In this document: piece after piece, positions 1-64,000 of the stretch
How the letters are laid out: each line of letters starts with the position of its first letter
Numbering within the stretch: the stretch's first letter is position 1
NCBI GenBank assembly: GCA_964291215.2
Contig: OZ219790.1
Coordinates: 384,001 to 448,000 of the forward strand
DNA: 64,000 bases
Source of the DNA: Alphaproteobacteria bacterium
GTDB taxonomy: Bacteria; Pseudomonadota; Alphaproteobacteria; MPNO01; UBA830
Direction: 5' to 3'
Position numbers and translations under genes: made by a program
Notes under the pieces: generated by a model
Databases searched by the model: none
The model's input: the letters and a program-made list of their open reading frames with translations, nothing else
Told to the model about the DNA's origin: nothing

Positions 1-1
1 T

Positions 2-451
2 GCAGTCGGACGTATCGGCGTCAGGGCGCAGCGCCTGATCGACATCACCCACGAGGCGCTGATGCGAGCCATCGAAATCGTCCGACCAGGAACAACGCTC
101 GGCGACATCGGTCATGTCATCCAGCATTTTGTCGAGGGGCAGCGCTTCAGCGTCGTCCGCGATTTCTGCGGCCACGGCCTCGGCCGGATCTTCCACACAG
201 CGCCCAGCGTTCTTCACTACGGCAATCCCGGCGAGGGCATCAAGCTCCGCGAGGGCATGTTCTTCACGATCGAACCGATGATCAATGCCGGCCGCCCGGA
301 AACCAAGATTCTCAAGGACGGCTGGACGGCGGTAACGCGGGACCGTTCCCTGAGCGCACAGTTCGAGCACACGATCGCGGTAACTTCCGACGGCTGCGAG
401 ATATTTACGCTGTCCCCCAAGGGGTTCGACAAGCCGCCCTACAACACCTGA
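2..451 (+). CDS. map: Methionine aminopeptidase type I, 5'-partial
   Basis: Frame open from window start. Motifs DFCGHGLG..FH, FTIEPMIN and SAQFEHT are the MetAP metal-binding motifs. Confidence 0.95.
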   Translation, partial: AVGRIGVRAQRLIDITHEALMRAIEIVRPGTTLGDIGHVIQHFVEGQRFSVVRDFCGHGLGRIFHTAPSVLHYGNPGEGIKLREGMFFTIEPMINAGRPETKILKDGWTAVTRDRSLSAQFEHTIAVTSDGCEIFTLSPKGFDKPPYNT

Positions 452-493
452 ACGCGCGGTTCGCCCTCGCTGCGCCAGAAATCCTCCCCGATC

Positions 494-1354
494 CTACCGG
501 CCCTGCAGAAAGAGCACTTCCGGTTTTCTGGGCACCGTCCGCAGACTCACCGTGATCGTGTCGCTGTTATGCCACCGCACCGGCCATTTCTTTCTGGCCC
601 GCGCGACAAAGGCCTCGACGCCCGTCATCGAACCGTAATGCATCGGTATCACAAGACGGGCGCGGAGATCCGTCAGCACGCGGAACAGCTCGTCATGGCT
701 CATGGTCCACATGCCGTCGATCGGGGCGAACGCCACGTCGATGATACCGAGTTCCCGCAGCTGGTCCCTTGACAGGTAGTGATGCAGATGGCTGATATGT
801 ACAACGCACAAGCTGACGGCCTCGATCACGAACATCGAATTACCGTTGGCGAGCCGCCCGCCTCCCATATCGCGGAGGTTGGTCGGCACATTGCGCACCC
901 GGATGTCGCGAAAACGGAGATCGTGGCGAGCAATTCCTCCCGCCGGGTCCCAACCTCGCAGAACATGGGGAATCGCACTGTCCGGAGAGACCGAGTAATG
1001 CGTGTTGTGCGCGTTGTTCATGGTCACGATGTGCGGCGTCCGCTCACCCTGCACGTAGTCGTTGTAGTCGGTATGGACGAGTGCGCCCTCCGGACTTTCG
1101 ACCTCGAACGTCGAGTGTCCGATAAAGCGGATGTGAAGCTGGTCTCGGGCAAGGCCCGTCGTGGCGTTATCAGTGGAAGCGAGCCGGACATGGGGATGAA
1201 AGAATGATGGCACGCGCTGGCGCTCGACCATCCCTGCACAGGACGCAAACACTTGGGGCGCCGCACCCATGAGAAGGCAACAAGAGAACAGCAGGTGGAA
1301 CAGCCATCCGCGCAACCGGACCCCCAATTTTCTCGCGGCAAGGAATTCCTGCAT
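494..1354 (-). CDS. MBL-fold metallo-hydrolase, likely exported
   Basis: FIGHSTF, AHNTH, VVHISHLHH and VIPMHY motifs. Hydrophobic N-terminus resembles a signal peptide. Confidence 0.8.
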   Translation of the reverse strand: MQEFLAARKLGVRLRGWLFHLLFSCCLLMGAAPQVFASCAGMVERQRVPSFFHPHVRLASTDNATTGLARDQLHIRFIGHSTFEVESPEGALVHTDYNDYVQGERTPHIVTMNNAHNTHYSVSPDSAIPHVLRGWDPAGGIARHDLRFRDIRVRNVPTNLRDMGGGRLANGNSMFVIEAVSLCVVHISHLHHYLSRDQLRELGIIDVAFAPIDGMWTMSHDELFRVLTDLRARLVIPMHYGSMTGVEAFVARARKKWPVRWHNSDTITVSLRTVPRKPEVLFLQGR

Positions 1355-1573
1355 GTCCGGACTCCCGCATTAGAGCGGGACCGCCGGTGACGGGGAGTCG
1401 GCACCGTCGCGGCCGCGCCGTCAGGTTAGCAAGGACCCAATCATACCGACAGGGCAGAGTTGCACAAGCGGCATTTCGGCGGCTCCCGGTAGCGATGGCT
1501 GACCGGCGGGCTCCACAGGAACCCCGAGATGCGGATCGATACCGCGATCGGACAGATGGACGCCGGGACGTTC

Positions 1574-2566
1574 CTACTCGAACGGCAGCAGAACCGTTGC
1601 TCCGGTCGTTCGCCGAGCCTCGATCATGCGGTGAGCCTCGGCCGCTTCGCGGAGTGGGTAAGCATGATTCACGGCGGCCTTGACTGCTCCGCTCTGGACC
1701 ACCTCGAACAGCTCCCCAGCCCCTGAAACGAGGTCCTCCCGCCTGGCCATGTAGTGCATGATGGCCGGCCGCGTGAGGAACAACGAGCCGCGCGCGCCGA
1801 GCTCAATCACATCGACCGGATCGGGCGGGCCGGAGGCATGACCGTAGCTTGCCATCATGCCGAGCGGACGCAGGCAATCCATCGAGCGGCGAAACGTGTC
1901 CTTTCCGATCGATTCATAGACCACCGCACAGCCTTCGCCATCGGTCACATCCCGGACGGTTGCAACGAAATCTCCCTCGCCGTGAACCACCGCGTAGTCG
2001 CAACCGGCAACACGGGCCTGTTCCGCCTTTTCTGCAGTGCTTACGGTCCCAATCACGATTACACCGAGATGCTTGCCCCACTGGCAAAGAATCTGACCCA
2101 TGCCGCCCGCGGCAGCATGCACAAGGATCACGTCGCCAGGCTTCACTCTGTAGGTTCGCCGAAGGAGATATTGCGCGGTCAATCCCTTGAGCATCAGGGC
2201 CGCAACATCCCGTGCCTCGATTCCGTCAGGCACCCGAACCACTTTTTCCGCCGGATAGATCCGTTCCTGACTGTACGCGCCGTGCGGCGGCATGGCGTAG
2301 GCGATCCTGTCGCCCGAAGACAAGCCTTCGACTCCTTCGCCGATGTCGACAACCACGCCCGCGCCCTCGAAACCGAGCACAAGGGGCAATGCAGGAACCG
2401 GCCAAGGGTGCGACATTCCGCGGCGGTGGTAGGTATCCACGTAATTTACCCCCACCGCCTCGTTGCGAACGCGTACCTCGCCCCTTCCAGGCGCCCCGAC
2501 CTCGACTTCTTCCCAGCGAAAGACGTCAGGAGCGCCCTTCTCATGGATTACTGCCGCCATCGGCAT
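1574..2566 (-). CDS. qor: NADPH:quinone oxidoreductase (zeta-crystallin/MDR family)
   Basis: GVNYVDTYHR, LGFEGAG, HAAAGGMG, GSLFLTRP and TTGATVL motifs. Confidence 0.9.
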   Translation of the reverse strand: MPMAAVIHEKGAPDVFRWEEVEVGAPGRGEVRVRNEAVGVNYVDTYHRRGMSHPWPVPALPLVLGFEGAGVVVDIGEGVEGLSSGDRIAYAMPPHGAYSQERIYPAEKVVRVPDGIEARDVAALMLKGLTAQYLLRRTYRVKPGDVILVHAAAGGMGQILCQWGKHLGVIVIGTVSTAEKAEQARVAGCDYAVVHGEGDFVATVRDVTDGEGCAVVYESIGKDTFRRSMDCLRPLGMMASYGHASGPPDPVDVIELGARGSLFLTRPAIMHYMARREDLVSGAGELFEVVQSGAVKAAVNHAYPLREAAEAHRMIEARRTTGATVLLPFE

Positions 2567-3047
2567 TCGAACTCTCCGTAGCCGGTTGCAGAATGGCGCA
2601 AGATAACAGCAAGCCGCACTGCCTCCAACGCTGGCACGACATTGCGACTTCAGCCGCCAATGTCCTGACGCCGCGGATCAAGGGGTGGCTGGTCGCAGGG
2701 CTCACGGATCGGCCACGAACCGGGGAGTACCTCGCGGGGCGCTTGCCTGACACTGCAACAATGCCGGACCAGGCGGGAGGCGCCTACCCTCGGAGACGGC
2801 AGTCCAGAAATTTCCCATTGTCCGGCACCGCCATAACGGCATCGGGAGACTGCTCAAGCGGCGCGAAACCGCATGCCGTCCTCGGGCACCGAACTAACCT
2901 GGCTTGGAAATTGCCCGGATCACCAAGCCTAGTGCTGCCGCGGCGATTGAAACGACCCGGTATGTCTTCCGGTCTGTTCCTGTTCACCCCTTGGCCGCAT
3001 CCGCTTGGCCTGCGGTGGTCTCCCGGGGGACCGCCAAGCCTCCGGCT

Positions 3048-4373
3048 TCACGGATTTCCGAAAACATCCCATTCGACGAGCAGCTTCTGCACGCCCCGGA
3101 ATGTCAGGGTAGGAATGTACTCCCATTGCTGGCCGGGCACCAACCGCATGTGCGGCAGCCGCCGCGCCAACTCCTCGAGGACGATCCTCAACTCCAGCCG
3201 CGCAAGCGGTGCGCCCATACAGAAATGCGCACCGTGGCCGAATGCCAGATGCCTTTTTGCCTGCTTCCGGAAGATATTGAAACTGTCGCCGTCAGCAAAG
3301 ACCTTCCCGTCACGGCTGCCCGAACCCAGCGCAGTCAGGATCCTGGCCCCCTTCGGAATGTCTAGTCCTCTGATCCTGGTGTCCCTCGTGGCAATGCGCC
3401 GCCATGTGAAGATCGACGAATCGTAGCGCAGAATCTCCTCGACCGCAGCGGGAATCAGGCTGGGATCCTCACAGATCGCCTCCCACTGCCTGCGGTCGGC
3501 AAGCAGCGCCTTCATACCGTTGGCGGCAGTCTGGGTGGTCGTTTCATGGCCGGCAAACTGCATCAGGAACATGACGTTGCAGAGATAGTTGACCGTGAAG
3601 ATGCCGGGATCCTCGCGGTGGAGACGGACCAGATCTCCCAGGTAGTTGTCCCCGGGATCTGTCAGCGCGTCATCGACCAGTTTCTTCGTGAAGGCCCAAT
3701 GCTCTCCCATCTGCGCCATCATCCGAACCTGTTCGGCTTCGGTCGGCCGGCCCCAGTTGACGACGGCCCTGGACGAGCCGAGCCTCTTGACCATGACCGC
3801 CTTGTCGTCATCCGCGCCGAGAAAGATGAAGATGGCGAGCGCGGGAACCTCATAGAGCATCTGGCCTACCAATTCCGCACGGCCATCATCGACGAAACGG
3901 TCGATATAGTCGCTGACGATCTCGCGGATCCTGGGCTCGATCTCGGCCACGCGCTTCGGTGTAAACGCATCGCCGAATATCTTGCGGTGGCGAAGATGCG
4001 TGTCCTGCTCCTCGTCGACGAGCGACGGCTCGATCGAGATGTCGAGGCTGTCGCGCATCTCTGCCGCCGCCGGACACAGCGGAGTTACCGGATGCCTGGC
4101 AAGCGCGGCCGAAAACGTTGCCGGATCGCGCAGGACAGCTACGATATCGTCATAGTTGAGAACGACCCAGTAACCGGACTCGGGATCGTAGAAGACAGGT
4201 TCCTCGTCCCGGGCGCGCCTGAAGAACTTGAAGGGATCGGCAACATGGGAGGCGCCAAAAGGGTCGAACTCGGCTGCCATTCCCGTAACCGGGCACGCCG
4301 GCCGCGCCTCGCGGCTCGCAGCCCATTCCTCCGGGCTCGACTGAAACATTCCCAGATTCTGGTCGTCCGACAC
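3048..4373 (-). CDS. Cytochrome P450, CYP116-like haem domain without fused reductase
   Basis: AGHETT (I-helix), EEILR (ExxR) and FGHGAHFCMG (haem Cys). The N-terminal CPV..AAEFDPF..EPVFY..GYWVV resembles CYP116. Confidence 0.9.
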   Translation of the reverse strand: MSDDQNLGMFQSSPEEWAASREARPACPVTGMAAEFDPFGASHVADPFKFFRRARDEEPVFYDPESGYWVVLNYDDIVAVLRDPATFSAALARHPVTPLCPAAAEMRDSLDISIEPSLVDEEQDTHLRHRKIFGDAFTPKRVAEIEPRIREIVSDYIDRFVDDGRAELVGQMLYEVPALAIFIFLGADDDKAVMVKRLGSSRAVVNWGRPTEAEQVRMMAQMGEHWAFTKKLVDDALTDPGDNYLGDLVRLHREDPGIFTVNYLCNVMFLMQFAGHETTTQTAANGMKALLADRRQWEAICEDPSLIPAAVEEILRYDSSIFTWRRIATRDTRIRGLDIPKGARILTALGSGSRDGKVFADGDSFNIFRKQAKRHLAFGHGAHFCMGAPLARLELRIVLEELARRLPHMRLVPGQQWEYIPTLTFRGVQKLLVEWDVFGNP

Positions 4374-4556
4374 GCAACCTCTCCGATCCGTTTGCGAAGC
4401 CTATTCGTTAGTGAACCTAAGCTTTCAGGACGCCAGATGCAAATTTCACGCAACAGAAACCGGACTGCGCGGAGGGCCGCGCGGTATACCGCGACGACGG
4501 GCGCCAACGTGCCGAAACCTCCGTCGGCAACCCTTCGCCAACAGTAACTGCCCACC

Positions 4557-4587
4557 AAAAGAAACGGGGTGCCCAACGGACACCCCG
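4557..4587 (-). terminator. Rho-independent terminator downstream of the UbiD gene
   Basis: On the minus strand: CGGGGTGTCC-GTT-GGGCACCCCG followed by TTTCTTTT. Confidence 0.75.
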
Positions 4588-4634
4588 CCCCTGATGTCAT
4601 GTCCAGCCAGAACGCGTGTCCGACCATCAGGTTC

Positions 4635-6212
4635 CTAGCGGCCGGTCCGCGCCAGGCTCTGGACCCAGCCCTTCATGCGGTCCTTGGCATTGGCGATCTG
4701 CCCATCGTCGAACCACTTGGAGAGCGAAACCTTGTCCACGGCATAGACGGGCCGCAGGAAGTCGCTCTCGTAACCGAACGGAACGGTCGCATCAATCCCC
4801 ATCCCGCCCTCGAAACGGGTGTTCGACGCGGTCCATTCCTTGTCTCCGGCGGTCATGCGCTCGGCAGGCATGAAGGTCTGGCCGCGCCCCCCCGGGATCG
4901 GATTGAGGATGTCCGTGTGGGGGTTCACCCGGGTGGTCATATTCCACATGATGTCGTCCATGTCATACGGATCCGAATCCTCGGACACGGCGAAGCACAG
5001 GCGCGAGCCCTGCGAGGTGGAGAGGATTGCCGCCATGAAGTTGCGCTGCCACCCCTCGTCGATCTTGTTCCGCTTCTTGACCTGGATGATGGCACCGCCC
5101 CAGTCCGTCATGCAGTAGGGGATGACGACATCCTGGATGATTCCGGGCTGCATGCGCTCGCAGAGCGCGAACATTGCCGCCTCGCGGACCGTCGTGTCGA
5201 TATTGTGGTCGTCCAGCGTATGTACGCCGAGCGCGAAGATGATCGGCTTGGTGGCCGCCTTGCGCATGGTGACGGCGGTGACATGGAAGGTCGGCGCCTT
5301 GTAGGCCTTGCCCATGTAGCCGGCCCATTCCGGATGGAAATGGAAGCGTCCCTGAATGCCGGCCTCTTCGGCTTCTGCAGTTTCGTAGCGGCGGTCGCGC
5401 GGATTGACGTAGCCCTCGAGCACAACCTCGCAGTCGGCGACGGCGTAAGCATCGACCGTGCGCGCCTTCACGAGACGTACGGGCTGGCCCTGCACGGCGC
5501 CGGCGATTCCGATCTCGTCACAGCCCTGCGGCAGGATCACATAGTCGAACCCGGCCCCCGCCAGCAGCGTGCAGCTCGGCGGCAGGCCGAAGCACATCGT
5601 GATCGGAACCGGCTCGTCATCCTTGTAATGCTTGGACACCACCTGCCACATGTGCGAGCCTGGCGAGATCTGGAACGTGCCGACATTGCCCCAGCGGAAG
5701 TTCATGCGGTTGTAGCCGAGGTCCGTTCCGCCGTCGAAATACTTGCCCGCCACCACACGGTTGCCGGAGCCAACGGTCAGTTCGGGCTCGTATTCGGTGT
5801 GCCGGATCGGCACCATGAACTCGTTGACGTCGGCGGGGTTCTCGATCACCTCCTCCTGGCAGGGCGCCTCGTCCTGGCCGATCTCGACAGGTGGCAGCGG
5901 ATGTTCGAGCGCCCACGCAAGCTTGCGCGTGCGATCCGTGTCATCGGTCCAGCCAAACATCTTGTTGATGATGTTCATGTCCCCAAAGAGATTGGTGACC
6001 ACCCGGTGATTTGGCTTGTTCTTGACGTTGTTGAACAGGATCGGACAGCCGCCGTCCATGTTCTTCTGGATAGCCGTGATCTCCAGATCAGGATCCACTT
6101 CGACATCGGTCTCGATGAGATCGCCTTCCTGCTTGAGCCACTCAAGAGTGCCCCGGAGATCAACAATCAGTTCCGATGCCATGCCCGGCATCTCGATTTG
6201 CGCTGCACACAT
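4635..6212 (-). CDS. UbiD-family prFMN-dependent decarboxylase, phthaloyl-CoA decarboxylase-like
   Basis: Probable ATG at 6212 after a GAGGAG RBS. Motifs GYNRMNFRWG, EVVLEG, HPEWAGYMG and GIDATVP; ~525 aa. Confidence 0.88.
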   Translation of the reverse strand: MCAAQIEMPGMASELIVDLRGTLEWLKQEGDLIETDVEVDPDLEITAIQKNMDGGCPILFNNVKNKPNHRVVTNLFGDMNIINKMFGWTDDTDRTRKLAWALEHPLPPVEIGQDEAPCQEEVIENPADVNEFMVPIRHTEYEPELTVGSGNRVVAGKYFDGGTDLGYNRMNFRWGNVGTFQISPGSHMWQVVSKHYKDDEPVPITMCFGLPPSCTLLAGAGFDYVILPQGCDEIGIAGAVQGQPVRLVKARTVDAYAVADCEVVLEGYVNPRDRRYETAEAEEAGIQGRFHFHPEWAGYMGKAYKAPTFHVTAVTMRKAATKPIIFALGVHTLDDHNIDTTVREAAMFALCERMQPGIIQDVVIPYCMTDWGGAIIQVKKRNKIDEGWQRNFMAAILSTSQGSRLCFAVSEDSDPYDMDDIMWNMTTRVNPHTDILNPIPGGRGQTFMPAERMTAGDKEWTASNTRFEGGMGIDATVPFGYESDFLRPVYAVDKVSLSKWFDDGQIANAKDRMKGWVQSLARTGR

Positions 6213-6239
6213 CTTGTATTTCTCCTCTTGCCGCTTCGA

Positions 6240-6292
6240 TTGCCGCGTTTGTCGGCGGCGGAAGCGGATCGGTTGCCGCGTTTGTCGGCGGC
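6240..6292. repeat. Two 20-bp direct repeats TTGCCGCGTTTGTCGGCGGC in the UbiD leader
   Basis: Exact copies at 6240-6259 and 6273-6292. Confidence 0.85.
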
Positions 6293-6567
6293 CGGAAAAC
6301 CTCCCGGAAGTACATCCGGAAAGTGATTGACAGGCCGGTGCGTTGGAGAAAATGGGTTCCAGAACGCTGCGTGGACCAGTTGGTGATCCTGCGCCGACGG
6401 CGCGCAGCGCCGCTCTTTTCCGCCAGCCTGTAGGCGTCCTGGTATCGCAAACTTGTTGCAAATGCAAACATGACGAACGCCGCGAGCCCGGATGTGGCGC
6501 GGTTCGCGGCCAAAACGCTCGAAGCGCTGCACGCATTCTTCTGCCGGCGAGCAGCCGGCGCAGGGAT

Positions 6568-7764
6568 TCAGGCAGTGGCCTTCTTGTCAGCCACACGAGG
6601 CGAGAATCTCAGCCACACGGTGACCACCAGCACGATGACGACCAGCGGCGCCATAACCAGATTGACCGCAACCCAGCCGATCATCTCCTGGACCATTCCC
6701 GCCGTGACGACGCCGACCGAAATCGTTCCCCAGATGACAAAATCGTTGAACCCCTGGACCTTGGCCTTCTCCTCGGGTGTGTAGGTCTCGGTCACAAGCG
6801 CCGTGCCGCCGGTGAACAGGAAGTTCCAGCCGACACCCACCAGCACCATCGCCGAAAGAAAGTTCAGGAATTCGATTCCGGAAAGGCCAATCACGATGCT
6901 GCCGAGGCACAGCACCGCCCCCGAGATCAGGATATTGTCGACGCCGAACCAGCCGATCAGGTGCCCGGTGATGAAGGCCGGCAGATACATGCCGAGCACA
7001 TGGGCCTGGATCACGTAGGACGAATCCGAGAACGTGAAGCCGCAAACGCTCATCGCTATCGGCGTCACCGTCATCAGGAACGACATCACCAGATAGCCGA
7101 AGGTCGCTGCGCACACCGCAATCAGGAACTTGCGCTGGCGCACTATCTCTATGAGCGGCCGCCCCCGCTTCTGCCGCGACCGGCGTACCGGTTTCGGAAT
7201 GTCGACGAAGCTGACGACGAAGGCGACAGCCAGATAGACGATGATCAGGGCTGCGAATATTCCGGCAAATCCGACCGGAAGGATATCGACCGTATTGCGC
7301 GCCAGGGTCGGTCCAAAAAACGCCGCGAGCACGCTGCCGGCGAGCACGTAGGAGATGGCCTTGCTGCGGAACTCCACGGTTGCCGTGTCGGCGGCGGCGA
7401 ACCGGAAGAAATGGCAGAACCCGTTGAAACTGCCAATAAGCGCCGTAGACACGCAAAACAGCACGAAACTGCCCGTCATGATCGCATGGACGCCGACTGC
7501 CGCACCGACAACCGCAATTCCGGCGCCGGTAATGAACCCGATCCGGCGGCCCACCCGCTCCATGTACAGCGAAGCCGGAATCGTGGTCAGCGCCATGGCC
7601 ACGAACTGCAGGGCGATCGGCAGCGTGACCAGCACCTTGTCGGTCGTCAACAGGATGCCGCCGATGATCGGCGCCGAGGCGATGATCGCCGAGGTCGACG
7701 TCATGAACAGGGCCTGGCAGCAAGCAAGGAGCAGAATGTTCCTCCGGACCGGATTGACACTCAT
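6568..7764 (-). CDS. MFS transporter
   Basis: Probable start MSVNPVRRN at 7764. About 12 hydrophobic segments; ERVGRR loop, RFAAAD and EKAKVQGFND motifs. Confidence 0.9.
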   Translation of the reverse strand: MSVNPVRRNILLLACCQALFMTSTSAIIASAPIIGGILLTTDKVLVTLPIALQFVAMALTTIPASLYMERVGRRIGFITGAGIAVVGAAVGVHAIMTGSFVLFCVSTALIGSFNGFCHFFRFAAADTATVEFRSKAISYVLAGSVLAAFFGPTLARNTVDILPVGFAGIFAALIIVYLAVAFVVSFVDIPKPVRRSRQKRGRPLIEIVRQRKFLIAVCAATFGYLVMSFLMTVTPIAMSVCGFTFSDSSYVIQAHVLGMYLPAFITGHLIGWFGVDNILISGAVLCLGSIVIGLSGIEFLNFLSAMVLVGVGWNFLFTGGTALVTETYTPEEKAKVQGFNDFVIWGTISVGVVTAGMVQEMIGWVAVNLVMAPLVVIVLVVTVWLRFSPRVADKKATA

Positions 7765-8084
7765 GGCGAACCACTCCTTCCTGGCGACAGATAGCAAATC
7801 GCTGCACCATTGTAACAGGCCTGCAATACGCCATTTCCTCCGGCGCCGGATGCCAGGCCGTTCCCTTCGCCTCCGTCCGCCCGCGCCGCGTCGATTCGCC
7901 GATGGCGCTTTTTCCCGGCGAGCAGGAAACGCAGGCATTCATGTACCTGCCGGATCCGGACATCGCTTGACGGAGTCGAAACACCTCTTTCAGGCTCGGT
8001 TTCCCGAAACTGCAACCTTGGTCGGAACAGGAAACGGCCCCGATGTCGGACCCGCCCCATCACAGTCCGGCCGCACGCGCTGCC

Positions 8085-8591
8085 CTATTCGGCGATGACG
8101 TAGCGGTCGCGGGGCACGCCAGTCAGATCCCGGCCCAGGACGCGGATAAGGCGTGTGCTGTCAGCGCGGCTGGGCGCGTGCAGGTCTCCCTCATTGTAGA
8201 GGTGCGCCTTGCCCGGCGTCAGATCGTATACGGCCTTCTCCCGCACTCTGCCGGGCTCGCCATCCGCCGGCTCTGCAATCTTCTCCCAGTCCCTCATGAT
8301 GGTCACACCCTCGGCCTGGCCATAGATCGCCCAGCTCGGGCCGTGATCATGCGGCGACGAGCCCTTTGCGCCCTCGTTGACATGGGCAAGGATGCAGAAC
8401 TTGTGCCTGTCGTCCTCGTAAAGAACGCGGCGCCCCGCCATATTGCCCGGTCCGAGATGGGTTCGGACGAATTCGCGGTCGGTGCACGCTCTTTCGGTGA
8501 ACTTCCGGACTTCCTCGCGCCCCACCGGTCCGGGATCCCTGTCCAGCGCCGCGCGGCAGTCGGCGGCGAATTGCTCAAGCGTGTAGGCCAT
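8085..8591 (-). CDS. Cysteine-dioxygenase-like cupin
   Basis: Start MAYTLEQF. SSPHDHGPSWAIYGQ plus GDLH give the 3-His cupin motif. Confidence 0.75.
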   Translation of the reverse strand: MAYTLEQFAADCRAALDRDPGPVGREEVRKFTERACTDREFVRTHLGPGNMAGRRVLYEDDRHKFCILAHVNEGAKGSSPHDHGPSWAIYGQAEGVTIMRDWEKIAEPADGEPGRVREKAVYDLTPGKAHLYNEGDLHAPSRADSTRLIRVLGRDLTGVPRDRYVIAE

Positions 8592-8790
8592 CTCAACCAC
8601 TTCTTGCTCGCGAATACCGATACCCATCCTATCACGGTACCGGACCCGCCGCACAATCTCGTCCCTGAGGACAGCAACCTCAACTGCAGCGACAGACGAC
8701 AAGTCCGGTTGTCCAAAGACCGGCCGCGAACGGTCCGGTCTTCGGCAACGATTTCGCGAAGGGAAACCGGCCCCGTTTCTCCGCACCGCG

Positions 8791-9282
8791 CTGTTCAGCA
8801 TCGGCCTGCAGGCAATCGATCTCGACCCGCTCACGGAGTTCTACAAGACTGCACCGGGCTATCTCGTCACCGAGCGCGACTATCGCGACGCCGTTGACGA
8901 CCTCCCGGCACCGAACGTCGTCTTCCTCACTCGCGACCCGGAAAGTCGCGAGATCGTCCTCGTCGTGGGACGGCGCACCACCGTACCGAGCAGCATCAGA
9001 CAGTCCGCTTTCCACGTGCCTTCTGCGCTTCGCGACGTGCATGAACGCCTGCGCACGCACCCAGAGGTCAGCAGCTATCATCCGGTCGATCATGACAACC
9101 CGTTCTCGCTCTACTGCAACGATCCCGAGAACAACACGCTTGAGCTGAGCCGTGAATCGACCTGGTACATGCTGGCACCAAGTGTCCGGACGCTCGATTT
9201 TTCGGTGTCGAACGAGGAGACGCTGCGCGTCTCGAAGAAGAGAGGCCATTCGATGACCGGTTTCATGATGCGTGAAGAGTGA
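8791..9282 (+). pseudogene. Degraded VOC/glyoxalase-family gene
   Basis: Frame reads FSIGLQAIDLDPLTEFY..VFLTRDPE..SLYCNDPENNTLEL. No upstream start codon, and conserved His residues appear lost. Confidence 0.6.
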
Positions 9283-9510
9283 ACGGCCCGCGCCGAGCTG
9301 TTCGAAGGGCCGGTTCGAAGCCGAGGAACTGGTCGCCCATATCCCCTGAATAGCCGTCCCCGGTGATTTCCGGAAGGCCGCATGCGGTGAAGTCGGTGTC
9401 CCGGCCTTGTGCTGCCTGTCTGGGCGACATCGCAATTCTCGACCGCGATTCACGGCCGCCATGGTCGGGTGCTATCTTCACCGCGCACCGTACCGTACCC
9501 GGATCCCCAC

Positions 9511-10782
9511 ATGATGCGCTCACAGGTGATCTCCCTCTGGGACATGACCGCGAATGAAACCGATGTCCTGGCGCCGATGGATGGCGATGTCGAGGCCGAT
9601 CTGGCGATCATCGGGGGCGGTTTCACCGGGTTGTCTACGGCGTTGCACGCGGCCCAGCGCGGACTCGACTGCCATATAGTGGAAGCCCGTCGGGTCGGTT
9701 ACGGCGGATCGGGCCGCAATGTCGGCCTGGTCAATGCGGGGCTCTGGCTGCCACCTCAGGATGTGCGCGCACGGCTCGGCGACGCGCGTGGATCGGCGCT
9801 GGTCAGGGCGCTCGGGGACGCACCCGACTATGTAATGTCTCTGGTAGAACGGTACCGGATACGATGCGAGGCGACACGGAGCGGCACCATCCATGCGGCG
9901 CATTCGCCGCGCGGATACGAGGATTTGGCGCGGCGCGCAGAGGAATGGCACCGGCTGGGCGCGCCCGTGGACTTGCTGTCGCGGACGGAGGCGTCTGCCA
10001 GGATCGGCAGCGATGCATTCCACGGTGGCCTGCTCGATCACCGTGCGGGAACCATCAACCCGATGGGATATGCCCGGGGACTCGCACGAGCCGCGCTCGA
10101 CGCCGGAGCCCGAATATCGGTCGGCGTCACAGCACGCCGCCTTCGTCGCGACGACGGCAGGTGGATCGTCGAGACCGATCGGGGCCGGGTTTCAGCAGCA
10201 GCAATCGTGCTCGGAACCAACGCGTATACGGACGATTTGTGGCCGGGGCTGAAACGGACATTCACGGTCATCCACTTCTTCCAGGTTGCAACCGCGCCGC
10301 TCGGCGACCGAGCGGACTTCATCCTGCCCGGTGGAGAGGGGTTATGGGATACGGGCACGATCATGCTGTCACTCCGCCGGGATGCGTTCGGACGCCTGGT
10401 CATCGGTTCGATGGGCAGCGTGATGGGCGGCCGCAACGGGCTGTCACGACGGTGGGCAGCACGCCGGATCCGGCGGCTTTTCCCCGGGCTCGGCGCCGTC
10501 GAGATCGAGACGGCATGGCACGGATCGATCGCCATGACGCCCGACCATCTGCCCCGGATCTACCGCCTGGCCGACGGACTCTACACGCCCATCGGCTATA
10601 ACGGGCGCGGGATCACCCCTGGCACGATTTTCGGCAAGGCAATGGCCGAACTGCTGTCCGGCGGCCGGGAAGACGACCTGCCGCTGCCGGTCTCCGAACC
10701 GCGGCGCGCAGCATCAGCCCCGGTCATGTCGCAAATCTATCGGGCAGTGTTTGCCGCAAACCAGGTCGTCGGGTCGTTCTGA
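9511..10782 (+). CDS. FAD-dependent amine/amino-acid oxidoreductase (DadA/PuuB-like)
   Basis: IIGGGFTGLS, GGSGRNVG and GYNGRGI motifs. Confidence 0.88.
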   Translation: MMRSQVISLWDMTANETDVLAPMDGDVEADLAIIGGGFTGLSTALHAAQRGLDCHIVEARRVGYGGSGRNVGLVNAGLWLPPQDVRARLGDARGSALVRALGDAPDYVMSLVERYRIRCEATRSGTIHAAHSPRGYEDLARRAEEWHRLGAPVDLLSRTEASARIGSDAFHGGLLDHRAGTINPMGYARGLARAALDAGARISVGVTARRLRRDDGRWIVETDRGRVSAAAIVLGTNAYTDDLWPGLKRTFTVIHFFQVATAPLGDRADFILPGGEGLWDTGTIMLSLRRDAFGRLVIGSMGSVMGGRNGLSRRWAARRIRRLFPGLGAVEIETAWHGSIAMTPDHLPRIYRLADGLYTPIGYNGRGITPGTIFGKAMAELLSGGREDDLPLPVSEPRRAASAPVMSQIYRAVFAANQVVGSF

Positions 10783-10830
10783 CACGTCGCCGCCGGCAAC
10801 CCGAACACAGGCAGAGAAACGGAGAACGAC

Positions 10831-11583
10831 ATGACGAAGCGACCCACGGCCCTGATCACGGGAGGCGCTCAGGGCATCGGATATGCCTGTGCGGAAGCGA
10901 TTTCCGAGGACGGCGCGCACATCGTTCTTGCGGACATCAACAGCAACGGCGCCTCGGCAGCCGCCGGGCGGCTCGGAGGGGATACGCTGGCGGTCGCCTG
11001 CGACATGGGCGACCCTGGCCAGATCGCATCGATGTTCGACCAAGTAGAAGCGGAGTTCGGCCCGGTTTCAATCCTCGTGAACTGCGCAGGCATCGCCGAG
11101 CCCTGTGACTTTCTCGAAACCTCGCTGGAGCAGTTCGCGTCGGTGATCAACGTCAATCTCACCGGCACCTTCCTCGCGACCCAGCGCGCGGCGAAGGCCA
11201 TGATCGCCGCCGGAATCGGCGGATCCATCGTCAACATGTCATCAATCAATGCCCAGCTCGCGATCCCGACGGTTGCCGCCTACTGCGCCTCGAAGGGCGG
11301 CGTCATGCAACTCACGAAATCCAGCGCACTCGCGCTCGCGCCCCATGGCATCCGGGTCAATGCCGTCGGCCCCGGATCGATCGATACGGCCATGATGGCA
11401 AGCGTCAACGCGAATCCCGAAGCGATGAAGGTGGCGATGTCGCGCACACCGCTCAAACGCTTGGGCAACCCGCGCGAGGTCGGCGACGTTGTCGCATTCC
11501 TGGCGAGCGACAGGGCAAGCTACATCACCGGCGAGACCATCTATGTCGACGGCGGCAGGCTCGGGCTGAACTACACCTGCTGA
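10831..11583 (+). CDS. Short-chain dehydrogenase/reductase
   Basis: TGGAQGIG, NMSS, YCASK and NAVGPG motifs. Confidence 0.92.
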   Translation: MTKRPTALITGGAQGIGYACAEAISEDGAHIVLADINSNGASAAAGRLGGDTLAVACDMGDPGQIASMFDQVEAEFGPVSILVNCAGIAEPCDFLETSLEQFASVINVNLTGTFLATQRAAKAMIAAGIGGSIVNMSSINAQLAIPTVAAYCASKGGVMQLTKSSALALAPHGIRVNAVGPGSIDTAMMASVNANPEAMKVAMSRTPLKRLGNPREVGDVVAFLASDRASYITGETIYVDGGRLGLNYTC

Positions 11584-11606
11584 CGAAGATCGGAGGAGAA
11601 AGCGAC

Positions 11607-12515
11607 ATGTCGGGTCTCGAAACACTGCCGTTCTTCGGCGAAACCGCCATCGCCGAGGTGCTGGAATGGAAGCCTTTGATCGACACTCTCGAGCAGGCGA
11701 TGATCTCGTTGTCCGAGGGACGCGTGGCACAGCCTACGCGCCAAATGGTTCCGGTCCCGGACCGCAACGCGATCATAGCGGCGATGCCGGCCGTCGGCGA
11801 CGCGATGGCAGTCAAGGTCGTGACGCTGTTCCACGACAACGCCACCATCGGAATTCCCTCCCATCAGGCGGTCATCCTCGTGTTCGACAAGGATAACGGG
11901 ACGCCGCTTGCAGCGCTCGACGGCCGCCTGATCACCGAGATGAGGACGGCCGCGGGATCGGCGGCGGCGGCGCGGCGGCTCGCAACCGCCGCGCCAGAAG
12001 CAGTTACGATCATGGGCAGCGGTGTCCAGGCGCGTGCCCATGCGCACGCGCTGGCGGCTGTCCGGCCGCACGGGGAACTGCGTCTCTGGGCCCGCAGCGA
12101 AGGGACCGGCCGCGCCGTAGCCGAGGAGATCGGCGCGGTCTTCGTTGGCGATGCCGAGCGCGCGGTACGTGGTGCCGACCTCGTCGCCTGCACGACATCG
12201 GCCACGGAACCGATCCTGATGGGAGAGTGGCTAAAGCCCGGCGCGTTCGTGACCTCGGTCGGCTGGAACACCCATGACGGCCGCGAACTCGATGACCTGG
12301 CCATGGCCAACACCGTGATCGTCGAATCCCGCGACGCCGCCCGGGATCAAGCCGGCAATGTCCGCGGGTCGGGATGCGGGATATTCGCCGAGATCGGCGA
12401 GATATACTCGGGTACCGTGACGGTACCCGATGGCGCGACCGTGATCTACGATTCGGTCGGGGTCGCCATCATGGATGTCGCTGCAGCCAAACTCGCCTAC
12501 GACCTGTTGCGGTAG
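11607..12515 (+). CDS. Ornithine cyclodeaminase / mu-crystallin family protein
   Basis: KVVT, TEMRTAA, GSGVQA and YDSVGVAIMD motifs. Confidence 0.9.
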   Translation: MSGLETLPFFGETAIAEVLEWKPLIDTLEQAMISLSEGRVAQPTRQMVPVPDRNAIIAAMPAVGDAMAVKVVTLFHDNATIGIPSHQAVILVFDKDNGTPLAALDGRLITEMRTAAGSAAAARRLATAAPEAVTIMGSGVQARAHAHALAAVRPHGELRLWARSEGTGRAVAEEIGAVFVGDAERAVRGADLVACTTSATEPILMGEWLKPGAFVTSVGWNTHDGRELDDLAMANTVIVESRDAARDQAGNVRGSGCGIFAEIGEIYSGTVTVPDGATVIYDSVGVAIMDVAAAKLAYDLLR

Positions 12516-12593
12516 CCGCAAGAGCCGCCCTTCTGGCGTGCCGTAACTTCTCACTTCCTCTCCGGACGGAGCGGCCATCCACCCGATCGCAGC

Positions 12594-12938
12594 TCATGCG
12601 GGCGATGCCGGCTGCTTGTACTCGATTTCGAGAACCCGGACTTCGCAGTCCGAAACGTTCACCGCATTGTGCTCAATGGGCGCTGTCCACGCCATCGTCC
12701 TCCCATTCTCGTAGGGAACCCAAGTCTCCGCGCCATCCGCACCGTGGAGCATGAGCCCGCCGCCGGATTGCTGGACGGTGACGTAATCGTATTCGTGACG
12801 ATGCCATCCGGTCTGCTCACCCGGCGCGAAGGTCCATTGCGTGATCCGGCTGCGGCTGTCCTCGTGCAACAGCATTCTAGTTGCCTGTGCGAACTTCCGA
12901 AGCTCCTTCCGGCCCCCCTTTTCCAGTTGTTCTGGCAT
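12594..12938 (-). CDS. Small cupin-2 protein
   Basis: GWHRHEYDY...IEHNAVN..VLEIE. Start codon uncertain. Confidence 0.75.
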   Translation of the reverse strand: MPEQLEKGGRKELRKFAQATRMLLHEDSRSRITQWTFAPGEQTGWHRHEYDYVTVQQSGGGLMLHGADGAETWVPYENGRTMAWTAPIEHNAVNVSDCEVRVLEIEYKQPASPA

Positions 12939-13289
12939 CTGCGTCTCCCGGACCAGTGCTAAATCTTGTGCCCAGCTCTACCCCTGCATCCTCGGTATGT
13001 CCGACGATTTTTCCGGCTACAGATATTGCGCCGACAACAGCCAAATGCAACACGGCTCAGGGTCTCGAACTGCTGGACACCGCAGTAAAGCACAGGTGCC
13101 GTTGAAACCCACCAGAATTCTGTCACTTGACATTCCCGACCCCCAAGAGTGAATATTCAGCGTATGGCAGCATGATCGCCTACCGGTCTGGCTTGTCGGT
13201 CCGAAGTGCTGATCGTTGGTGCTCACATTGACCAAATTGCCGCGTCAGCGGCTTGGTTCAATCCCAATTACCCATCGAGGGGAACCGCC

Positions 13290-13862
13290 ATGACATACAG
13301 TTTCGAAGAGTTTTGTGCCGACAACAGAAACGCCTACGGTCAGGATGGTGTTGCGGATCTCGAACAAATCCGCTCGAATCTCGAGCGGCTCATTCGCGAA
13401 AATCCGGAATTCGTGGCCAGAGAGTGCGATCCGAAGTTTGATTACGGCTACCGGGAACTCTACAAGGATCCCGAAAAGGGCTTCATCGTCTACTCTCACA
13501 AGAGCGTCGGCGGGAGGACCTCGCCGCCACACGATCATGGCGCTTCCTGGGCAATCTATGGTCAGGCTTGGAACATTACCGACATGACGGAATACCGCCG
13601 CACCGACGACCGTTCGACGGAAGGTCATGCGAAAATTGAACGTACGAAAGCGTATCGGCTCGAGCCGGGCCAAGTCGGCAAATACGGCCCGCATGAAATC
13701 CACCAAATCCATTTCGAGGACGAGGCCGGATTTATCCGGATTACAGGCGCAGACCTGTTCAAGGTCGATACACTGACCTACGATCCAGAGACGGAAAGCG
13801 TCAAGACCATCGGAGCCGGCTCATCCGCAGGCAGCGAGTTACCTCAGCCCGAGGCCACGTAA
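13290..13862 (+). CDS. Cysteine-dioxygenase-like cupin (paralogue of 8085-8591)
   Basis: Start MTYSFEEF; TSPPHDHGASWAIYGQ and EIH motifs. Confidence 0.75.
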   Translation: MTYSFEEFCADNRNAYGQDGVADLEQIRSNLERLIRENPEFVARECDPKFDYGYRELYKDPEKGFIVYSHKSVGGRTSPPHDHGASWAIYGQAWNITDMTEYRRTDDRSTEGHAKIERTKAYRLEPGQVGKYGPHEIHQIHFEDEAGFIRITGADLFKVDTLTYDPETESVKTIGAGSSAGSELPQPEAT

Positions 13863-13899
13863 GGGGCAAGTAAATAGTGCCTGCGAAAAAATACCCCCG

Positions 13900-14632
13900 T
13901 TCCATAGTGAAGTGCAACACATGATGGGCTGTAGCCATGTGTTTTTAGACGCATGATGTTGCGGAGCGGTAGCGGCGAGATTTCCTGTACAAGATGAAGG
14001 GAGCTTGTTCATGTCCAAAGGCTACCGTCACCTACGAAGAGCGATGCCAGATTGAGGCAGAAAAGCGGTCTTTCACAAGGTGCGATTGCTCGGCAGCTGG
14101 GCCGTGACCGAATTTTCCGGGAGATCAAGCGCAACACCGGGGGACGGGGTTACCGTCACAAGCAGGCGCAAAGGATGGCAGAAACGCAGGGCAGCCTCGT
14201 CTGTTTCCTGGCGGTTAACGCCTCAACGATGGGTTGAAGCTCAGAAAAAGCTGCGGGAGGGCCCCGAGCAGCGGCCGTTTTCGACTGGAGGGCCGCCCAG
14301 TGGGTCGGCAACGGATCTATGATCGCATTCATGAAGATCGGAGAGCCGGGGGCGTCTTGTGGAAGAAGCTTCGGCGGCGCGGCAAGAAGCCGAACTGGAA
14401 GGGCGGATGCCATTCTGGCCGGGTGGACATTTCCGAGCGCCCTGCAGTCGTTGAGGCAAAGGAACGGATCGGCGACTGGGAGCCATCATCGGCAAAGCTC
14501 ACAGTGGAGCTGTCGTGTCGCTGGTTGATCGTGCCACGAAATACACCTTGCTGGGTGGACAGAAAGACCGCAGACACGGTCGGTTCGGTCGTGATCCGCC
14601 TGCTCGGCTCTGGTGCGCTATTGGTCACCAAT
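13900..14632 (+). mobile_element. IS30-family element copy 1, truncated and degraded
   Basis: Left end TTCCATAGTGAAGTGCAACA. Fragments MSKGYRH, REIKRN and ISERPAVVEAKERIGDWE; multiple frameshifts. Confidence 0.85.
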
Positions 14633-15558
14633 GTTGCGGGATATTCCTAATCGTATATAAACGCTGATATTACGGATTTTTCCAGCCCTCCTGAAAATCA
14701 AACCTCTTTCCAGATAGCGGTCCGAGACCGGACCGATCCGAAATGGGGCGTTGCCGGCTCGCGCATGCCGGTAAACGGTCCGTCGCCCGTCGCGCGCGTG
14801 AAACGCCGTCGAGTTGTTCGGCGAGCGGACGGGCAAGCGGCGGTCGGCCGTACATCCGCGGACACCGGTCCGAATGCGCCGGGCGGCAATCGTGTGGCGG
14901 CCGTGAACTTCGGGGGTGCGCGCATCCGGCGTGTCCGCGGGCTGGCGCGCATGTCCGGGGCGATGGAAATCCCCTGACTGATTCCTTTGCAAGACAGGGG
15001 GCGGCCTCCAGAGTGGCGCCGGTTGCCGGTTCGCTGCGGGCGGCGCCGGAAAGGACCGGGACCTGGAGGAGAGCGGGATGGGCGCGATCGAACCGGAATT
15101 CTATGCTCGTGTAGGTGACGGTCACAAAAGGCGCTTATTTGCTGGCGTTGCGCTTTTTTGTTGAGCGCGCCGAGGATTGTGATGGTGGCGCCGCGGCATT
15201 TGCGACGGGGGCCAGGGACGTAAGGAGGGCGTAGCCCGACTGGAGTCGCCGGCCCCCGTTGCGTTGAGATTTTCGCCTGCCTGAGGGAGGGGATGTGCTG
15301 GCGACCGCAGCGAGGGTCGCCGGGCTGCGCGAGGGGGTAGACTGGGGCTGCTGAGAACGATGCGGCGCCGGCCCCGTCTGCTTGGTGGCAACGACCGGCG
15401 CCCCCCCGAGCCCCCAAAAATTGCACCCGGCCCGATCATCAAACGCTCCAGACCCGCCCGGGGCAGCGGAAACCACCAGACAACTATCGTCAGCGCTTCC
15501 CCAAGCGACCAAAAAGAACCCAAAAAAATCAGCTCGCCGATCAGGGATACAACCCCTG

Positions 15559-16612
15559 TTCCATAGTGAAGTGCAACACATGATGGGCTGTGGCCATGTG
15601 TTTTTAGACGCATGATGTTGCGGAGCGGTAGTGGCGAGAGTTCCTGTACAAGATGAAGGGGGCTTGTTCATGTCCAAAGGCTACCGTCACCTGCGAAGAG
15701 CGATGCCAGATTGAGGCAGAAAAGCGGTCTTTCACAAGGTGCGATTGCTCGGCAGCCGGGCCGTGACCGAATTTTCCGGGAGATCAAGCGCAACACCGGG
15801 GGACGGGGTTACCGTCACAAGCAGGCGCAAAGGATGGCAGAAACGCAGGGCAGCCTCGTCTGTTTCCTGGCGGTTGACGCCTCGGGTTGAAGCTCAGGAA
15901 AAGCTGCGGGAGGGTTCCGAGCAGCGGCCGTTTTCGACTGGAGGGCCGTGAACGGATCCATGATCGCCGAAGACCGGAGAGCCGGGGGCGTCTTGTGGAA
16001 GAAGCTTCGGCGGCGCGGCAAGAAGCCGAACTGGAAGGGCGGATGCCATTCCGGCCGGGTGGACAGAAAGACACGGTCGGTTCGGTCATGATCCGCCTGC
16101 TCGGCTCTGGTGCGCTATTGGTCCACACAATCACAACGGCAAGGAGTTCGCAGACCACAGCCGTGTCGCACTTGACGCAGATTTCTTCTTCGCCTTTCCA
16201 TTCCCGGGAGCGCGGCTTGAATGAGCATACCAACGGCCTGGTGCGGGAGTACTTCCCGAAGGGCACGGACTTTCGCGCGACATGCAACGAAGATGTTCAG
16301 AAGGTACAGGATCGGCTCAACACTCGGAAAGTCCCGGGATCGCCGACGGAGGTAATCTTGAAGTGAAACCGCCCTGACCATCTGCGTTCCGAAGCCGCAA
16401 CGTGCAGCAGGGTCCATGCCGCGCGACGGCGAAACAGTGGCTTGAAGCCGACAAAGGCGTTGCATAAGCTCGATGTTGAAGGAACTGAAGCTGTTCCCGG
16501 GCGGAATCGAGAGGGACAGAGGGGGAAAATTTGTGCAACATCTGGACCTCATCTCCGTTCGGGCTACGCCCCTCACTGCGATGAGGGCCGGATGTTGCAC
16601 TTCAGACTGGAA
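15559..16612 (+). mobile_element. IS30-family element copy 2, both ends present, internally deleted
   Basis: Near-identical to copy 1. Contains ERGLNEHTNGLVREYFPKGTDF; right IR TGTTGCACTTCAGACTGGAA ends at 16612. Confidence 0.88.
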
Positions 16613-16744
16613 GTGGGGCAACAAAAAATTCAGGCTCATCCCGATTACGGCAATGCGGCCGAAGGATGCCGCTGAAGGCCGGCGTAGCGCTGTGGAGAGA
16701 ACGGGACTAGGGTTGGCCATTCGCTTCGATGGATGAGGCTGGCA

Positions 16745-19700
16745 ATGTCCGACGAGGCCCCTGCCCATGTGAAATGCTGTCTCGACGATCTCGCAGCCCG
16801 GTTGTGGGCGAACAAGGCTGCCGTGATGGTCGGCGCGGGGTTCAGCCTGAATGCGAGTTCGGAATTCCCGATCTGGCAGAAGCTGGGGGACCGGTTCTAC
16901 GAAAGAATTCACGGATGTTCTCCGGGAGATGACGCCAGGTATCTGGACATTCTCAAATTGGCCGGGCAGGTCCAGGCCATGTTCGGGCGACCTGCCCTGG
17001 ACGACCTGCTCCGTCAGGCCATCCCCGACCGGCATCCGCCATCGCTGTTACATAGCCGGTTGCTGGGCTTGCCCTGGAAGGATGTGTTCACGACGAACTA
17101 CGACACGCTCCTGGAGCGGGCGTTGCCGGCCGTACCGCTCAAGCATTACACCGTCGTCACCACGGAGAAGGAAATCCCGGATGCGGAGGGGGCGAGGATC
17201 GTCAAGCTGCACGGCAGCTTCCCGGAGGGGCCGTTCATCATCACCGAGGAGGACTATCGCCGATATCCTCTCGACCACGATCCGTTTGTAAACACGGTTC
17301 GCCAGGCCCTGCTTGAGAACAAGCTATGCCTAGTCGGCTTTTCGGCGGACGACCCGAACTTCCTGCAATGGCTCGGCTGGATGCGCGACCATATCGGGAG
17401 GAAGGACGCGCTCGGGATTTATCTTGTCGCACTCGGTCGCCTTGGTGAGGCAGACAACCAGCTGCTCTGCGACCGGGGCATTGTCCCGATCGACCTGTCG
17501 TGGATCGCGCCGGGCCACGAAAAACGCGAAGAAGAAGCGTTGAACTGGCTCCTGAAGGAACTTGAGGAGCGCAAGCCGCGGGTCTCGGAATGGCCAAGGG
17601 TGTCGCCGGAAGAGCAGCCTTGGTTACGGCAGAGCGATCCCCACAGGTACGGCGAAGTCGTGGAGGAATGGCGCCGACAACGCCTCGACTACCCGGGCTG
17701 GGTGGTGGCGCCGGCAGAAGGGCGACTGCAACTTTGGCTCCACACCGAAAACTGGCTGTCGCATCTGTCCGGATTGTCGGGAGCGGAACGACAAGCGCTG
17801 GAGCCGGGCCTGGACCTGGACCTGGCGTTCGAGCTGGCGTGGCGCCTAGACCGGTGCCTTATGCCGCTCAGGGTGCCGACGGTGGGCGACCTGTCGTCGT
17901 TTCTGGAAGAGGTTGAGCACAAATACGGCAACGCTTCGGCGGAGTTTCTGGAAGAGGTTGGCAGGGAGACAACCTGTGTAGTCGCCGCCGTCTTCGAAGT
18001 CCGGCTATGGCTGATGCGGCACTATCGTGAGCAGGGCCTGCATGACGAATGGGAGGCGGTAAGGAGGAGGCTCGAGGCAAGCCTCAACCTCAACGCCATA
18101 ACGCTCGAATACAGGGCCCGGTTCCGGCTTGAGACAGCGTTGCAGGCGCTGTTCCGTTTCGACCCGGAGGAAGCCAGGCAGCTGCTGGCCGACGAGTGGC
18201 CAGACAACGATGCCACGCCCTTCCTGGACACAAACCGCACCGTCCTGCTGGCAGAGTTGCAGGGGGATAAGGACGCCCGCCCGGCTCTTGAATCGAGCCT
18301 TGCGACCATCCGTCGACAGCAGCGCCAGAACCGGGGCGCCGACGACTACACGCTCGTCTCGCAGGAGTCAGTGGTAATGCTTCATTACCAGATGCTCGAC
18401 TCCGGCCTGCTGACGGTGGAAGAGGATTCGGAGCAACCCAGCGGCATCGACCTGCGGGACCTGACGGAGCGGCAGAACGAGCTGGTCCGATACAACTGCG
18501 CGCCGCATCGCGAGGTGGAATTGTTGTCCGCGCATGTCCGGTCTGCTCCGCCGACTCCTCCTTGGAGCACGAGGGTAGAGACCCCTGATTTCGATACCGG
18601 CCTTGTATTCAGAAACTACCGCTTCGGCCCCGATGAAGAGGCGCTTTCGGCCTACAGGCTGCTGCGGATGTACGAAGACCTCGGCATGCCCTACCGCATT
18701 GGATACACAACGTTCGTTGGCAGGTGGCTCGAGGGCGCAGTGCGTCGCATGGGCATGCAGTCGCCGCACTGGGCATTGGTGGCCATCGCCCGCCTGGGCA
18801 GCGAGAGAGCCGCAGACAGCCTGTTCGACCGTGAGTATCTCGCTGGCCTGACGCAAACCGAAGTCGATAGGCATTGCGACGCTTACCTAAAGGCGCTGGA
18901 CCGCATAGTGTCCATGTTCGAAGGAACGGCTCCGTCCGGCGACGGAATTCTCGAGCCGCTCGCGCGTACGCTCCCGGAGGTGTTTTCGCGCCTCTGCTGC
19001 AAGTGCTCACCAGAATACCGAGAGTGCCTGGTGGAAATGCTCGGTCGGATCTACGGCCTGCCGCCCAGATGGAGGCTGGTGTTCAACATCCCCCGGTTTG
19101 TTCATCGTCTTCTCGAAAGCATGTCGGCAGTGGAGCTGGCGCGGGCAGCGCCGACGTTGATCGGGCTCCCGCAGCCGTTACCGATGGGGCCTGGCGGAGG
19201 GATTTCGGTTGGGGAACACGTTCACCCGGTATTGTTGGTGAATCTGCCTGAACCGGTTCGGCCAGGAGCACTCGGCATACAGCCCGGCAAGGTCGACGAA
19301 TTGCTAGATCGGATGTCGTGCAGCACCTCCAAGGCCGAGCGGGACTGGGCGGCAGCGCCGCTTGTCTGGCTGCACGAGAAAGACCAGCTGGACGAAGAAC
19401 AGTCCAAACGCCTCGGGAACTTGGTGTGGGACGGCGTGGAAGCGCCGGAAGTGCCGGTGGTGCCTGGATACCCCGACTTCATGTGTCTGAGATTGCCTCA
19501 CCCCGCCGACATCGACCCTGAGCCGCTCGTGAAGCAGCGCTTGAGGTCGAAAATTCCACATTGGGGACGCACCGTCCCGGACAACTCCATGAACGAGCTA
19601 CGCAACTCGGCGTTTTGGGTCAAATGGACCCGTCCGGAGGCGAAGGAGCTGCTTGCGGAAGCCTCGAACTGGTGGCGGAGCAACAAGCACGGGACGCATG

Positions 19701-20416
19701 ACTCCCAGCCGGATCCGTTTGTCGGTTCAGTTGCTGAACACACTCATAAGGTAATTTCTGGAGGCGTTGACGCCCTTTCAGCCGTATTTGCCCGCGTCCC
19801 CGCAGCAGTCGACAACGACAATCTGGCAGATGCGCTACGGACGTTCCTTGCGGACCTAGAGGGAGACGGCATCCCTGCATTGAGGCTCGAAGCGGCGGCC
19901 TTGAAGGTCGTGCCCGAAATGCTGGAACGGGTGATCGGGCGAGTGAAGGCCGCGTTGTCTGACACCGAGCGCGGCGTGATAGTCGATGCGCTGTCTGCGA
20001 CGGAACTTCTGGCGGCGCATACGCTGCCGGAGGACAGGCGCGAGACATTTTCCGCAGTGGAGACGACGCTTGCCGATGGTATCTGGTGGCGCCACCGTCC
20101 AGCGCTTGCCGCGAGGCTGCGCTATACGGGGAGCCTGGTCAGGAGGCTGCCCTGGTTCCTGCCCAGGGAGAGAGAATGCGGTCTGCTGGCAGGCCTCGGT
20201 CATATCTCCGAAGAAACCGATCAGAACCGCGTCAGGGGTAACGATGGGGACGAACTGATCCCGACCCGGGCCTCGGCCGCGGCCCTGGCATCGGCGTTGG
20301 CTGAGCGCTACAGCGCGTTGGGGAAGGAGGAGCCGGGATCGATCAGGCGCTGGCGGGCGATCTGTAGCGACTCCAGTGAATTCGTAGAGGTCCGCAATGC
20401 GTGGACAGCGCTCTAA
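16745..20416 (+). CDS. Defence-associated sirtuin, Dsr1-like (N-terminal SIR2 NADase plus long helical region)
   Basis: VMVGAGFS, FTTNYD, KLHGS and GFSADDPNF motifs; ~1220 aa ending EFVEVRNAW. Intact. Confidence 0.82.
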   Translation: MSDEAPAHVKCCLDDLAARLWANKAAVMVGAGFSLNASSEFPIWQKLGDRFYERIHGCSPGDDARYLDILKLAGQVQAMFGRPALDDLLRQAIPDRHPPSLLHSRLLGLPWKDVFTTNYDTLLERALPAVPLKHYTVVTTEKEIPDAEGARIVKLHGSFPEGPFIITEEDYRRYPLDHDPFVNTVRQALLENKLCLVGFSADDPNFLQWLGWMRDHIGRKDALGIYLVALGRLGEADNQLLCDRGIVPIDLSWIAPGHEKREEEALNWLLKELEERKPRVSEWPRVSPEEQPWLRQSDPHRYGEVVEEWRRQRLDYPGWVVAPAEGRLQLWLHTENWLSHLSGLSGAERQALEPGLDLDLAFELAWRLDRCLMPLRVPTVGDLSSFLEEVEHKYGNASAEFLEEVGRETTCVVAAVFEVRLWLMRHYREQGLHDEWEAVRRRLEASLNLNAITLEYRARFRLETALQALFRFDPEEARQLLADEWPDNDATPFLDTNRTVLLAELQGDKDARPALESSLATIRRQQRQNRGADDYTLVSQESVVMLHYQMLDSGLLTVEEDSEQPSGIDLRDLTERQNELVRYNCAPHREVELLSAHVRSAPPTPPWSTRVETPDFDTGLVFRNYRFGPDEEALSAYRLLRMYEDLGMPYRIGYTTFVGRWLEGAVRRMGMQSPHWALVAIARLGSERAADSLFDREYLAGLTQTEVDRHCDAYLKALDRIVSMFEGTAPSGDGILEPLARTLPEVFSRLCCKCSPEYRECLVEMLGRIYGLPPRWRLVFNIPRFVHRLLESMSAVELARAAPTLIGLPQPLPMGPGGGISVGEHVHPVLLVNLPEPVRPGALGIQPGKVDELLDRMSCSTSKAERDWAAAPLVWLHEKDQLDEEQSKRLGNLVWDGVEAPEVPVVPGYPDFMCLRLPHPADIDPEPLVKQRLRSKIPHWGRTVPDNSMNELRNSAFWVKWTRPEAKELLAEASNWWRSNKHGTHDSQPDPFVGSVAEHTHKVISGGVDALSAVFARVPAAVDNDNLADALRTFLADLEGDGIPALRLEAAALKVVPEMLERVIGRVKAALSDTERGVIVDALSATELLAAHTLPEDRRETFSAVETTLADGIWWRHRPALAARLRYTGSLVRRLPWFLPRERECGLLAGLGHISEETDQNRVRGNDGDELIPTRASAAALASALAERYSALGKEEPGSIRRWRAICSDSSEFVEVRNAWTAL

Positions 20417-20757
20417 CGGCCGCCCCCAGACCGGCGCGATTCGCAGACGCATGCGCTCACGCAGGGTCTTTTCTTCTCCCGGGATCTACGGGATCCCGGG
20501 GGGAGACGGCCGGTGCACCGGGAGCTTCATACCCGCGGGATCATGCGACCAGTGGAGGTCAGGGGCCATCGCAGCGCCTCCGGGCTGTCAGGAAGCCGCC
20601 AGGTGCCGATAGACGCCCGAGCGCCGGTCTATGTCGTCCTCGATGGCCTGCATCATCGCATCGGATGTCGCCTCGCGCCGCGCCGTCGATGCCCGGCTCG
20701 TCTCCTCTTTCGGCTCCGCTTCGGCGGGCGCCTCCGGCCGGTTCCTGTCGATGTCCG

Positions 20758-21222
20758 TCATTTCGTGGCCTCTCTCTCGAGCAGCTTTGGCGCGGCACGC
20801 CCCATCCCCTTCAGGGCGTGGAGGCTACAGCGGGGGAAAGACGAATTGGTTGAGGTAGCGCACAAGAGACGGCGCTGGTAGTGGTGAGTCCGGGCATGTC
20901 GGGCCAGATCCTCGACCGTGACCCCGCAGCCGGCAAGCAGAATCGAGCACTCATGGGGACGGATGGCCGAGAGCATCCAGTCGACGGCTGCACTGTGAGG
21001 GCAATCGGGGTCCGGCGGCCGCGCCAGGGCGGCAATTTTGCCGGCCCCGGTCGGGCGCGGCCCGGGCATTCCGGCGCAGTGCTTGCGCGCGATACGCCCG
21101 GCCAGAGCCTCTGCATCGGGCCACAGCGGGGATTTCCAATTGGCGACCTCGCGTGAGTGTGCGGCAAACGCTTCCGGACTGCACAATTCCACGGGCTCCA
21201 GATGTCCATGACGGTGCCTCAT
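20758..21222 (-). CDS. Hypothetical partner of the AbiEii gene, probably frameshifted near the 3' end
   Basis: ATGA overlap with the AbiEii stop. An alternative frame near 20860 reads VRYLNQFVF. Confidence 0.5.
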   Translation of the reverse strand: MRHRHGHLEPVELCSPEAFAAHSREVANWKSPLWPDAEALAGRIARKHCAGMPGPRPTGAGKIAALARPPDPDCPHSAAVDWMLSAIRPHECSILLAGCGVTVEDLARHARTHHYQRRLLCATSTNSSFPRCSLHALKGMGRAAPKLLEREATK

Positions 21223-22010
21223 TGTCCCGGGCCCGTGATGCCGTCGTCATCCTCCGGGACCGCCAGCGCGGATGGCGGAACGCTGAGGGCATCGATCACG
21301 GCCTCCTTGAACGCCTCTCCGGTCCATTGGAAATGCGGCTCCACCAGGGGCTTCACCTTGTCGTTGAGGAGACGGTCCCCCGAAATCTTCTGCTGGATGA
21401 TATCCTGGACAGTCTCGATGTTCCTCGGGTCGGCCCGTCCCAAGGCCGCCCGGAGAGATGGCAAATCGAATTCTCTCGCGCACACAATGTCGAAGAGGTC
21501 ACGAGTGGCGATTTCACCGGCCTCGTACATTCGCCGCACGATCTTCCCGTAGAGAATGTCCACGTTCGAATGCAAGGCGAGCCCGGTGCCGGCCAATCGG
21601 GTCGTGTGGAGGGGATCCAGGTTGAAACTTCTGGGCAGAACGGTCACCTCAGTGCCGTCGATCTCGGCATAGGTCCCGATGGAATCGCACCAGGTCGATT
21701 CTGCCTTGCATCCCGGGATCGCCTTGATGGCAGCTTCCAGGCGTTCAAGTTCCGACCGTCCTAGGGCGTCGTAGGCACCCGGCGTGCAGAACAGGTCCAC
21801 GTCCAGGGAAACCCGGTGGCCCCACCGGGCCGCCAGAACCGTGCCTCCCCGGAACGACAGGTGTTCCGGGGAGATGAACTCCGAAAGCACGTTGAACATG
21901 CACCGCGTCACCAGACCCGGGTGGCCGGGGACTTCCTCCTCCTTCTGCCCGGACCTGTTCCGGGTATCCGGTTCGGGTGCGTCCCGCCTTGGCCTGTCGA
22001 TATCCGTCAT
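21219..22010 (-). CDS. AbiEii/AbiGii-family nucleotidyltransferase toxin
   Basis: FRGGTVLAARWGHRVSLDVDLF and RDLFD motifs. Confidence 0.85.
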   Translation of the reverse strand: MTDIDRPRRDAPEPDTRNRSGQKEEEVPGHPGLVTRCMFNVLSEFISPEHLSFRGGTVLAARWGHRVSLDVDLFCTPGAYDALGRSELERLEAAIKAIPGCKAESTWCDSIGTYAEIDGTEVTVLPRSFNLDPLHTTRLAGTGLALHSNVDILYGKIVRRMYEAGEIATRDLFDIVCAREFDLPSLRAALGRADPRNIETVQDIIQQKISGDRLLNDKVKPLVEPHFQWTGEAFKEAVIDALSVPPSALAVPEDDDGITGPGQ

Positions 22011-22310
22011 TCAGGCGGCCTCTCTCTCCAGCAGCTTCTGGCCCGGCTCCTTCGGTGTGCCGTCGCCGTTGACATACATGTAGAGCGTTGTCGTCGTGAT
22101 TCCGAGCCGGCGCGCGAGGTCCTGGGCATTGGTCTCACGCAACGCCATGGCGTTCATCGCCATCCGGAGCGGCGCGGTCCATCTTTCGCGGGCGTCCGCC
22201 CAGGCGTCCTCTCGCCCGCGCCGCGGCCAGGCCGGCCCGGGTGCGCTCGGCGATGAGCTCGCGCTCGAACTCCGCGAGTGATGCGAAAATCCCGAACACA
22301 GAGGATGAAG
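22011..22310 (-). pseudogene. Serine resolvase/invertase C-terminal remnant
   Basis: FASLAEFERELIAERTRAGLAAARARGRLGGRP followed by an HTH (LARRLGITTTTLY). N-terminus missing. Confidence 0.8.
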
Positions 22311-22526
22311 CGCTCCGGCATGCGATGGCGCATCGCCGGCGAGCAGGCCGTCCTCACCGTACGACCGTACGCGCCCTCATCAAATCCGGACGCTTCGACC
22401 GCGCATGGGAAATCCTCATGAGCGATGCCGATACCCCGGCCAACGACAACAACTGCACCGACTACGCCCCCAGGCGCACCGCATGAGCCCCATCAGCCGA
22501 CCGGTCCCGGCATCGCCATGTCAGAC

Positions 22527-24231
22527 TCACGCCCCTCCGGATGCCTTCTTTATCCATCCGAAATCGGAAACGTAGCTTTCTGCCTGCGGCAGAATCTGAT
22601 TCAGAACCTGACGGTGGCGAAGTACGATTCTCTCCGCTTCCAGTGCCTTGACCGCGTCCTCGGCCTTCCCTTCCTCGAGCCGTCGAATATCCACCTCGAT
22701 CTGCGCAATAAGACCAGCGAGTCCGTCCGCAACGTTCTCGAAGACGGGAGACGGAATTTCACCATCTCCTGCCTCCAGCACTGCAAGAATTGTAGACCTG
22801 TCTGCATCCAGGGCCTCTATGACTTCGAGCACCTGTTTGGATAGCGCCGGGTTCAGCCTCGTGAAGTGAGTCCGCACGGTCGTGTTCTCCGAAAGGAAAA
22901 TCCAGCCGGAGTTCCTTCAGTTCCCGAACGGACCGGTCGAGTCGGGCACTGGCCTTCTCGGCATCGCTGTGCGCCTGACTGGCCAGGAACTCCCAGAAGC
23001 GCCTGATGAGAGCCGCAGAGGCGGCATCGAGAGGTCTGTGGCACAACAGGCAATGATCGCCGTCGTGCGGATAATCGTCTCGTTCCCGGCGTGCCAACGT
23101 GTTGGCGGCGGCGAGAAATTGTTCCCACTCCGGCGTTCCGATGCTCTCGAAGAAATCCCGCCTGAATGCTTCCGCGCCTTCCGCCGCCACAAGGCGGGCC
23201 GTTTGACGGAACGCCGCGAGTTGAATTCGATAGGTCGCGCGCCTGTCTTCGGTCAGAGGCTTGCTGCTTTCCAGCAGGCGCCCTTGGAGCCCGACGATAT
23301 CCCGTTTTGCATCCTGCAGTTGCTTGACGGCTTCCGCGACCGATCTGGAACGCAGTTCTTTTATCTGCCGCTGAACCTCTTCCAGTCTCGCCGTCTCGGT
23401 TTCTCCGAACGTAGCCAGCAGGCGAAGCTCCGCGAGATCGGTCTCTGCATCCAGCCCGGCTACGAATTTGAAAACGGAGCTCTCCGGCGCCACAAAGCTG
23501 TTTATCAAGGCGTTGTCCCGGTCCCGGTGTGCAATCTCCGCCCCAAGTCGATTGCCAAGCTCGGTGTAGACTCGAGCCATCTCGGGAAACACGTCGAACC
23601 CAGCTGGCTTGAAACCGAGAGGACTTTGCTCCACCAGATGCGTGTGCGCCACAGCCGTATCGAACACGGCAATCCGCCTGAGTTCCGAATGCTACGTGGA
23701 GCCATCGAACTCAAAGACTGTCTCCTGCTGGGTACCGTCTGCGATGACAATCTTCGCAGCAGGCTCCCCCAGTGGATCCTCTTCATACACGTTCGGAAGA
23801 ATGGGATGTTGCATACGGCTGAAGCAGACGTTGGACAGAATTCGCGTATAGCCGCTCTTGCCGACGCCATTGCCGCCATAGATAACGGTGAGGGTCGGCG
23901 AAAAGCTCAGTTCTCCGCCCGCTGGCAGTGCGTTGATGGAACAGAGGTCGCCAATTCTCCGCAACCGGATTGGCATGGGAGCGACCTCGGCCGGCCGGCC
24001 CGAGATCTCCACCGACACCTCGGTCAGGGGATCGGACGCTTCGGCAAGGCCGTGATCCTGCAGAAACACTTGGTACACCCGCTCGATTTGTTCATCGCTG
24101 AGTCGCCCGATGCGGACGGTGTTGGCAAGCACAAACCGCTGCCACGGCTTGAACCCCTTGGCCCATCCATCGAGCTGACTCCAGATCGTGGCCCGCGGGT
24201 TCTGCGCCCCGGATTCCCGTTTCTCCGCCAT
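22527..24231 (-). pseudogene. SMC/Rad50-like AAA ATPase with zinc hook, disrupted
   Basis: Walker A GGNGVGKSG, coiled coil and CLLC hook. In-frame TAG at 23692-23694, frameshift at ~22890, C-terminal half absent. Confidence 0.8.
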
Positions 24232-25687
24232 ATTTTCCTTCTCACAATTCCGTCTCGTGACCGCGCCGGCTCATTGTTCGAAAATTGTCCCGGGGTATCT
24301 ACTCACCCCTAGTTGGGTTCTGATTGGTCGTGGTGCTCGTTGATGATGTCTGCGGCTTTTCCGTCGAGGGCGATCTGGGTTGCGACGTGATGATTGTAGC
24401 CGAGTGCGGCCATGGAGGTGAGGTAGCTTGAGCCCCGGCACCATGCTTTTGCGTGGAGCGGAAGCATCCGGACACCTTGAGCTTGACCTTTGCCATCCTG
24501 ATCTTCTGCTCTCCGGCATTGTTGGTGAAGCTGACGTCGGGGTCGTCTATGAAGCGCAGGTTTTCGTGTTTCACGAGACGTTCGTGCAGGTTGTGTGCGT
24601 CGGACTTTGCTATGCGTCCACGTTTTCCTTTCGTCGGGATGTCGGGCAGTTCCTTGGCGCCCTGAGTGAGGATGGTGCGGTAGCGCTTGTGCACGGCCCG
24701 GCGGTCGGCCTCGTTCAGGGTTTTGGATGCGCTCTTGTTGACCTTGTGGCAGACCTCGCGGAGCAGGCTCTTCATCAGTCGCGCCCAGCGGTAGCCGTTG
24801 GATTCGACGACAAAGGTCAGTTCGCGCAGCAGGTGGCTGCCGCACAGCTGGTGGCTACACTGGCCCATGTACGAGGCCCAGCAGTCGTGGACCAGGACGC
24901 CCCTGTAGCACGGGATGATGCCGATCTCTTGCCTCTCGGCCGCGCTTGCGGTGCGGGAACTTGCACGTCAGGGTTCCGTCGGTGACCACATGGAGCCACT
25001 TGCCGTTGATCCGAAATCGTCGACATCGGGCGTTGCAGGAGGTGCGCCACGGCGGCCTCCTCCCATGACGCGAGCGCATCGTGAAAGCGCCGGACATAGC
25101 TGAGGCAGGTTACCTCGGAGAGCTTGATGCCGGAGATCGCCTGCACGAGCGCGACGGCACGGCGCAGGGACAGCATCTGGGCGACCAGCAGGTTGATGAC
25201 GAGGGCCTGGATGCCGATGCCGTACTGCACGGGATGTTGTCGGGGAACCGGCCCCGGGCCTTGCACTTCGGGCATTCCTTGATCTCGGCGCGGCGCTCGA
25301 CGACCTCGAACACGATGTCGTAGAGGACGCGGCGCTCCCGATCGACGGGGCCGTCGATGTCGGCGCCGCAGGCGTCGCAAGCATCGACCGCGACCGTCTC
25401 CTCGACGATGATCTTGCGCAGGTTGTCGCCCATCTGCTGGTTTGGCTTCGGGCCCTTGCCGTTGCTCCCGGCACGCTCTCGTCTTTGTCCGTCTGTGACG
25501 GCGGCAGACCGGAGTTCCGGCTCGTGCGTGGTCTTCTCCAGAAGGACGACGATGAGGATGTCGAGCAGGATGACGAAGACGCGGATCACGGCCTCTTTCG
25601 GCACCTTGCCGGCCGCACGCAGCGCCGCGGTCCGGGTCTTGGCCGCTTCGAACTCCTCGCGCAGCGACGCCGCGTTGACCGTCGCCA

Positions 25688-25840
25688 TCACCCGGCCTCG
25701 ACGGTCATGATCGTCGCGAGCATCGCCTGGCGCTCGCCCGGCGGCATCTTCCGGTACTCCGCTGCCCGGCCTTGCGCTTCATCAGCGCGCCGCCTCCGAT
25801 GGCACAGCCCGCTCGTCGCCTTCGATCCAAAGTAGCTCAC
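25688..25840 (-). pseudogene. Internally deleted passenger gene, resembles N6-adenine methyltransferase termini
   Basis: SYFGSKATSGLC is joined directly to YRKMPPGERQAMLATIMTVEAG, immediately upstream of tnpC. Family assignment from recall only. Confidence 0.45.
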
Positions 25841-25876
25841 TGCCGGTCCCCGTCGTTCTCGATAACCACCACTAAA

Positions 25877-27739
25877 CCGAAGTTCCAGCACTGATCAGAC
25901 GTATCATTATGAATGTATTGACGTTTGAAAAAATCAGGTGTGTCGCTACTGGGAACGCTACAAGCGTACGCCGAGGTAGTCCAGGGCCTTTTTCTGGAGC
26001 GGCGTGGGCCGCGTGGTGACCTGGAAGGGTTGGGCGCCCGCAAGGCGGGGCGCCACGGTGTTGCGGGTGGCGAGATTGTCGATGAGGGTGGAGAAGCTGT
26101 GCCACCCCCGGGTGTCCTCTTGGTTGCCGCCTTGGCCCGGGCGCTCGCCGAGACCTCTGCTGGCGCCACGACGGAAGGGCGCCTTCGGCATCCTCGTCGT
26201 CGAACAGCATGGGCTTCAGTCGCATGTGCCATTCGATGTAGTAGGCGAGCATGCACAGGAAGACATGGGCCCGGGGCTCGGTGCGGTGGTAGACGGGACG
26301 GACCTTCAGATCCACGGTCTTCAGGCTGCGGAAGGCCCGTTCCACCGAACTCAACCGCTTGTAGGCGCGCACCGTGCCGGGACCGTCGAGCTCGCTCTGC
26401 GGCAGGCTGGTGCGGATCACGTAGAGGCCGTCGAGCCTAGCCTCGGCAGCGATCGCAGCCTCATCGCGCCCATAGGTGAAGACACCGTCATCGTCGATGG
26501 ACCACGTGAAGTGCTTCGCCATCTTGTACTTGCCGATGACCTTCCGCTCCCCGATCTTCCCGGCACCCTTGAGACGGCGCTTGTCGCGCCGTGTCGCTGC
26601 TGCGATCGGTTCAAGCAGGGCCTCGGTGGCCTCAAGCAGTTCCTGGCGCTTGCGAGCCCGATCTTCGGCCAGCAGCGGGTTGCAGCACACCATGAGGCGT
26701 TCGCCGGGATACGCATCGCTGGTGATCTCCACCAGGTCCCTCTCGTCGAAGAGCGACATCTCGACGTCGCCGGCCTCCACAAGGGCGCGGATGGCCGGTC
26801 CCCTCAAGGCGCTGATCCAGTCCAGGCCCGCAGGCTTCACCTCCTCGCGTATGCGCGCCTCGGTCAGCATCCCCCGGTCTCCCACCAGCACCACCTTCGC
26901 CAGGGAGAAGCGCTCCTGCAGCGTGGTGATCTGTGACGCAACCGTCCCGGGGTCCGCCGTGTTGCCGGGGAACACTTCCACCGACACCGGACAGCCGTCC
27001 CGATCGCACAGAAGGCCGGCTGCAGCTTGCCCTTCTTGCCGTCCCGGGAATGACCCCGTTTGGCCAAGGGACACCCCTCCATCCACACTGAAGTCAGGTC
27101 ATAGAGCACCAGGCAGCCCTCTTCGAGGCGCCGCTTCGCCAGGGACCGCTCGATCCTCTCCTGACGCTCCAAGAGCCAGGCGCCGTAGAGGGCGTCCTCG
27201 TCCATCTCCGCATCGAGGATCTCGCCCAGGGTGGAGACCGCTGTGGCCTCGGCCAGACCCCGTGCCGTGGCCAGCTTCGAAGCGGGCTCGAGGATGCGTG
27301 CCACGATCATGGCCAGGACCTGATCGCGCGAGGGCTTCGGGTCGATCAACCTGTCCAGCTTCTTCAGGGTTCCCAGCACCCCGGCGACATGGGGAAGGGA
27401 GCGGACGATGTCGAAGGCATCGTCACCGAGGGGTTCGTTCTTCAAGAGGCGCCGCAGGGTCTCGACCTTCTCCATGGGCCAGGAGGAGAGATTGGCGATG
27501 GTGCGCTTCTTGACCTTGCCGTTCTCGCGCCATCCTTCGCGCAGGAGGACGGCGGGGGGTGAGTTGCGGTTGGGGACGATGTCTACGTACATGGCAACCT
27601 ATATAGGGATGAAAGCTCAATTTATCAAGGGAAAAATTCATAATTACATGGGAACATTTTCACGTCATCATCGCCTTATCTTGTCAACACAATCAAGCAG
27701 TTGTCGTGATTTTTCTGCTGAAATCGGCGGGAACTTCGG
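25877..27739 (-). mobile_element. IS1634-family element copy A (frameshifted transposase)
   Basis: IRs CCGAAGTTCC/GGAACTTCGG; 6-bp TSD ACTAAA. Motifs LYDLTS, VGDRGM and VERAFRSLK. Confidence 0.92.
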
Positions 27740-27989
27740 ACTAAACGAATCGGCCTGCAGTGTCAAATCTCCACGAAAACCCGTTCGTTGCTCTACCCCG
27801 ACATCAAGCCAGAACCAGGGGGTGAGCAGTTACGTCCCGGGTACCGAAATCGCTGCGATTTGAGGCGGCCCCGGTTCGTCGTACAACCTAGCGATTGATA
27901 TTGTTTTCGTCCGTTTGACGGGCTTTTGTCAGGGGGGCCAGCGTCACCCGGAGCGGTTTCGCGTGCGGCTGGGCGGGATGCGCGGTGAG

Positions 27990-28320
27990 GTTGAGTGGGT
28001 ACTGGCGCCATGCCGTGTTTTCCGCTCCTTGCGGAGCGGGCAGAGCCAGATGTTCTTCTTCGGCTTGTCGGCCCTGTTGTGTCGGTCGTAGCGGCCGCGC
28101 CCTCTGGTTGTTCCGACGCGGATCCAGCCCGCGGTCTGGTAGACGCCGCCGCCGTGGCGCGGGACCTCGACCAAGGTCTCGCAGGGCACGGCCGTGGTGC
28201 CGTAGCGCTCGGTCCAGTCTCCATGCGGCGGTCGAGAAGCCGAGCATGGCCAGCGGTTCGCCGTTTCGGTCATGGACCGCGCAGCGCATCTGCGCGCTGC
28301 GCGCCGGCCAGGCGCGTATA
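27990..28320 (-). pseudogene. DUF4338 (DruA-like) domain remnant
   Basis: LAMLGFSTAAWRL and GGVYQTAGWIRVGTTRGRGRYDR..KNIWLCPL in shifted frames. Confidence 0.6.
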
Positions 28321-28329
28321 TCCGAGGTG

Positions 28330-28668
28330 GGGATCAGAAGTTTCCCCGGGCAGCCTTCTCGAGAATCTTCTTGTCCAACGCCAGATCGGAAACCGCCCGG
28401 CGCAGTCGCTCGTTCTCCTTCTCCAGATCCTTCAGGCGGCGCAGCCGATCGCCGTTCATCCCGGCATACTCTTTGCGCTACCGGTAGAAGGTGACCTCGC
28501 TGATCCCGACCCGTCGGATCGCCTCTGCCATCGACAGGTCCTGGCCGTGCAGCACCTCCACCTGCCGCAGCAGGAGGATGATCGGGTCCGGCTGGTAACA
28601 CTTTCTGGCCATGGTTGGCCCTCCTCATCCTGAACCTTAGGGTGAACCAGTTTCAGGGGGGCAGACCA
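28330..28668 (-). mobile_element. IS3-family remnant (orfA and left end)
   Basis: GISEVTFYR*RKEYAGM..RLKDLEKENERLRRAVSDLALDKKIL..GNF; end TGGTCTGCCCCC. Confidence 0.8.
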
Positions 28669-28695
28669 CTACCGTGCGGTGAAGCTCTTGGAGAC

Positions 28696-29973
28696 TAGTA
28701 GTCTGACATTATTGGATTGACGGATATAGTGACTTCAGTTTCGTCCGGGCATCCTTCGTCGTGAAACGCCAGTCGACAGTGACATCGGCCGCATTGCGGC
28801 GCTCGACCCACGCCACGGTCTCCCGCAGCATGGTGTCGCGGTCGGGAATGCGTCGCCGAAGGCATTGCCGCGACAGCGCGCCGCTCTCGATCTCGGCCAT
28901 GTTGAGCCAGCTTCCATGCTTCGGCGTATAGCGAAACTCGAACCGTTTTCGCACCCGCCTCTTCGGGCTCGAAGGCTTCATACAGTGACTGTGCGTGTTC
29001 AGATTGTCCAGCACGATCTTCCTGTCGGGGAAATGGTCGTCGGCAAGCTCCCGGATGAAGTGCGCCCAGTCCCGCGGCGGTCGGTGACTTTCACCGTGCG
29101 CCAGTTCTCGTTGGGCGCAAAGGCCATGAAGAGGTTGGCCGTACCGTTGCGCTCATATTCATAGTCGACCACCTCCGGCTGACCGGGAGACGGGGGATGC
29201 GGGTTTCCTTCGTCTGCTGCCGGCTGGTTTCATCCATGCACACCAGCACCTCGTCCTTGGCAAAGTCCCGCTGATAAATGTCAAGCACATCCGCCGCCAC
29301 GAACTGTGCGCTCCGGTGCGGTGGAATGCACCAGTACTGCTTCAGCCACGGCTTGATCTCCTTTTTTTTAGCGTCTTCCTGACCGTCTCTTCCGAAATGC
29401 TCTCGACGATCTCCATCTCCACCAGACGGCCGGCAAGCAGCTTCAGCGTCCAGCGGGCACAGCCCTCGGGCGGAGACGAACAGGGCGATCAGCTTCGCCT
29501 CCATCGCCCCGTCCAGCCGTTTCGGCCGACGGTTCACCTGCTCCTTGCGGCTGAGGGCGGCCTCCAGCCCCTCCAGGACGCAGCACTTGCGCAAGCGCTC
29601 AACCGTCGCCGTGCCGATGCCCAGCCCTTGCGCAATGTCGGCATCGACAAGCGCCGTCGCGCCCCTCAGCATCAGAACCTGTGCCCGGCGCCGACGCCAG
29701 GCGGCCCCGGTGCCGTCGACGATCGCCTTCAGATCCTGGCGCTCCTGCGCTGAAAGGGTCACGCGGTAGAGCTTCCTACCCCGAGAGTTGGCCATATACG
29801 TTGCTCCTGTCATTGCGCCGCTCCCGTTGTCCGGACCTGCACATGGGGCTGCGGCTGCCTGCCTGTTCTGTATCTTGCCCGTGTGGATATCGACACTGTC
29901 CGGATTCCAACAGATGCCGACACGGAAATACTACCCACCAAAAACCATCAATACAATGCCGGTGGGACTACTA
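28696..29973 (-). mobile_element. IS630-family element, degraded
   Basis: Ends TAGTAGTC/GACTACTA in CTAG context. Motifs VCMDE, LDNLNTH and YTPKHGSWLNMAE. Confidence 0.88.
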
Positions 29974-30263
29974 GGGGCGAGGCGGCCTTCGGCGCACCGC
30001 GGCGGCCACGGGGATGCACGGTGATCTCTCCGGCGTTTGCCACGGCGTGCCGGGACGATGCTGGCCTCGGGCACCAGCTCAACGAGCCTGTGCCCGGACG
30101 CGGGGCGTGTCGCACAGCACCTTCAACGAGAGCCTGCGGTCGGGTGTCATCAAGGCTCCGGTGATCGACGAACTCAACCAGACCAAGACGGTCTATCCGG
30201 GAACAAGCTTCCGCATCGTCTACGACATCAACGGCGCAACACTCCAAAATCGTCTCACTTAAC

Positions 30264-32102
30264 CCGAAGTTCCCGCCGATTTCAGCAGAAAAATCACGAC
30301 AACTGCTTGATTGTGTTGACAAAATAAGGCGATGATGACGTGAAAATGTTCCCATGTAATTATGAATTTTTCCCTTGATACATTGAGCTTTCATCCCTAT
30401 ATAGGTTGCCATGTACGTAGACATCGTCCCCAACCGCAACTCACCCCCCGCCGTCCTCCTGCGCGAAGGATGGCGCGAGAACGGCAAGGTCAAGAAGCGC
30501 ACCATCGCCAATCTCTCCTCCTGGCCCATGGAGAAGGTCGAGACCCTGCGGCGCCTCTTGAAGAACAAACCCCTCGGTGACGATGCCTTCGACATCGTCC
30601 GCTCCCTTCCCCATGTCGCCGCGGTGCTGGGAACCCTGAAGAAGCTGGACAGGCTGATCGATCCGAAGCCCTCGCGCGATCAGGTCCTGGCCATGATCGT
30701 GGCACGCATCCTCGAGCCGGCCTCGAAGCTGGCCACGGCTAGGGGGCTGGCCGAGGCCACAGCGGTCTCTACCCTGGGCGAGATCCTCGATGCGGAGATG
30801 GACGAGGACGCCCTCTACGGCGCCTGGCTCCTGGAGCGTCAGGAGAGGATCGAGCGGTCCCTGGCGAAGCGGCGCCTCGAAGAGGGCTGCCTGGTGCTCT
30901 ATGACCTGACTTCAGTGTGGATGGAGGGGTGTCCCTTGGCCAAACGGGGTCATTCCCGGGACGGCAAGAAGGGCAAGCTGCAGATCGAGTTCGGCCTCCT
31001 GTGCGATCGGGACGGCTGTCCAGTGTCGGTGGAAGTGTTCCCCGGCAACACGGCGGACCCCGGGACGGTTGCGTCACAGATCACCACGCTGCAGGAGCGC
31101 TTCTCCCTTGCGAAGGTGGTGCTGGTGGGAGACCGGGGGATGCTGACCGAGGCGCGGATACGCGAGGAGGTGAAGCCCGCAGGCCTGGACTGGATCAGCG
31201 CCTTGAGGGGCATCCGCGCCCTTGTGGAGGCCGGCGACATCGAGATGTCGCTCTTCGACGAGAGGGACCTGGTGGAGATCACCAGCGATGCGTATCCCGG
31301 CGAACGCCTCTGCCGCAACCCCCTGCTGGCCGAGGACCGGAAGCGCCAGGAACTGCTCGAGGCCACCGAGGCCCTGCTTGAACCGATCGCAGCAGCGACA
31401 CGGCGCGACAAGCGCCGTCTCAAGGGTGCCGGGAAGATCGGGGAGCGGAAGGTCATCGGCAAGTACAAGATGGCGAAGCACTTCACGTGGTCCATCGACG
31501 ACGACGGTGTCTTCACCTATGGGCGCGATGAGGCTGCCATCGCCGCCGAGGCCAGGCTCGACGGCCTCTACGTGATCCGCACCAGCCTGCCGCAGAGCGA
31601 GCTCGACGGTCCCGGCGCGGTGCGCGCCTACAAGCGGTTGAGTTCGGTGGAACGGGCCTTCCGCAGCCTGAAGACCGTGGATCTGAAGGTCCGTCCCCAC
31701 CGCCCCGGGCCCATGTCTTCCTGTGCATGCTCGCCTACTACATCGAATGGCACATGCGACTGAAGCCCATGCTGTTCGACGACGAGGATGCCGAAGGCGC
31801 CCTTCCGTCGTGGCGCCAGCAGAGGTCTCGGCGAGCGCCCGGGCCAAGGCGGCAACCAAGAGGACACCCGGGGGTGGCACAGCTTCTCCACCCTCATCGA
31901 CGATCTCGCCACCCGCAACACCGTGGCGCCCCGCCTTGCGGGCGCCCAACCCTTCCAGGTCACCACGCGGCCCACGCCGCTCCAGAAAAAGGCCCTGGAC
32001 TACCTCGGCGTACGCTTGTAGCGTTCCCAGTAGCGACACACCCGATTTTTTCAAACGTCAATACATTCATAATGATACGTCTGATCGGTGCTGGAACTTC
32101 GG
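30264..32102 (+). mobile_element. IS1634-family element copy B
   Basis: Same IRs as copy A; own 6-bp TSD CTTAAC. ORF starts at 30411 and frameshifts at ~31703. Confidence 0.92.
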
Positions 32103-32135
32103 CTTAACGTTGGACGAGGTCAGGGTGTTTGAAGT

Positions 32136-35100
32136 TCAGTCACTCAGAAGGTATTGCGTGACCAGAGCCCGCATGATGGCCTCACCTCGTCCGGAGAGCC
32201 GTCGAATGTCGACCTCCGACATCGCGGAGAAATCGGTCGGATAACGAATCACATCTTCTCTGTCGACCCAGTTGGCTGGCTTGAGCGGCACCCGCCGGTC
32301 GATCTGTCCGAGAGCGGCGTAGACGAAGCCGTCAATGCGTTCCGCCTTGGCGTGCTCGTGTAGGCGTTGCTTGGTCGCGTCCTGGACCTTTCGCATGATT
32401 GCGGAGACGACTTGGCTCATGCGCTTCGGCCAGCTGAGGGGGCGGATCTCGCCGGTGAACTGGCCGATCCCGGCGTCGCTTGCGATGATGATGTCGACGT
32501 CGTAGTCAATCGTGCTGATCCGGGGATCCCGGTCAGGTTCCATGACGGTAATGCCGAGGTTCTCGAAAACGCCGCCATCGGTCACGATGACCCGCTGCAT
32601 TTCGGTCTTGTCGTTTAGTTTGAACGGCCTTCTCCAGTCGAAGGGCGGAAGTAACGGCGGGTAAGCGGCCGAGGCTGCGACGGCGTCGGCCACGCGAAGT
32701 TCTCTGGCCGGAGCCCATCCATACCGGTAGGAGCCGAAGCGTTGGTTGCTCATGCGGAAGGCAGTGCCGGTTCGAAGCTCACACGCGTTGAAGACGATCA
32801 ACTTGTGCTGACGGGTGGGTGCATCGCATTTCTGCGGGCCGACCACGTCGGCAATGGCGTCGGCCAACACATGCGTTAGCGAGTAGCGGCGTCGGATGGG
32901 CCACGAGGTGCGGGACAGCGCGGCGCATGCACTGCGGAGACCCGGGAAGAGCGAGGCGACACGACTCGCCGACCCGGTGAGGAGGTCGACAAGGAGCGTT
33001 GGGAAGGCGACGAAGACGAAGTTCCATACAAGGGGCGCAGCGCGCGCGGGATGGATGAGTTTCACGAGTCCCGGCACTACCAGGCCCCGGCGAAGGAACT
33101 GGACGATGTTGCGATCTATGTCGACGAACGGTGCTTCGGTATAGCCGAGCCTCCCGGTCATGACGGCCCCACCCGACACGCCGGAGATCACGTCGACCTC
33201 ATTGAGCAAGTTCAGGTCTTCGAGCGCGCGCAAGGCGCCAAGGTGAAACGCAACGGCGCGTGATCCGCCGCCAGAGAGTGCCAGACCGATCACCTTGTCG
33301 AGCGCCGCGACGGGAGGCGGAGTGGTGATGCCGCCGCGGACCGAAAGGGCCAGCTCGGTTTCGGTATCAAGCGCGGCGAGTTTCTGTTTCTGGAATGTGT
33401 AGACTCCGAGTTCCGGTTGCGTACGGACCGCGTGGCCGACGATCGCCATCAAATGATGGGCGCCGTCATCAGGAGCCGCTGTAAAGATGTCGGTGATGCC
33501 CAGGTAGTCGGTGAAGCTGGGTTGGGCACTACCGACCGGATGGGAATGCCAGGTGCCGATGTAGCGAACGATACCGTCGGTGCGCGCGCGGTAGTCCTCG
33601 CACAGCTCCCTCGTGCCGTGCGTTCCGCAAACGAAGCCCTCGGGAGAGAAGGTGCTGTCGCGCGGGGGGCCGCTGACGTTGGTAATCCACGCGATTCCGA
33701 GGGTCTCGTCCAACTCGCCGAACAGCAGGCCGCCGGTCTCGTGCTCGGCGGAGCGTTCACGGGCGCCGGCGCGGACCCAGCCCGTCATGTCGCGCCAGGC
33801 GTTCATGGACATGCGGAAGTCGATTCCATCGGCGATCCAGCGCATGTCGGGTCGAAAGCGGAACCTGTGCTCGCGACGATGGGGAGAGCACGAAATGAGA
33901 AGACCGCTGGCTGCATCGTCCGGTTCGGCGAGGATTTGGGCGAGAGCGTTGAGGGCTTGGGCAGAGAGCGCGGCGACATCGGTATGCGACGCCACGAAGG
34001 TCGGATTGGAGCAGCCGGGCTCGGGTTGGCGGAGGCCGTCGATGGCCCCCTGGGTCCAGAAGGCTTCGGACCAGTCGCTCAGCCAGTCCCGCGCGATGGC
34101 GGCGATGCCGAGACGGCGAAGCGCGTCGAGGGGGCCGGCGCGGTATCCGGTTGGAGCGAGCACCGCAACCGCTTGGCGGGCGGTGGCGCTGATCATCAAG
34201 GTCGCAATGGGAGCCTGGCGCTCGTGCTCCTTGAGCAGCGCCTCGAGCTTGCTGCGCACCTGCAGAGACGCGGTCGCGTCGATGATGAGGTCGGCATCCG
34301 CGTCCCAGTCCGGTTCGGCGAGGGTGTGCGAGATGAGGTCCTCGGACCGGGTCGTGACCTGAAGTCCGGGGGCGATGGATTGCAGACGCCCGGCAAGCGC
34401 CGCGGCCTTGGGCTCATTGGCGTCGAGTGCGGAGAAATTCTGCCGTATCAGCAGACTGGGAGCGACACGGCCTCGATCGAAGAGCTTGAGTTGGGACACA
34501 CCGGCGCGTACGAGATGTTCGGCGATGAGCCCGCCGATCGCCCCGCAGCCCCAGAGCGCAACGCGCTTGCCGCGAAACCAGTCCATCGATGTGCCCTCGT
34601 CGCGCCGAGTGATGACTTCGGGCCGGTTCTCAATCACATGACACCATCGTACACGGGCTTCCTTCCTCCAGGTAAACAAGGTGCCGAGGATGGTGTCGCT
34701 CAATGCCTGTATGGCAGCGGGAGTGTCCTGTCCTTTGTAGCGGTTGCTGAATTGGCAGGCGATGGATGCGGCGCGCAGCTTGGCGACGTCCCCCGGCTCA
34801 ATTTCCCAGAAGGTGAGGTGCTGGTTTCGTTGTGCGGGGTCGCCAGCGATGCCGCGCGACGGCGCACCGATGCCGATGTAGAGTGAGGTGCTATCGGGGA
34901 TCCGCTCGGAAGCGACCATCATGTGGGCAAGGAAGCGGTAGCCCAGACGTCCCTTGGCCTCCAGGTAGTCGAAAAGGTATCGTACTTTGCGCGGGTACTC
35001 GAACGGAAGCTCGAAGTTCAGCAGCACGGTCGGCGCAAACGGCATGTGGTCGGGGAGCGCATGCAGGGGGATCCACGCCTGGACTTCGAGAAGGGCCGGT

Positions 35101-35636
35101 TTGGGCTCATGGAGGGTGGCGGCGCCGAACCATGGCCAGGTATCACGAGCCGGGGTGTCGGCGTTGACGCAGATCGTAGTTGTGGCAACCGGGTAGGTGA
35201 CCGGCGGGTGCAGGGGTCCCTCGGGATCGTCGAGCTCGTTTCGCGCTCCGCGTCGAAACCACTCGTCGATCTGCGCCAAGAACCCGAACATGCCTTGGGA
35301 GGGGATCCACTGGGTCTCGGTGGACAGATAAACGCAGAGACGGGTTCCCCACTGCACATGGCCGAAGCCGTGGAACCGGGAATGGGGGGTGTCGACCGAC
35401 GGCGAACTGAATGGAAAATCCGCCGGCACCGAAAGCGTGATGCCTTCTCGGTCGTGCAGCGGAAGGCCTCCCTCGACACGCGGGTAGTGCGTGCAGTCGA
35501 GCGAGATATCGACGTTCAGATAAGCGCCGGGAGCCGGGTCATCGTCGATACCGACGATCCGGATGGGAGATCGGTGCGTATTGGCGATACGCCGGAGTTG
35601 GGTGAGGGCAATCCGTTGCCCTTCACTTATTGCCAC
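32136..35636 (-). CDS. Four-domain fusion: E2-like / ThiF E1 / JAB protease / patatin phospholipase
   Basis: E2: FPFSSP..HVQWGTRLCVY. E1: WGCGAIGG, FDRG, LIRQ, IIDATA, PEPGC. JAB: ETGG..GTWHSHP..PSFTD. Patatin: LSGGGSRA, GVSGG, DGG. One uninterrupted 1166-aa frame. Confidence 0.88.
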   Translation of the reverse strand: MAISEGQRIALTQLRRIANTHRSPIRIVGIDDDPAPGAYLNVDISLDCTHYPRVEGGLPLHDREGITLSVPADFPFSSPSVDTPHSRFHGFGHVQWGTRLCVYLSTETQWIPSQGMFGFLAQIDEWFRRGARNELDDPEGPLHPPVTYPVATTTICVNADTPARDTWPWFGAATLHEPKPALLEVQAWIPLHALPDHMPFAPTVLLNFELPFEYPRKVRYLFDYLEAKGRLGYRFLAHMMVASERIPDSTSLYIGIGAPSRGIAGDPAQRNQHLTFWEIEPGDVAKLRAASIACQFSNRYKGQDTPAAIQALSDTILGTLFTWRKEARVRWCHVIENRPEVITRRDEGTSMDWFRGKRVALWGCGAIGGLIAEHLVRAGVSQLKLFDRGRVAPSLLIRQNFSALDANEPKAAALAGRLQSIAPGLQVTTRSEDLISHTLAEPDWDADADLIIDATASLQVRSKLEALLKEHERQAPIATLMISATARQAVAVLAPTGYRAGPLDALRRLGIAAIARDWLSDWSEAFWTQGAIDGLRQPEPGCSNPTFVASHTDVAALSAQALNALAQILAEPDDAASGLLISCSPHRREHRFRFRPDMRWIADGIDFRMSMNAWRDMTGWVRAGARERSAEHETGGLLFGELDETLGIAWITNVSGPPRDSTFSPEGFVCGTHGTRELCEDYRARTDGIVRYIGTWHSHPVGSAQPSFTDYLGITDIFTAAPDDGAHHLMAIVGHAVRTQPELGVYTFQKQKLAALDTETELALSVRGGITTPPPVAALDKVIGLALSGGGSRAVAFHLGALRALEDLNLLNEVDVISGVSGGAVMTGRLGYTEAPFVDIDRNIVQFLRRGLVVPGLVKLIHPARAAPLVWNFVFVAFPTLLVDLLTGSASRVASLFPGLRSACAALSRTSWPIRRRYSLTHVLADAIADVVGPQKCDAPTRQHKLIVFNACELRTGTAFRMSNQRFGSYRYGWAPARELRVADAVAASAAYPPLLPPFDWRRPFKLNDKTEMQRVIVTDGGVFENLGITVMEPDRDPRISTIDYDVDIIIASDAGIGQFTGEIRPLSWPKRMSQVVSAIMRKVQDATKQRLHEHAKAERIDGFVYAALGQIDRRVPLKPANWVDREDVIRYPTDFSAMSEVDIRRLSGRGEAIMRALVTQYLLSD

Positions 35637-36780
35637 GACCGAATCCGACCGCGACGGCAGGCGGCGACGCGGCGACGCCGCCGACAGCCTTCAGCACCTC
35701 GCTCATGGAGCTGCTCGATTGTGTGTCGCCAACATATGCGAAACCGTTCCGGTCGACCTCGAAGATGATCGGCTTGGGATTCTTGCGGTTCGGGTGTTCG
35801 TGGGTGCACAGGAAGGCGTTGGCGACGATGCGTTCGTACTGTCTCTTCGCCTTGGCGTGAGGTGGGTTGTCGCCCGGGTCGTTGCGTGTCGGCACAGGTT
35901 CGGAACTCGAGACGACATGTCCCGGGTTGAGGGCTGCGGCAGCGATCTCGCGAACGATATGCTCCTTTAGGGTCTCGTCGCTGTCCCCCTCTTCCTTCCA
36001 GTACATGGCGGACTTCGAGCAATGATGCGGGGCGAGCAGCACATTCCAGGCGAGTGTCGTGCGGATACTTCGGTGGAAGATTCGCCGGATGACGGGATAG
36101 CTGAGGTCCCCCATGAGCAGTGCCCGGCCAGCGTGGTTGCCATTGTAGAGCGAGACCTGGAAGGCGAGGCTGCAGTCGTTGCGGTCACCGAAGCTGTCCT
36201 CGCGAAACGGGGCGTGGACAAACGCCTCGAACCGATTGGAGAGATCCTCACCGTCCAGTGTCGTAATGGTCTTACCGGGAATGGTCAGGAACTGCGCGGG
36301 GAAGCCACGAAACTCGCGTTCGCACAGAAGGTCGTCGTAGCCGATGATGCGAATGCGGTTACCCCGGCCGGGGTCGCCGCCCGCCCGGATAGCGGCTTGG
36401 ACGCGACGCATGGCCTCATCGTGAAAGGCTTGTGCGTCGTCGCAAAGGTCGTCGCCCTCCATGAATTCGCGAAAGGTGCGCGGCGACATCCAGAGTTCGG
36501 AGACGATGACGCGGCGTTTCAACTCCTCGAAGCCCTGGCAATGGTCGAGATCGGGATGGCTAAGTCCGAACACCGACAGGTATGGCGTGCCGCTGAGTCT
36601 CGGAAGGATACGTATGAGCTCGTCGATGACCGGCCAGGCGGGGTCGCTGCGGTTTCCCGCCTTGGCCATGTGCCGAAGGTCGATTTGAAGGTAAACCGTT
36701 TCTGTTACTCGAATGGTCGTGCTGTCGCCCGTGCCGACGGGCCAGAAGATGAAGCCCTGATCAGGTGGTTTGATGGCCAT
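35623..36780 (-). CDS. MBL-fold (ComEC-like) hydrolase with GFG-containing C-terminal tail
   Basis: VGTGDS, SHPDLDHCQG, NDCS, LMGD and APHHCS motifs; ends PPAVAVGFGRGNK. Overlaps the next gene by 14 bp. Confidence 0.85.
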   Translation of the reverse strand: MAIKPPDQGFIFWPVGTGDSTTIRVTETVYLQIDLRHMAKAGNRSDPAWPVIDELIRILPRLSGTPYLSVFGLSHPDLDHCQGFEELKRRVIVSELWMSPRTFREFMEGDDLCDDAQAFHDEAMRRVQAAIRAGGDPGRGNRIRIIGYDDLLCEREFRGFPAQFLTIPGKTITTLDGEDLSNRFEAFVHAPFREDSFGDRNDCSLAFQVSLYNGNHAGRALLMGDLSYPVIRRIFHRSIRTTLAWNVLLAPHHCSKSAMYWKEEGDSDETLKEHIVREIAAAALNPGHVVSSSEPVPTRNDPGDNPPHAKAKRQYERIVANAFLCTHEHPNRKNPKPIIFEVDRNGFAYVGDTQSSSSMSEVLKAVGGVAASPPAVAVGFGRGNK

Positions 36781-37056
36781 GTTCCGCAATCCCCTTGGTT
36801 ATTATTGAAACCGAGCATACTGAGGAGAAACACTCGCCCAACACAAGATATGGGGGTAGCTGGGCTGATTTCAAGGCTTGGGCAAGCGGCACCGTTATGG
36901 CACGGGCCAAGTGACGCCCGGTATGGAGCTCGAGTGCGCTGACGGAAGACGAGCAGCGGGAGCGGCACGACGGCTTGCGGGAGGTGGGTGCCTTCGTGCC
37001 GGCGTTCCGGCTCGCGCTTCCAGGGGCAGCGTCCTTGGCCTGGCGGGGCGGTCTCA

Positions 37057-37407
37057 TCACCCGGTGTCATGGTGCGCGAGCGTGGACGGAGCGGTGAGAA
37101 TGTCCTCGGCAGGCCGCTCCGCATCGGGGTCCGGCACGATCGTCGAGATGAACTCCCGGATTTCCTCTACTTCGGCCTGGCGTCCGTTGGCGATGAGGTT
37201 CCGGGCGATGGCCTGGGCGGCGAACAGCGAGGCCCGGGCCATCTTGATTTCGGTCTCGGTACCGGGCCATTCGCGCCGGTCGAGGGCCTCGATGGCGAGG
37301 TCGACGACGAGCCGATTGGGCGAAACCTGCCGCTCCCTTGCCGCCGTTTCGATACGCTTCCACTGGTCTGCGGTGACCCGGATGTTCTTCTGAAGTGACG
37401 ATGCCAT
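37057..37407 (-). CDS. Small ribbon-helix-helix-like plasmid/ICE protein
   Basis: KNIRVTADQWKRIETAARERQVSPNRLVVDLAIEAL fits a beta-alpha-alpha pattern. Confidence 0.55.
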   Translation of the reverse strand: MASSLQKNIRVTADQWKRIETAARERQVSPNRLVVDLAIEALDRREWPGTETEIKMARASLFAAQAIARNLIANGRQAEVEEIREFISTIVPDPDAERPAEDILTAPSTLAHHDTG

Positions 37408-37820
37408 GCGGTTTCACTCGTTCTTGCGTGTGGATTCGCGAGAGTTCCGGTTCCGGTTCTTTCAGATCCCCGGGTCCGCGCTGCCCCCGGTCGTTCGGCG
37501 TGGCGGGGCGAAGTCGCGGGCGAACGCGGCCTCCGGACAGCTACCGGACCGGTAGCTGTCATGGTGCAGCGTATGCGAGGCCGATATCAGACTGGTAGTT
37601 TCGCAGGAGCAAGTCCATATCCAGCGGGGGCGGAAGGCGCCGCCATGTCTGACGGAGTGCGGCGGGGCGGCGCCCAACCTCCTGATATCGCGCATGTGTT
37701 TGCGGCAAACACGGGAGCTACCAATCCGGTGCGACCTTTCCCGGCGTGACAGGAGCGGACAGTCCTGCGCCCGCCCGCGGCATGGGCAGCCAGCAGCGGA
37801 CACGGGCAGCCATGGCAACG

Positions 37821-37847
37821 CCTGCATCAAGGATGCGTCGGGTGTGA
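37821..37847. repeat. 27-bp dispersed repeat, copy 1
   Basis: CCTGCATCAAGGATGCGTCGGGTGTGA; 26/27 identical to 63807-63833. Confidence 0.8.
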
Positions 37848-38660
37848 CGGTAAAACTCCGAACGGAGTCGAGATCGGGCGAGGTTGCCCTGCACACCACC
37901 ATCGCCTGAAACGCCGGCGTCACAAGGGACGGGAGCCGTCGCGGCGATTGAGCGAGACGACCGGTCCGCGATCTTCGGGCGCGTTCCGCGTTGTCGTCCG
38001 GTCGCAGAGGTAACAGAACGCGGCGCGGCGTGCAAACGGCGGAGGGCAGTCTTCACACATGGCGCACCGGAGCCGGCGGCGTTACCTCGGCGACACGGGC
38101 GCCGCCGCACATGTTCCGCGGAGCCGAAGGACGCCGCGCACATGTTACCGCGATACAGGCGTGCTGGACGAAAGCGGGGCTGTTCAGGGTGATCGCGTGC
38201 TGCTCACACATTGCCGCAGACGCAGACGGGGATGGCGCACCCGTTACCGCGGCGTCGGCCGCGCGGGTGCGGTGACGGTTGCGATAGCCGTTGCGATCGG
38301 AGGCGCCGACGGCGGCGCCTGCACGACTGCGGGCAGCGGTGCGAAGCACGGTGTCGTGCCGGTCCGGCAGCAGCGCCGGCAGTGGGCGGGTCAGCAGTGC
38401 CTGCGGCCCTGCGCCGGGCTCGGCGCAGCCCGCGATGCACCCATGCGCAGCATGGTGCAGCGGCGCGTGATGCGGCAGCCCCGGATCGCAGTCCGGGGCA
38501 GGTGCCGCAACGGCGAGCGGCGAGCGACAGCGAGCCGGAGCACGAACGCGGCGCGGAGCGCGCGCGAGGTGTCGGCGGCGCAGCGCGACGGGTGTGCGCA
38601 TACGGAGACGGACCGCGCCGCCGCCGGAGCGGAGACGACGCGGCCCGTGGGTGCTGCGTG

Positions 38661-39281
38661 TCAGGCGGGGCAGCGCATGACCGGGATGCCGAGGCTGCGG
38701 GCCTTGTCGACGAGGTTGTCGGTGATGCCGGAGCCGGGGAAGGCGATGACGCCCTTCGGCAGGAGGTTGAGCAGGTCGTCGTTGCGGCGGAAGGGGGCGG
38801 CGCGACCGTGGCGGTCCCAGTCGGGCTTGCAGACGACCTGGTGGACGCCGTTGCGCTCGGCCCAGCTTGCGGCGATCTTCTCGACGCCGGGGCCGCCGCC
38901 ATGGACGAGGACGAGGTCGGCATACTTGGCGCGGACCTTGTCGAGGCGCTCGATGACGGCCGCCGGGTTTGCGATGTCCTTTCCGCCTGCGATGGCGACG
39001 AGGGTTCCCTGGGGCAGGTGGGCCTGTGTCTTGCGGTCCTTTCGGGCGCGGACGAAGTCGCGGGCGTCGATGGCTGCGGAGGTCAGATGTCCGGTCTGGC
39101 TGGCGTGGCTGCCGCGCCGGGGCCGCCATGTGTTGCCGGTGACGGTGCGGTAGGCTTCGGCGGCCTCGTCGCGGAGAGCCTCGAAGGCGTCGCGTCGGTC
39201 GCCGAAGAGTGCGGCGTTGTCGCAGACGATCGCGGTTGCGGACTGCGCGGCGGTCTTGATGGTGTCGGTATGGAAGGTCAT
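38661..39281 (-). CDS. DUF2493 / YspA-like SLOG-domain protein
   Basis: VAIAGG..LVHGGGPGVE..PDWDRHGRAAPFRRN..IAFPGSG. Confidence 0.8.
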   Translation of the reverse strand: MTFHTDTIKTAAQSATAIVCDNAALFGDRRDAFEALRDEAAEAYRTVTGNTWRPRRGSHASQTGHLTSAAIDARDFVRARKDRKTQAHLPQGTLVAIAGGKDIANPAAVIERLDKVRAKYADLVLVHGGGPGVEKIAASWAERNGVHQVVCKPDWDRHGRAAPFRRNDDLLNLLPKGVIAFPGSGITDNLVDKARSLGIPVMRCPA

Positions 39282-39362
39282 GTCGTTTTCCTTTCGGTTT
39301 TCACGTTCGGGGCCGATCCCCGTTGTGATGTCCTGTCGGGACACGCGCGCGGACCGCAGCCA

Positions 39363-39496
39363 CCGGGGCCGGAATGAATGGCCTGGCGGGATGCGCGAGT
39401 GGTGCGGGCGCACAAGCGAGCGCAGCAAGCGCGGAGCCACGGTCGCGCATTCCGCTAGGCCCAGGCGCGCCCGCGCCGTTTCATTCCGAGTCCCGG
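39363..39496. promoter_or_regulatory. Long imperfect hairpin upstream of DUF2493, candidate single-strand (Frpo/ssi-like) element
   Basis: GGAATGAA pairs with TTCATTCC; 39380-39398 pairs with 39443-39461 with two G-T wobbles. Confidence 0.5.
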
Positions 39497-39667
39497 CCGG
39501 AACGGAGCGCGAGCGGAGTGGAGGACCCCGCAGGGGTTGGCGGAGGGAGCCCGTGTGGCACAATGGGACAGCACAGCACCCGGCCAATTCTCTCGCCCTG
39601 CACGGACCCCATCGGCGGTTCGGCCGGCACGGTGCCGGAGCGGGAGGCGCCGTTGCCCGCCCTTGCG

Positions 39668-39895
39668 TCAGTTCCACAGGGGATGGGAGTCGACCCGCTG
39701 CCGGGCGACCTCGCGGATGCGGGTGCGGTCGTGGAGATACACCGGCCCGCGCGGGTCCTCGTCGAGATGTATGGCGAACACCCTGCGCCCCGGCCGGGTG
39801 CTGTCGTCGAAGGCGTGGACGTCGCCGACATGGTCGCCGTCCCGGTAGATGCGGGATTCGTCGGGGGCGATGCGGCGAAAGGTGATGGTGCTCAT
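39668..39895 (-). CDS. Small hypothetical leading-region protein
   Basis: MSTITFRRIAPDESRIY.. (75 aa) with a GGAG RBS; co-oriented with ssb. Confidence 0.6.
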   Translation of the reverse strand: MSTITFRRIAPDESRIYRDGDHVGDVHAFDDSTRPGRRVFAIHLDEDPRGPVYLHDRTRIREVARQRVDSHPLWN

Positions 39896-40021
39896 CGGGT
39901 TCTCCGGGTAGCGTGACGGGTGCGCGAGCGGGCTCCCTCTCCTCCTCGCGCGGTTCACCCGCTTTCCAGCCTCGCTCCCACTCCCGTATGCGCCGCGGCG
40001 AGACTCGAACCTGCCCGCATG

Positions 40022-40052
40022 AGAAAAGGGCCGGCGCGCGAGGCGCCGACCC
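40022..40052 (-). terminator. Probable terminator after ssb
   Basis: Minus strand: GGGTCGGCGC-CTCGC-GCGCCGGCCC followed by TTTTC. Confidence 0.55.
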
Positions 40053-40077
40053 TGTGGGGAGGGAAGAACGGGAAGCT

Positions 40078-40524
40078 CTAGAACGGGATATGGTTCCCAT
40101 CCATCGGGTCGCCACCGGCCGGCGCGGCGCCGCCCGCCGCGTCCGGGCCGGGCTGCCCGGCGTTGCCGTTCGCCTTGTCGAGGAACTGGACGCGCCCGCC
40201 GGGCACGAGCAGGATCTCGGTCGAGAAGCGGTCCGAGTCCTCGCCCGGCTTCGACCAGCGCCGGGTCTGGAGCTTGCCATCGATGTAGACCAGCCGGCCT
40301 TTCGTGGCGTGCCTGGCGAGCATGTCGATCAGCCCGTCCTGGAAGGTCACGACCCGGTGCCACTCGGTCCTGTCGATCCGCTCGCCGCTGCCGTTCCGGT
40401 CGATGTAGCTCTCGTCGGTGGCAACGCTCAGATTGGCGACGCGGCCGCCGTTCTGCAGGTGGTTGATGGTGACGTCCGCACCGAGGCGGCCGATGATCTG
40501 CGCCTTGTTCAGTCCGAAGCTCAT
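40078..40524 (-). CDS. ssb: Single-stranded DNA-binding protein (mobile-element type)
   Basis: LNKAQIIGRLG, TEWHRVV, KGRLVYIDGKLQTRRW and C-terminal IPF. Confidence 0.95.
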   Translation of the reverse strand: MSFGLNKAQIIGRLGADVTINHLQNGGRVANLSVATDESYIDRNGSGERIDRTEWHRVVTFQDGLIDMLARHATKGRLVYIDGKLQTRRWSKPGEDSDRFSTEILLVPGGRVQFLDKANGNAGQPGPDAAGGAAPAGGDPMDGNHIPF

Positions 40525-41014
40525 TGCGATACTCCTTCAGGTTCGCGTTGATGACGATGGGTTGCGAACGGACGGGGCCGGGGTCACTCCCCCGAACCCC
40601 CGCCCGTTCAATCTCTTCAGGCCCTCCTCTACCCCTGACCGCCCGGAGAGAACGACGACGCCGGTTCCGGGAAGAGGCTTGCGAAGCCGTGTTCCGGACA
40701 GGCCGCGCCCCGGTCGGGACAGCGGATGGCGCGCTCGTCCCCGGCGATCTCGCGGACGGTGCGACGCCGAGTTCGGCGAGCAGGTCGCAGCCGAGCGGAA
40801 GGTCGAGGGGTGTATCGGGATGGAACATGGGCGGGGTCTCCTTTGCCGTTGCCCTGCGACCTGTGCCGGACATCGATCCGGCATCGGCGGGGAGTCCTCT
40901 CCTCCGCCCTGCCGGACACTCGCCCGGCAGGCGCTTCACCCCTCTCCACGACACAGGGACGGCGCGGCGGATCGCGGCCAGGCGAGCGCCGCCATCGCCG
41001 CCCGGGACAGCATG

Positions 41015-41857
41015 TCAGATCCAGGCGGTGAAGGAGGCGGTGACGGGGGCGTCGGCGACAATCTCGACGCGGTTGCGGTCGAGCTTCCCGAAGGCGAGGC
41101 AGAGGGCGACATCGGCCGGATCGTCGAACGGACCGTGCTCGCGGCCGGTCTCCAGTTCGATCACGGTCCAGACCGGCTCGTGGACCGGGGTGCCCCTGAA
41201 ATGCGCCGAGCCTTGATACGACCTCTCGGCACAGGGCGCACAGCGCGCCGCCCCCTGTGACGGCGCCCCGCAGGCCGTGCACAGGCCGGCGGCCCGGCGT
41301 CGGGCGTACAACTGCCGCGAGCGTGCGTTCTTGCGCTCCGGGTTATGGCTGGCCTCCTCGATGGCGGCGCAGGGGCCGCAGCGCGAGAGGCCGGCCGGCT
41401 GCCCGCAGCGTGTGCAGCGGCCCCCGGCCCTGCGTTCGTCATATTGCCGCCGTTCCGCCGCCTGCCTCCTGTCCCGGCAGGGCTGGCAGGTGGTTCCGCA
41501 CTCGACGGGGGGACGCCTGCCGCAGCGGATGCAGAGGCCGGCCTCGGCCCTTGCCTTCTGGCGGCGCCTGCTCTTGAGGCGGGCGGCCTTGCGTTTCGCC
41601 TCCGCATTGGCGCCGCCATAGGGCAGCCCGGCGGCCTTGCAGGCGGCGTAGCGGGCGCGGTCGTCGGCGCGGCGTTTCTCCAGGCACGGCTCGCACGACG
41701 CGCGGCCCTCCACGGCCGGCGCATTGCCGCAGCGCGGACACCGGCCTTGGGCGATACGCGATGCGGTGCGCCGGGCGATACGCGATGCGGTGCGCCGGGC
41801 GATACGCTCGCGGTCGCGGGCCTTGCGGACTTCCGGTTCCCGGCAAGCCATTGCCAT
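41015..41857 (-). CDS. Basic protein with four CxxC..CxxC zinc-finger repeats
   Basis: CPRC/CEPC, CIRC/CQPC, CTRC/CGPC and CTAC/CAPC separated by Arg-rich helices. Confidence 0.75.
   Translation of the reverse strand: MAMACREPEVRKARDRERIARRTASRIARRTASRIAQGRCPRCGNAPAVEGRASCEPCLEKRRADDRARYAACKAAGLPYGGANAEAKRKAARLKSRRRQKARAEAGLCIRCGRRPPVECGTTCQPCRDRRQAAERRQYDERRAGGRCTRCGQPAGLSRCGPCAAIEEASHNPERKNARSRQLYARRRAAGLCTACGAPSQGAARCAPCAERSYQGSAHFRGTPVHEPVWTVIELETGREHGPFDDPADVALCLAFGKLDRNRVEIVADAPVTASFTAWI
41749..41807. repeat. 24-bp in-frame tandem repeat (~2.4 copies)
   Basis: Unit GGGCGATACGCGATGCGGTGCGCC encodes RIARRTAS on the minus strand. Confidence 0.85.
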
Positions 41858-41937
41858 TCTCCCGGTGGATGATGCGGGTTCGGGCGGGAGACACCCGGCC
41901 GGCGGCGGGCCGGCCGGACGTCCGGCGAGGCGGGCGG

Positions 41938-42267
41938 TCAGCCGCGCTGGCGGCGGTCGATGCCGAAGCCCATGGCGTGGACGCCCCAGTACTGCACCCC
42001 GCCGCGGGAGCGCAGGCCGGTACACACGATGATCTCGTTGCGCGCCGGGCGCATCTCCTTCACTGCCTTCAGCGTGGCGGTGGCCGGCTTCGCGCCGCGC
42101 CGGGCACCCTTCGGGGCGGTGTCGTCATGGCAACGGCGAATGTCGCCGTCCACCATGGCGCGAAAGCGTTCGACGGCGTAGCGTTCGCCGTCTTTCAGGC
42201 CGCCGTTGAAGAAGTGGATGAGGAAGGTCGTGTCGGTGTTGCCGGGCCTCGGGATTGCGGATGTCAT
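41938..42267 (-). CDS. Hypothetical protein
   Basis: 109-aa ORF with a GGAGG RBS, first gene of the co-oriented leading-region cluster. Confidence 0.55.
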   Translation of the reverse strand: MTSAIPRPGNTDTTFLIHFFNGGLKDGERYAVERFRAMVDGDIRRCHDDTAPKGARRGAKPATATLKAVKEMRPARNEIIVCTGLRSRGGVQYWGVHAMGFGIDRRQRG

Positions 42268-42651
42268 GGGGAGCGCCTCCGTCGTGTCGGGACTTCAGGA
42301 CGGCGGCGGAGACCCTCTCCCGGACCCCCCGCCCGCCGCCCCGCTCACGGCCACACCCGGCCTCCCGGCGGTGCGCCGCGTGCGGACGCCAGCGGCTTCA
42401 ACCGTACCGCACAACCCGGCCACCCGCCGCCCCGGCGACCGGGCCCCCGCCTCCCCCAACCGCGCCGAATTCTGGAATCGGGTCGACGATGAATGCACCG
42501 CCGGAGCCTCCCGCCGCGCTCCGATCGACAGCGGCGCTTCCCGCGCCGTCGCACAGGATCGCGTATCGGCGGGTTGCGGGAACGGACATCGGACAGACTT
42601 GCTTGACGGCAAGGGGGTTCCGAAATGATCTCCTACCCCTTACCCGGCTAG

Positions 42652-43551
42652 CTAAATCCCTGGGATGTAACCGAACGCTGACTTAACTATTGAACTGAAA
42701 ATGCCGACGACAATCGCCGCGAGTGCAACACGGTGCCGTGTGGCGCGATCTTTATTCTCCTCCAATATGTTTACCGGAAAAGCCCACTTCAAGTATCCAA
42801 ATAACGCCCGATAAATCACGAGAGATATTCCCATTCCATATATATAAAAGGCCACACGGAAGGACGAGTGATCGCCATCATTTGGAAGAAAGTAGTCAGC
42901 GTATACAGTAACCCAATACAGTGCGTACGGTAGTGCAAGAAACCAAAGTCCAACATCGTAGGCAAAACTCTCATGAATGAAGGAATACCACTTCTTTTTA
43001 GACTTGAATTTACTATTTGCGATGTCCCTAATTGCATGAAAGTAAGCAGAATTACATGCTTGAATTGATACGTTGCTGTTGTTGGGTGTTGGTTCAGACG
43101 TCAACGAATTGAAATCAAATAGCGGCGGTTTGTCGAACTGAAGCAAAACCGAGAAACGATTCGGAGGAATATTTCCATTCGTGTACTTTTTGTACGAGTT
43201 CTCATTCGTGAAATACACCGCTTTGATGGGAAACGGCAAATTCTGAGAATCGAAAATCTGCTCTGTCTCCCCGTACTTAGTTTGGCCTTCAAAACCAACT
43301 ACTGACACTGTCAACCGGAATGCACCATCCAACAGAACGTTTTTTCGTTCTGCGAATTCATCTTCGGTCTCGCCATCGAACTTGGGAACGGTAGCAACAT
43401 CCTGCTGTCCCTCCTTCCTCGTGAGAGTGTTTAATTCACGATATGCGGCTTTGATTTGTGGCAAGGATAACTGGCATCCGCGTATTGGTATATTGTCCTC
43501 CCACCACTGGATATCGTTTGCGGCATGGCTGATTAACGAAGTGCCGGACAT
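42652..43551 (-). CDS. AT-rich hypothetical membrane protein (soluble N-domain plus ~3 C-terminal TM helices)
   Basis: 299-aa intact ORF, visibly lower GC than its flanks, with three hydrophobic segments. Confidence 0.75.
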   Translation of the reverse strand: MSGTSLISHAANDIQWWEDNIPIRGCQLSLPQIKAAYRELNTLTRKEGQQDVATVPKFDGETEDEFAERKNVLLDGAFRLTVSVVGFEGQTKYGETEQIFDSQNLPFPIKAVYFTNENSYKKYTNGNIPPNRFSVLLQFDKPPLFDFNSLTSEPTPNNSNVSIQACNSAYFHAIRDIANSKFKSKKKWYSFIHESFAYDVGLWFLALPYALYWVTVYADYFLPNDGDHSSFRVAFYIYGMGISLVIYRALFGYLKWAFPVNILEENKDRATRHRVALAAIVVGIFSSIVKSAFGYIPGI

Positions 43552-43624
43552 TGTACTCAGTCTCCCATACTGCCTTCAGTCATCGGGACGGCTTCTGTAA
43601 TTCGCACGCGACGCAAGTAGTCCT

Positions 43625-44032
43625 TCAACATGGAGATTCGATAGGACCGGAGTTTATCCGAGTGGTCAGCGGGCAAATGTCCCAATCAAGGACGCGACCA
43701 AGCGAGAAGGCGCGGAATCGGCCTTTTCCTTCCTTGCCGTGCAGAATTCGCTTCTGTCCGTTCGAATGAAATCGCGATTGTTTCCACGATCCTCCCAGAC
43801 GGGAGAACAACCCCTCGGCTTCGGCAAAGGGAATGCCATGTCCGTTGTCGGCGACTCTGATGGCCTTGAGCCCGTCGAGGTCCTCTTCAACCAGCGTCAC
43901 GTCGATATGCGTGGCATCCGCATCGACTGCGTTCCAGATCAGCTCGGCCAGGGCAAGGAGGGGTTTTCGGGTCTGCGCGACCCGTTCCAGATGGTCGTCC
44001 TGAACCTGTATCTCAAAGGTCCTGGCGGTCAT
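43625..44032 (-). pseudogene. GHKL/HATPase ATPase N-terminal fragment
   Basis: [14 protein letters not shown] and GKEGKGRF motifs. ATGA-coupled to hsdR; truncated after ~120 aa. Confidence 0.8.
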
Positions 44033-47000
44033 GCTGCCCACTTCGCCGATAACGCTTCGGCCTGTTGCAGAACCGTCTGCACGGCGGCGTCCTGGAGGTC
44101 GGGCGGATACCCGTGCTTGCGGAGGATGCGCTTGACCAGAACCCGCATCCGGGCGCGGGCCGGCCCGCGGTGCTGCCAGTCCACGGAGGCTTTGCTTTTC
44201 AGCCCGTTCAGCAATTCCCGGGCGATGACGCGAAGGTGATCGTTGCCCATCACCTCGACCGCGCTCTCGTTCTGGGCCAGGGCATCGTAGAAGGCGATTT
44301 CCTCGGGGCTGAGACCCTCCTCCTCGCCGCGCCGGTGTGCGGCGCGGATGTCCTTCGCAAGCCCGATCAGTTCCTGAAGGACCTCGGCCGTCGTGAGGGC
44401 GTTGCCGTGGTAGCGGGCGATCGCTTCTTCCAGCCTCCGGGAGAAGGCCCGGGTCTGCACGACGTTGACCCGGCTTCGCGAGCGAAGCTCCCCGTTGATG
44501 AGCTTGCGCAGCGCCTCCAATGCGAGGTTCTTCTTCTCCATCTCCCGTATCTCGGCCAGGAACTCGTCGGAAAGGATGGAAATGTCCGGCGTATCCAGCC
44601 CGGCGGCTGCGAGAATGTCGACGATCTCGGTCGAAACGACCGCGCGGCTGACGATCTGCTGAACCGCCAGGTCCCGCTCCGCGGAGGACTTGCCGGCGCC
44701 GGGCGCGCTTTTGGCGAGCGCTGCACGGACGGTCTGGAAGAAGCCCACCTCGTCGCGGATTTCCCGGGCTTCGTCGCTGGCGGCCGCGAGCGCGAACGCC
44801 CTGGTGAGCGCCAGCACGGCGTCGTTGAAGCGGCGCCGGGCGTGCTTCTTGCCTTCTCCGGTCGATTCCCGGGCCGCCTCGCGGTGCTGCATGTCGAGGA
44901 CCCACTCGATGGCGCCGGCCAGCGCCGCGAGCCGCTCCTGCGGCGACCCGACAAGGCCGTTGCGGAAGTCGAAACCATGGAACATGGCGCTCACGATCTC
45001 GTACTTCTCCAGCATGACCGCGACGGCTTCGGCCTCGTCGATGCCGGCGTGCCTTCGGTCGTCGCGCGAGTACTGGCCGAGGGCGGACTTCAGGTTCTGC
45101 GCGATGCCGATGTAGTCCACGATCAGACCGGCGGGCTTGTCGCGGAACACGCGGTTGACGCGGGCGATGGCCTGCATGAGCCCGTGCCCCCGCATGGGCT
45201 TGTCGATGTACATCGTGTGCAGGCGCGTCGAAGCCGGTCAGCCACATGTCCCGCACGATCACCAGCCTGAGCGGGTCGTCCGCGTCCTTGATCCGCTTGG
45301 CGAGCAGCTCCCGGCGGGCCTTGCCTCCGATGTGGCGTTGCCAATGCGTCGGGTCCGACGCCGCGCCGGTCATGACGATCTTGATGACGCCGCTTTCGTC
45401 GTCGTCGCTGTGCCAGTCCCGGCGCAGCCTGACGATCTCGCCGTAGAGCGCAACGCAGATGCGGCGGCTCATGCAGACGATCATGGCCTTGCCGTCCATG
45501 CCGGCAATACGACTCTCGAAATGGTCGACCAGATCCCGGGCAACCAGGCGCAGGCGCTTCTCCGTCCCGACGACGGCCTCGACGTTCGCCAATCGTCTCT
45601 TGAGCCGTTCCTGCTCGCCTTCGGCCTCGTCCTCGATCAGTTCGGCGACCTCGTCGTCGAGCGCCGGCTTCTCACCTTCGTCGAGTTCGATGCGGACGAG
45701 GCGGCTCTCGTAGTAGATCGGTACGGTCGCGCCGTCTTCGACGCCGCGGTTGATGTCGTAGATGTCGATGTAATTGCCGAACACGGAAGGCGTGTTCACA
45801 TCCTCCCTTTCGATCGGCGTGCCGGTGAAGCCGATGAAGGAAGCGTTCGGCAGGGCGTCGCGCAGATATTTGGCGAAGCCGTAGGAAATCTCTCCGGTCT
45901 TGCGGGCCATCCTGGCGCGGAAACCGTACTGGCTGCGGTGCGCCTCGTCCGCGATCACGACGATGTTGCGGCGGTCGGAGAGGGCCGGGTATTCGATCTC
46001 GCCGGCCTCGGGTGCGAACTTCTGGAGGGTGGTGAACACCACGCCGCCGGACGGACGCGTCAGAGCCTGTCGCAGGTCCTCCCGGCTGTCGGCCTGCCGC
46101 GGGGTCTGGCGGAGCAGGTCGCGGCACATGGAGAACGTGCCGAACAACTGGTCGTCGAGGTCGTTGCGGTCGGTGAGGACCACGAGGGTCGGGTTCTCCA
46201 TCGCCGGGTGGGCGATGACCTGTCCGGCGTAGAACGCCATCAGCAGGCTCTTGCCGGAGCCTTGCGTGTGCCAGATCACGCCGATACGGCGATCGCCTGC
46301 CGGGCTCGTCGCGGTGATCGTGCGCTCGATCGCATGGCGTACGGCGTGAAACTGGTGATAGCCGGCCACGATCTTGACCAGTCCCGCGCCCGTGTCCCCG
46401 AACACGGTGAAGTCCCGGATCAGGGCCAGGAACCGGTTCTTCTCGAACACGCCTTCGACGACGGTTTCGATCTCGGGGGCGCCCTTCGATGCGACGGCGG
46501 CGCCGTCCACGGTGCGCCAGGGCATGAACCGCTCAAGATTGGCGGTCAGCGATCCGAACCGCGCCTGAAGGCCGTCCGAAGTCATGAGAGCGGCATTGGT
46601 GCGGAACAGGGAAGGTATCTCCTCCTTGTAGGTCCGGAGCTGGTTGAACGCCCCTTCGAGGGTGGCGTTTTCGTCGCCGGGGTTCTTCATCTCGATCACG
46701 GCCAGCGGCAGGCCATTGAGGAACAGCACGATGTCGGGGCGGCGATTGTGTTCGTGCTCGATCACCGTGAACTGGTTCACCGCCAGCCAGTCGTTGGCCT
46801 CGATGTCGTCGAAATCGATCAGACGGGCAGCGTCGCCGCCGATGCTGCCGTCCTCCCGCGCCACCTCGACCGGCACGCCCGCGATCAGGTAGCGGTGCAG
46901 GCGGCGGTTCTCCTCGACGAGGGAGGGAGTCTCCGTCTGCCGCACCTTGCGGAGCACCTCCTCCAGCGCCGCGGCGGGCAGGTCCGGGTTGAGGCGGGCG

Positions 47001-47164
47001 AGCGCCTCGCGGAACCGGCCGGCCAGCAGCACCTCGTCGTAGCTGCCCCGCTCCGGCGCCGGGCCTTCCGGGCCCATGTCCGGCCCATGAACCACGGCAT
47101 AGCCCAGTCCGGCGAGCCATGCGAGAGCCGCGTCTTCGACATCCGATTCGGAAAGACGGCTCAT
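44029..47164 (-). pseudogene. hsdR: Type I restriction subunit R, one frameshift at ~45222
   Basis: RPD..EMK nuclease, [16 protein letters not shown] and FTGTP motifs. MWLTGFDA and [10 protein letters not shown] are out of frame. Confidence 0.92.
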
Positions 47165-48150
47165 TCGCCGGATTCGCCCAGAAGATTGACGATAAGGCGA
47201 ATTATGAGATCCTTGTTCGACGGTGCGCTTTCGGCGATCAACAGGGTGAGCGCCGTCAACCCCCGGGGGTCGAGCCGGTGCGCGATTCCCTCCTGTGTCA
47301 GATAGAGCAGGAACAGCAGGGCGCCGATGCGCTTGTTGCCGTCGGTGAACGGGTGATCCTTGACCAGAAAATAGAGCAGGTTGGCCGCCTTGTCCGCGGC
47401 GCTGCGGTAAAGGGGTTCGCCGAACATGGTCTGCTCCACATTGCCGAGAATGGCTTTCAGGGCTTCGCCGCGCCGGGTGCCGAACAGCGATGTGGCTTCG
47501 CCCTTTGCCGCAAGATCGCTCCTGAAAGCGTCGATCGCGGCGACGGCGGTGTCGAGGCCGAGCGCGCTGGTGGCCGGCTTCGCGCCGGCCGGCGCCTTGA
47601 GGCGGTCCTCGTCGTATTCGAGCAGCACGCGCCACGTGTCGGCGTATCTTGTGATCAGGTCCAGTACGGACTGGCCCGTTTCGTCGACGAGCGCTTGGTT
47701 CCTGAGCGTCCGGGCGAGCAAACCCAGGGTTTGGCGCGCCTCGTCGAGGCCCCGCTCGGCAAGCCGCCGCTCATTCATCGTGTAACCGCTGACGAGATGC
47801 TCGCGCAAGGTGCGGGTGGCCCAGATACGGAACTGTGTGCCGCGCAGGGACTTCACCCTGTAGCCGACCGAGATGATCATGTCGAGGTTGTAGTGATCCA
47901 CCTCCCTGGATACCCTTCGCCCGCCCTCGGATCGAACCTGTGCAAAATTTGCACAGGTTGACCCTGGGTCCAGCTCTTGTTCACGGTAGGCGTTGTGGAT
48001 GTGCCGGGCGATTACGGAACGATCCCGCCCGAACAGTTCCGCCATCTGCGGCCGGGTCAGCCAGACTGTCTCCCTGTCGAAACGCACGTCCACGCGCGCC
48101 TCGCCGTCCCCGGACTCGTAGACGATGACTTCGCCGCCGGGGGAGTTCAT
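47161..48150 (-). CDS. RhuM / Fic-DOC fusion protein
   Basis: [21 protein letters not shown] (RhuM) and HPFTDGNKR (Fic). Confidence 0.9.
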
Positions 48151-49759
48151 GCAACGTCCTCGACTGCCTCTTCGGCATCACGAAGGCGGATTTCGCCGGA
48201 CATGAGCTTGGGGAGCAGGAGGTCGCGGGTTTCTGCAAGCTTTCGGCTCTCCAGTTTATTCTTGATGGTGTGTTCTATCAGCGGGCCAATCGACGGGCCA
48301 AGCAAGGAAAGGACGCCATCAGAGGGGCAAGTCGTTGTTGCCTCCTTCAGGTGCCGTCGTTGAATGTGACCCATGGTTGTTGTCTTCGAGGCTGCTATAG
48401 CCTGAAACTCTTCCAAGTGATGGAGAACCCACTGGCTGACGAACCATGATGGAAATCTCTCCGAAGTCACTTTGAAGAGGTGTTGGTTCAGCGCTCCTTC
48501 GCCTTCGGTCCAGAACTTTGCAAGAAGGCTGCCCGACCAAGAGAACAAGAAGTCACCATCCCTCACGACATACTTGTCTGGGACATCGTATGAGGCCCGG
48601 CTAGATCTGGGCGTTATGCCCGCGCGCAACTCGGCGATTTTGATGACCGGTAAACTGTCGTCAGGGCCCAAGGCAGGAAATTTCTGAAGAGCCAGACCGT
48701 TCAGGAAGTTTGCGATCTTGTCGAGAGGCAGTCTCACCCACCCGGCCGGCTTGCCCTCGCCGTCCAGCGCATCGGGAAACAGTTCCCACAGTTCGGGGGC
48801 GAGGTACGGAGCACGCCCTTCCATTTTCGCCCGGACCGGCCCGAAATCGACGAACCAGTCCTTGAAGATCGCCCGCGCCATCGCCTCCAGCGTCTCGTTC
48901 ATGCGCCGGTTCAGTTCGATCTTGTCGTCCAGCGCGCCGAGAATGCCCGCAATGGCGCGCTGTTCGAGTAGGGGGGTACTGGAACCGGCAGATAACTCAG
49001 GGAATCGACAGGCACTCGCTGACGCCCGGAAGTGCCGGTCATTTGATCCACGGCGTAGCTTCTCACCCCCTCCCATTGAGTTAGGTAGTAGGCGTACTCG
49101 GAATCCGTGACGCCCGCGCGTCCGCGGATAACGATGAACTCGGTCGAGCCATGCGCGCACTCTGCCGCCCGGTCTGTGCAATAACGGGCAATCTTGCCAT
49201 TCTCCAAGCACGGCGTAATGCGCGCCATGAGCGTGTCGCCATCTTGGAAGCGCGACCCGCCGCCGGAATAGGCGCGCCGGTCAATCGCATGTACGCACCG
49301 GGAACCGGCAGTGACCGCAGCCATATCAACGAACGGATACGCCATTCCGCGTTCAAGACGCACTGCCGGGTTGACAACGACTGCTTCGGTAAACGGCATA
49401 CGCCGCCACTTTTCATCTACAGAGAGCCTCCTTCGCCTGGTGTCATCAATGTCTGCCAGCACCGCATGGTTCCGCTCAATCTCCCGATGAAATCGCTCCG
49501 GCAGGCGCGCCCAGTCGCGGGCCTCGACCAAGAAGGGAATGGTCGATTCCCGCACCGCCTCCTCGAAGTCCGCCAACTTGTCGGCCGGGATCTCCCCCTG
49601 TCCCGGCCCGCGCAGCACCAGATCGAGATCACTGCCGTCATGGCTGCGCCCGTTGACGCGGCTGCCATAGGCCCATACCTCGACATCGGGCAAATGCTCC
49701 CGCAGCAGGGCTGTCAGCACCTGGCGGTGCTTCGGCTCAAGATGCAACCGGTCAGTCAT
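48147..49759 (-). pseudogene. hsdS: MNT nucleotidyltransferase-HsdS fusion, frameshifted at a C6 tract
   Basis: N-terminal YGSRVNG..SDLDL, then TRD1 (ARITPCLENGK). VPP and LLEQRAIA..LDDKIELN are out of frame at 48971-48976. C-terminus LAETRDLLLPKLMSGEI. Confidence 0.88.
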
Positions 49760-50177
49760 CCGGCGCCGCCTCGATCATGTCCGCCAGCGCCCGGGCATCG
49801 GCGATAAAGTCGGGCAACAACTTGAGCGGGGTCTCGGCGAAGCCTGCGCCGTAGTCGTGCGCGGTATCGTTGCGGTTGTCGCGATAGCTGAACCAGCGTT
49901 CCGCCGCGACGGCTTCGATCAGTCCGTGCCGGGCGGCGTGGCGGAACAGGTCCTTGAAGGCAAGCCGGTCCGCCTGTCTGTTGCTGGCGAAGAAGGCGGC
50001 AAGCCGCTTGCGCAACAGTTTGCCGCTCTGCTCCAACACCAGCTCGAACTCCTTCACGCAGGCGGCGCGATAGATGTCATACATGAAATCGTCCGTCGCG
50101 CGCTGGTTGTCGATCTCGCCGAAAGCTGTCTCCAGCGTTCCGATGCAGCGCCGCAAGAAGGTGGTATCGATGCTCAT
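49752..50177 (-). CDS. HEPN-family protein (nucleotidyltransferase substrate-binding/HI0074-like)
   Basis: Start MSIDTTFL. KEFELVLE and RNDTAH (Rx4H) motifs; overlaps the MNT start. Confidence 0.85.
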   Translation of the reverse strand: MSIDTTFLRRCIGTLETAFGEIDNQRATDDFMYDIYRAACVKEFELVLEQSGKLLRKRLAAFFASNRQADRLAFKDLFRHAARHGLIEAVAAERWFSYRDNRNDTAHDYGAGFAETPLKLLPDFIADARALADMIEAAPDD

Positions 50178-50229
50178 GCCCCGCTGCTCCGTCCCCGGTG
50201 CGCAGACCCGTTGCGGCTCATCCATGAGC

Positions 50230-50610
50230 GGCAGACCGATTGGTCGATCAATTTCGGCAAGATTATGAGCCTCAGCAACCGTTGCTATGACACAGGCGTG
50301 CGCCATGTTGCCCACCGGAATTTCCTCCAATTCTGGTCCGCGCAGCACCAGATCGAGATCGCTGCCGTCATGGCTGCGCCCATTGACGCGGCTGCCATAG
50401 GCCCACACTTCGACATCGGGCAAATGCTCCCGCAACAGTACCTCAAGCGCCTCGCGGTGCTTCGGCTGGAGATGCATCCGGTCAGTCATCCGGCGCCGCC
50501 TCGATCATGTCCGCCAGCCCCGGTGTCGGCGATAAAGTCGGGCAGCAGCCTCAGCGTGGCCCCGGCGAAGTCTTTCCCGTTGTCATGGACGATATCGTTA
50601 TCGACAATCC
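50230..50610 (-). pseudogene. Remnant of a second HEPN-MNT(-HsdS) module
   Basis: 50341-50570 is a diverged duplicate of 49611-49842 (HEPN 3' end plus MNT 5' half). Confidence 0.8.
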
Positions 50611-50724
50611 CTCGCAGGTCATGGCAGGGGCAAGGCTGTCGGGGAACAGCCTTCACTGGAAGGCGCCGCGCGCCTTGGCTTACCGACATATTTCCCGGCG
50701 CATGCAAATGGGAAGAGATCATCG

Positions 50725-52263
<1,539 letters not shown>

Positions 52264-52472
52264 ATAGTCTGAATCCTTGGCCGCCAACGCGGATACAGTT
52301 TGCCGACTCGGCTCTACGAATACCACTGCATACTTGGCCGACACGGTTCGGGTGGGGAAGGATCCCGTAGATCGCGGTGCCACCATTCCAGCGTCGCCGA
52401 CGCTGCCCAACAGATCAATATGATAGCGCGTCACGGGGTACAGGATGCGCCGCCCGAGCGACAGGCACTGAG

Positions 52473-54287
52473 CTCGACTTTGTACAAAATTACCTCACGT
52501 CCATGTCCAGAAGATCTCGTTTTTGGCGATTTCGTCGAGGGCCTGTTCGAGCGGGAGCACGATACCCCCCATGTCTCCGACGTCCTGCCAGGACTGGCGC
52601 CAGGACCAGTAGCGCATCCTCATCTTGTTACCTGAGCCTTTCGGCTGGAGCCTTGCGATCGGTGCCTGCGTGGCTGTGAGATACAGATTGTAGCCGCCGC
52701 GCACCCTGGTGACCGTCACGCCCCCGCCATTCGATTTGTTGAACGCTTCGATGCGCGCCAGACAGGGGTCGGATACGGCCATGAAGCAGTGATATCGGAT
52801 TGGATGGCTTCTGTCGCTGCAGCGATGCTGATTCACCCGGTCGCATGCGGGCGCCCTTGCATGCCGGATGCTTCTGGATTCGAAGGTCGTCATGACACAT
52901 TTCGACGACCCTTCGAGCGCCATCGGCGATCCGGTTCCGCCGTTCCTGATCGACTGGCTGGAGCCCTTTCGAGGCGCCTTCTCATCCCCGACCTGGCGGC
53001 TGGTGGCGGTTCTGGTCATGGGAGCGTTGCTGGCGCCGGGCAAGAGAACCGTGTCGGCCTGCCTGCGGGTGACCGGGCGGGCGATGTGCGAGACATTCTC
53101 GTCCTACCATCAGGTTCTCAATCGCGCCCGCTGGGACCCGCGTGACCTTTCACGCCGGCTCGTGCTCGTGCTGGTGGCGCGGCTTGCCGGGCAGGGACCG
53201 ATCATCATCGGGCTCGATGACACCATCGAGCGCCGCTGGGGCGCGCGTATCAAGGCGCGCGGCATCTATCGCGACCCGGTGCGTTCCAGCCATGGCCATT
53301 TCGTCAAGACCAGCGGGCTGCGCTGGCTCAGCTTCATGCTGCTTGTCCCGCTGCCCTGGTCGCCGGGCATCAGGGCCCTGCCCTTCCTGACCATCCTGGC
53401 CCCGTCCGAACGCTTCGCCGCCAGGCAAGGCCGGCGTCACAAGCAACTCACCGACTGGGCGCGACAGGGCATGCTTCAAATCCTTCGCTGGGTCCCGCAA
53501 CGCGCGATCGTCTTCGTCGCCGACAGCAGTTTCGGAACCCACGAACTCGCCTGGCGCATCGGACAGCGCGCAACCCTCATCAGCAGGCTGAGGCTCGATG
53601 CCAACCTCTTCGCGCCCCGCCGCCGCGCGACCCGAACAAACGCGGTCGACCCCGGCAAAAGGGGCCGCCCCTGCCCAAGCTCCAGACCCGCCTTGACGAC
53701 CCCGATGCCCGCTGGACAAGCATCACGCTTCCGCGCTGGTACGGAAGTCCGAAGGAAAAGACACTCCAGATCATCTCCGATACCGCGCTCTGGTATCGTC
53801 CCGGCACACCTCCCAAGGCCATCCGATGGGTGCTGGTGCGAGACCCGGAAGGCGAGCGGGACCCGCAGGCGTTCTTCTGCACCGACACCAACATGGAGCC
53901 GGCCAAGATCATCGCCACCTTCGTGCGGCGCTGGCAGGTCGAGGTCACCTTCCAGGAACTGCGCGCCCATCTCGGGCTCGAAACACAACGCCAGTGGTCA
54001 CACGCGGCGATCGCACGAACCACCCCCGTCCTCTGCGGGCTCTACAGCCTCGTCTGCCTCTGGGCCACAGACGTGCTCTCGACAAACCACCTGTCCTACG
54101 CCGCCGCCTGGTACCAGAAAACCAGCGTCACATTCTCCGATGCAATCGCGGCCATACGATGCCAACTCTGGCTTGGAAACAATTTATCGCGCTCCCCGCC
54201 AAACCGGGAACCAAACATAATTCCGCCCGACAAGATAATGCGTATGCAGTACGCCCTCTGCTTCGCAGCATAATGCACAAAGTCGAG
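52473..54287 (+). mobile_element. IS701-like element with frameshifted transposase (52892-54273) and a passenger gene
   Basis: IRs CTCGACTTTGT/ACAAAGTCGAG; 5-bp TSD CTGAG. Motifs GLDDTIE, VADSSF and RWQVEVTFQE. Confidence 0.85.
52495..52782 (-). CDS. Small hypothetical passenger protein inside the IS
   Basis: 95 aa, MAVSDPCL..IFWTWT; lies inside the IRs, divergent from the transposase. Confidence 0.65.
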   Translation of the reverse strand: MAVSDPCLARIEAFNKSNGGGVTVTRVRGGYNLYLTATQAPIARLQPKGSGNKMRMRYWSWRQSWQDVGDMGGIVLPLEQALDEIAKNEIFWTWT

Positions 54288-54339
54288 CTGAGAGCACGGT
54301 CAAAACCAGTCCAGGGCCGGGCGTCGGGTCGACGCGTCC

Positions 54340-54505
54340 GGGGCGCAGCCGGTTGACATCATCCGCCTGTTGCTGCTCACCGGCTGCCGCAAGGGTGAGA
54401 TCGTCTGCCTTCACCGGGAAGAAGTGAAGGGCGACCGGCTCGAACTCGCCGATAGCAAGACCGGGCTGAAAACCGCCCTGCTGAATGCCGAGGGGCAGAC
54501 GTAAA
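54340..54505 (+). pseudogene. Tyrosine integrase fragment
   Basis: IIRLLLLTGCRKGEI..LADSKTG. Confidence 0.75.
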
Positions 54506-54533
54506 AGTCGCCGACTGAGCGGAAGACAGCGCT

Positions 54534-54962
54534 CTACTTACGCCAACTCCCTGACCATAGACCACGCCATATTCGTACGATCCGTGATCGAAGAGCCCGA
54601 CGGCTCCGTGTTGAGTCCAGCAAACGGGCCCGCTCGCCGTCGACATACTCCGAATGACGACTTGGATCGATCCCCTCCAACCAAATCACCGCGTTATCCC
54701 GTATCACGTAGTGGCTGCCGCAGCCGGAATTGGCCCACACGGATCCACCCGTAGGACCGTCCAGCGAGACCGACTTCCCATCGAAGTGAACGTGCCATCG
54801 ACTGGGGTGGAGGGACAGCACCGTCAGATCGCCGCATCCGCAAGGGCAGCGCAGGTTGACAGTCCGATGTTTGTGGCTGATCCAAAGCTCGCCGGTTTTG
54901 ATTTGGTCGAACTTGGGCAGCACCTCTACGAAGACAGGGCAGAGTTTCACGGGCATTCTCAC
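54534..54962 (-). CDS. DUF6527-like Cys/His-rich protein
   Basis: LRCPCGCG..SLHP..SVW..GCGSHYVIR..VIW; GTGA overlap with the ThiF stop. Confidence 0.75.
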   Translation of the reverse strand: MRMPVKLCPVFVEVLPKFDQIKTGELWISHKHRTVNLRCPCGCGDLTVLSLHPSRWHVHFDGKSVSLDGPTGGSVWANSGCGSHYVIRDNAVIWLEGIDPSRHSEYVDGERARLLDSTRSRRALRSRIVRIWRGLWSGSWRK

Positions 54963-56161
54963 CGCGAGTCATTCGCTCTGACACTGACAATGCGCGGGGT
55001 TTCGAGTCGGAATTTATAGAGGAACGAAGCCGACTCCGACACATACTGCTCCGTGCGGCGCCGCCACTCCATCACGGCGAGCGACGCCGCCAACGCGTTC
55101 ACTTCCGGTAACTGGACGTTGTGATAGCCGGGCACACTGCCCTCGATTCTAGCGTTCGGTATGGCCTCCTTCCATGCCTCAGACCCAGCGGCATAGGCGC
55201 TTGTCGTCACGGCGCCTCTAACAGCGCAGTCTTCCAGCGCTATGCTCACGCCCGAATCTATAAACGGAACCTTCGTCTCAGAGAGTGCGCAGTAGACGGC
55301 ATCCTGACGCGACGAATCGCCGTTGGTCAGCTGGTCGATACACACGAATGCATAGTCGATGGGGTGTGCCGACAGAAACTTGCCGAAAATTGACGGACTG
55401 TCTACCCGGACAGCGTGCGCGTGGATGCCTTCCCGGAGAGGTGTATACTTGGAGAAGTAGTAGTCTACTTTGCGCAAATGTTCCTTTTTGCACGACTCAA
55501 CCTCCTCGGCTGTAGGTGCACCGGGCGCACGCATCAAATTGTGCCAGTTAACGTCGTCTGAATCCAGTAGATGAATTTCCTTCACGGGTGTTTTTGCGAC
55601 AAGATCGAGGACGTAGGCGCCTGTTCCGCCCAGACCAATGATCGCAATCCGTTGACTACGGATGCGATCCTGAACCGGCCTCAACGCCGCTCGTGCCTCG
55701 AACGTGTTGGGTATCTTGAAAGGCTCCTGCTTCGCTAGAGAAGCGGTTTCGTAGTAACCGGCCTCCGACACGGCCCCGACGATCTGCTTCGCGTAGCGGT
55801 GAATCAAGTCATCCACCGACCCATCCTCCTCCGGACTGCCTTGCCCACCTTTCTTGATGGAAATGATCGACCAAGTCTTTCCATCGCCGGCGATGTAGTT
55901 CTCGATCGGGGTTCCATCCGCGTGGTACACGCGCCCGTCGAGTTCTTCGTCAGTGATGATCCGCACCGCATGGATCGCGTCGCCTATCTGATCATTCGGC
56001 TTCCCGTTCGCGCGGTCGTACGACTTCTCTATAGTGCAAGTGCCAACGCCCCTGTCTGCAAGGAGACAAGGCACCCCCACGGCCCGGACGACATCGGAAT
56101 CGACTCTGATGCTAAACCCGGCCTGCTCACCGAACGCTTTGAGGCGATTCCTACGAGACAT
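54959..56161 (-). CDS. ThiF/E1-like adenylyltransferase with N-terminal extension (DUF6791-like)
   Basis: IIGLGGTG, LLDSD, NLMR, FVCID, PFIDSG and YHNVQLPEVNALAA motifs. Probable ATG at 56161 overlaps the Ubl stop. Confidence 0.85.
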   Translation of the reverse strand: MSRRNRLKAFGEQAGFSIRVDSDVVRAVGVPCLLADRGVGTCTIEKSYDRANGKPNDQIGDAIHAVRIITDEELDGRVYHADGTPIENYIAGDGKTWSIISIKKGGQGSPEEDGSVDDLIHRYAKQIVGAVSEAGYYETASLAKQEPFKIPNTFEARAALRPVQDRIRSQRIAIIGLGGTGAYVLDLVAKTPVKEIHLLDSDDVNWHNLMRAPGAPTAEEVESCKKEHLRKVDYYFSKYTPLREGIHAHAVRVDSPSIFGKFLSAHPIDYAFVCIDQLTNGDSSRQDAVYCALSETKVPFIDSGVSIALEDCAVRGAVTTSAYAAGSEAWKEAIPNARIEGSVPGYHNVQLPEVNALAASLAVMEWRRRTEQYVSESASFLYKFRLETPRIVSVRANDSR

Positions 56162-56399
56162 GCTCGGGGTCGACCGAAAAGCTTGTGCCGTCCTTGACTT
56201 TAACATCCTTGCTCGGCAAGAGAACACCATCCTCGTCCTTGAAATCGTCTTTGTAGTCGATGCCGGGTGTACCGATGATGTGCTTGTTCTCTGCCTTGTG
56301 CAGCTTGTTCCAGATCTTTACGACCTCGGCATAGTTAACAATATGGCCGGGGACTTTGTACACTCGACCGCTCACGTAGATCTCCGTGTCGCCATTCAT
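56151..56399 (-). CDS. Ubiquitin-like (multi-ubiquitin domain type) protein
   Basis: EIYVSGR..VNYAEVVKI..IDY..GVLLPSKDVKVKDGTSFSV fits a beta-grasp pattern; 82 aa ending EHVS. Confidence 0.7.
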   Translation of the reverse strand: MNGDTEIYVSGRVYKVPGHIVNYAEVVKIWNKLHKAENKHIIGTPGIDYKDDFKDEDGVLLPSKDVKVKDGTSFSVDPEHVS

Positions 56400-56826
56400 C
56401 GTTTTACTTCTCCGATTGTTGGAGGTTGAAGGGAATTCGAACCACTCGGCCCAATTGTACATCATGGCAACCCGATGTTCGTCGAAGCACGGGTGGGTCT
56501 TGGCGCTCCGCGCTTCCCGGCGCCATAATCTCCGACCTCAATCCGGGCTCGCACGGCATGATCTCCGTGTAACAGCAATGCGCCTCTGCCGTACGAACTC
56601 CGCCGCCCCTTCGGTCAGATCCAGGGTCCTCCGAAGGCCAACGAATCTCGTCACTGCATCGCCGCCCTCGATACCAGTGTATTGTTGGGCAGCCTGATGG
56701 CGCGACGGTCCGACCCACCTTGTCACAGGTGCCGCGGTGATCTATCGTGTATGCCCATGCAGTCCACGGGCAGATAGCCTTACGCGGTGCTGACGAGATC
56801 CATTGATGCATGCGTCTCACTGAGAT

Positions 56827-56846
56827 TGTTGTCCGTACAGACAACA
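56827..56846. promoter_or_regulatory. Palindromic operator candidate TGTTGTC-N6-GACAACA
   Basis: Perfect 7-bp inverted repeat 35 bp upstream of the XRE gene, in the divergent intergenic region. Confidence 0.55.
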
Positions 56847-56880
56847 TAAGCCACCGCGGCCGCATGTCAAGGGGAGAGCG

Positions 56881-57264
56881 ATGTCGTTCGGCTACACGCT
56901 GAGGAGGTTCCGGGAAGCCCGTGGTCTGAGCTTACGCGAGTTCGGCAAGCTCTGCGGAATCGACCACGCGTACATCCACCGGCTCGAACGGGAGGAAAAG
57001 ACGGCTCCCTCCGAGCAAGTGGTCGACACCTTCGTCCGCACCTTGAAGCTCAACTCTCGAAGGGCGCGCCTGCTGCGCCTGCTGGTCGGGAAGACGATCA
57101 ACCGTACCCTCATCGACGTGTTCATCGAAGACGAGCAGCGACCGCTGGACCTACTAGAGCCTGCTCACCAGATGAGCTTCCGGGGAACGCGCCCTGAAGC
57201 CAAGGACGACTGGCGCCGGCATGTCGATCGTTTGGCTCGCCTGTTCGATGAAGACGACGAATGA
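56881..57264 (+). CDS. XRE-family HTH regulator (CapH-like)
   Basis: FGYTLRRFREARGLSLREFGKLCGIDHAYIHRLE..PS. Confidence 0.9.
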   Translation: MSFGYTLRRFREARGLSLREFGKLCGIDHAYIHRLEREEKTAPSEQVVDTFVRTLKLNSRRARLLRLLVGKTINRTLIDVFIEDEQRPLDLLEPAHQMSFRGTRPEAKDDWRRHVDRLARLFDEDDE

Positions 57265-58146
57265 ATGGACGAGTTCCCGACGATTCTCAGTGCTCGCCAG
57301 TTCCTTCGGGACGCTGGCAACGACTCTGTGCCCGTCGACGTCGGGCGCTTGGCTGCGGCAGCCAACGCGAAGATCAAGGTCGCTTACGATCTCGCCGACG
57401 ATGAATCTGGCCAGACCACCCGGTTCAAAGGAACACACGTCATCATCGTCAACGGCAATCACACGGAGGAGCGGCAGCGCTTCACCGTGCTTCATGAAAT
57501 CGCCCACATCGTTCTTGGACTGCCTTCCCAGCACCACGGCTCGACGCTCAAGACCGACGTGCTTCTCCGGTACGGACGGCGACCCGAGGAAGAAGTGCTT
57601 TGTGATGTTTTCGCTGCCGAGTGCCTGCTTCCTTACCACCCGTTTGCCGAACAAGTCGCCGACTCGGAAATCTCCCTGAATGCCGTGAAGTCGCTTGCCC
57701 GAGAATACAAGGCATCATTGACCACGACGGGATCGAGATTCGCTCTGAATGCGAGAGAGCCCTGTGCGTTCGTCCTCAGCGAGAACGGGCGGATCCGTTA
57801 TGTGTCCCGGTCGAAATACCTGAATGAGCTGAAGGGATGGATCAATTTCAACGCCTCTGTGCCGCAAGGCAGCGTCGCGCAGCGCCTGATCGAGGGTGGT
57901 CCGAAGATCGAGGATTACGACGAACTCCCAACAGATGTCTGGTTCGACGGAGGCGTCAGGAACCGACCATTGATTGCTGAGGAAGCCATCCTCCTGCGGG
58001 ACTGGAATCAATGTCTTTCACTCATCTGGTTTGACGAGCGCCTGACACCAGTCCGGGAGCGCCGGGACGAGGATGAAAAGGTTGAGCCTTTGCTCCAACA
58101 GCTTGACGGTACACTACCGTGGCCATCCAGAAGTCGCCGTGGATAG
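57265..58146 (+). CDS. ImmA/IrrE-family Zn metallopeptidase (CapP-like)
   Basis: RQRFTVLHEIAH and E..CDVFAAECLLP motifs, with a C-terminal GAF-like region. Confidence 0.9.
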   Translation: MDEFPTILSARQFLRDAGNDSVPVDVGRLAAAANAKIKVAYDLADDESGQTTRFKGTHVIIVNGNHTEERQRFTVLHEIAHIVLGLPSQHHGSTLKTDVLLRYGRRPEEEVLCDVFAAECLLPYHPFAEQVADSEISLNAVKSLAREYKASLTTTGSRFALNAREPCAFVLSENGRIRYVSRSKYLNELKGWINFNASVPQGSVAQRLIEGGPKIEDYDELPTDVWFDGGVRNRPLIAEEAILLRDWNQCLSLIWFDERLTPVRERRDEDEKVEPLLQQLDGTLPWPSRSRRG

Positions 58147-58713
58147 GTGCGGCTTCTGGCGACATTTGACGGCGATTCCTGCGTGATTTGACGATACTTT
58201 TTGGCCATTGCGCTGTCTCTCCGGGGACTGTTGCCGGAGTTGTTCAGCTCTCCTCCGTGACGTTGTGGGCTAGCCAGAGGCCAGCCCAGTGCGAACGTAA
58301 GCGAACCCTGTTTGTCATGCAAAGGCGGTTGGGCGCGGTGGCGAGCTCTTCATGTCGAGTGATCCTCCGCCGAGATGCGCCGGTCTTTCTTCCATCACTC
58401 TCCGGTCGGCTTTTTCTTGCGTAGCGTAAATTTCATTCAGCCGCCGCTGCCGTTCCAGCAAGCTTCATTCCGCAACGATGACGAAAAGCAGCGAGGCGAT
58501 TTCAAGCACGTCTCTCGGCCGGATGCCGTAGCGTTCGGCCACAAAGCGCAGGGCGGACGGAACGTGGCGCGACATCAACCGCTGCATCCTGGGTAAGGCC
58601 CAACGGCGGTCGATTTGCCTCTGGGTCGGGCGGCGTTGTCAGCGTGCCCCACTCGACGACGAGTGCCTTGCCCAAGTGATCTGCCCCCGTCGACTGGTCC
58701 AGGGTGAATATTA

Positions 58714-59547
58714 GGTCGTGTACCCATAAGGGGTTTCTTCTTCAGCGAAGCTGTGATTCAAGCTCCCAACTTCAGGGAGCGAGGACATGGGCCGGTACGA
58801 TCTGACGGACTTCGAATGGCGGGTGATCAAGCCGTTGCTGCCGAACAAGACCCGTGGGGTGCCGCGGGTTGACGACCGGCGGGTGTTGAACGGCATTCTG
58901 TGGGTGCTTCGCGCGGGGGCGCCGGCGAGACCTGCCGGAGCACTACGGGCCTTATACGACCTGCTACAACCGGTTCAACCGCTGGCGCAAGAAGGGCATC
59001 TGGGATCAGTTGATGGATGCGGTGGTGGAGGCTCACGACGGCAATGTGCAGATGATCGACAGTTCGAGCGTCCGGGTTCACCAGCATGCGGCGGGATCAA
59101 AAAGGGGGTCCGGATCGTTGCATGGGCCGTTCTCGTGGCGGACTGACCACGAAGATCCACGCCGTGTCGGACGTGAGCGGCCTGCCGGTCCGCTATGACC
59201 TCAGCCCTGGCCAGGCGCACGACACCACGGCCGCCGGTGCCATGCTGGCGACCCTGCCGCCCGACAGTTTCCTCATCGCCGACAAGGCCTATGACGCCAA
59301 ATGGATCCGTGACCTGATCGAGCAACACGATGCCGTCCCGATCATCCCCGACCGCGAAGGCGCGAAGACCAGGCACGCTTTCTCCAAACCCTTGTATAAA
59401 TTGCGAAACCGGATCGAACGCGCCTTCAACAAACTCAAGCAGTTCCGCCGCATCGCCACCCGATACGAAAAGCTCGCGGCCAACTTCCTCGCCATGATCA
59501 AGATCGCTACTGTCAGGCTCTGGCTACGCGCTTATGAGTCCACGGCC
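58714..59547 (+). mobile_element. IS5-family (IS427-like) element, two-ORF transposase with an extra frameshift
   Basis: 17-bp imperfect IRs flanked by TA. Motifs IDSS, GLTTKIH, ADKAYD and RNRIERAFNKLK; AAAAAGGGGG slippage site at ~59099. Confidence 0.9.
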
Positions 59548-60728
59548 TAGTCATCTGAATCTAAAGTTCGTGGCATAAGTTTTGTTCGACGCGGAGACAG
59601 AAGCGCTTGACGGCGGCGAGGATTTCGTCAGCTGATTTGGTCCATTTGAAGGGCTTGGGATTTTCGTTGTGGGTTTCGATGAAGGCCCGGATGTCGGTTT
59701 CGAGTTGCAGGGTCGAGCGGCCGCGTTGCAACTGCTTGCGGGTCAGTTCGGCGAACCAGCGCTCGACCTGGTTGAGCCACGAGGCGGATGTCGGCGTGAA
59801 GTGGACGTGCCAGTGCGGCCGCCGGGCCAGCCAGGCTTTGACCGCGGCGGTCTTGTGGGTGGCGTAGTTGTCCATGACGATGTGGATGTCGAGCCCGTCC
59901 GGGACATTGCGGTCGATCACCTTGAGGAAGTCGAGGAACTCCCTGGCCCGGTGGCGGCGATAGCACTTGGCGATCACCGCACCGGTGGCGATGTCCAGCG
60001 CCGCGAACAGCGAGGTCGTGCCGTTGCGCTTGTAATCGTGGGTGCGCCGCTCAGGGATGCCGGGCAGCATCGGCAGGACCGGCTGGGTGCGGTCGAGGGC
60101 CTGGATCCGGCTCTTTTCGTCGACGCAGAGCACCAGCGCGCGGTCCGGCGGCGAGAGGTAGAGGCCGACAATGTCGCGGACCTTGTCCACGAAGTGCGGA
60201 TCGGCCGACAGCTTGAACGTCTCAGCCCGGTGCGGCTGCAGGCCGAAGGCGCCCCAGAGGCGCCAGATCGACGTGTGTGACAGCCCCGCCTCCTTCGCCA
60301 TCGAGCGCAGCGACCAGTGGGTCGCGTCCGCAGGCGTCGAGGTGAGCGTGCGCTCGATCACTTCCGCCACTTTCTCGTCCGCGATGCTCCGCGGGCGCCC
60401 CGGACGGGGCTCGTCCGAAAGCCCCTCGATGCGGTTCTTGACGAAACGCCTGCGCCACTTGCCGACGGTGTGCTCATGCATGCCGAGTTCTGCGGCTACC
60501 GCCTTGTTGCCCAGCCCGTCAGCGCAACGCAGGATCATGCGGCAGCGATCCGACAGCGAGCGCGCCACACGGTGACGCCGAACCTGCGCTTCCAGAAACG
60601 ACCGTTCCTCATCGCTCAAGACCAAGGCCGCCAGCGGCCGTCCCTTACCGCGCCCCATCAAGATGACCTCCTTTGTCTGACCCGGAAGACCATCTTACAA
60701 TGAACTCTACTTCAGTGCCAGATGACTA
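59548..60728 (-). mobile_element. IS630-family element, transposase 59561-60661
   Basis: Perfect IR TAGTCATCTG/CAGATGACTA. Motifs CVDEK, MDNYATH and SWLNQVERWF; RGRST appears to lack two residues. Confidence 0.92.
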
Positions 60729-60960
60729 GGTCCTGTGGACGGATTTGATCAGGATGAAGGCGGCGGTGAATGCGACGAAGAAACTGAAGTTTGTGGCCGT
60801 TTTTTCGCAACGCAAGGCGATGCGTTTGAAGCGTTTGATCTTGCCGACGGCCTGTTCGGCGCGGGCGCGGGGGCCGTAGAGCGCCCTTGCGAACCACTTC
60901 GGCCTGTTTTGATGTTCCTGATCGGCGATCTGGGAGGTGTGCGGATGGTAGTATGAGCTA
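60726..60960 (-). pseudogene. IS5-family transposase C-terminal remnant
   Basis: RARAEQAVGKIKRFKRIALRCEKTA. Confidence 0.8.
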
Positions 60961-60984
60961 TTTCTTGCAATGAGTTGAGCGCAA

Positions 60985-61250
60985 TCAGGCGCGCCGCGGC
61001 CATGTACATCCTGATCGGCACCGCTAGGCTCAACAAGGCCGATCCTCAGGCTTGGCTCGTCGATGTGCCCGCCCGCATCGCCGGAACGCCGCAGAGCCGG
61101 CTCGACGGGCCCTTTCCCTGGAACTGGCGGGACGACCGGCAACCCGATCAGGGCGCATGGCCAAAGACCCTGCCTGGCGCTCCCCGATCAGCTCGACGTC
61201 CGCGACAAACTCAGATCTCTATACCCTGCGGTCTTCGGCGGATGCTTGCA
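60985..61250 (+). pseudogene. IS66 tnpC C-terminal remnant
   Basis: RAAAMYILIGTARLN..DPQAWL..PWNW. Confidence 0.75.
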
Positions 61251-62543
61251 TCCGATCGCTCCGGATCCCCGGTTCTGCCCCGAAGAGGAACCCCCTCCCC
61301 CTCTGGCGCAATTGGCTTTCCGGGACCCGGGAGCCCGGGCGTGGCAGCCGACACATCGCCGTGTTCCGCCTCGTCCGGCATTGGAGGCGCCTCCGCCCTG
61401 TATCCCATGGCGCGCGCGATGACGGCCGCGGCCTGCGCGGCGGCGTCCCGCAGCGCGCCGTCGTCGAGATGGGCGTAGATCGCGGTGGTCTCCCGCTTGC
61501 GGTGTCCGAGCAGCCGCCCGACGGTGGTGAGCCCGACGCCGTTCATGACGCCCTGCGAGGCCCAGGTGTGGCGGCAGTCGTGGATGCGAAGACCCGGAAG
61601 CCCCGCCTCGTCGCGTATGCCGACCCAGAAAGTATAGAGCCTTGCCGTCGTGAGGTTGTCGGGAAACACTCGCTCCCGGCCATCCGGTCGCGGCAGTTCC
61701 GCGATCAGCCTTGCCGCTTCCGGCCCCAGCCAGATGGTGCGCGGCCCGGTCTTGGAGTCTTCGATGCGCGCGCTCGCGCCGTCTCCGCCCAGCTCTCCGA
61801 TCTCGTCCCACCTGAGGTTGATGACTTCGGAGAGCCGCGCCCCGGTGAGCGTCAACAGCCGGATGGCCGCCACCGGCCAGGGATGCTGTTCCCGGTGGCG
61901 GTCGAGCACCGCGCCGAGACGCTCCAGCTCTTCGCGGCTGAGATAGCGCGCGACAGGCTTGCGGGGGTTCTTCACGATGTTGGCGCAGGCGTCGGGGACA
62001 TGCTCGCCGATGTCGCCCCACTGCCGGGCCGTCCCGAGCATGGCGCGGAGTATCTCGAAGGCGCGGTTGGCGGCGCCTGTCCGCGCTGGCGGCGTCGAAC
62101 CATGCCGAGACCCGCGCATGGTCGATGGCGTCGAGCCGGAGCCTGCCGAAATGCGGCATCAGGCGGTTCTTCAGGTAGATGTCGAAGGTCTCGAGCGAGG
62201 ACGGCTTCCAGCGGTGTTTCCGCCGCGAGCGGTAACGGGCGGCGAAGTCCCGGAACAGCGGCGCCTTCTCCTTGCGCGGCGGCGTCACGTCCTCGCCGCC
62301 CCACAGGCGGGCGAGCACGGCCGCGCCTTCCCGGCGGGCCGCGTCGAGAGGCAGTTCGGGGAAGCGCCCGAGGGTGATCTTGCGCATGCGTCCCCGGACG
62401 CGGGTCTGGACGATCCAGGACCGGACGCCGGAGGGCTGTATCCGCACCCCGAAATGCGCCAGCAGATTGTCCCACAGGGTGTATTCCCGTTCCGCCGGCT
62501 TGGCGACGGCCTTCACGGTGAGCCGGTGCCTGCGGCCGCTCAT
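61211..62543 (-). pseudogene. Tyrosine integrase 2 (arm-binding domain type), frameshifted at ~62078
   Basis: FGVRI..ITLGRFP..L..AR arm domain; TGAR, SKTG, HDCRH, LGH and IYAH motifs. Confidence 0.88.
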
Positions 62544-63704
62544 CGCCCGCTCTCCTTCCCGGTCATGGCCTCGTGGACGATGCCGGAGATGCGCCCGGCC
62601 GCCTCGCGGACATGCTCGTCGGCGAGATGGGCGTAGCGTTCGGTGGAGGCGGTATCGGCATGGCCGAGCAGGCGGCCGACGGTGTAGAGGTCGAGGCCGC
62701 TCATCACGGCATGGGAGGCGAAGGTATGTCGGCAGTCGTGGATGCGCACATCGTCCAGCCCGGCGAGACCGCGCAGCTTCTGCCAGCGCAGGCCGAGGTC
62801 GGTCATCGGGCCGTCGCCCTTCCCGTTCGGGAAGACGAAGCGTCCCTCGCGCGGCAGGCCAGTCAGGACGGCCCGCGGGGGAAGCTGGAGCGCCCGGTCT
62901 TGGAGTCCGGCAACACCGCGCGGGTGTCCCGTATCCAGTCCCATTGCAGGCCGGCGATCTCGGACGACCGGGCGCCGGTGAACAGCAGCAGGCGGCCTGC
63001 CGGTCCTCGGCATGGTCGAGGACGAAGCCGAGGCGCTTCAACTCGTCCAGGGACAGGAACCGCTCGCGCGGCGCCGTCCTGTAGCGCCGCATGTTGCGGC
63101 AGGGGTTGGAGCCCTGCGGGCGAAGGTCCCATAGCTCCGCCTGGCGCATCATCACCGAGAGCACCGGCAGGGTCCGGTTGGCGCTGCCGGGGGTTCCGCT
63201 GAGGGAATCGAACCAGCGCCGCACATCGGCGCGGTCGATCTTCGCGACGGGCATCGCGCCGAAGAAGGGCACGAGGCGGCGCTCGATCAGATGGGCGTTG
63301 GCCTTCCTCGTGGAGGGTTTCCAGCGCCGCCCCTGGCGGCGCATGAAGTCGGCCGCGAAGTCGGCGAACAGCGGCCCGGTCTCGCGGTCGGCCCCGGCTT
63401 CGGCGATGGCGGCAAGGGCCTTCTCCCTCGCCTCGGCGGCGGTCATGTCGTCGGTCGTGCCGAGGATCGCCCTGGGCGCGCCGAACTGGCGTGAGGTCCA
63501 GACGAAGAAGGTCTTCGTCCCGGCGACGGTGAAGCCGAAGGCGGGCAGGTCCCTGACGGTCAGGCCGTATCCGGGTTTCTTCTCCCTGAAGGTGCGGCGG
63601 ACCGTCCGCTCGTTGATGGGGGCATGGATGCGCGTGTCTCCGTTGTCTGTTCCCTCGGGCGCCGTCCGTCCCGGGGGAACGGAACGGCGCTCCTGAACGG
63701 ACAA
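62540..63704 (-). pseudogene. Tyrosine integrase 1, multiply frameshifted
   Basis: TGAR, DSKTG, HDCRH, LGH and RYAH motifs; ATGA overlap with integrase 2. Start codon uncertain. Confidence 0.85.
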
Positions 63705-63806
63705 CGCGACCCGCGCGCGAAACCGCGGTCAGAGGCCGGGCCAGGCCCAACCGTCTGTCACGCAACGGAAAACTGCCGACCGATGCAGGCCGGCCGGGCC
63801 TCGCTC

Positions 63807-63833
63807 CCTGCATCAAGGATGCGTCTGGTGTGA
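63807..63833. repeat. 27-bp dispersed repeat, copy 2
   Basis: CCTGCATCAAGGATGCGTCTGGTGTGA. Confidence 0.8.
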
Positions 63834-64000
63834 GAACCGAGGCCGCCCCGGGCGGTCCGAAGCGGCCTGATTTGCTGCATTGACGGTGGGGGGATCGACG
63901 CCGGCGAGAGCGGCGGAGGGAAGCCGCCGCGGCGTGTGAGCGGCGAGCTGTGCGGCCGGAGGTGCAGGCAGTGGTGCGCAGCACGCTGCCGAAGGCTCGG

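Follow-up and report, generated by a model that had tools for sequence, protein, structure and literature searches.

The window analysed here is a 64-kb stretch of a repeat-rich alphaproteobacterial genome (G000), which was compared with its sister G001, the congener G004 and the distant congener G002. The following features were located in it; the labels IS30 and IS1634 are those of an earlier note on this DNA.

6545..6555, no strand assigned: 6 nt of single-copy DNA lost in comparison with G001, within the metabolic cluster (ca. 6550; C1:390550)
9019..9029, no strand assigned: 6 nt of single-copy DNA lost in comparison with G001, between long ORFs of the metabolic cluster (ca. 9024; C1:393024)
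13893..14626, plus strand: IS30-like copy 1, the stretch aligning with copy 2
15552..16123, plus strand: IS30-like copy 2, lacking five 5–7 nt segments relative to copy 1
16733..20416, plus strand: SIR2-domain gene, single copy with open frame (control)
24300..25800, minus strand: decayed IS66-type element whose family is very high in copy number, with a DDE_Tnp_IS66 match
25873..27739, minus strand: IS1634 copy A, with a 7-bp target duplication
28700..29900, minus strand: IS630-type remnant, lacking several 5–7 nt segments that other copies in the genome have
30264..32106, plus strand: IS1634 copy B, with 11 two-codon gaps relative to G004 and five 6–7 nt losses relative to copy A
32136..36789, minus strand: E2-ThiF-JAB-patatin fusion and adjoining ORF, single copy with open frames (control)
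43625..47635, minus strand: hsdR, frameshifted (ca. 5 nt missing) at 45218–45222
59561..60661, minus strand: IS630 transposase, with a single 6-nt loss at ca. 59720
61188..63704, minus strand: two decayed integrase genes, lacking ca. seven 5–7 nt segments that other copies in the genome have

All seven copy-to-copy gaps listed in the earlier note were present, some of them displaced by 1–2 nt within microhomology. The long alleles AACGAT (14225–14230) and CCGCAGA (14568–14574) were verified letter by letter in IS30-like copy 1, and copy 2 lacks both, with three further 5–7 nt gaps near 14295–14330. The alignment of IS1634 copies A and B comprised 1,874 columns with 35 substitutions and 6 gaps: copy B lacks ACCGGC (ca. 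31211), ATGGTG (ca. 31311), GCTCGC (ca. 31341), and a 6-nt and a 7-nt piece at ca. 31700, and copy A lacks 7 nt found at 30984–30990 of copy B. The gaps that had been called against family consensus were likewise found, in the IS630 transposase, the IS66 remnant (many), the integrases (ca. 62070–63630) and hsdR; two more hsdR copies in the genome break at the identical residue. The IS66 copy lacks ca. 14–18 segments of 5–7 nt present in other copies, and its indels recur identically in runs X1–X4. The SIR2-domain gene aligned without gaps (0) to a run X1 contig of 3,835 nt; the fusion protein is presumably CBASS-like, judging by its architecture. The metabolic genes, which had been described as intact, lie in a cluster with two 6-nt losses.

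Repeats make up ca. 35% of G000, and the clean indels between them (n = 3,003 after low-complexity filtering, 4,304 unfiltered) were concentrated in one size class, 1,815 of the 3,003 being 5–7 nt long. Counts by length were 393 (1 nt), 114 (2 nt), 49 (3 nt), 38 (4 nt), 375 (5 nt), 891 (6 nt), 549 (7 nt), 125 (8 nt) and 79 (9 nt), i.e. a peak at 5–7 nt with low values at 2–4 nt and no smooth fall from 1 nt. In families of more than 100 copies, 11,427 indels of 5–7 nt were counted against 145 of 8–10 nt. The 5–7 nt gap pattern is genuine and extends over the whole genome, and the peak bears out the suggestion of a specific process over smooth decay.

The load of 5–7 nt deletions per substitution was 0.007, 0.014, 0.027, 0.07, 0.118 and 0.20 over six classes of rising copy number, a ca. 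30-fold rise ending in the families of more than 100 copies, when the load of 1–3 nt indels remained at 0.01–0.035 throughout. Replication strand had a borderline effect on load (p = 0.043; the strand calls are uncertain). In single-copy DNA, G000 lacked 5–7 nt at 84 sites and G001 at 3, against 126 and 100 sites for 1–3 nt, and the 5–7 nt gaps are therefore deletions. Protein comparison gave the same polarity: the IS1634 copies of G000 have 9–11 two-codon gaps (copy A has nine relative to the intact G004 transposase, plus frameshifts), and the G004 transposases no more than 3 gaps, whatever the size. Tandem duplication was seen in just 2 of the 53 rare long alleles.

Non-coding single-copy deletions numbered 38 versus 2, and the 38 events correspond to ca. 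0.012 deletions of the 5–7 nt class per lineage substitution (6,598 substitutions, about half of them assigned to G000). Deletions of 5–10 nt fix genome-wide in the G000 lineage at a low rate, ca. 0.01 per substitution. Concentration in mobile DNA, as had been proposed, holds insofar as the load is highest in multi-copy sequence; single-copy DNA is also hit, in the same size class, at ca. 1/20 of the high-copy load per substitution. The accompanying idea that the process is exposed where selection is relaxed does not account for the pattern, because the load is ca. 0.012 in single-copy non-coding DNA versus 0.20 in the families of more than 100 copies, and because the copies share the same deletions and do not acquire their own.

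A similar peak, at 5–6 nt, was present in G002 (116 such gaps in 2,178 substitutions), and the single-contig G004 had no peak (1 such gap in 768 substitutions); G003 and G001 offered one and two repeat pairs, respectively, too few to speak on repeats. The earlier note had named an assembly or polishing artefact as the alternative. The comparison drew on assembled contigs, not raw reads, and the four runs come from one study, which leaves that reading some room. Since the same deletion alleles are carried by contigs of three to four other runs, an artefact is unlikely, and with the polarised losses in single-copy DNA, the true losses indicated by protein outgroups and the difference between G004 and G002 we consider it extremely so.

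The chief feature, overlooked in the earlier note, is that IS copies carry common deletions with identical breakpoints as a mosaic. The same breakpoints recur across dozens of copies in a non-nested distribution, with one breakpoint pair per IS deletion site and two overlapping deletion alleles at a few sites. When the gap is taken as derived, 222 of 333 deletion events were carried by more than 50% of copies (neutral expectation 57) and 18 were singletons (89 expected), so that a neutral frequency spectrum is rejected (p ~1e-89); deletions are thus an allele class above its neutral derived frequency. Sharing in both directions was found for 262 of 333 events of 5–7 nt versus 32 of 109 of 1–4 nt (p = 2e-20). 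The 1–4 nt indels and SNPs were largely private to copies, and minor frequency was ≤0.1 at 70% of 3,289 SNP sites. Alignment-free counts gave all four haplotypes at 341 of 455 site pairs and an identical junction word in a median 88% of carriers. SNP–SNP r2 was 0.46 at <10 bp, 0.20 at 10–25 bp and 0.13 at >50 bp, decaying within ca. 25 bp; mosaic haplotypes with such fast decay of linkage indicate non-reciprocal short-tract exchange between homologous copies. Rare variants 4–15 bp from a site were fewer in carriers (4.1/kb) than in non-carriers (6.3/kb; p = 1e-5), against 4.9 and 5.4 at 51–200 bp, i.e. mismatches within ca. 15 bp associate with copies not carrying the deletion. This contrast also fits mismatch protection with no templating. 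Deletion sites were somewhat regularly spaced. A young IS66 family held one clustered patch, for which no donor was found. A search of the open-access literature returned no precedent.

We propose, with a probability of roughly 0.6, that the repeat deletions, mosaic across copies, are passed on by short-patch gene conversion that is biased towards deletion and acts on loops too large for mismatch repair. A rare 5–7 nt deletion would arise in one copy and then be copied between elements, a short single strand from one copy pairing with another through arms of ca. 15 bp. The short allele would be favoured as its donor spends no length on a loop, or the loop may be clipped; such an advantage through donor geometry would agree with the behaviour of donors in recombineering. 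MutS and MutL would remove donors with point or 1–4 nt mismatches and miss loops of at least 5 nt, MutS being described in the cited passages as not binding loops longer than 4 nt (PMC11754648; PMC2504288). More copies would supply both more new alleles and more donors, and high-copy families would become shorter step by step, as in a ratchet, with loss of their transposases. The weak preference at the deletion ends (5′ of ATC/GTC, with a T-N-N-A centre) would belong to the spreading step, with a putative enzyme. Some findings count against this proposal. The upper size edge is sharp and lies elsewhere in G002 (5–6 nt), which looks more like the ruler of an enzyme than annealing physics; the end motif is missing from single-copy deletions and yet does not increase with frequency in ISs; and to account for the raised single-copy rate, another process would have to be added, or the drive would have to operate between chromosomes or between strains as well. 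The guess of repeat-directed mutagenesis in the earlier note came closest, and the step for which there is evidence is spread from copy to copy.

Two readings dispense with drive or with templates. Ordinary deletion bias in a mutator lineage, with damaged masters transposed and neutral conversion shuffling the products, would accommodate the microhomology enrichment, as in other pseudogene sets (PMC6054270), and the per-copy loads, which are over-dispersed in some families. It is already largely refuted by the rejected neutral spectrum; faster neutral conversion moreover predicts lower indel/SNP diversity, not a 30-fold rise with copy number, and the published bacterial spectra in that source fit a power law, the sole extra being an excess at 3n. 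We regard it as very unlikely. Repeat-induced deletion, in which a homology-sensing host system removes the same 5–7 nt afresh in each copy, RIP-like and with no template transfer, agrees with the strong dependence on copy number, the mosaic patterns, the roughly even site spacing and the few sites with two overlapping alleles. A single breakpoint pair per site, however, is at odds with a weak motif and mixed sizes, nearby rare variants in carriers fall below the distant baseline, and SNPs are mosaic at short range too, so that conversion does occur. No guide system was found to direct it: Piwi/Argonaute was absent from all five genomes, and the CRISPR spacers do not target ISs, 6 of 111 matching only 17–25 nt elsewhere. 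This reading appears quite improbable.

The breakpoints themselves invite a cut-and-repair reading: a dimeric nuclease of low specificity would cut the two strands in a staggered manner, ca. 5–7 nt from one another and in each case 5′ of (A/G)TC. The overhangs would be dropped in rare end-joining events, and repeats would be repaired from a site-less copy, whereby the site-less allele drives. The middle of the deleted segment is enriched for a T-N-N-A core (3.6-fold), with ca. 3 ± 1 nt lost to each side; in G000, segments start at (A/G)TC 1.7–2.8-fold more often than controls, and in G002 the start is ATC for 16 of 29 five-mers, the breakpoint lying immediately 5′ of the motif. The size mode differs by species, and ca. 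30% of events have no microhomology (at least 3 nt of it was found in ca. 25% of events versus ca. 6% of controls). Yet motif share does not rise with deletion frequency in ISs (0.26, 0.22, 0.23, 0.30), and the end motif is not enriched in single-copy deletions (17 of 77 versus 14.7 expected, an underpowered count from ca. 0.87 Mb of the 5 Mb of G001). Nor was any type IB topoisomerase, NucS, UvdE, Y1 transposase or endonuclease VII matched above cut-off in G000. A type II topoisomerase leaves a 4-bp core with 10–11 bp periodic GC flanks in the signature described (PMC6379681); the centred 4-bp preference was seen here, and periodic power at 10–11 bp did not exceed shifted controls, which argues against gyrase and not against topo IV, and the surroundings of the GyrA/ParC active site had no change specific to G000. 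With Ku, an ATP-dependent ligase and Argonaute also missing, we hold this reading to be unlikely. The motif had no bias to element strand (47 versus 46). Hairpin extrusion was ruled out by the lack of excess complementarity and of stems, and the E. coli TopoI motif, with C at -4 from the cut in the description cited (PMC9352719), fits poorly, as the motif here goes with the 5′ end of what is deleted. For type I restriction overhangs as a possible deletion source, the open-access literature yielded no paper. Footprints of IS insertion or excision, in which a deletion would be as long as the target duplication, perhaps with aid from an IS-excision enhancer (IEE), deserve almost no weight: repeats do fill ca. 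35% of the genome and an AEP-TOTE (IEE-like) gene relic occurs only in G000, but it covers just 35 of 230 profile positions, the clear target duplications are 8, 9–10, 3, 2 or 4 bp (CTAG), AT-rich or of unrelated consensus, with no clear 5–7 bp duplication bearing (A/G)TC, and footprints are expected to be private to one copy, when the deletions here are common to many.

Of the machinery suggested in the earlier note, Ku and an ATP-dependent ligase were not found in G000 or its four congeners, and mismatch repair is not lost, MutS and MutL having open frames. RecA, RecF/O/R, UvrD and PolA also have open frames in G000, with RecJ and XseA intact, and RecT had no match above cut-off there. MutS, MutL, GyrA/ParC, GyrB/ParE, RecJ, XseA, RuvC and Cas1 are non-discriminating, as all five congeners carry them. 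Reverse transcriptases occur in G000, G001 and G002 and do not separate G000 from G001. The dprA gene was not found in G000, a candidacy weakened by its presence in G002 and by the accessory nature of the G001 copy, which lies within a stretch absent from G000. E. coli queries, the only ones used, gave no match for recX, sbcD or comEC in G000, from which absence is not implied. No gene among the families searched separated G000 and G002 from G001 and G004.

Biased gene conversion is familiar as GC-biased and, in meiosis, indel-biased conversion. The process proposed here is alike in that an allele class rises by non-reciprocal transfer between homologues, shifting the spectrum without benefit, and unlike in acting among dispersed IS copies of one bacterial genome, on 5–7 nt deletions, in tracts of ca. 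10–25 bp and with a load scaling with copy number. SPDIR shares short single strands that anneal at short homologies and are incorporated at the fork as templated microindels, with intragenomic donors possible; its frequency is very low, however (above 1e-13 per cell and locus), its events vary in size and no direction is stated for them, whereas the process here is pervasive, size-restricted and directional. SPDIR patches from ectopic heterologous DNA are not matched by the clean 5–7 nt losses, and of the functions whose loss raises SPDIR (RecA, RecJ/ExoX, RecFOR or DprA), G000 retains the suppressors RecA, RecFOR and RecJ, and dprA was not found there. Bacterial pseudogenes show more deletions than insertions, often flanked by microhomology and and without Ku/LigD (PMC6054270); the likeness ends at its power law and 3n excess, since here 5 and 7 nt far exceed 2–4 nt and events are shared. 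IEE likewise makes microhomology-linked deletions at ISs without Ku, in the account cited, and it excises whole elements of ca. 1 kb (10.1101/2023.06.07.543989), unlike the losses in G000 with its short relic.

Fungal RIP introduces new C-to-T changes in repeats through a dedicated methyltransferase-like protein. The dependence of damage on repetition is common to both, repeated DNA being preferentially damaged and transposons disabled as copies increase (here a 30-fold rise), and the lesions differ, being deletions that are apparently copied; identical breakpoints favour copying over fresh lesions in each copy. A tentative and doubtful extension is that these alphaproteobacteria possess a dedicated genome defence that senses copy number and parallels RIP: a candidate enzyme, either a nuclease or one that processes loops, would prefer (A/G)TC, measure off 5–7 nt, and both create and drive deletions in multicopy sequence. 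If it were true, IS families would be killed in proportion to their own success.

Bacterial deletion bias is usually viewed as a power-law mutation spectrum; in G000 the drive from copy to copy seems to act on a narrow size class, and the bias would then stem from conversion, not from mutation alone. Transposase trees and copy ages are unreliable in genomes of this type. A simple bubble count suffices to measure the effect in any complete genome, and the contrast of G000 and G002 with G001 and G004 is a natural comparison for tracing the causal gene. The process would be a self-limiting brake on IS expansion, more copies bringing faster erosion and loss of jumping-gene function, which would help to account for the shedding of ISs by IS-swollen genomes.

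The window spans G000:C1:384001-448000 of the source genome (G000), which comprises 6.15 Mb in two contigs with a GC content of 64% and a completeness of 99%. A permuted tmRNA and the closest named relatives assign this genome to the uncultured Alphaproteobacteria, and repeats make up about 35% of it. Four congeners were compared: G001, the close sister (~93% identity, 220 contigs), and the distant G002, G003 and G004, each a single contig. The seven 5–7 nt gaps that the earlier note had reported between IS1634 copies A and B and between IS30-like copies 1 and 2 of the window were all recovered, when shifts of 1–2 nt within microhomology were allowed. In an alignment-free count, requiring 16 matching bases on each side of an indel, the G000 repeats contained 4,304 indel events and 10,766 substitutions, and removal of low-complexity and long-microhomology rows left 3,003 events, among them 1 nt (393), 2 nt (114), 3 nt (49), 4 nt (38), 5 nt (375), 6 nt (891), 7 nt (549) and 8 nt (125). 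The narrow size class proposed earlier was thereby borne out, with 1,815/3,003 events at 5–7 nt and no smooth decay from 1 nt. Published bacterial pseudogene indels follow a power law with an excess of 3n lengths as the sole departure (PMC6054270). The 5–7 nt indels occurred at the same places in contigs of four other sequencing runs (X1–X4, from one study, compared as assembled contigs), and it is very improbable that the gaps are artefacts.

Polarity was sampled from ~0.87 Mb of G001, which gave 598 kb of aligned single-copy DNA with 43,947 substitutions. Segments of 5–7 nt were missing from G000 at 84 sites versus 3 in G001, and segments of 1–3 nt at 126 versus 100. With a crude gene caller, 5–7 nt losses in non-coding single-copy DNA numbered 38 versus 2, and in coding DNA chiefly the 6-nt class remained (37 versus 1). 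IS1634 transposases of G000 had 8–11 two-codon gaps relative to the intact G004 outgroup, whose own transposases showed at most three gaps of any size. The hsdR gap reported earlier lies at a frameshift at 45218–45222 of the window, the same residue being broken in two other G000 copies. Because of the polarity counts, the outgroup gaps and this frameshift, the 5–7 nt gaps are lineage-specific deletions, found at a low rate even in single-copy DNA. The window hsdR also lacks ~63 nt (21 codons) at ~46290–46335, which homologues and a contig of run X2 retain.

Alignments of 17 IS families (12–50 copies each, 80% coverage rule) yielded 333 gap events of 5–7 nt. Singletons numbered 18 against 89 expected under neutrality, and 222 events exceeded 50% frequency against a neutral expectation of 57; that no drive lies behind these frequencies is scarcely credible. 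Altogether 262 of the 333 events were common to copies in both directions, and 53 had a single surviving long (undeleted) allele, two of the 53 being tandem duplications. SNPs and 1–4 nt indels were mainly private to single copies. Sharing was non-nested, exact junction words giving all four haplotypes at 341/455 site pairs, and linkage decayed within ~25 bp. Rare variants 4–15 bp from a deletion were fewer in carrier copies and more numerous in non-carriers. Two-copy repeats carried 0.007 indels of 5–7 nt per substitution, a load that rose to 0.20 in families of over 100 copies, while the 1–3 nt load was flat across copy-number classes. De novo repeat-induced deletion is an improbable source. 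A young IS66-type family (~12 copies, >99.4% identity) had no 5–7 nt polymorphism yet. In this family, G000:C2:1612611-1612660 and C1:923283-923332 share a patch of four clustered substitutions and a 3-nt gap, resembling SPDIR (a templated microindel process via short single strands), and no donor for the patch was found in the G000 genome. Common minor alleles (>0.1) amounted to 329/842 for G/C and 529/2,094 for A/T in the 17 unpolarised alignments, a hint of GC-ward drive.

Microhomology was enriched at the deletions, ~30% of events having none. T-N-N-A was 3.6-fold enriched at the centre of the deleted segment, and on either strand the segments tended to begin with ATC or GTC. With such motifs in view, a staggered-cut, homing-like route was considered and is unlikely. 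The end motif was absent from the 77 single-copy deletions examined and did not rise with allele frequency, both of which speak against explaining all deletions by a single process. Neither an excess of hairpin stems nor gyrase-type periodicity above controls was found around deletions; nor did these match target duplications of resident ISs, and footprints are the least probable origin considered.

Repeat indels were also counted in the other genomes. In ~0.42 Mb sampled, G002 had gaps of 5 nt (50), 6 nt (49) and 7 nt (17) versus 20 of 1 nt (2,178 substitutions), and G004 one 5–7 nt gap in 768 substitutions; the G003 and G001 samples held too few repeats. In one G002 element (30 of 47 matches), 5–6 nt gaps were mostly minor alleles with mosaic sharing, which looks like an earlier stage of the process. 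Five-mer segments of G002 began with ATC in 16/29 cases, a count inflated by unmerged near-duplicate rows.

Searches by named family in G000 found no Ku, ATP-dependent ligase, Argonaute, type IB topoisomerase, RecT, NucS, UvdE, Y1 transposase or endonuclease VII, leaving the end-joining or Argonaute machinery suggested earlier without a match. Loss of mismatch repair, also suggested, did not hold: the MutS and MutL frames are open, as are those of core recombination genes. Match to dprA was lacking in G000, when 11/12 relatives, G002 included, had one over the cut-off; the G001 dprA sits in a stretch absent from G000. Two CRISPR arrays, each beside cas1, had no IS-targeting spacers, and both are evenly spaced, though other G000 repeats are eroded:

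G000:C1:574249-581182, 96 repeats of 36 bp, 95 spacers
G000:C2:2068489-2069545, 17 repeats of 28 bp, 16 spacers

A gene relic of AEP-TOTE, a primase-polymerase like the IS-excision enhancer, lies at G000:C2:1964090-1964197 (35/230 profile positions), in G000 only among 13 genomes, and is too short to work as an active factor. Reverse-transcriptase matches numbered 19 in G000, nearly all fragments and some with stops, with none in G003 or G004. The variable residue of the GyrA HPHGD-x motif, which we take to be the quinolone-binding Ser83 position, is Gln in G000–G003 and Ser in G004; Gln is not linked to the deletions, because G001 carries it too. The defence island at 16733-56230 of the window encodes a SIR2-domain protein, AbiEii, an E2-ThiF-JAB-patatin fusion, another ThiF protein, multi-copy type I R-M genes and two nucleotidyltransferase ORFs.

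The 5–7 nt deletions are supplied genome-wide, shared from copy to copy and directionally shifted in frequency, with a dependence on short homology and a lower size edge at 5 nt. Loops of more than four bases are not bound by MutS (PMC11754648) and bacterial repair declines between 5 and 8 nt (PMC2504288). Short donor strands from one copy would pair with another copy; mismatch repair would cancel transfers of SNPs and small indels, larger loops would escape it, and the short (deleted) allele would be favoured. Taken as a whole, this explanation is the best one, with a probability of roughly 60%. SPDIR is alike in the strand-annealing step and differs in rate, size and direction (10.1101/2023.11.22.568220). 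A dedicated anti-transposon system is doubtful. In the open-access literature, no precedent was found for 5–7 nt deletions being driven from one IS copy to another in bacteria. IS copies are known to undergo gene conversion, and indel-biased conversion is known from meiosis; the spread of deletions in G000 would be a form of biased gene conversion.

Follow-up and report, generated by a model that had tools for sequence, protein, structure and literature searches.

The 6A-MBL anti-phage system reportedly received its name from van den Berg et al. in 2024. Its operon, which consists of a metallo-beta-lactamase (MBL) gene and a gene for an E2-E1-JAB protein, was described as type 6a with a two-gene layout (Iyer, Burroughs and Aravind, 2006; PMC1779556). 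As described in the table of that paper and in the two NCBIfam models, the system has two components and no effector. MBL pathways are grouped with CBASS and Pycsar as conjugating 'signaling enzymes' in a passage of PMC11601596.

The window analysed here is a stretch of 64,000 nucleotides (64 kb). It carries two intact reading frames on the minus strand, an MBL gene and a gene for an E2-E1-JAB-patatin fusion, that overlap by 14 nt (Table 1). Both proteins pass the NCBIfam 6A-MBL cut-offs (338.2 bits vs 320 for NF058523 and 285.5 bits vs 220 for NF058524) which places the core in an anti-phage system already known, operon type 6a. Judged from its sequence, the pair is a 6A-MBL system with a predicted phospholipase fused to the ubiquitin-style tagging enzyme. 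It shares with 6A-MBL the adjacent specialised MBL gene followed by a triple protein with E2, E1, and JAB in this order in one polypeptide, intact E2, E1, JAB, and MBL sites, and a flexible tail that bears Gly. It differs in the patatin fused after JAB and in the tail motif, which is GFG in the clade of the window and HG or RAG in patatin-less members. A claim of novelty for the core is not supported, as both genes pass curated models and this operon type dates from a 2006 description. No account of the patatin fusion, of a third gene for an effector, or of the second operon treated below was found in the main texts of the literature searched, and the second operon is apparently undescribed.

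The overlapping pair was confirmed from the ORF coordinates. The ORF finder also gives an alternative MBL start (TTG at 36789), which yields 388 aa. The island had been called decayed; this holds for the immediate flanks, where transposase fragments and a frameshifted HsdR were identified, and does not hold for the whole window, which also contains an uninterrupted Dsr2-like ORF. A second ThiF cluster is located elsewhere in the window and defence-type genes neighbour the pair in the window annotation. The claim that no cyclase lies nearby was borne out: no SMODS cyclase was identified among the 52 window ORFs, and the three SMODS matches of the genome are more than 1.6 Mb distant or on another contig. 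The promoter scan returned a single site (36874-36845), which is the chance level (1 found, 1.0 expected), and the terminator scan returned fewer terminators than the chance expectation.

Table 1. Positions of the two genes and of their predicted functional features in the window.
Feature	Position	Strand	Remarks
E2-E1-JAB-patatin fusion gene	32136..35636	-	1166 aa, GTG start; NF058523, Pfam, 610 homologues
MBL gene (ComEC/Pce-type metallo-beta-lactamase fold)	35623..36780	-	385 aa from ATG 36780; NF058524
E2 domain (Prok-E2_A)	35148..35525	-	catalytic C101 at 35334-35336
E1/ThiF domain	33837..34619	-	GCGAIG 34533-34550; presumed crossover-loop C542 34011-34013
JAB/JAMM peptidase	33372..33815	-	E633, H697, H699, S707, D710
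Patatin-fold phospholipase (predicted)	32139..33290	-	GGGSR oxyanion loop, S821 (33174-33176), D1020 (32577-32579)
Metal-binding motif HPDLDH (H75, D77, D79, H80)	36541..36558	-	no variation in 53 sequences, patatin-less 6A-MBL among them
Second metal-binding motif H252-H253 (with D225 at 36106-36108, N201)	36022..36027	-	invariant in 53 sequences
Disordered MBL tail, residues 367-385	35626..35682	-	pLDDT <50
Gly379-Phe380-Gly381	35638..35646	-	Gly381 = predicted mature C-terminus and conjugation residue
RGNK extension	35626..35637	-	predicted JAB-trimmed; codons overlap the start of the next gene
Gly-Gly in JAB-patatin linker	33330..33335	-	conserved in this clade only

Four Pfam domains were identified in a single frame of the fusion protein, all above gathering scores: Prok-E2_A (38-163), ThiF (355-470), Prok-JAB (626-715), and Patatin (785-1030). 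PADLOC matches were obtained for E1-E2 (E 1.3e-76) and JAB (E 3.3e-20), and the closest solved structure to the E2-E1-JAB profile is CBASS Cap2 (7TO3, E 3.7e-20). The hallmarks of patatin-like phospholipases (GGGxR loop, GxSxG serine, DGG aspartate, and patatin fold) are all present. The predicted patatin model (pLDDT 92.7) matches cPLA2, PlpD, CapE, patatin, and CapV with Z of 23-25, and hydropathy indicates long hydrophobic helices at about residues 860-910. The residues invariant in 29 fused homologues (54-85% identity) are C101, G363-x-G-x-x-G368, and C542 of E2/E1, E633, H697, H699, S707, and D710 of JAB, and G789GG, S821, and D1020GG of patatin. In a set of 29 relatives, both fused and unfused, down to 29% identity, C101, C542, H697, H699, S707, and D710 are still invariant and E633 is nearly so. 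Pfam and these invariant catalytic residues thus confirm the four domains, with E2 Cys, E1 site, JAB, and patatin motifs in one frame, that had been proposed.

The predicted MBL model (pLDDT 89) has the ComEC nuclease domain (9ic4) and Pce (2bib) as its best Foldseek matches, and profile comparison assigns the MBL to ComEC. The MBL catalytic residues are invariant in 53/53 sequences and therefore the MBL is not a passive tag. The alignments show predicted active sites that are intact and conserved in all five domains of the pair. The MBL and ligase of the patatin clade have about 28-30% identity to patatin-less members and form a separate clade (100/100 support). The patatin-bearing MBLs do not form one clade (AU p 2.7e-20).

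The C-terminal end of the MBL is PPAVAVGFGRGNK. GFG, GYG, or AFG is present in all 77 tails of the clade, and a stop codon directly follows the motif in six of them. The extension beyond the Gly motif is variable in sequence and 0-11 residues long across the clade tails, and patatin-less 6A-MBL tails have a terminal Gly plus 0-6 residues. The conserved tail Gly, being the protein end in 6/77 relatives, is supporting evidence for the predicted JAB trimming and conjugation. The proposals that the tail is a conjugation substrate, disordered in the model, and that removal of RGNK exposes Gly381 are both upheld in this predicted form, and the E2, E1, and JAB domains together with the tail support the ubiquitin-like reading of the pair. 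By analogy with CBASS Cap2/Cap3 and Bil, the JAB domain would trim four residues off the tail after Gly381, E1 would adenylate the exposed Gly381, thioesters would form on C542 and then C101, and E1 and E2 would attach Gly381 to a target. This conjugation would be reversible and would prime or restrain the MBL. We consider this sequence of steps highly probable.

Of the 610 homologues, the 120 with the best scores all have ThiF, JAB, and patatin on one chain, and homologues with the same fused chain rule out a sequencing artefact or a one-off stop loss. Among 80 genome loci, the patatin is fused in 35 and is a separate third gene in 22, i.e., in 22/57 patatin loci. The fusion is thus conserved as predicted, and the alternative that homologues always encode patatin separately does not hold. 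Fused proteins account for 39/150 representatives, with at least 14 forced changes (FastTree, 137 rows, long-branch warnings). A single fusion origin was ruled out by the concatenated tree, which forces 2 changes among 34 rows, and by the wider FastTree (14 forced), and the MBL-only tree does not force more than one change. In these trees, the fusion is no fluke; fusion and fission recur.

The JAB-patatin junction is conserved in part. In the close clade, Gly-Gly is present in 114/118 homologues, encoded by 11 codon pairs among 32 loci with the rest of the linker variable, and the JAB-to-patatin spacing is 89 residues in 105/118; across the 39 fused representatives, the linkers share no motif. 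A relic ribosome-binding site is ruled out as the source of Gly-Gly by the 11 codon pairs. The conserved Gly-Gly would fit a self-processing protein in which JAB cleaves a ubiquitin-like Arg-Gly-Gly of the linker and frees the patatin. This is very unlikely, since the linkers of other fusions have no shared motif, the linker is unlike the GFG substrate while Cap3 is described as sequence-specific, and separate patatins need no release. The released patatin of the original prediction is not supported, on the same ground of the missing motif.

The sampling of related loci indicates what can follow E2-E1-JAB. We have identified cap2_3 in 11/401 sampled genomes, and 3/11 have this patatin. A third component is not peculiar to the copy in the window: a predicted 2-4-TM protein is encoded just downstream in 6/8 patatin-less 6A-MBL loci, four of which overlap the stop by 4 nt. 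The view that patatin-less 6A-MBL has no effector is ruled out for these six loci; no TM or patatin effector was found within 1.5 kb in the other two. In P0285, E2-E1-JAB carries a member of one TM-protein family as a fused extension, which has only a weak Csx27 match (E 0.0017; 18.4 vs 65 bits) and, at 0.94, matches to unnamed Atlas clusters. Immediately after E2-E1-JAB there is thus what behaves like an interchangeable effector slot, occupied by the patatin in some loci and by one or another membrane protein in others.

The patatin family comprises at least 2,464 sequence clusters. The spread is patchy (2/41 genomes of the family and order of the window, G000 included), and three loci are on viral contigs, one with a fused copy. 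A patatin that is an independent defence gene, merely clustering with this machinery and fused by neutral stop loss, would be consistent with the solo family patatin at L165, which rules out an absolute pairing of patatin with MBL, and with stop-start adjacency that eases fusion. We regard this as highly improbable because E1/JAB machinery lies close to 56 of the 57 family patatins with full scores in the genome scan, the remaining one adjoins MBLs, 7/7 plasmid copies examined are within E1/JAB-type operons, and 0/18 distant patatins have E1/JAB machinery nearby. The solo patatin of L165 also counts against the preferred reading given below, as does L034, where MBLs are present and the ORF scan yielded no E1.

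The same effectors occur in a second peptide-modifier operon that consists of a peptide, E2, Phd-E2-like, ThiF, JAB-X, and a tail-less MBL. This operon ends in the same patatin family at four loci (L038, L130, L131, and L148) and in a TM protein at L167. The L167 protein has no PADLOC or NCBIfam match, and its homologues follow E2-E1-JAB in L094, L095, L096, and L102 (E 5e-27 to 7e-39). Patatins of the two operon types are 75% and 72% identical, these pairs being the starred sisters, whereas the adjoining MBLs have non-significant BLAST E values of 7.6 and 9.2. The second operon is directly upstream of 6A-MBL-patatin in L011, L015, L018, and L028, and in this layout it could gain the patatin by deletion without shared chemistry. 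It was found in none of 401 genomes of the phylum of the window, and in 1/301 genomes of another phylum plus one plasmid record.

Patatin and TM effectors shared across the two operons follow the logic of CBASS with the MBL in place of the cyclase, and therefore activation without a nucleotide messenger, as the original prediction had it, is not supported. The patatins of 72-75% identity beside MBLs without significant similarity, and the membrane proteins in the slot, agree no less well with a portable activator than with messenger-free activation. In the preferred reading, infection would switch the MBL on, the MBL would probably make a small diffusible product, nucleotide- or lipid-derived, and this product would activate the fused phospholipase. 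The main role of the fusion would be to keep a portable effector attached to the ligase rather than to define the switch, and the outcome, from the example of CapV, would be membrane damage and abortive infection. The diffusible product is our best guess; that an MBL phosphodiesterase takes the role of the cyclase and its product activates the effector, to which gene swapping points, is evenly balanced. A patatin-armed 6A-MBL with tail trimming, conjugation, and an MBL product that acts on the phospholipase is the best explanation as a whole, with a chance slightly short of even.

The repeated fusion onto the ligase, with its at least 14 forced changes, also suggests physical coupling. In a messenger-free model of this kind, which is that of the original prediction, the tethered lipase might be switched on allosterically and directly by the MBL, either through the state of its conjugation or through its attachment to the patatin or a nearby membrane protein; the recurrence of the fusion in 39/150 representatives, the fixed JAB-to-patatin spacing, the missing cyclase, and, in the part of the literature that concerns ExoU, activation by ubiquitin and lipid (PMC7665212) all favour such coupling. 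We judge it unlikely, as near-identical patatins serve operons with barely alignable MBL, E1, and JAB, unrelated TM proteins occupy the same slot, and the patatin is separate in 22/57 loci.

The two patatin-less loci with no effector within 1.5 kb imply that the MBL may be toxic alone. The MBL would then be a nuclease or head-group phosphodiesterase conjugated to a phage protein or, as in Atg7/Atg8, to a lipid, and the patatin would be a second weapon at the same membrane site, e.g., the early vesicle of jumbo phages. The original two-gene description (PMC1779556, in its table), the ComEC and Pce folds, the closeness of 6a-family E1s to ATG7 reported in a section of bioRxiv 2022.03.31.486616, and the listing of 6A-MBL among jumbo-phage defences in bioRxiv 2025.09.30.679545 agree with such parallel effectors. 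They are quite improbable nonetheless: the alternative membrane effectors in the same slot of both operons are left unexplained, and most family MBLs are strongly acidic (net charge <= -10 in 43/53; only -5 in the window), which is not ideal for a free nuclease.

More broadly, 6A-MBL and the second operon may tentatively be read as a second-messenger defence, a possibility we place below even, in which a ComEC-type phosphodiesterase gated by ubiquitin-like conjugation stands in for the cyclase and produces a new immune signal. A shared effector pool, made up of this patatin family and two or more families of membrane proteins, would read that signal. Of such a defence the window would hold the most compact version, a single chain that combines writer, eraser, and effector. 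Provided that the effector slot has been interpreted correctly, immune signals would be made by MBL-fold enzymes as well as by CD-NTases, Pycsar cyclases, and TIR domains, and the patatin family with its at least 2,464 clusters and the unnamed membrane-protein families would be signal receptors. Should this reading be wrong, the pair would remain a ubiquitin-like ligase coupled to a predicted phospholipase. A two-gene 6A-MBL with an easily assayed lipase offers a direct read-out for the role of the conjugated MBL.

The folds of the MBL compare with those of the ComEC nuclease domain and the Pce phosphorylcholine esterase, with HxDxDH, GD, and HH motifs in common. It differs from them in identity (about 18% and 12%, respectively), in being stand-alone, and in its predicted conjugation tail. 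These closest folds belong to degrading enzymes, which counts against the messenger model. The patatin is similar to CapV and CapE in fold only (Z 23-24, tied with other patatins). The CapV model NF041079 is matched at E<=0.001 by 0/48 patatin-family members and is passed by the genome's own CBASS lipase (226 vs 200); the non-matching patatin also counts against the messenger model. The patatin is below the cut-off of the DS-2 phospholipase model NF053870 (19.8 bits vs 400). Bil/Bub, in the account of pre-processing in PMC10557695, is similar in that JAB removes a C-terminal extension and exposes Gly. It differs in its separate beta-grasp modifier, for which the window pair has no ORF; here the modifier would be the enzyme, with the effector attached. 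Type II CBASS shares with the pair a Cap2-like E2-linker-E1, a Cap3-like JAB, a patatin-fold effector, a predicted substrate that is not ubiquitin but an enzyme with a Gly tail, and swappable membrane-acting effectors. The window operon differs in having an MBL in place of the CD-NTase and in that its ligase chain also includes JAB and patatin.

The two overlapping reading frames described in the original prediction are both present (table), and the core of this system is already known. The 1166-aa protein scored 338 bits on NF058523 (6A-MBL cap2_3; cut-off 320) and the MBL scored 285.5 bits on NF058524 (cut-off 220). Iyer et al. 2006 (PMC1779556) list the operon of MBL and E2-E1-JAB protein in row 6a, in a text that does not contain the word "patatin". 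According to the review PMC13276650, 6A-MBL comes from work on P. aeruginosa in which its anti-phage activity was confirmed experimentally, and it is among the jumbo-phage defences listed in the methods of bioRxiv 2025.09.30.679545.

The domains of the 1166-aa protein are arranged in the order Prok-E2_A, ThiF, Prok-JAB, and Patatin (Pfam). Among solved structures, CBASS Cap2 is the best match to the E2-E1-JAB profile, and the MBL is ComEC-like in both profile and fold, with Pce next closest. The patatin domain has a confident fold prediction, is equidistant from cPLA2, PlpD, CapE, patatin, and CapV (Z 23-25), and matched none of the curated family models. The catalytic residues named in the original prediction are all invariant across 29 fused homologues. 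All 118 parseable sequences among the 120 listed fused homologues have the E1, PEPGC, and JAB motifs; 115 have DGGV, 114 the serine motif, and 111 the E2 motif. The literature searched, which included neither the defining 2024 paper of 6A-MBL nor Ledvina 2023 in its Nature version (reportedly mentioning MBL operons with a further hydrolase), yielded no description of the patatin fusion, the effector slot after E2-E1-JAB, or the second chassis, a separate operon reported below.

Coordinates of the gene pair, its surroundings, and the compared loci
Feature	Position	Strand	Remarks
MBL gene	36780-35623	minus	385 aa from ATG; 388 aa from upstream TTG
E2-E1-JAB-patatin gene	35636-32136	minus	1166 aa; 14-nt overlap with MBL gene
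DDE transposases	25872-27592 and 30411-32054	minus and plus	near-identical, opposite-facing, many small indels; among IS66-/IS630-type fragments
Dsr2-like sirtuin	16733-20416	plus	1227 aa, uninterrupted; 947 bits on NF041819 (cut-off 1400)
Frameshifted P-loop ATPase gene fragments and AbiEii-type nucleotidyltransferase	22527-24231 and 21219-22010	minus	
Type I restriction cluster	43625-52434	minus	HsdM, nucleotidyltransferase pair, RhuM/Fic protein, HsdR frameshifted
Second ThiF-centred cluster	54534-58146		includes divergent HTH and IrrE-like genes
142-aa CPCGCG protein	54534-54962		second ThiF cluster
423-aa PRK06153-like ThiF	54959-56230		second ThiF cluster
104-aa ORF	56151-56465		second ThiF cluster
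Second chassis	L131:1311-6116; L038:4836-9908; L148:3264-8170; L167:1717-6293		
Two MBL genes before family patatin	L034:3474-7134		
CBASS with CapV (L153)	G000:C1:2144860-2148351		window's own genome
Unnamed 2-4-TM proteins	L094, L095, L096, L098, L099, L102		directly after E2-E1-JAB, patatin-less 6A-MBL loci

The immediate flanks of the pair are transposase remnants. Farther out in the island lie a Dsr2-like sirtuin gene, AbiEii, the type I restriction cluster, and a second ThiF cluster accompanied by HTH/IrrE genes; this last cluster appears to resemble a Bub-type ubiquitin-like operon. Plasmid relatives of the pair have WYL or HTH/IrrE regulators upstream.

The fused protein is matched by 610 proteins, and the best 120 of these are all fused. 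Scanning genomes with two patatin motifs gave 94 relatives, of which 80 were kept. JAB and patatin share one frame in 35 of the 80 loci, spread over eight named phyla and in several cases interrupted farther upstream, and patatin is the next, separate gene in 22. The other 23 loci comprise three fragments, two family patatins in other settings, and 18 distant patatins. The window protein falls in a fused clade of the tree with full support. At 50% identity, 150 representatives consist of 39 with patatin, 101 stand-alone, two with other extensions, and eight partial proteins. Fusion state, taken for the proteins themselves and apart from their gene neighbours, changes 28 times, 14 of them forced by starred branches, in a FastTree tree of 137 of the 150 representatives that carries long-branch warnings. 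The fusion recurs; linkers vary among fusions, and the linker GG is confined to the window's clade. Self-cleavage and incidental clustering of patatin with these genes are both very improbable explanations. One E2-E1-JAB representative (P0310, residues 740-1017) is fused to an apparent degenerate patatin without the glycine loop. The fused system is patchy, found in two of 41 genomes of its own family and order (the window's genome included); the congener's copy is merely 71% identical, and other Alphaproteobacteria records show 80-100% identity.

The tail survey covered 90 complete MBL C-termini from the compared loci, near-duplicates included. Thirteen are from other 6A-MBL clades; 10 of them lack the motif, and three match it spuriously 22 residues before the end. 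The 77 tails of the window's clade carry GFG (73), GYG (3), or AFG (1), followed by no residue in six, 1-3 in 32, four in 36, and 5-11 in three. This extension is freely variable and is encoded in the overlap with the next gene's start codon. In patatin-less 6A-MBL members, the tails have HG, RAG, or a similar ending followed by 0-6 residues. Gly381, the last glycine of the tail, is thus likely the mature C-terminus, judging from the conserved glycine, the variable extension of 0-11 residues, and the glycine endings of patatin-less members. The JAB would trim the extension by analogy with Bil (PMC10557695), and the MBL may be conjugated and this conjugation reversed, as in the Cap2/Cap3 precedent (bioRxiv 2022.03.31.486616; PMC11153139).

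The effector slot was surveyed in 401 genomes drawn evenly from the window's phylum. Cap2_3 was present in 11, three of them with patatin. Six of the eight patatin-less loci have a co-oriented protein with 2-4 membrane helices (predicted by simple hydropathy count) close behind JAB, and two have no membrane protein within 1.5 kb behind it. Four of the six have a 4-nt overlap with the stop, one lies at 62 nt, and one follows a further MBL gene; four are of a first family, one is of a second family, and one matched neither query. The second family is fused to E2-E1-JAB in another representative (P0285, residues 783-985). Several slot membrane proteins are flanked, before or after, by another MBL gene. 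Patatin also lies behind another 6A-MBL clade with RAG tails in five of seven plasmids examined (eight plasmid matches), and MBLs accompanied by patatin do not form one clade.

The second chassis is apparently undescribed. It encodes, in order, a 56-63-aa peptide, small E2, Phd-E2-like protein, stand-alone ThiF, JAB with an extension, tail-less ComEC-type MBL, and patatin (L038, L130 (partial), L131, and L148). The peptide ends in LGGEY plus 0-7 residues and looks like a modifier of non-ubiquitin fold. In L167 the same operon closes with the first-family membrane protein in place of patatin. The patatins of L147/L148 (75% identical) and L040/L131 (72% identical) are supported sisters; the MBLs of these pairs nevertheless gave BLAST E values of 7.6 and 9.2, and the alignments of their E1/JAB domains are weak, at 24-33% and for the most part over short stretches. 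Several loci call for caution here. Fused 6A-MBL has the second chassis directly upstream of it in L011, L015, L018, and L028, and deletion could therefore give the chassis a patatin. Two different MBL genes directly precede a family patatin beside type I restriction genes in L034, where no E1 was found, and a family patatin stands alone in L165.

Movement of effectors between chassis whose proteins do not align would be explained more easily by a shared small activator than by a protein interface. For this reason we tentatively favour, at close to an even chance, a reading where conjugation would gate the MBL, whose putative diffusible product would activate the phospholipase. Direct activation of the patatin without a messenger, as originally proposed, is unlikely, since an interface shared by such proteins fits less easily. 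MBL and patatin acting as parallel effectors is rather improbable. In passing, PMC11601596 applies the term signalling enzymes to the proteins that are conjugated in CBASS, Pycsar, and MBL pathways. CD-NTases of the window's genome lie far from the pair, and the best of them adjoins a true CapV passing its cut-off, its cyclase apparently split over two ORFs. Type II CBASS consists of an enzyme with a conjugated tail, the writer and eraser Cap2/Cap3, and a slot with patatin or membrane proteins. The window system likewise has a tailed enzyme, a Cap2/Cap3-like writer and eraser, and an effector slot; unlike type II CBASS, it has an MBL where CBASS has the cyclase.

Follow-up and report, generated by a model that had tools for sequence, protein, structure and literature searches.

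What kind of conjugation machinery is encoded by an operon whose ubiquitin-like protein (Ubl) ends in Ser rather than Gly, whose E1 enzyme has no CxxC zinc pair, and which holds neither a JAB gene nor a separate E2 gene? The locus lies in a 64-kb stretch of DNA, the whole of which was analysed and is called the window below. The preliminary description regarded the operon as a "stripped-down" system of uncharacterised function. It is an intact operon of the Type II Bub kind (6E.2; BubA-BubBD-BubE), divergent in sequence, and its oddities are real but normal for the family. Neither epithet is appropriate: Ye et al. (bioRxiv 10.1101/2024.11.21.623953) defined the family, reconstituted it in vitro, and describe Type II Bub as an operon of BubA, an E2-E1 fusion, and BubE, typically without JAB, and the operon is complete, not reduced, since the E2 is present as a fused domain. 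Very probably, the locus represents a divergent Type II subfamily in which the Ser-ended Ubl is attached via Tyr/Ser ester intermediates, likely under a DNA-damage switch.

Genes and control region of the locus

Three intact overlapping genes for a Ubl, a ThiF protein, and a DUF6527 protein are divergent from an HTH and HExxH peptidase pair, as first described, and their coordinates were confirmed from the sequence:

56151-56399, minus strand: bubA, an 82-aa single beta-grasp Ubl with C-terminal Ser82 (ORF; Ubl profile comparison)
54959-56161, minus strand: bubBD, an E2-E1 fusion of 400 aa (Pfam ThiF; structure models; homologue alignments)
54534-54962, minus strand: bubE, a DUF6527 protein of 142 aa, predicted Ser74-His84 protease (Pfam; homologue alignment; complex model; family function from Ye et al.), with a predicted zinc site at Cys39/41/43/81 and a C-terminal extension (sequence)
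56881-57264, plus strand: capH-like XRE repressor, 127 aa (Pfam; PADLOC capH)
57265-58146, plus strand: capP-like HExxH metallopeptidase with HTH and GAF-like parts, 293 aa (Pfam; PADLOC capP; CapP 7T5T)
56843-56870, minus strand: sigma-70-like promoter consensus directed at bubA, 10/12 match (consensus match only)
56827-56846, no strand: 20-bp imperfect palindrome adjoining the -10 box, candidate CapH operator (sequence; partly kept in the related locus L003)

The bubA and ThiF genes overlap by 11 nt, and the ThiF and DUF6527 genes by 4 nt (GTGA). Pfam E-values are 1e-13 for ThiF, 3e-15 for DUF6527, 4e-12 for HTH_31, and 5e-14 for Peptidase_M78. The three genes occur in the same order in 27 of 30 other loci, so the arrangement in the window is not due to chance. 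The same gene set and order is also seen in eight annotated plasmid operons retrieved with the E1 query. Neighbours in the window are a Type I RM system, Dsr2, an E2-E1-JAB-patatin gene, IS elements, and integrase remnants; no tRNA genes were found within the 64 kb. The 481-nt bubA leader contains a 153-aa ORF (56404-56865, minus strand). This ORF was rejected as a gene: it has no Pfam match, and the leader DNA is common only to the related loci L001-L003 and L007 and, as a short piece, L006.

The regulators match PADLOC capH (E 7e-12) and capP (E 7e-51), both over the whole profile, in agreement with the CapH/CapP-type switch proposed at the outset. The best PDB match of the peptidase is Thauera CapP 7T5T (E 6e-9, residues 68-266). 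The peptidase has an HEIAH motif at residues 77-81 and lacks the Cys of the cysteine switch, which is absent in 67% of CBASS CapP proteins (bioRxiv 10.1101/2022.04.27.489752). Phe100-Arg101 in the CapH-like protein resembles the published Phe82-Arg83 cleavage site and is a candidate site of CapH cleavage. The palindrome, a putative operator, is present as a single copy in the window when searched with a pattern taken from the palindrome itself. CapH and CapP stand beside 168 of 544 Bub operons (31%) in the survey by Ye et al., and the adjoining regulators likely form a DNA-damage switch.

BubA and its predicted protease BubE

The bubA product ends in PEHVS, confirming that Ser, not Gly, is located at the C-terminus of the Ubl. 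Such an ending is normal for Type II, and the biochemically studied E. coli protein has it too: a C-terminal Ser is found in 118 of 119 BubA homologues, in E. coli BubA, and in all nine aligned canonical Ubls. The proposal of a Ubl conjugation system with the Ser C-terminus as the activated end is supported. The consulted part of the preprint text by Ye et al. does not discuss activation of a Ser C-terminus.

The suggested beta-grasp nature of the 82-aa protein was borne out when its family profile was compared with nine canonical Type II Ubl domains (probability 97%, E 8e-11; the window's own sequence was left out of the canonical alignment). Pfam Multi_ubiq gave an E-value of 0.003 on BubA, below cut-off, and a PDB sequence search with the Ubl profile gave E. 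coli BubA at E 1.4 only. The length of 82 aa is shared by 102 of the 119 homologues; a longer bubA start (104 aa) was rejected on this count, as extensions are not conserved.

In BubE, Ser74, His84, and three of the four Cys residues are present in all 120 homologues, and Cys41 in 118. BubE is thus predicted from its sequence to be a Ser-His protease with a structural zinc bound by the four Cys. The earlier guesses for the DUF6527 protein fare unequally: the peptidase is retained with the conserved dyad, whereas a thiol acceptor or E3 does not fit a Ser-His protease whose Cys residues form a predicted structural zinc site, nor a relay that runs over Tyr and Ser oxyesters in place of thiols. 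The dyad residues are spaced by 10 residues as in Type I, versus 11 in E. coli Type II. PDB sequence searches with BubE and with BubBD found no Bub protein.

The model of the BubA-BubE complex scored 0.85, versus 0.01 for the best control; the mark for this score is reached by 116 of 157 solved pairs and by 2 of 215 mismatched pairs. The model runs have at least 88% of contacts in common, and the partner pLDDT is at least 87. BubA residues 75-82 contact residues 71-79 and 84 of BubE, suggesting that BubE docks the Ubl tail at its Ser-His dyad.

The E2-like and E1 domains of BubBD

Neither a JAB gene nor a stand-alone E2 gene is present in the operon, as described initially, but the E2 itself is not missing. 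BubBD, in whose 400 residues no CxxC pair occurs, as also stated then, consists of an E2-like domain (~1-135, with His64 and Ser101) and a ThiF/E1 domain (~160-392, with Arg211 and Tyr346). Judging from alignments and models, the "missing" E2 is this N-terminal domain, whose best structural match is BubB at modest scores, and the catalytic Arg and Tyr are kept in the E1 domain. None of the four residues varies among the 119 close homologues. In the same columns of 107 distant full-length relatives, His occurs in 107, Ser in 102 (Cys in 5), Arg in 107, and Tyr in 106. By eye, they correspond to H66, S106, R219, and Y342 of the E. coli protein (Table S2, Ye et al.), in which S106A, R219A, and Y342F abolish conjugation and K108 is dispensable (Ye et al.). 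The position two residues after Ser (Lys103 in the window) is Arg in 60, Lys in 44, and another residue in 15 of the 119 homologues, while Lys or Arg stands at +3 in all of them.

Compared with 48,161 chains, the model of the N-terminal domain matched BubB best (Z 6.5, rmsd 4.4, 107 aligned), with RWD/UBC folds next. RWD domains, at Z 6.0, tie with BubB, whose score lies where a similarity may reflect no more than a common arrangement. Foldseek on this domain alone gave nothing at E <= 0.001 (BubB at rank 10, E 0.05), and the top Foldseek match of the whole BubBD model was BubCD (E 2e-12). The profile searches suggested for the locus succeeded for ThiF and DUF6527 and fell short for Multi_ubiq and DUF6791 (PF20590), the latter matching 0 of 5 subfamily proteins versus 8 of 8 canonical ones. 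A DUF6791 match, the usual marker of canonical BubBD, is not part of the published Type II definition. Comparison of the E2-domain profile with canonical domains gave a weak but full-length match (probability 69%, E 4e-5). In hhalign, and in MAFFT without intermediate sequences, Ser101 is out of register with the canonical Ser; it aligns only once intermediates are added, and a continuous series of intermediates links the two motifs. NCBIfam ThiF/MoeB scores on BubBD were far below cut-off, and PADLOC, which has no model for BubA or BubE, gave generic E1 matches only.

Its sequence places the window copy in a deep-branching subfamily with an E2 domain that DUF6791 does not recognise. The subfamily has spread to seven bacterial lineages, and its regulators have been swapped; its proteins are 60-83% identical across unrelated phyla, which argues that the three genes are useful by themselves in many hosts. 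Scans with exact peptide patterns, which find close relatives only, gave one relative in metagenome contigs and none in viral contigs. Among the papers listed on Ubl/ThiF proteins of sponge symbionts and on later Bub work, which did not include the 2026 journal article by Ye et al., none dealt with the subfamily.

Is the N-terminal domain an active E2? A catalytically dead E2-like/RWD adaptor, leaving only BubA adenylation or BubA-Tyr and BubA-BubA species without an E2 step, would suit the weak sequence and structure scores, the tie between RWD and BubB, the alignment-dependent register of Ser, and the variable Lys after it. However, His64 and Ser101 are invariant although the domain is otherwise 53-80% identical between subfamily members, and the intermediates connect its motif to the canonical one; a dead domain seems most improbable. 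We also consider it very unlikely that this is a Type II offshoot with changed chemistry, in which Cys32 and Cys42 would hold the Ubl in thioester linkage or serve as a redox or metal switch. Neither Cys varies among the 119 close homologues; distant representatives mostly have Tyr/Phe and Gly/Ala in their place. Cys42 also occurs in each of the eight deep intermediates shown, and Cys can hold the E2 site, as in the five distant proteins above. Yet the Ser/His/Tyr/Arg set is equally invariant, and the two Cys lie inside strands of the beta-sheet in both models, distant in sequence from His and Ser, so that a buried structural role would be the simpler reading. A bolder version, in which the subfamily, carried horizontally through seven lineages of marine host-associated bacteria, rewired its E2 so that the two Cys transfer or redox-gate the Ubl in a hybrid ester/thioester relay, towards a target common to that community, has a slim chance of being right.

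The lack of JAB and separate E2 genes and the Type I spacing in BubE could also point to a deletion derivative, as the preliminary description had allowed, from which the JAB and E2 of a Type I Bub/Bil operon were lost, or to a ThiF/ThiS-type sulfur-carrier pair. ThiF/MoeB sulfur-carrier systems have a Gly-Gly-ended carrier and CxxC zinc pairs in the E1, and neither is found here. The deletion is counted as already refuted by the 27 of 30 related loci with the same genes. JAB and free-E2 queries match only 1 of the 30 (L027), where the genes matched are part of another operon, of Type I; in the quick tree used, the E1 falls with Type II and apart from the Type I outgroups (SH-aLRT 100), and sequence differences are concentrated at third codon positions. 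Both origins are extremely unlikely, and a complete Type II Bub operon is the preferred reading.

Proposed mechanism and comparison with known systems

ATP-dependent conjugation of BubA via oxyesters and proteolysis by BubE were shown for E. coli and Citrobacter proteins (Ye et al.), and every step proposed for the window copy is extended from these published systems. CapH dimers would repress the divergent promoter, probably at 56827-56846, until ssDNA from damage or infection activates CapP, which would cut CapH, probably at Phe100-Arg101. The E1 domain of BubBD, with Arg211, would adenylate the carboxyl end of Ser82 in BubA. The crossover-loop Tyr346 would take BubA as an oxyester and, with help from His64, pass it on to Ser101 in the fused E2, and BubA would then be transferred to a lysine of a target protein. 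BubE, through Ser74-His84 and with its structural zinc, would strip the tag and keep the system quiet. As BubA is synthesised with its end already mature, the system would do without JAB. A stress or anti-phage response, encoded on a mobile defence island, is the most likely role, as a candidate only; no demonstration of phage protection by any Bub operon was found in the literature.

Conservation of the catalytic set across 30% identity is comparative evidence, independent of the published work, that favours the ester mechanism proposed there and the activation of a Ser C-terminus. Type II Bub is extended in sequence range by a branch missed in DUF6791 searches, which has the smallest Ubl form (one domain) and exchangeable regulators. 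The family question of target and biological role is not answered by the window operon on its own.

Bil resembles the present system in that a bacterial Ubl is conjugated by E1 and E2 enzymes. Unlike in the window operon, the E1 and E2 of Bil are separate and depend on Cys, a JAB peptidase is present, a DUF6527 protein is lacking, and activity against phages has been demonstrated. CapH/CapP (Lau et al., bioRxiv 10.1101/2022.04.27.489752), related to DdrO/IrrE and ImmR/ImmA, has the same upstream divergent XRE repressor and HExxH peptidase with HTH and GAF-like parts, and the window repressor has Phe-Arg at the expected cleavage position. In contrast to CapP with the cysteine switch, the window peptidase lacks that Cys.

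Type I Bub (Citrobacter RHBSTW-00271 BubAB, BubCD, and BubE; PDB 9EA4-9EAV) has a homologous E1 (the top Foldseek match) and the same E2 fold (the top structural match), and its BubE has the motif S-V-W...G-C-x-S-H with the same spacing. The JAB-E1 fusion, the Ubl-E2 precursor or separate E2, and the Gly-ended Ubl of Type I are all absent from the window operon. From canonical Type II, the window copy differs in a BubBD of ~30% identity whose E2 domain is missed by DUF6791, in S-I-x-K at the E2 site versus F-S-x-K-P, in two invariant Cys in the E2 domain, and in the Ubl tail PEHVS versus T-D-K-S-like ends; from E. coli Type II it also differs in one beta-grasp domain in BubA versus three and in the Type I-like BubE spacing. 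It shares with Type II Bub of E. coli ZDHYS365 the gene set and order, the absence of JAB, the ~400-aa E2-E1 fusion, and the Ser-ended Ubl, together with the E2 Ser and His, the E1 Arg and a crossover-loop Tyr rather than Cys, the four Cys and Ser-His dyad of BubE, the divergent CapH/CapP, and the mobile defence context.

Gene organization and affiliation of the bub operon

The operon consists of three overlapping genes, and a repressor-peptidase gene pair lies beside it in divergent orientation.

56151-56399, - strand: bubA, intact ORF, 82-aa ubiquitin-like protein (Ubl) with C-terminal PEHVS
54959-56161, - strand: bubBD, intact ORF, 400-aa E2-E1 fusion; ThiF at residues 162-390 (Pfam)
54534-54962, - strand: bubE, intact ORF with GTG start, 142-aa DUF6527 protein (Pfam)
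56881-57264, + strand: capH-like repressor gene, 127 aa, HTH_31 (Pfam)
57265-58146, + strand: capP-like peptidase gene, 293 aa, Peptidase_M78 (Pfam)

The overlaps are 11 nt (bubA/bubBD) and 4 nt (bubBD/bubE), while the capH-like and capP-like genes are contiguous (0-nt gap) and separated from bubA by 481 nt. The five genes have GC contents of 51-61%, versus 63% for the window. The ThiF, DUF6527, HTH_31, and Peptidase_M78 matches are above the Pfam cut-offs, and the match of BubA to Multi_ubiq is below. BubBD has six Cys residues and no CxxC on sequence inspection. The preliminary description of the genes (ORFs, protein families, and lack of CxxC in the ThiF protein) is accurate on sequence, except that the E2 reported as absent is present as a fused domain of the ThiF protein.

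The five genes are a new, divergent member of the known Type II Bub system (formerly 6E.2), which comprises a Ubl, an E2-E1 fusion, and a DUF6527 protein and typically lacks JAB, according to the accessible parts of Ye et al. (10.1101/2024.11.21.623953) and Gong et al. (10.1101/2024.11.21.623966). The function had been called uncharacterised, but the family is already described in the former. No phage protection by Bub was found according to the accessible text of Ye et al., as restated in that of a 2026 paper (PMC13373217).

Domains and catalytic residues of BubBD

A translated search with BubBD matched 127 plasmid records; in 20 of them the match extends over 80% or more of the protein, with identity of about 30%. 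All eight plasmid loci inspected are multiubiquitin-ThiF-DUF6527 operons; one belongs to Runella slithyformis DSM 19594, which also appears, perhaps with the same gene, in the accessible alignment of Ye et al. DUF6791 (Pfam) is matched by all eight plasmid BubBD proteins and by none of the window BubBD and four close homologues. Despite this miss, the N-terminal domain is, judging from profiles and predicted structure, homologous to the canonical E2 domain, since it matches canonical domains in profile-profile comparison (probability 69%, E 4e-5, 135 columns), eight intermediate proteins (33-39% identity) bridge the motifs of the subfamily (window BubBD and close homologues) and canonical BubBD, and the predicted domain (pLDDT 86) has Citrobacter BubB as the best match of 48,161 chains (Z 6.5, rmsd 4.4, 107 aligned). 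RWD domains score within 1 of BubB, followed by UBC enzymes; Foldseek alone gives no significant match for the domain. The top Foldseek match of the full-length model (pLDDT 87) is BubCD (E 2e-12).

The 119 close homologues listed of 3,043 matches all have His64, Ser101, Arg211, and Tyr346. In a distant set of 107 proteins (99 of 150 listed representatives, after 51 shorter than 370 aa were dropped, plus the eight plasmid proteins), the corresponding columns hold His in 107, Ser in 102 and Cys in 5, Arg in 107, and Tyr in 106. E. coli H66, S106, R219, and Y342, counted by eye in Table S2 of Ye et al., fall in the same motifs, though Ser101 slips out of register with both MAFFT and hhalign when the intermediates are omitted. 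In E. coli ZDHYS365, the BubA conjugate was abolished by R219A, Y342F, and S106A and not by a K108 mutation, as given in the accessible part of that paper. The five distant proteins with Cys at the E2 catalytic column (P0167, P0182, P0198, P0201, and P0269) keep the His and the loop Tyr; their candidate relay would run from a Tyr oxyester to a Cys thioester.

In a quick tree (61 of 133 rows), a long branch splits the subfamily and intermediates from canonical BubBD (SH-aLRT 100). In a quick tree with an outgroup of two Type I E1 domains, the subfamily groups with Type II (SH-aLRT 100) outside the canonical clade (SH-aLRT 94); SH-aLRT for its own single origin is only 73, and long branches lead to the outgroup.

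Related loci, regulators, and genomic surroundings

The genome scan gave 36 loci: two near-identical, 30 with much of bubBD (L003-L032), and four fragments. Among the 30, a full bubA lies immediately upstream in 27, every one ending PEHVS, bubE lies downstream in all, and bubBD is truncated or frameshifted in five. The idea that related loci always include E2/JAB genes, so that this copy would be a deletion derivative, is ruled out because JAB and free-E2 queries matched only one of the 30 (L027), in a separate Type I operon. In L027 (1743-3804 and 4750-6505), this Type I Bub operon (E2, JAB-E1, BubE) lies just upstream of the subfamily Type II operon, from which it is separated by a gene for a ClpP-like SDH serine protease.

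All relatives are metagenome-assembled genomes, with 60-83% identity and record titles naming Pseudomonadota, Chloroflexota, Acidobacteriota, Latescibacterota, Gemmatimonadota, Binatia, and Saccharibacteria, lineages typical of marine sponges. With this query, BubBD was not found in four same-genus and 18 same-family genomes, where weak matches are other ThiF proteins; one of 30 relatives carries a canonical Type II operon. A second, truncated DUF6527 gene of canonical type occurs elsewhere in the genome of the window (G000:C1:869935-870024), and no bubA or bubBD was seen in its 3-kb locus (L046).

The regulators match whole PADLOC profiles (capH, E 7e-12; capP, E 7e-51). Among PDB entries, CapP (7T5T) matches the peptidase best, GAF region included. 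Phe100-Arg101 of the repressor sits in a segment aligning with the C-terminal part of the XRE regulator 6JQ1, which we take to be Deinococcus DdrO. The CapH cleavage site is Phe82-Arg83 according to the accessible text of 10.1101/2022.04.27.489752. The peptidase lacks the cysteine-switch Cys, which occurs in only 33% of CBASS CapP proteins (10.1101/2022.04.27.489752; 10.64898/2026.05.16.725639; accessible parts). CapH and CapP adjoin 168 of 544 Bub operons in the accessible part of Ye et al.

Upstream of bubA, a sigma-70-like promoter and an adjoining palindrome are candidates. The capH-bubA gap (56400-56880, 481 nt) is unusually long, contains a 153-aa ORF that fits no known family, and is partly common to L003 and L007 only. 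In a survey of hand-picked upstream ORFs at 27 of the 30 loci, an M78 peptidase was found in 20; the same 293-aa CapP occurs in L003 only, and at the remaining loci the peptidases are unrelated and shorter (about 185-235 aa) or fused to an HTH. Other XRE and M78 (about 185-205 aa) pairs stand above bub in L004, L007, L009, L010, L012-L014, L017-L021, L023, L025, L030, and L032; these short peptidases seem to lack the GAF part, and each group carries its own promoter sequence. From these sequences, bub regulators are swapped as modules.

The operon lies in a mobile defence island, among genes for Type I RM, Dsr2, transposases, and an E2-E1-JAB-patatin protein and remnants of integrases.

16733-20416, + strand: gene for the anti-phage sirtuin Dsr2, full length (PADLOC E 2e-276)
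32136-35636, - strand: one 1166-aa ORF joining Prok-E2_A, ThiF, JAB, and patatin domains
35623-36789, - strand: overlapping upstream 388-aa ORF, no match in Pfam, PADLOC, or PDB
43625-52434, - strand: Type I RM cluster with hsdM and a specificity gene in pieces

By its domains, the 1166-aa ORF combines CBASS Cap2, Cap3, and a phospholipase effector in one chain; where the 388-aa ORF lies, a substrate such as a cyclase would be expected. The specificity-gene pieces alternate with two nucleotidyltransferase ORFs and a RhuM/Fic gene. At its C-terminal end (residues 1227-1317), the hsdR ORF (1336 aa) matches an HSP90-like ATPase, through either a fusion or read-through.

BubA, BubE, and the proposed conjugation cycle

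The C-terminal residue is Ser in 118 and Gly in one of the 119 BubA homologues listed of 274; 115 of the 119 end in DPEHVS. The preliminary description rightly pointed out the Ser end in place of Gly, but it is not peculiar: all nine canonical Type II Ubls compared have a terminal Ser, as does E. coli BubA (Table S2, 10.1101/2024.11.21.623953), and the BubA-family profile matches the canonical Type II Ubl profile at 97%. By sequence comparison, the Ser end is the norm for Type II.

Cys39, Cys43, Cys81, Ser74, and His84 are invariant in the 120 BubE homologues listed of 399, and Cys41 is kept in 118 of these. A sequence search yielded no structure of a BubE protein. Multimer modelling, proposed earlier as a check, predicts a BubA-BubE complex: with BubE 4-116, BubA, and zinc as input, the score is 0.85, whereas the highest-scoring of three controls gave 0.01. 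The reference mark, which applies only roughly here, was attained by 116 of the 157 solved pairs and by 2 of the 215 mismatched ones. The runs have at least 88% of contacts in common with partner pLDDT of at least 87, and the predicted interface places BubA 75-82 against BubE 71-79 and 84.

By analogy with the published systems, CapP cleavage of CapH would derepress the operon, BubA Ser82 would be adenylated, and BubA would pass through oxyester intermediates on Tyr346 and Ser101 to a lysine, with BubE removing the tag. BubE of Citrobacter has weak protease activity with a Ser-His dyad and strips conjugates in cells, according to the accessible part of 10.1101/2024.11.21.623953. The Ser-to-His spacing of the window BubE is 10, like that of Citrobacter BubE (S92, H102), whereas that of E. 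coli BubE is 11.
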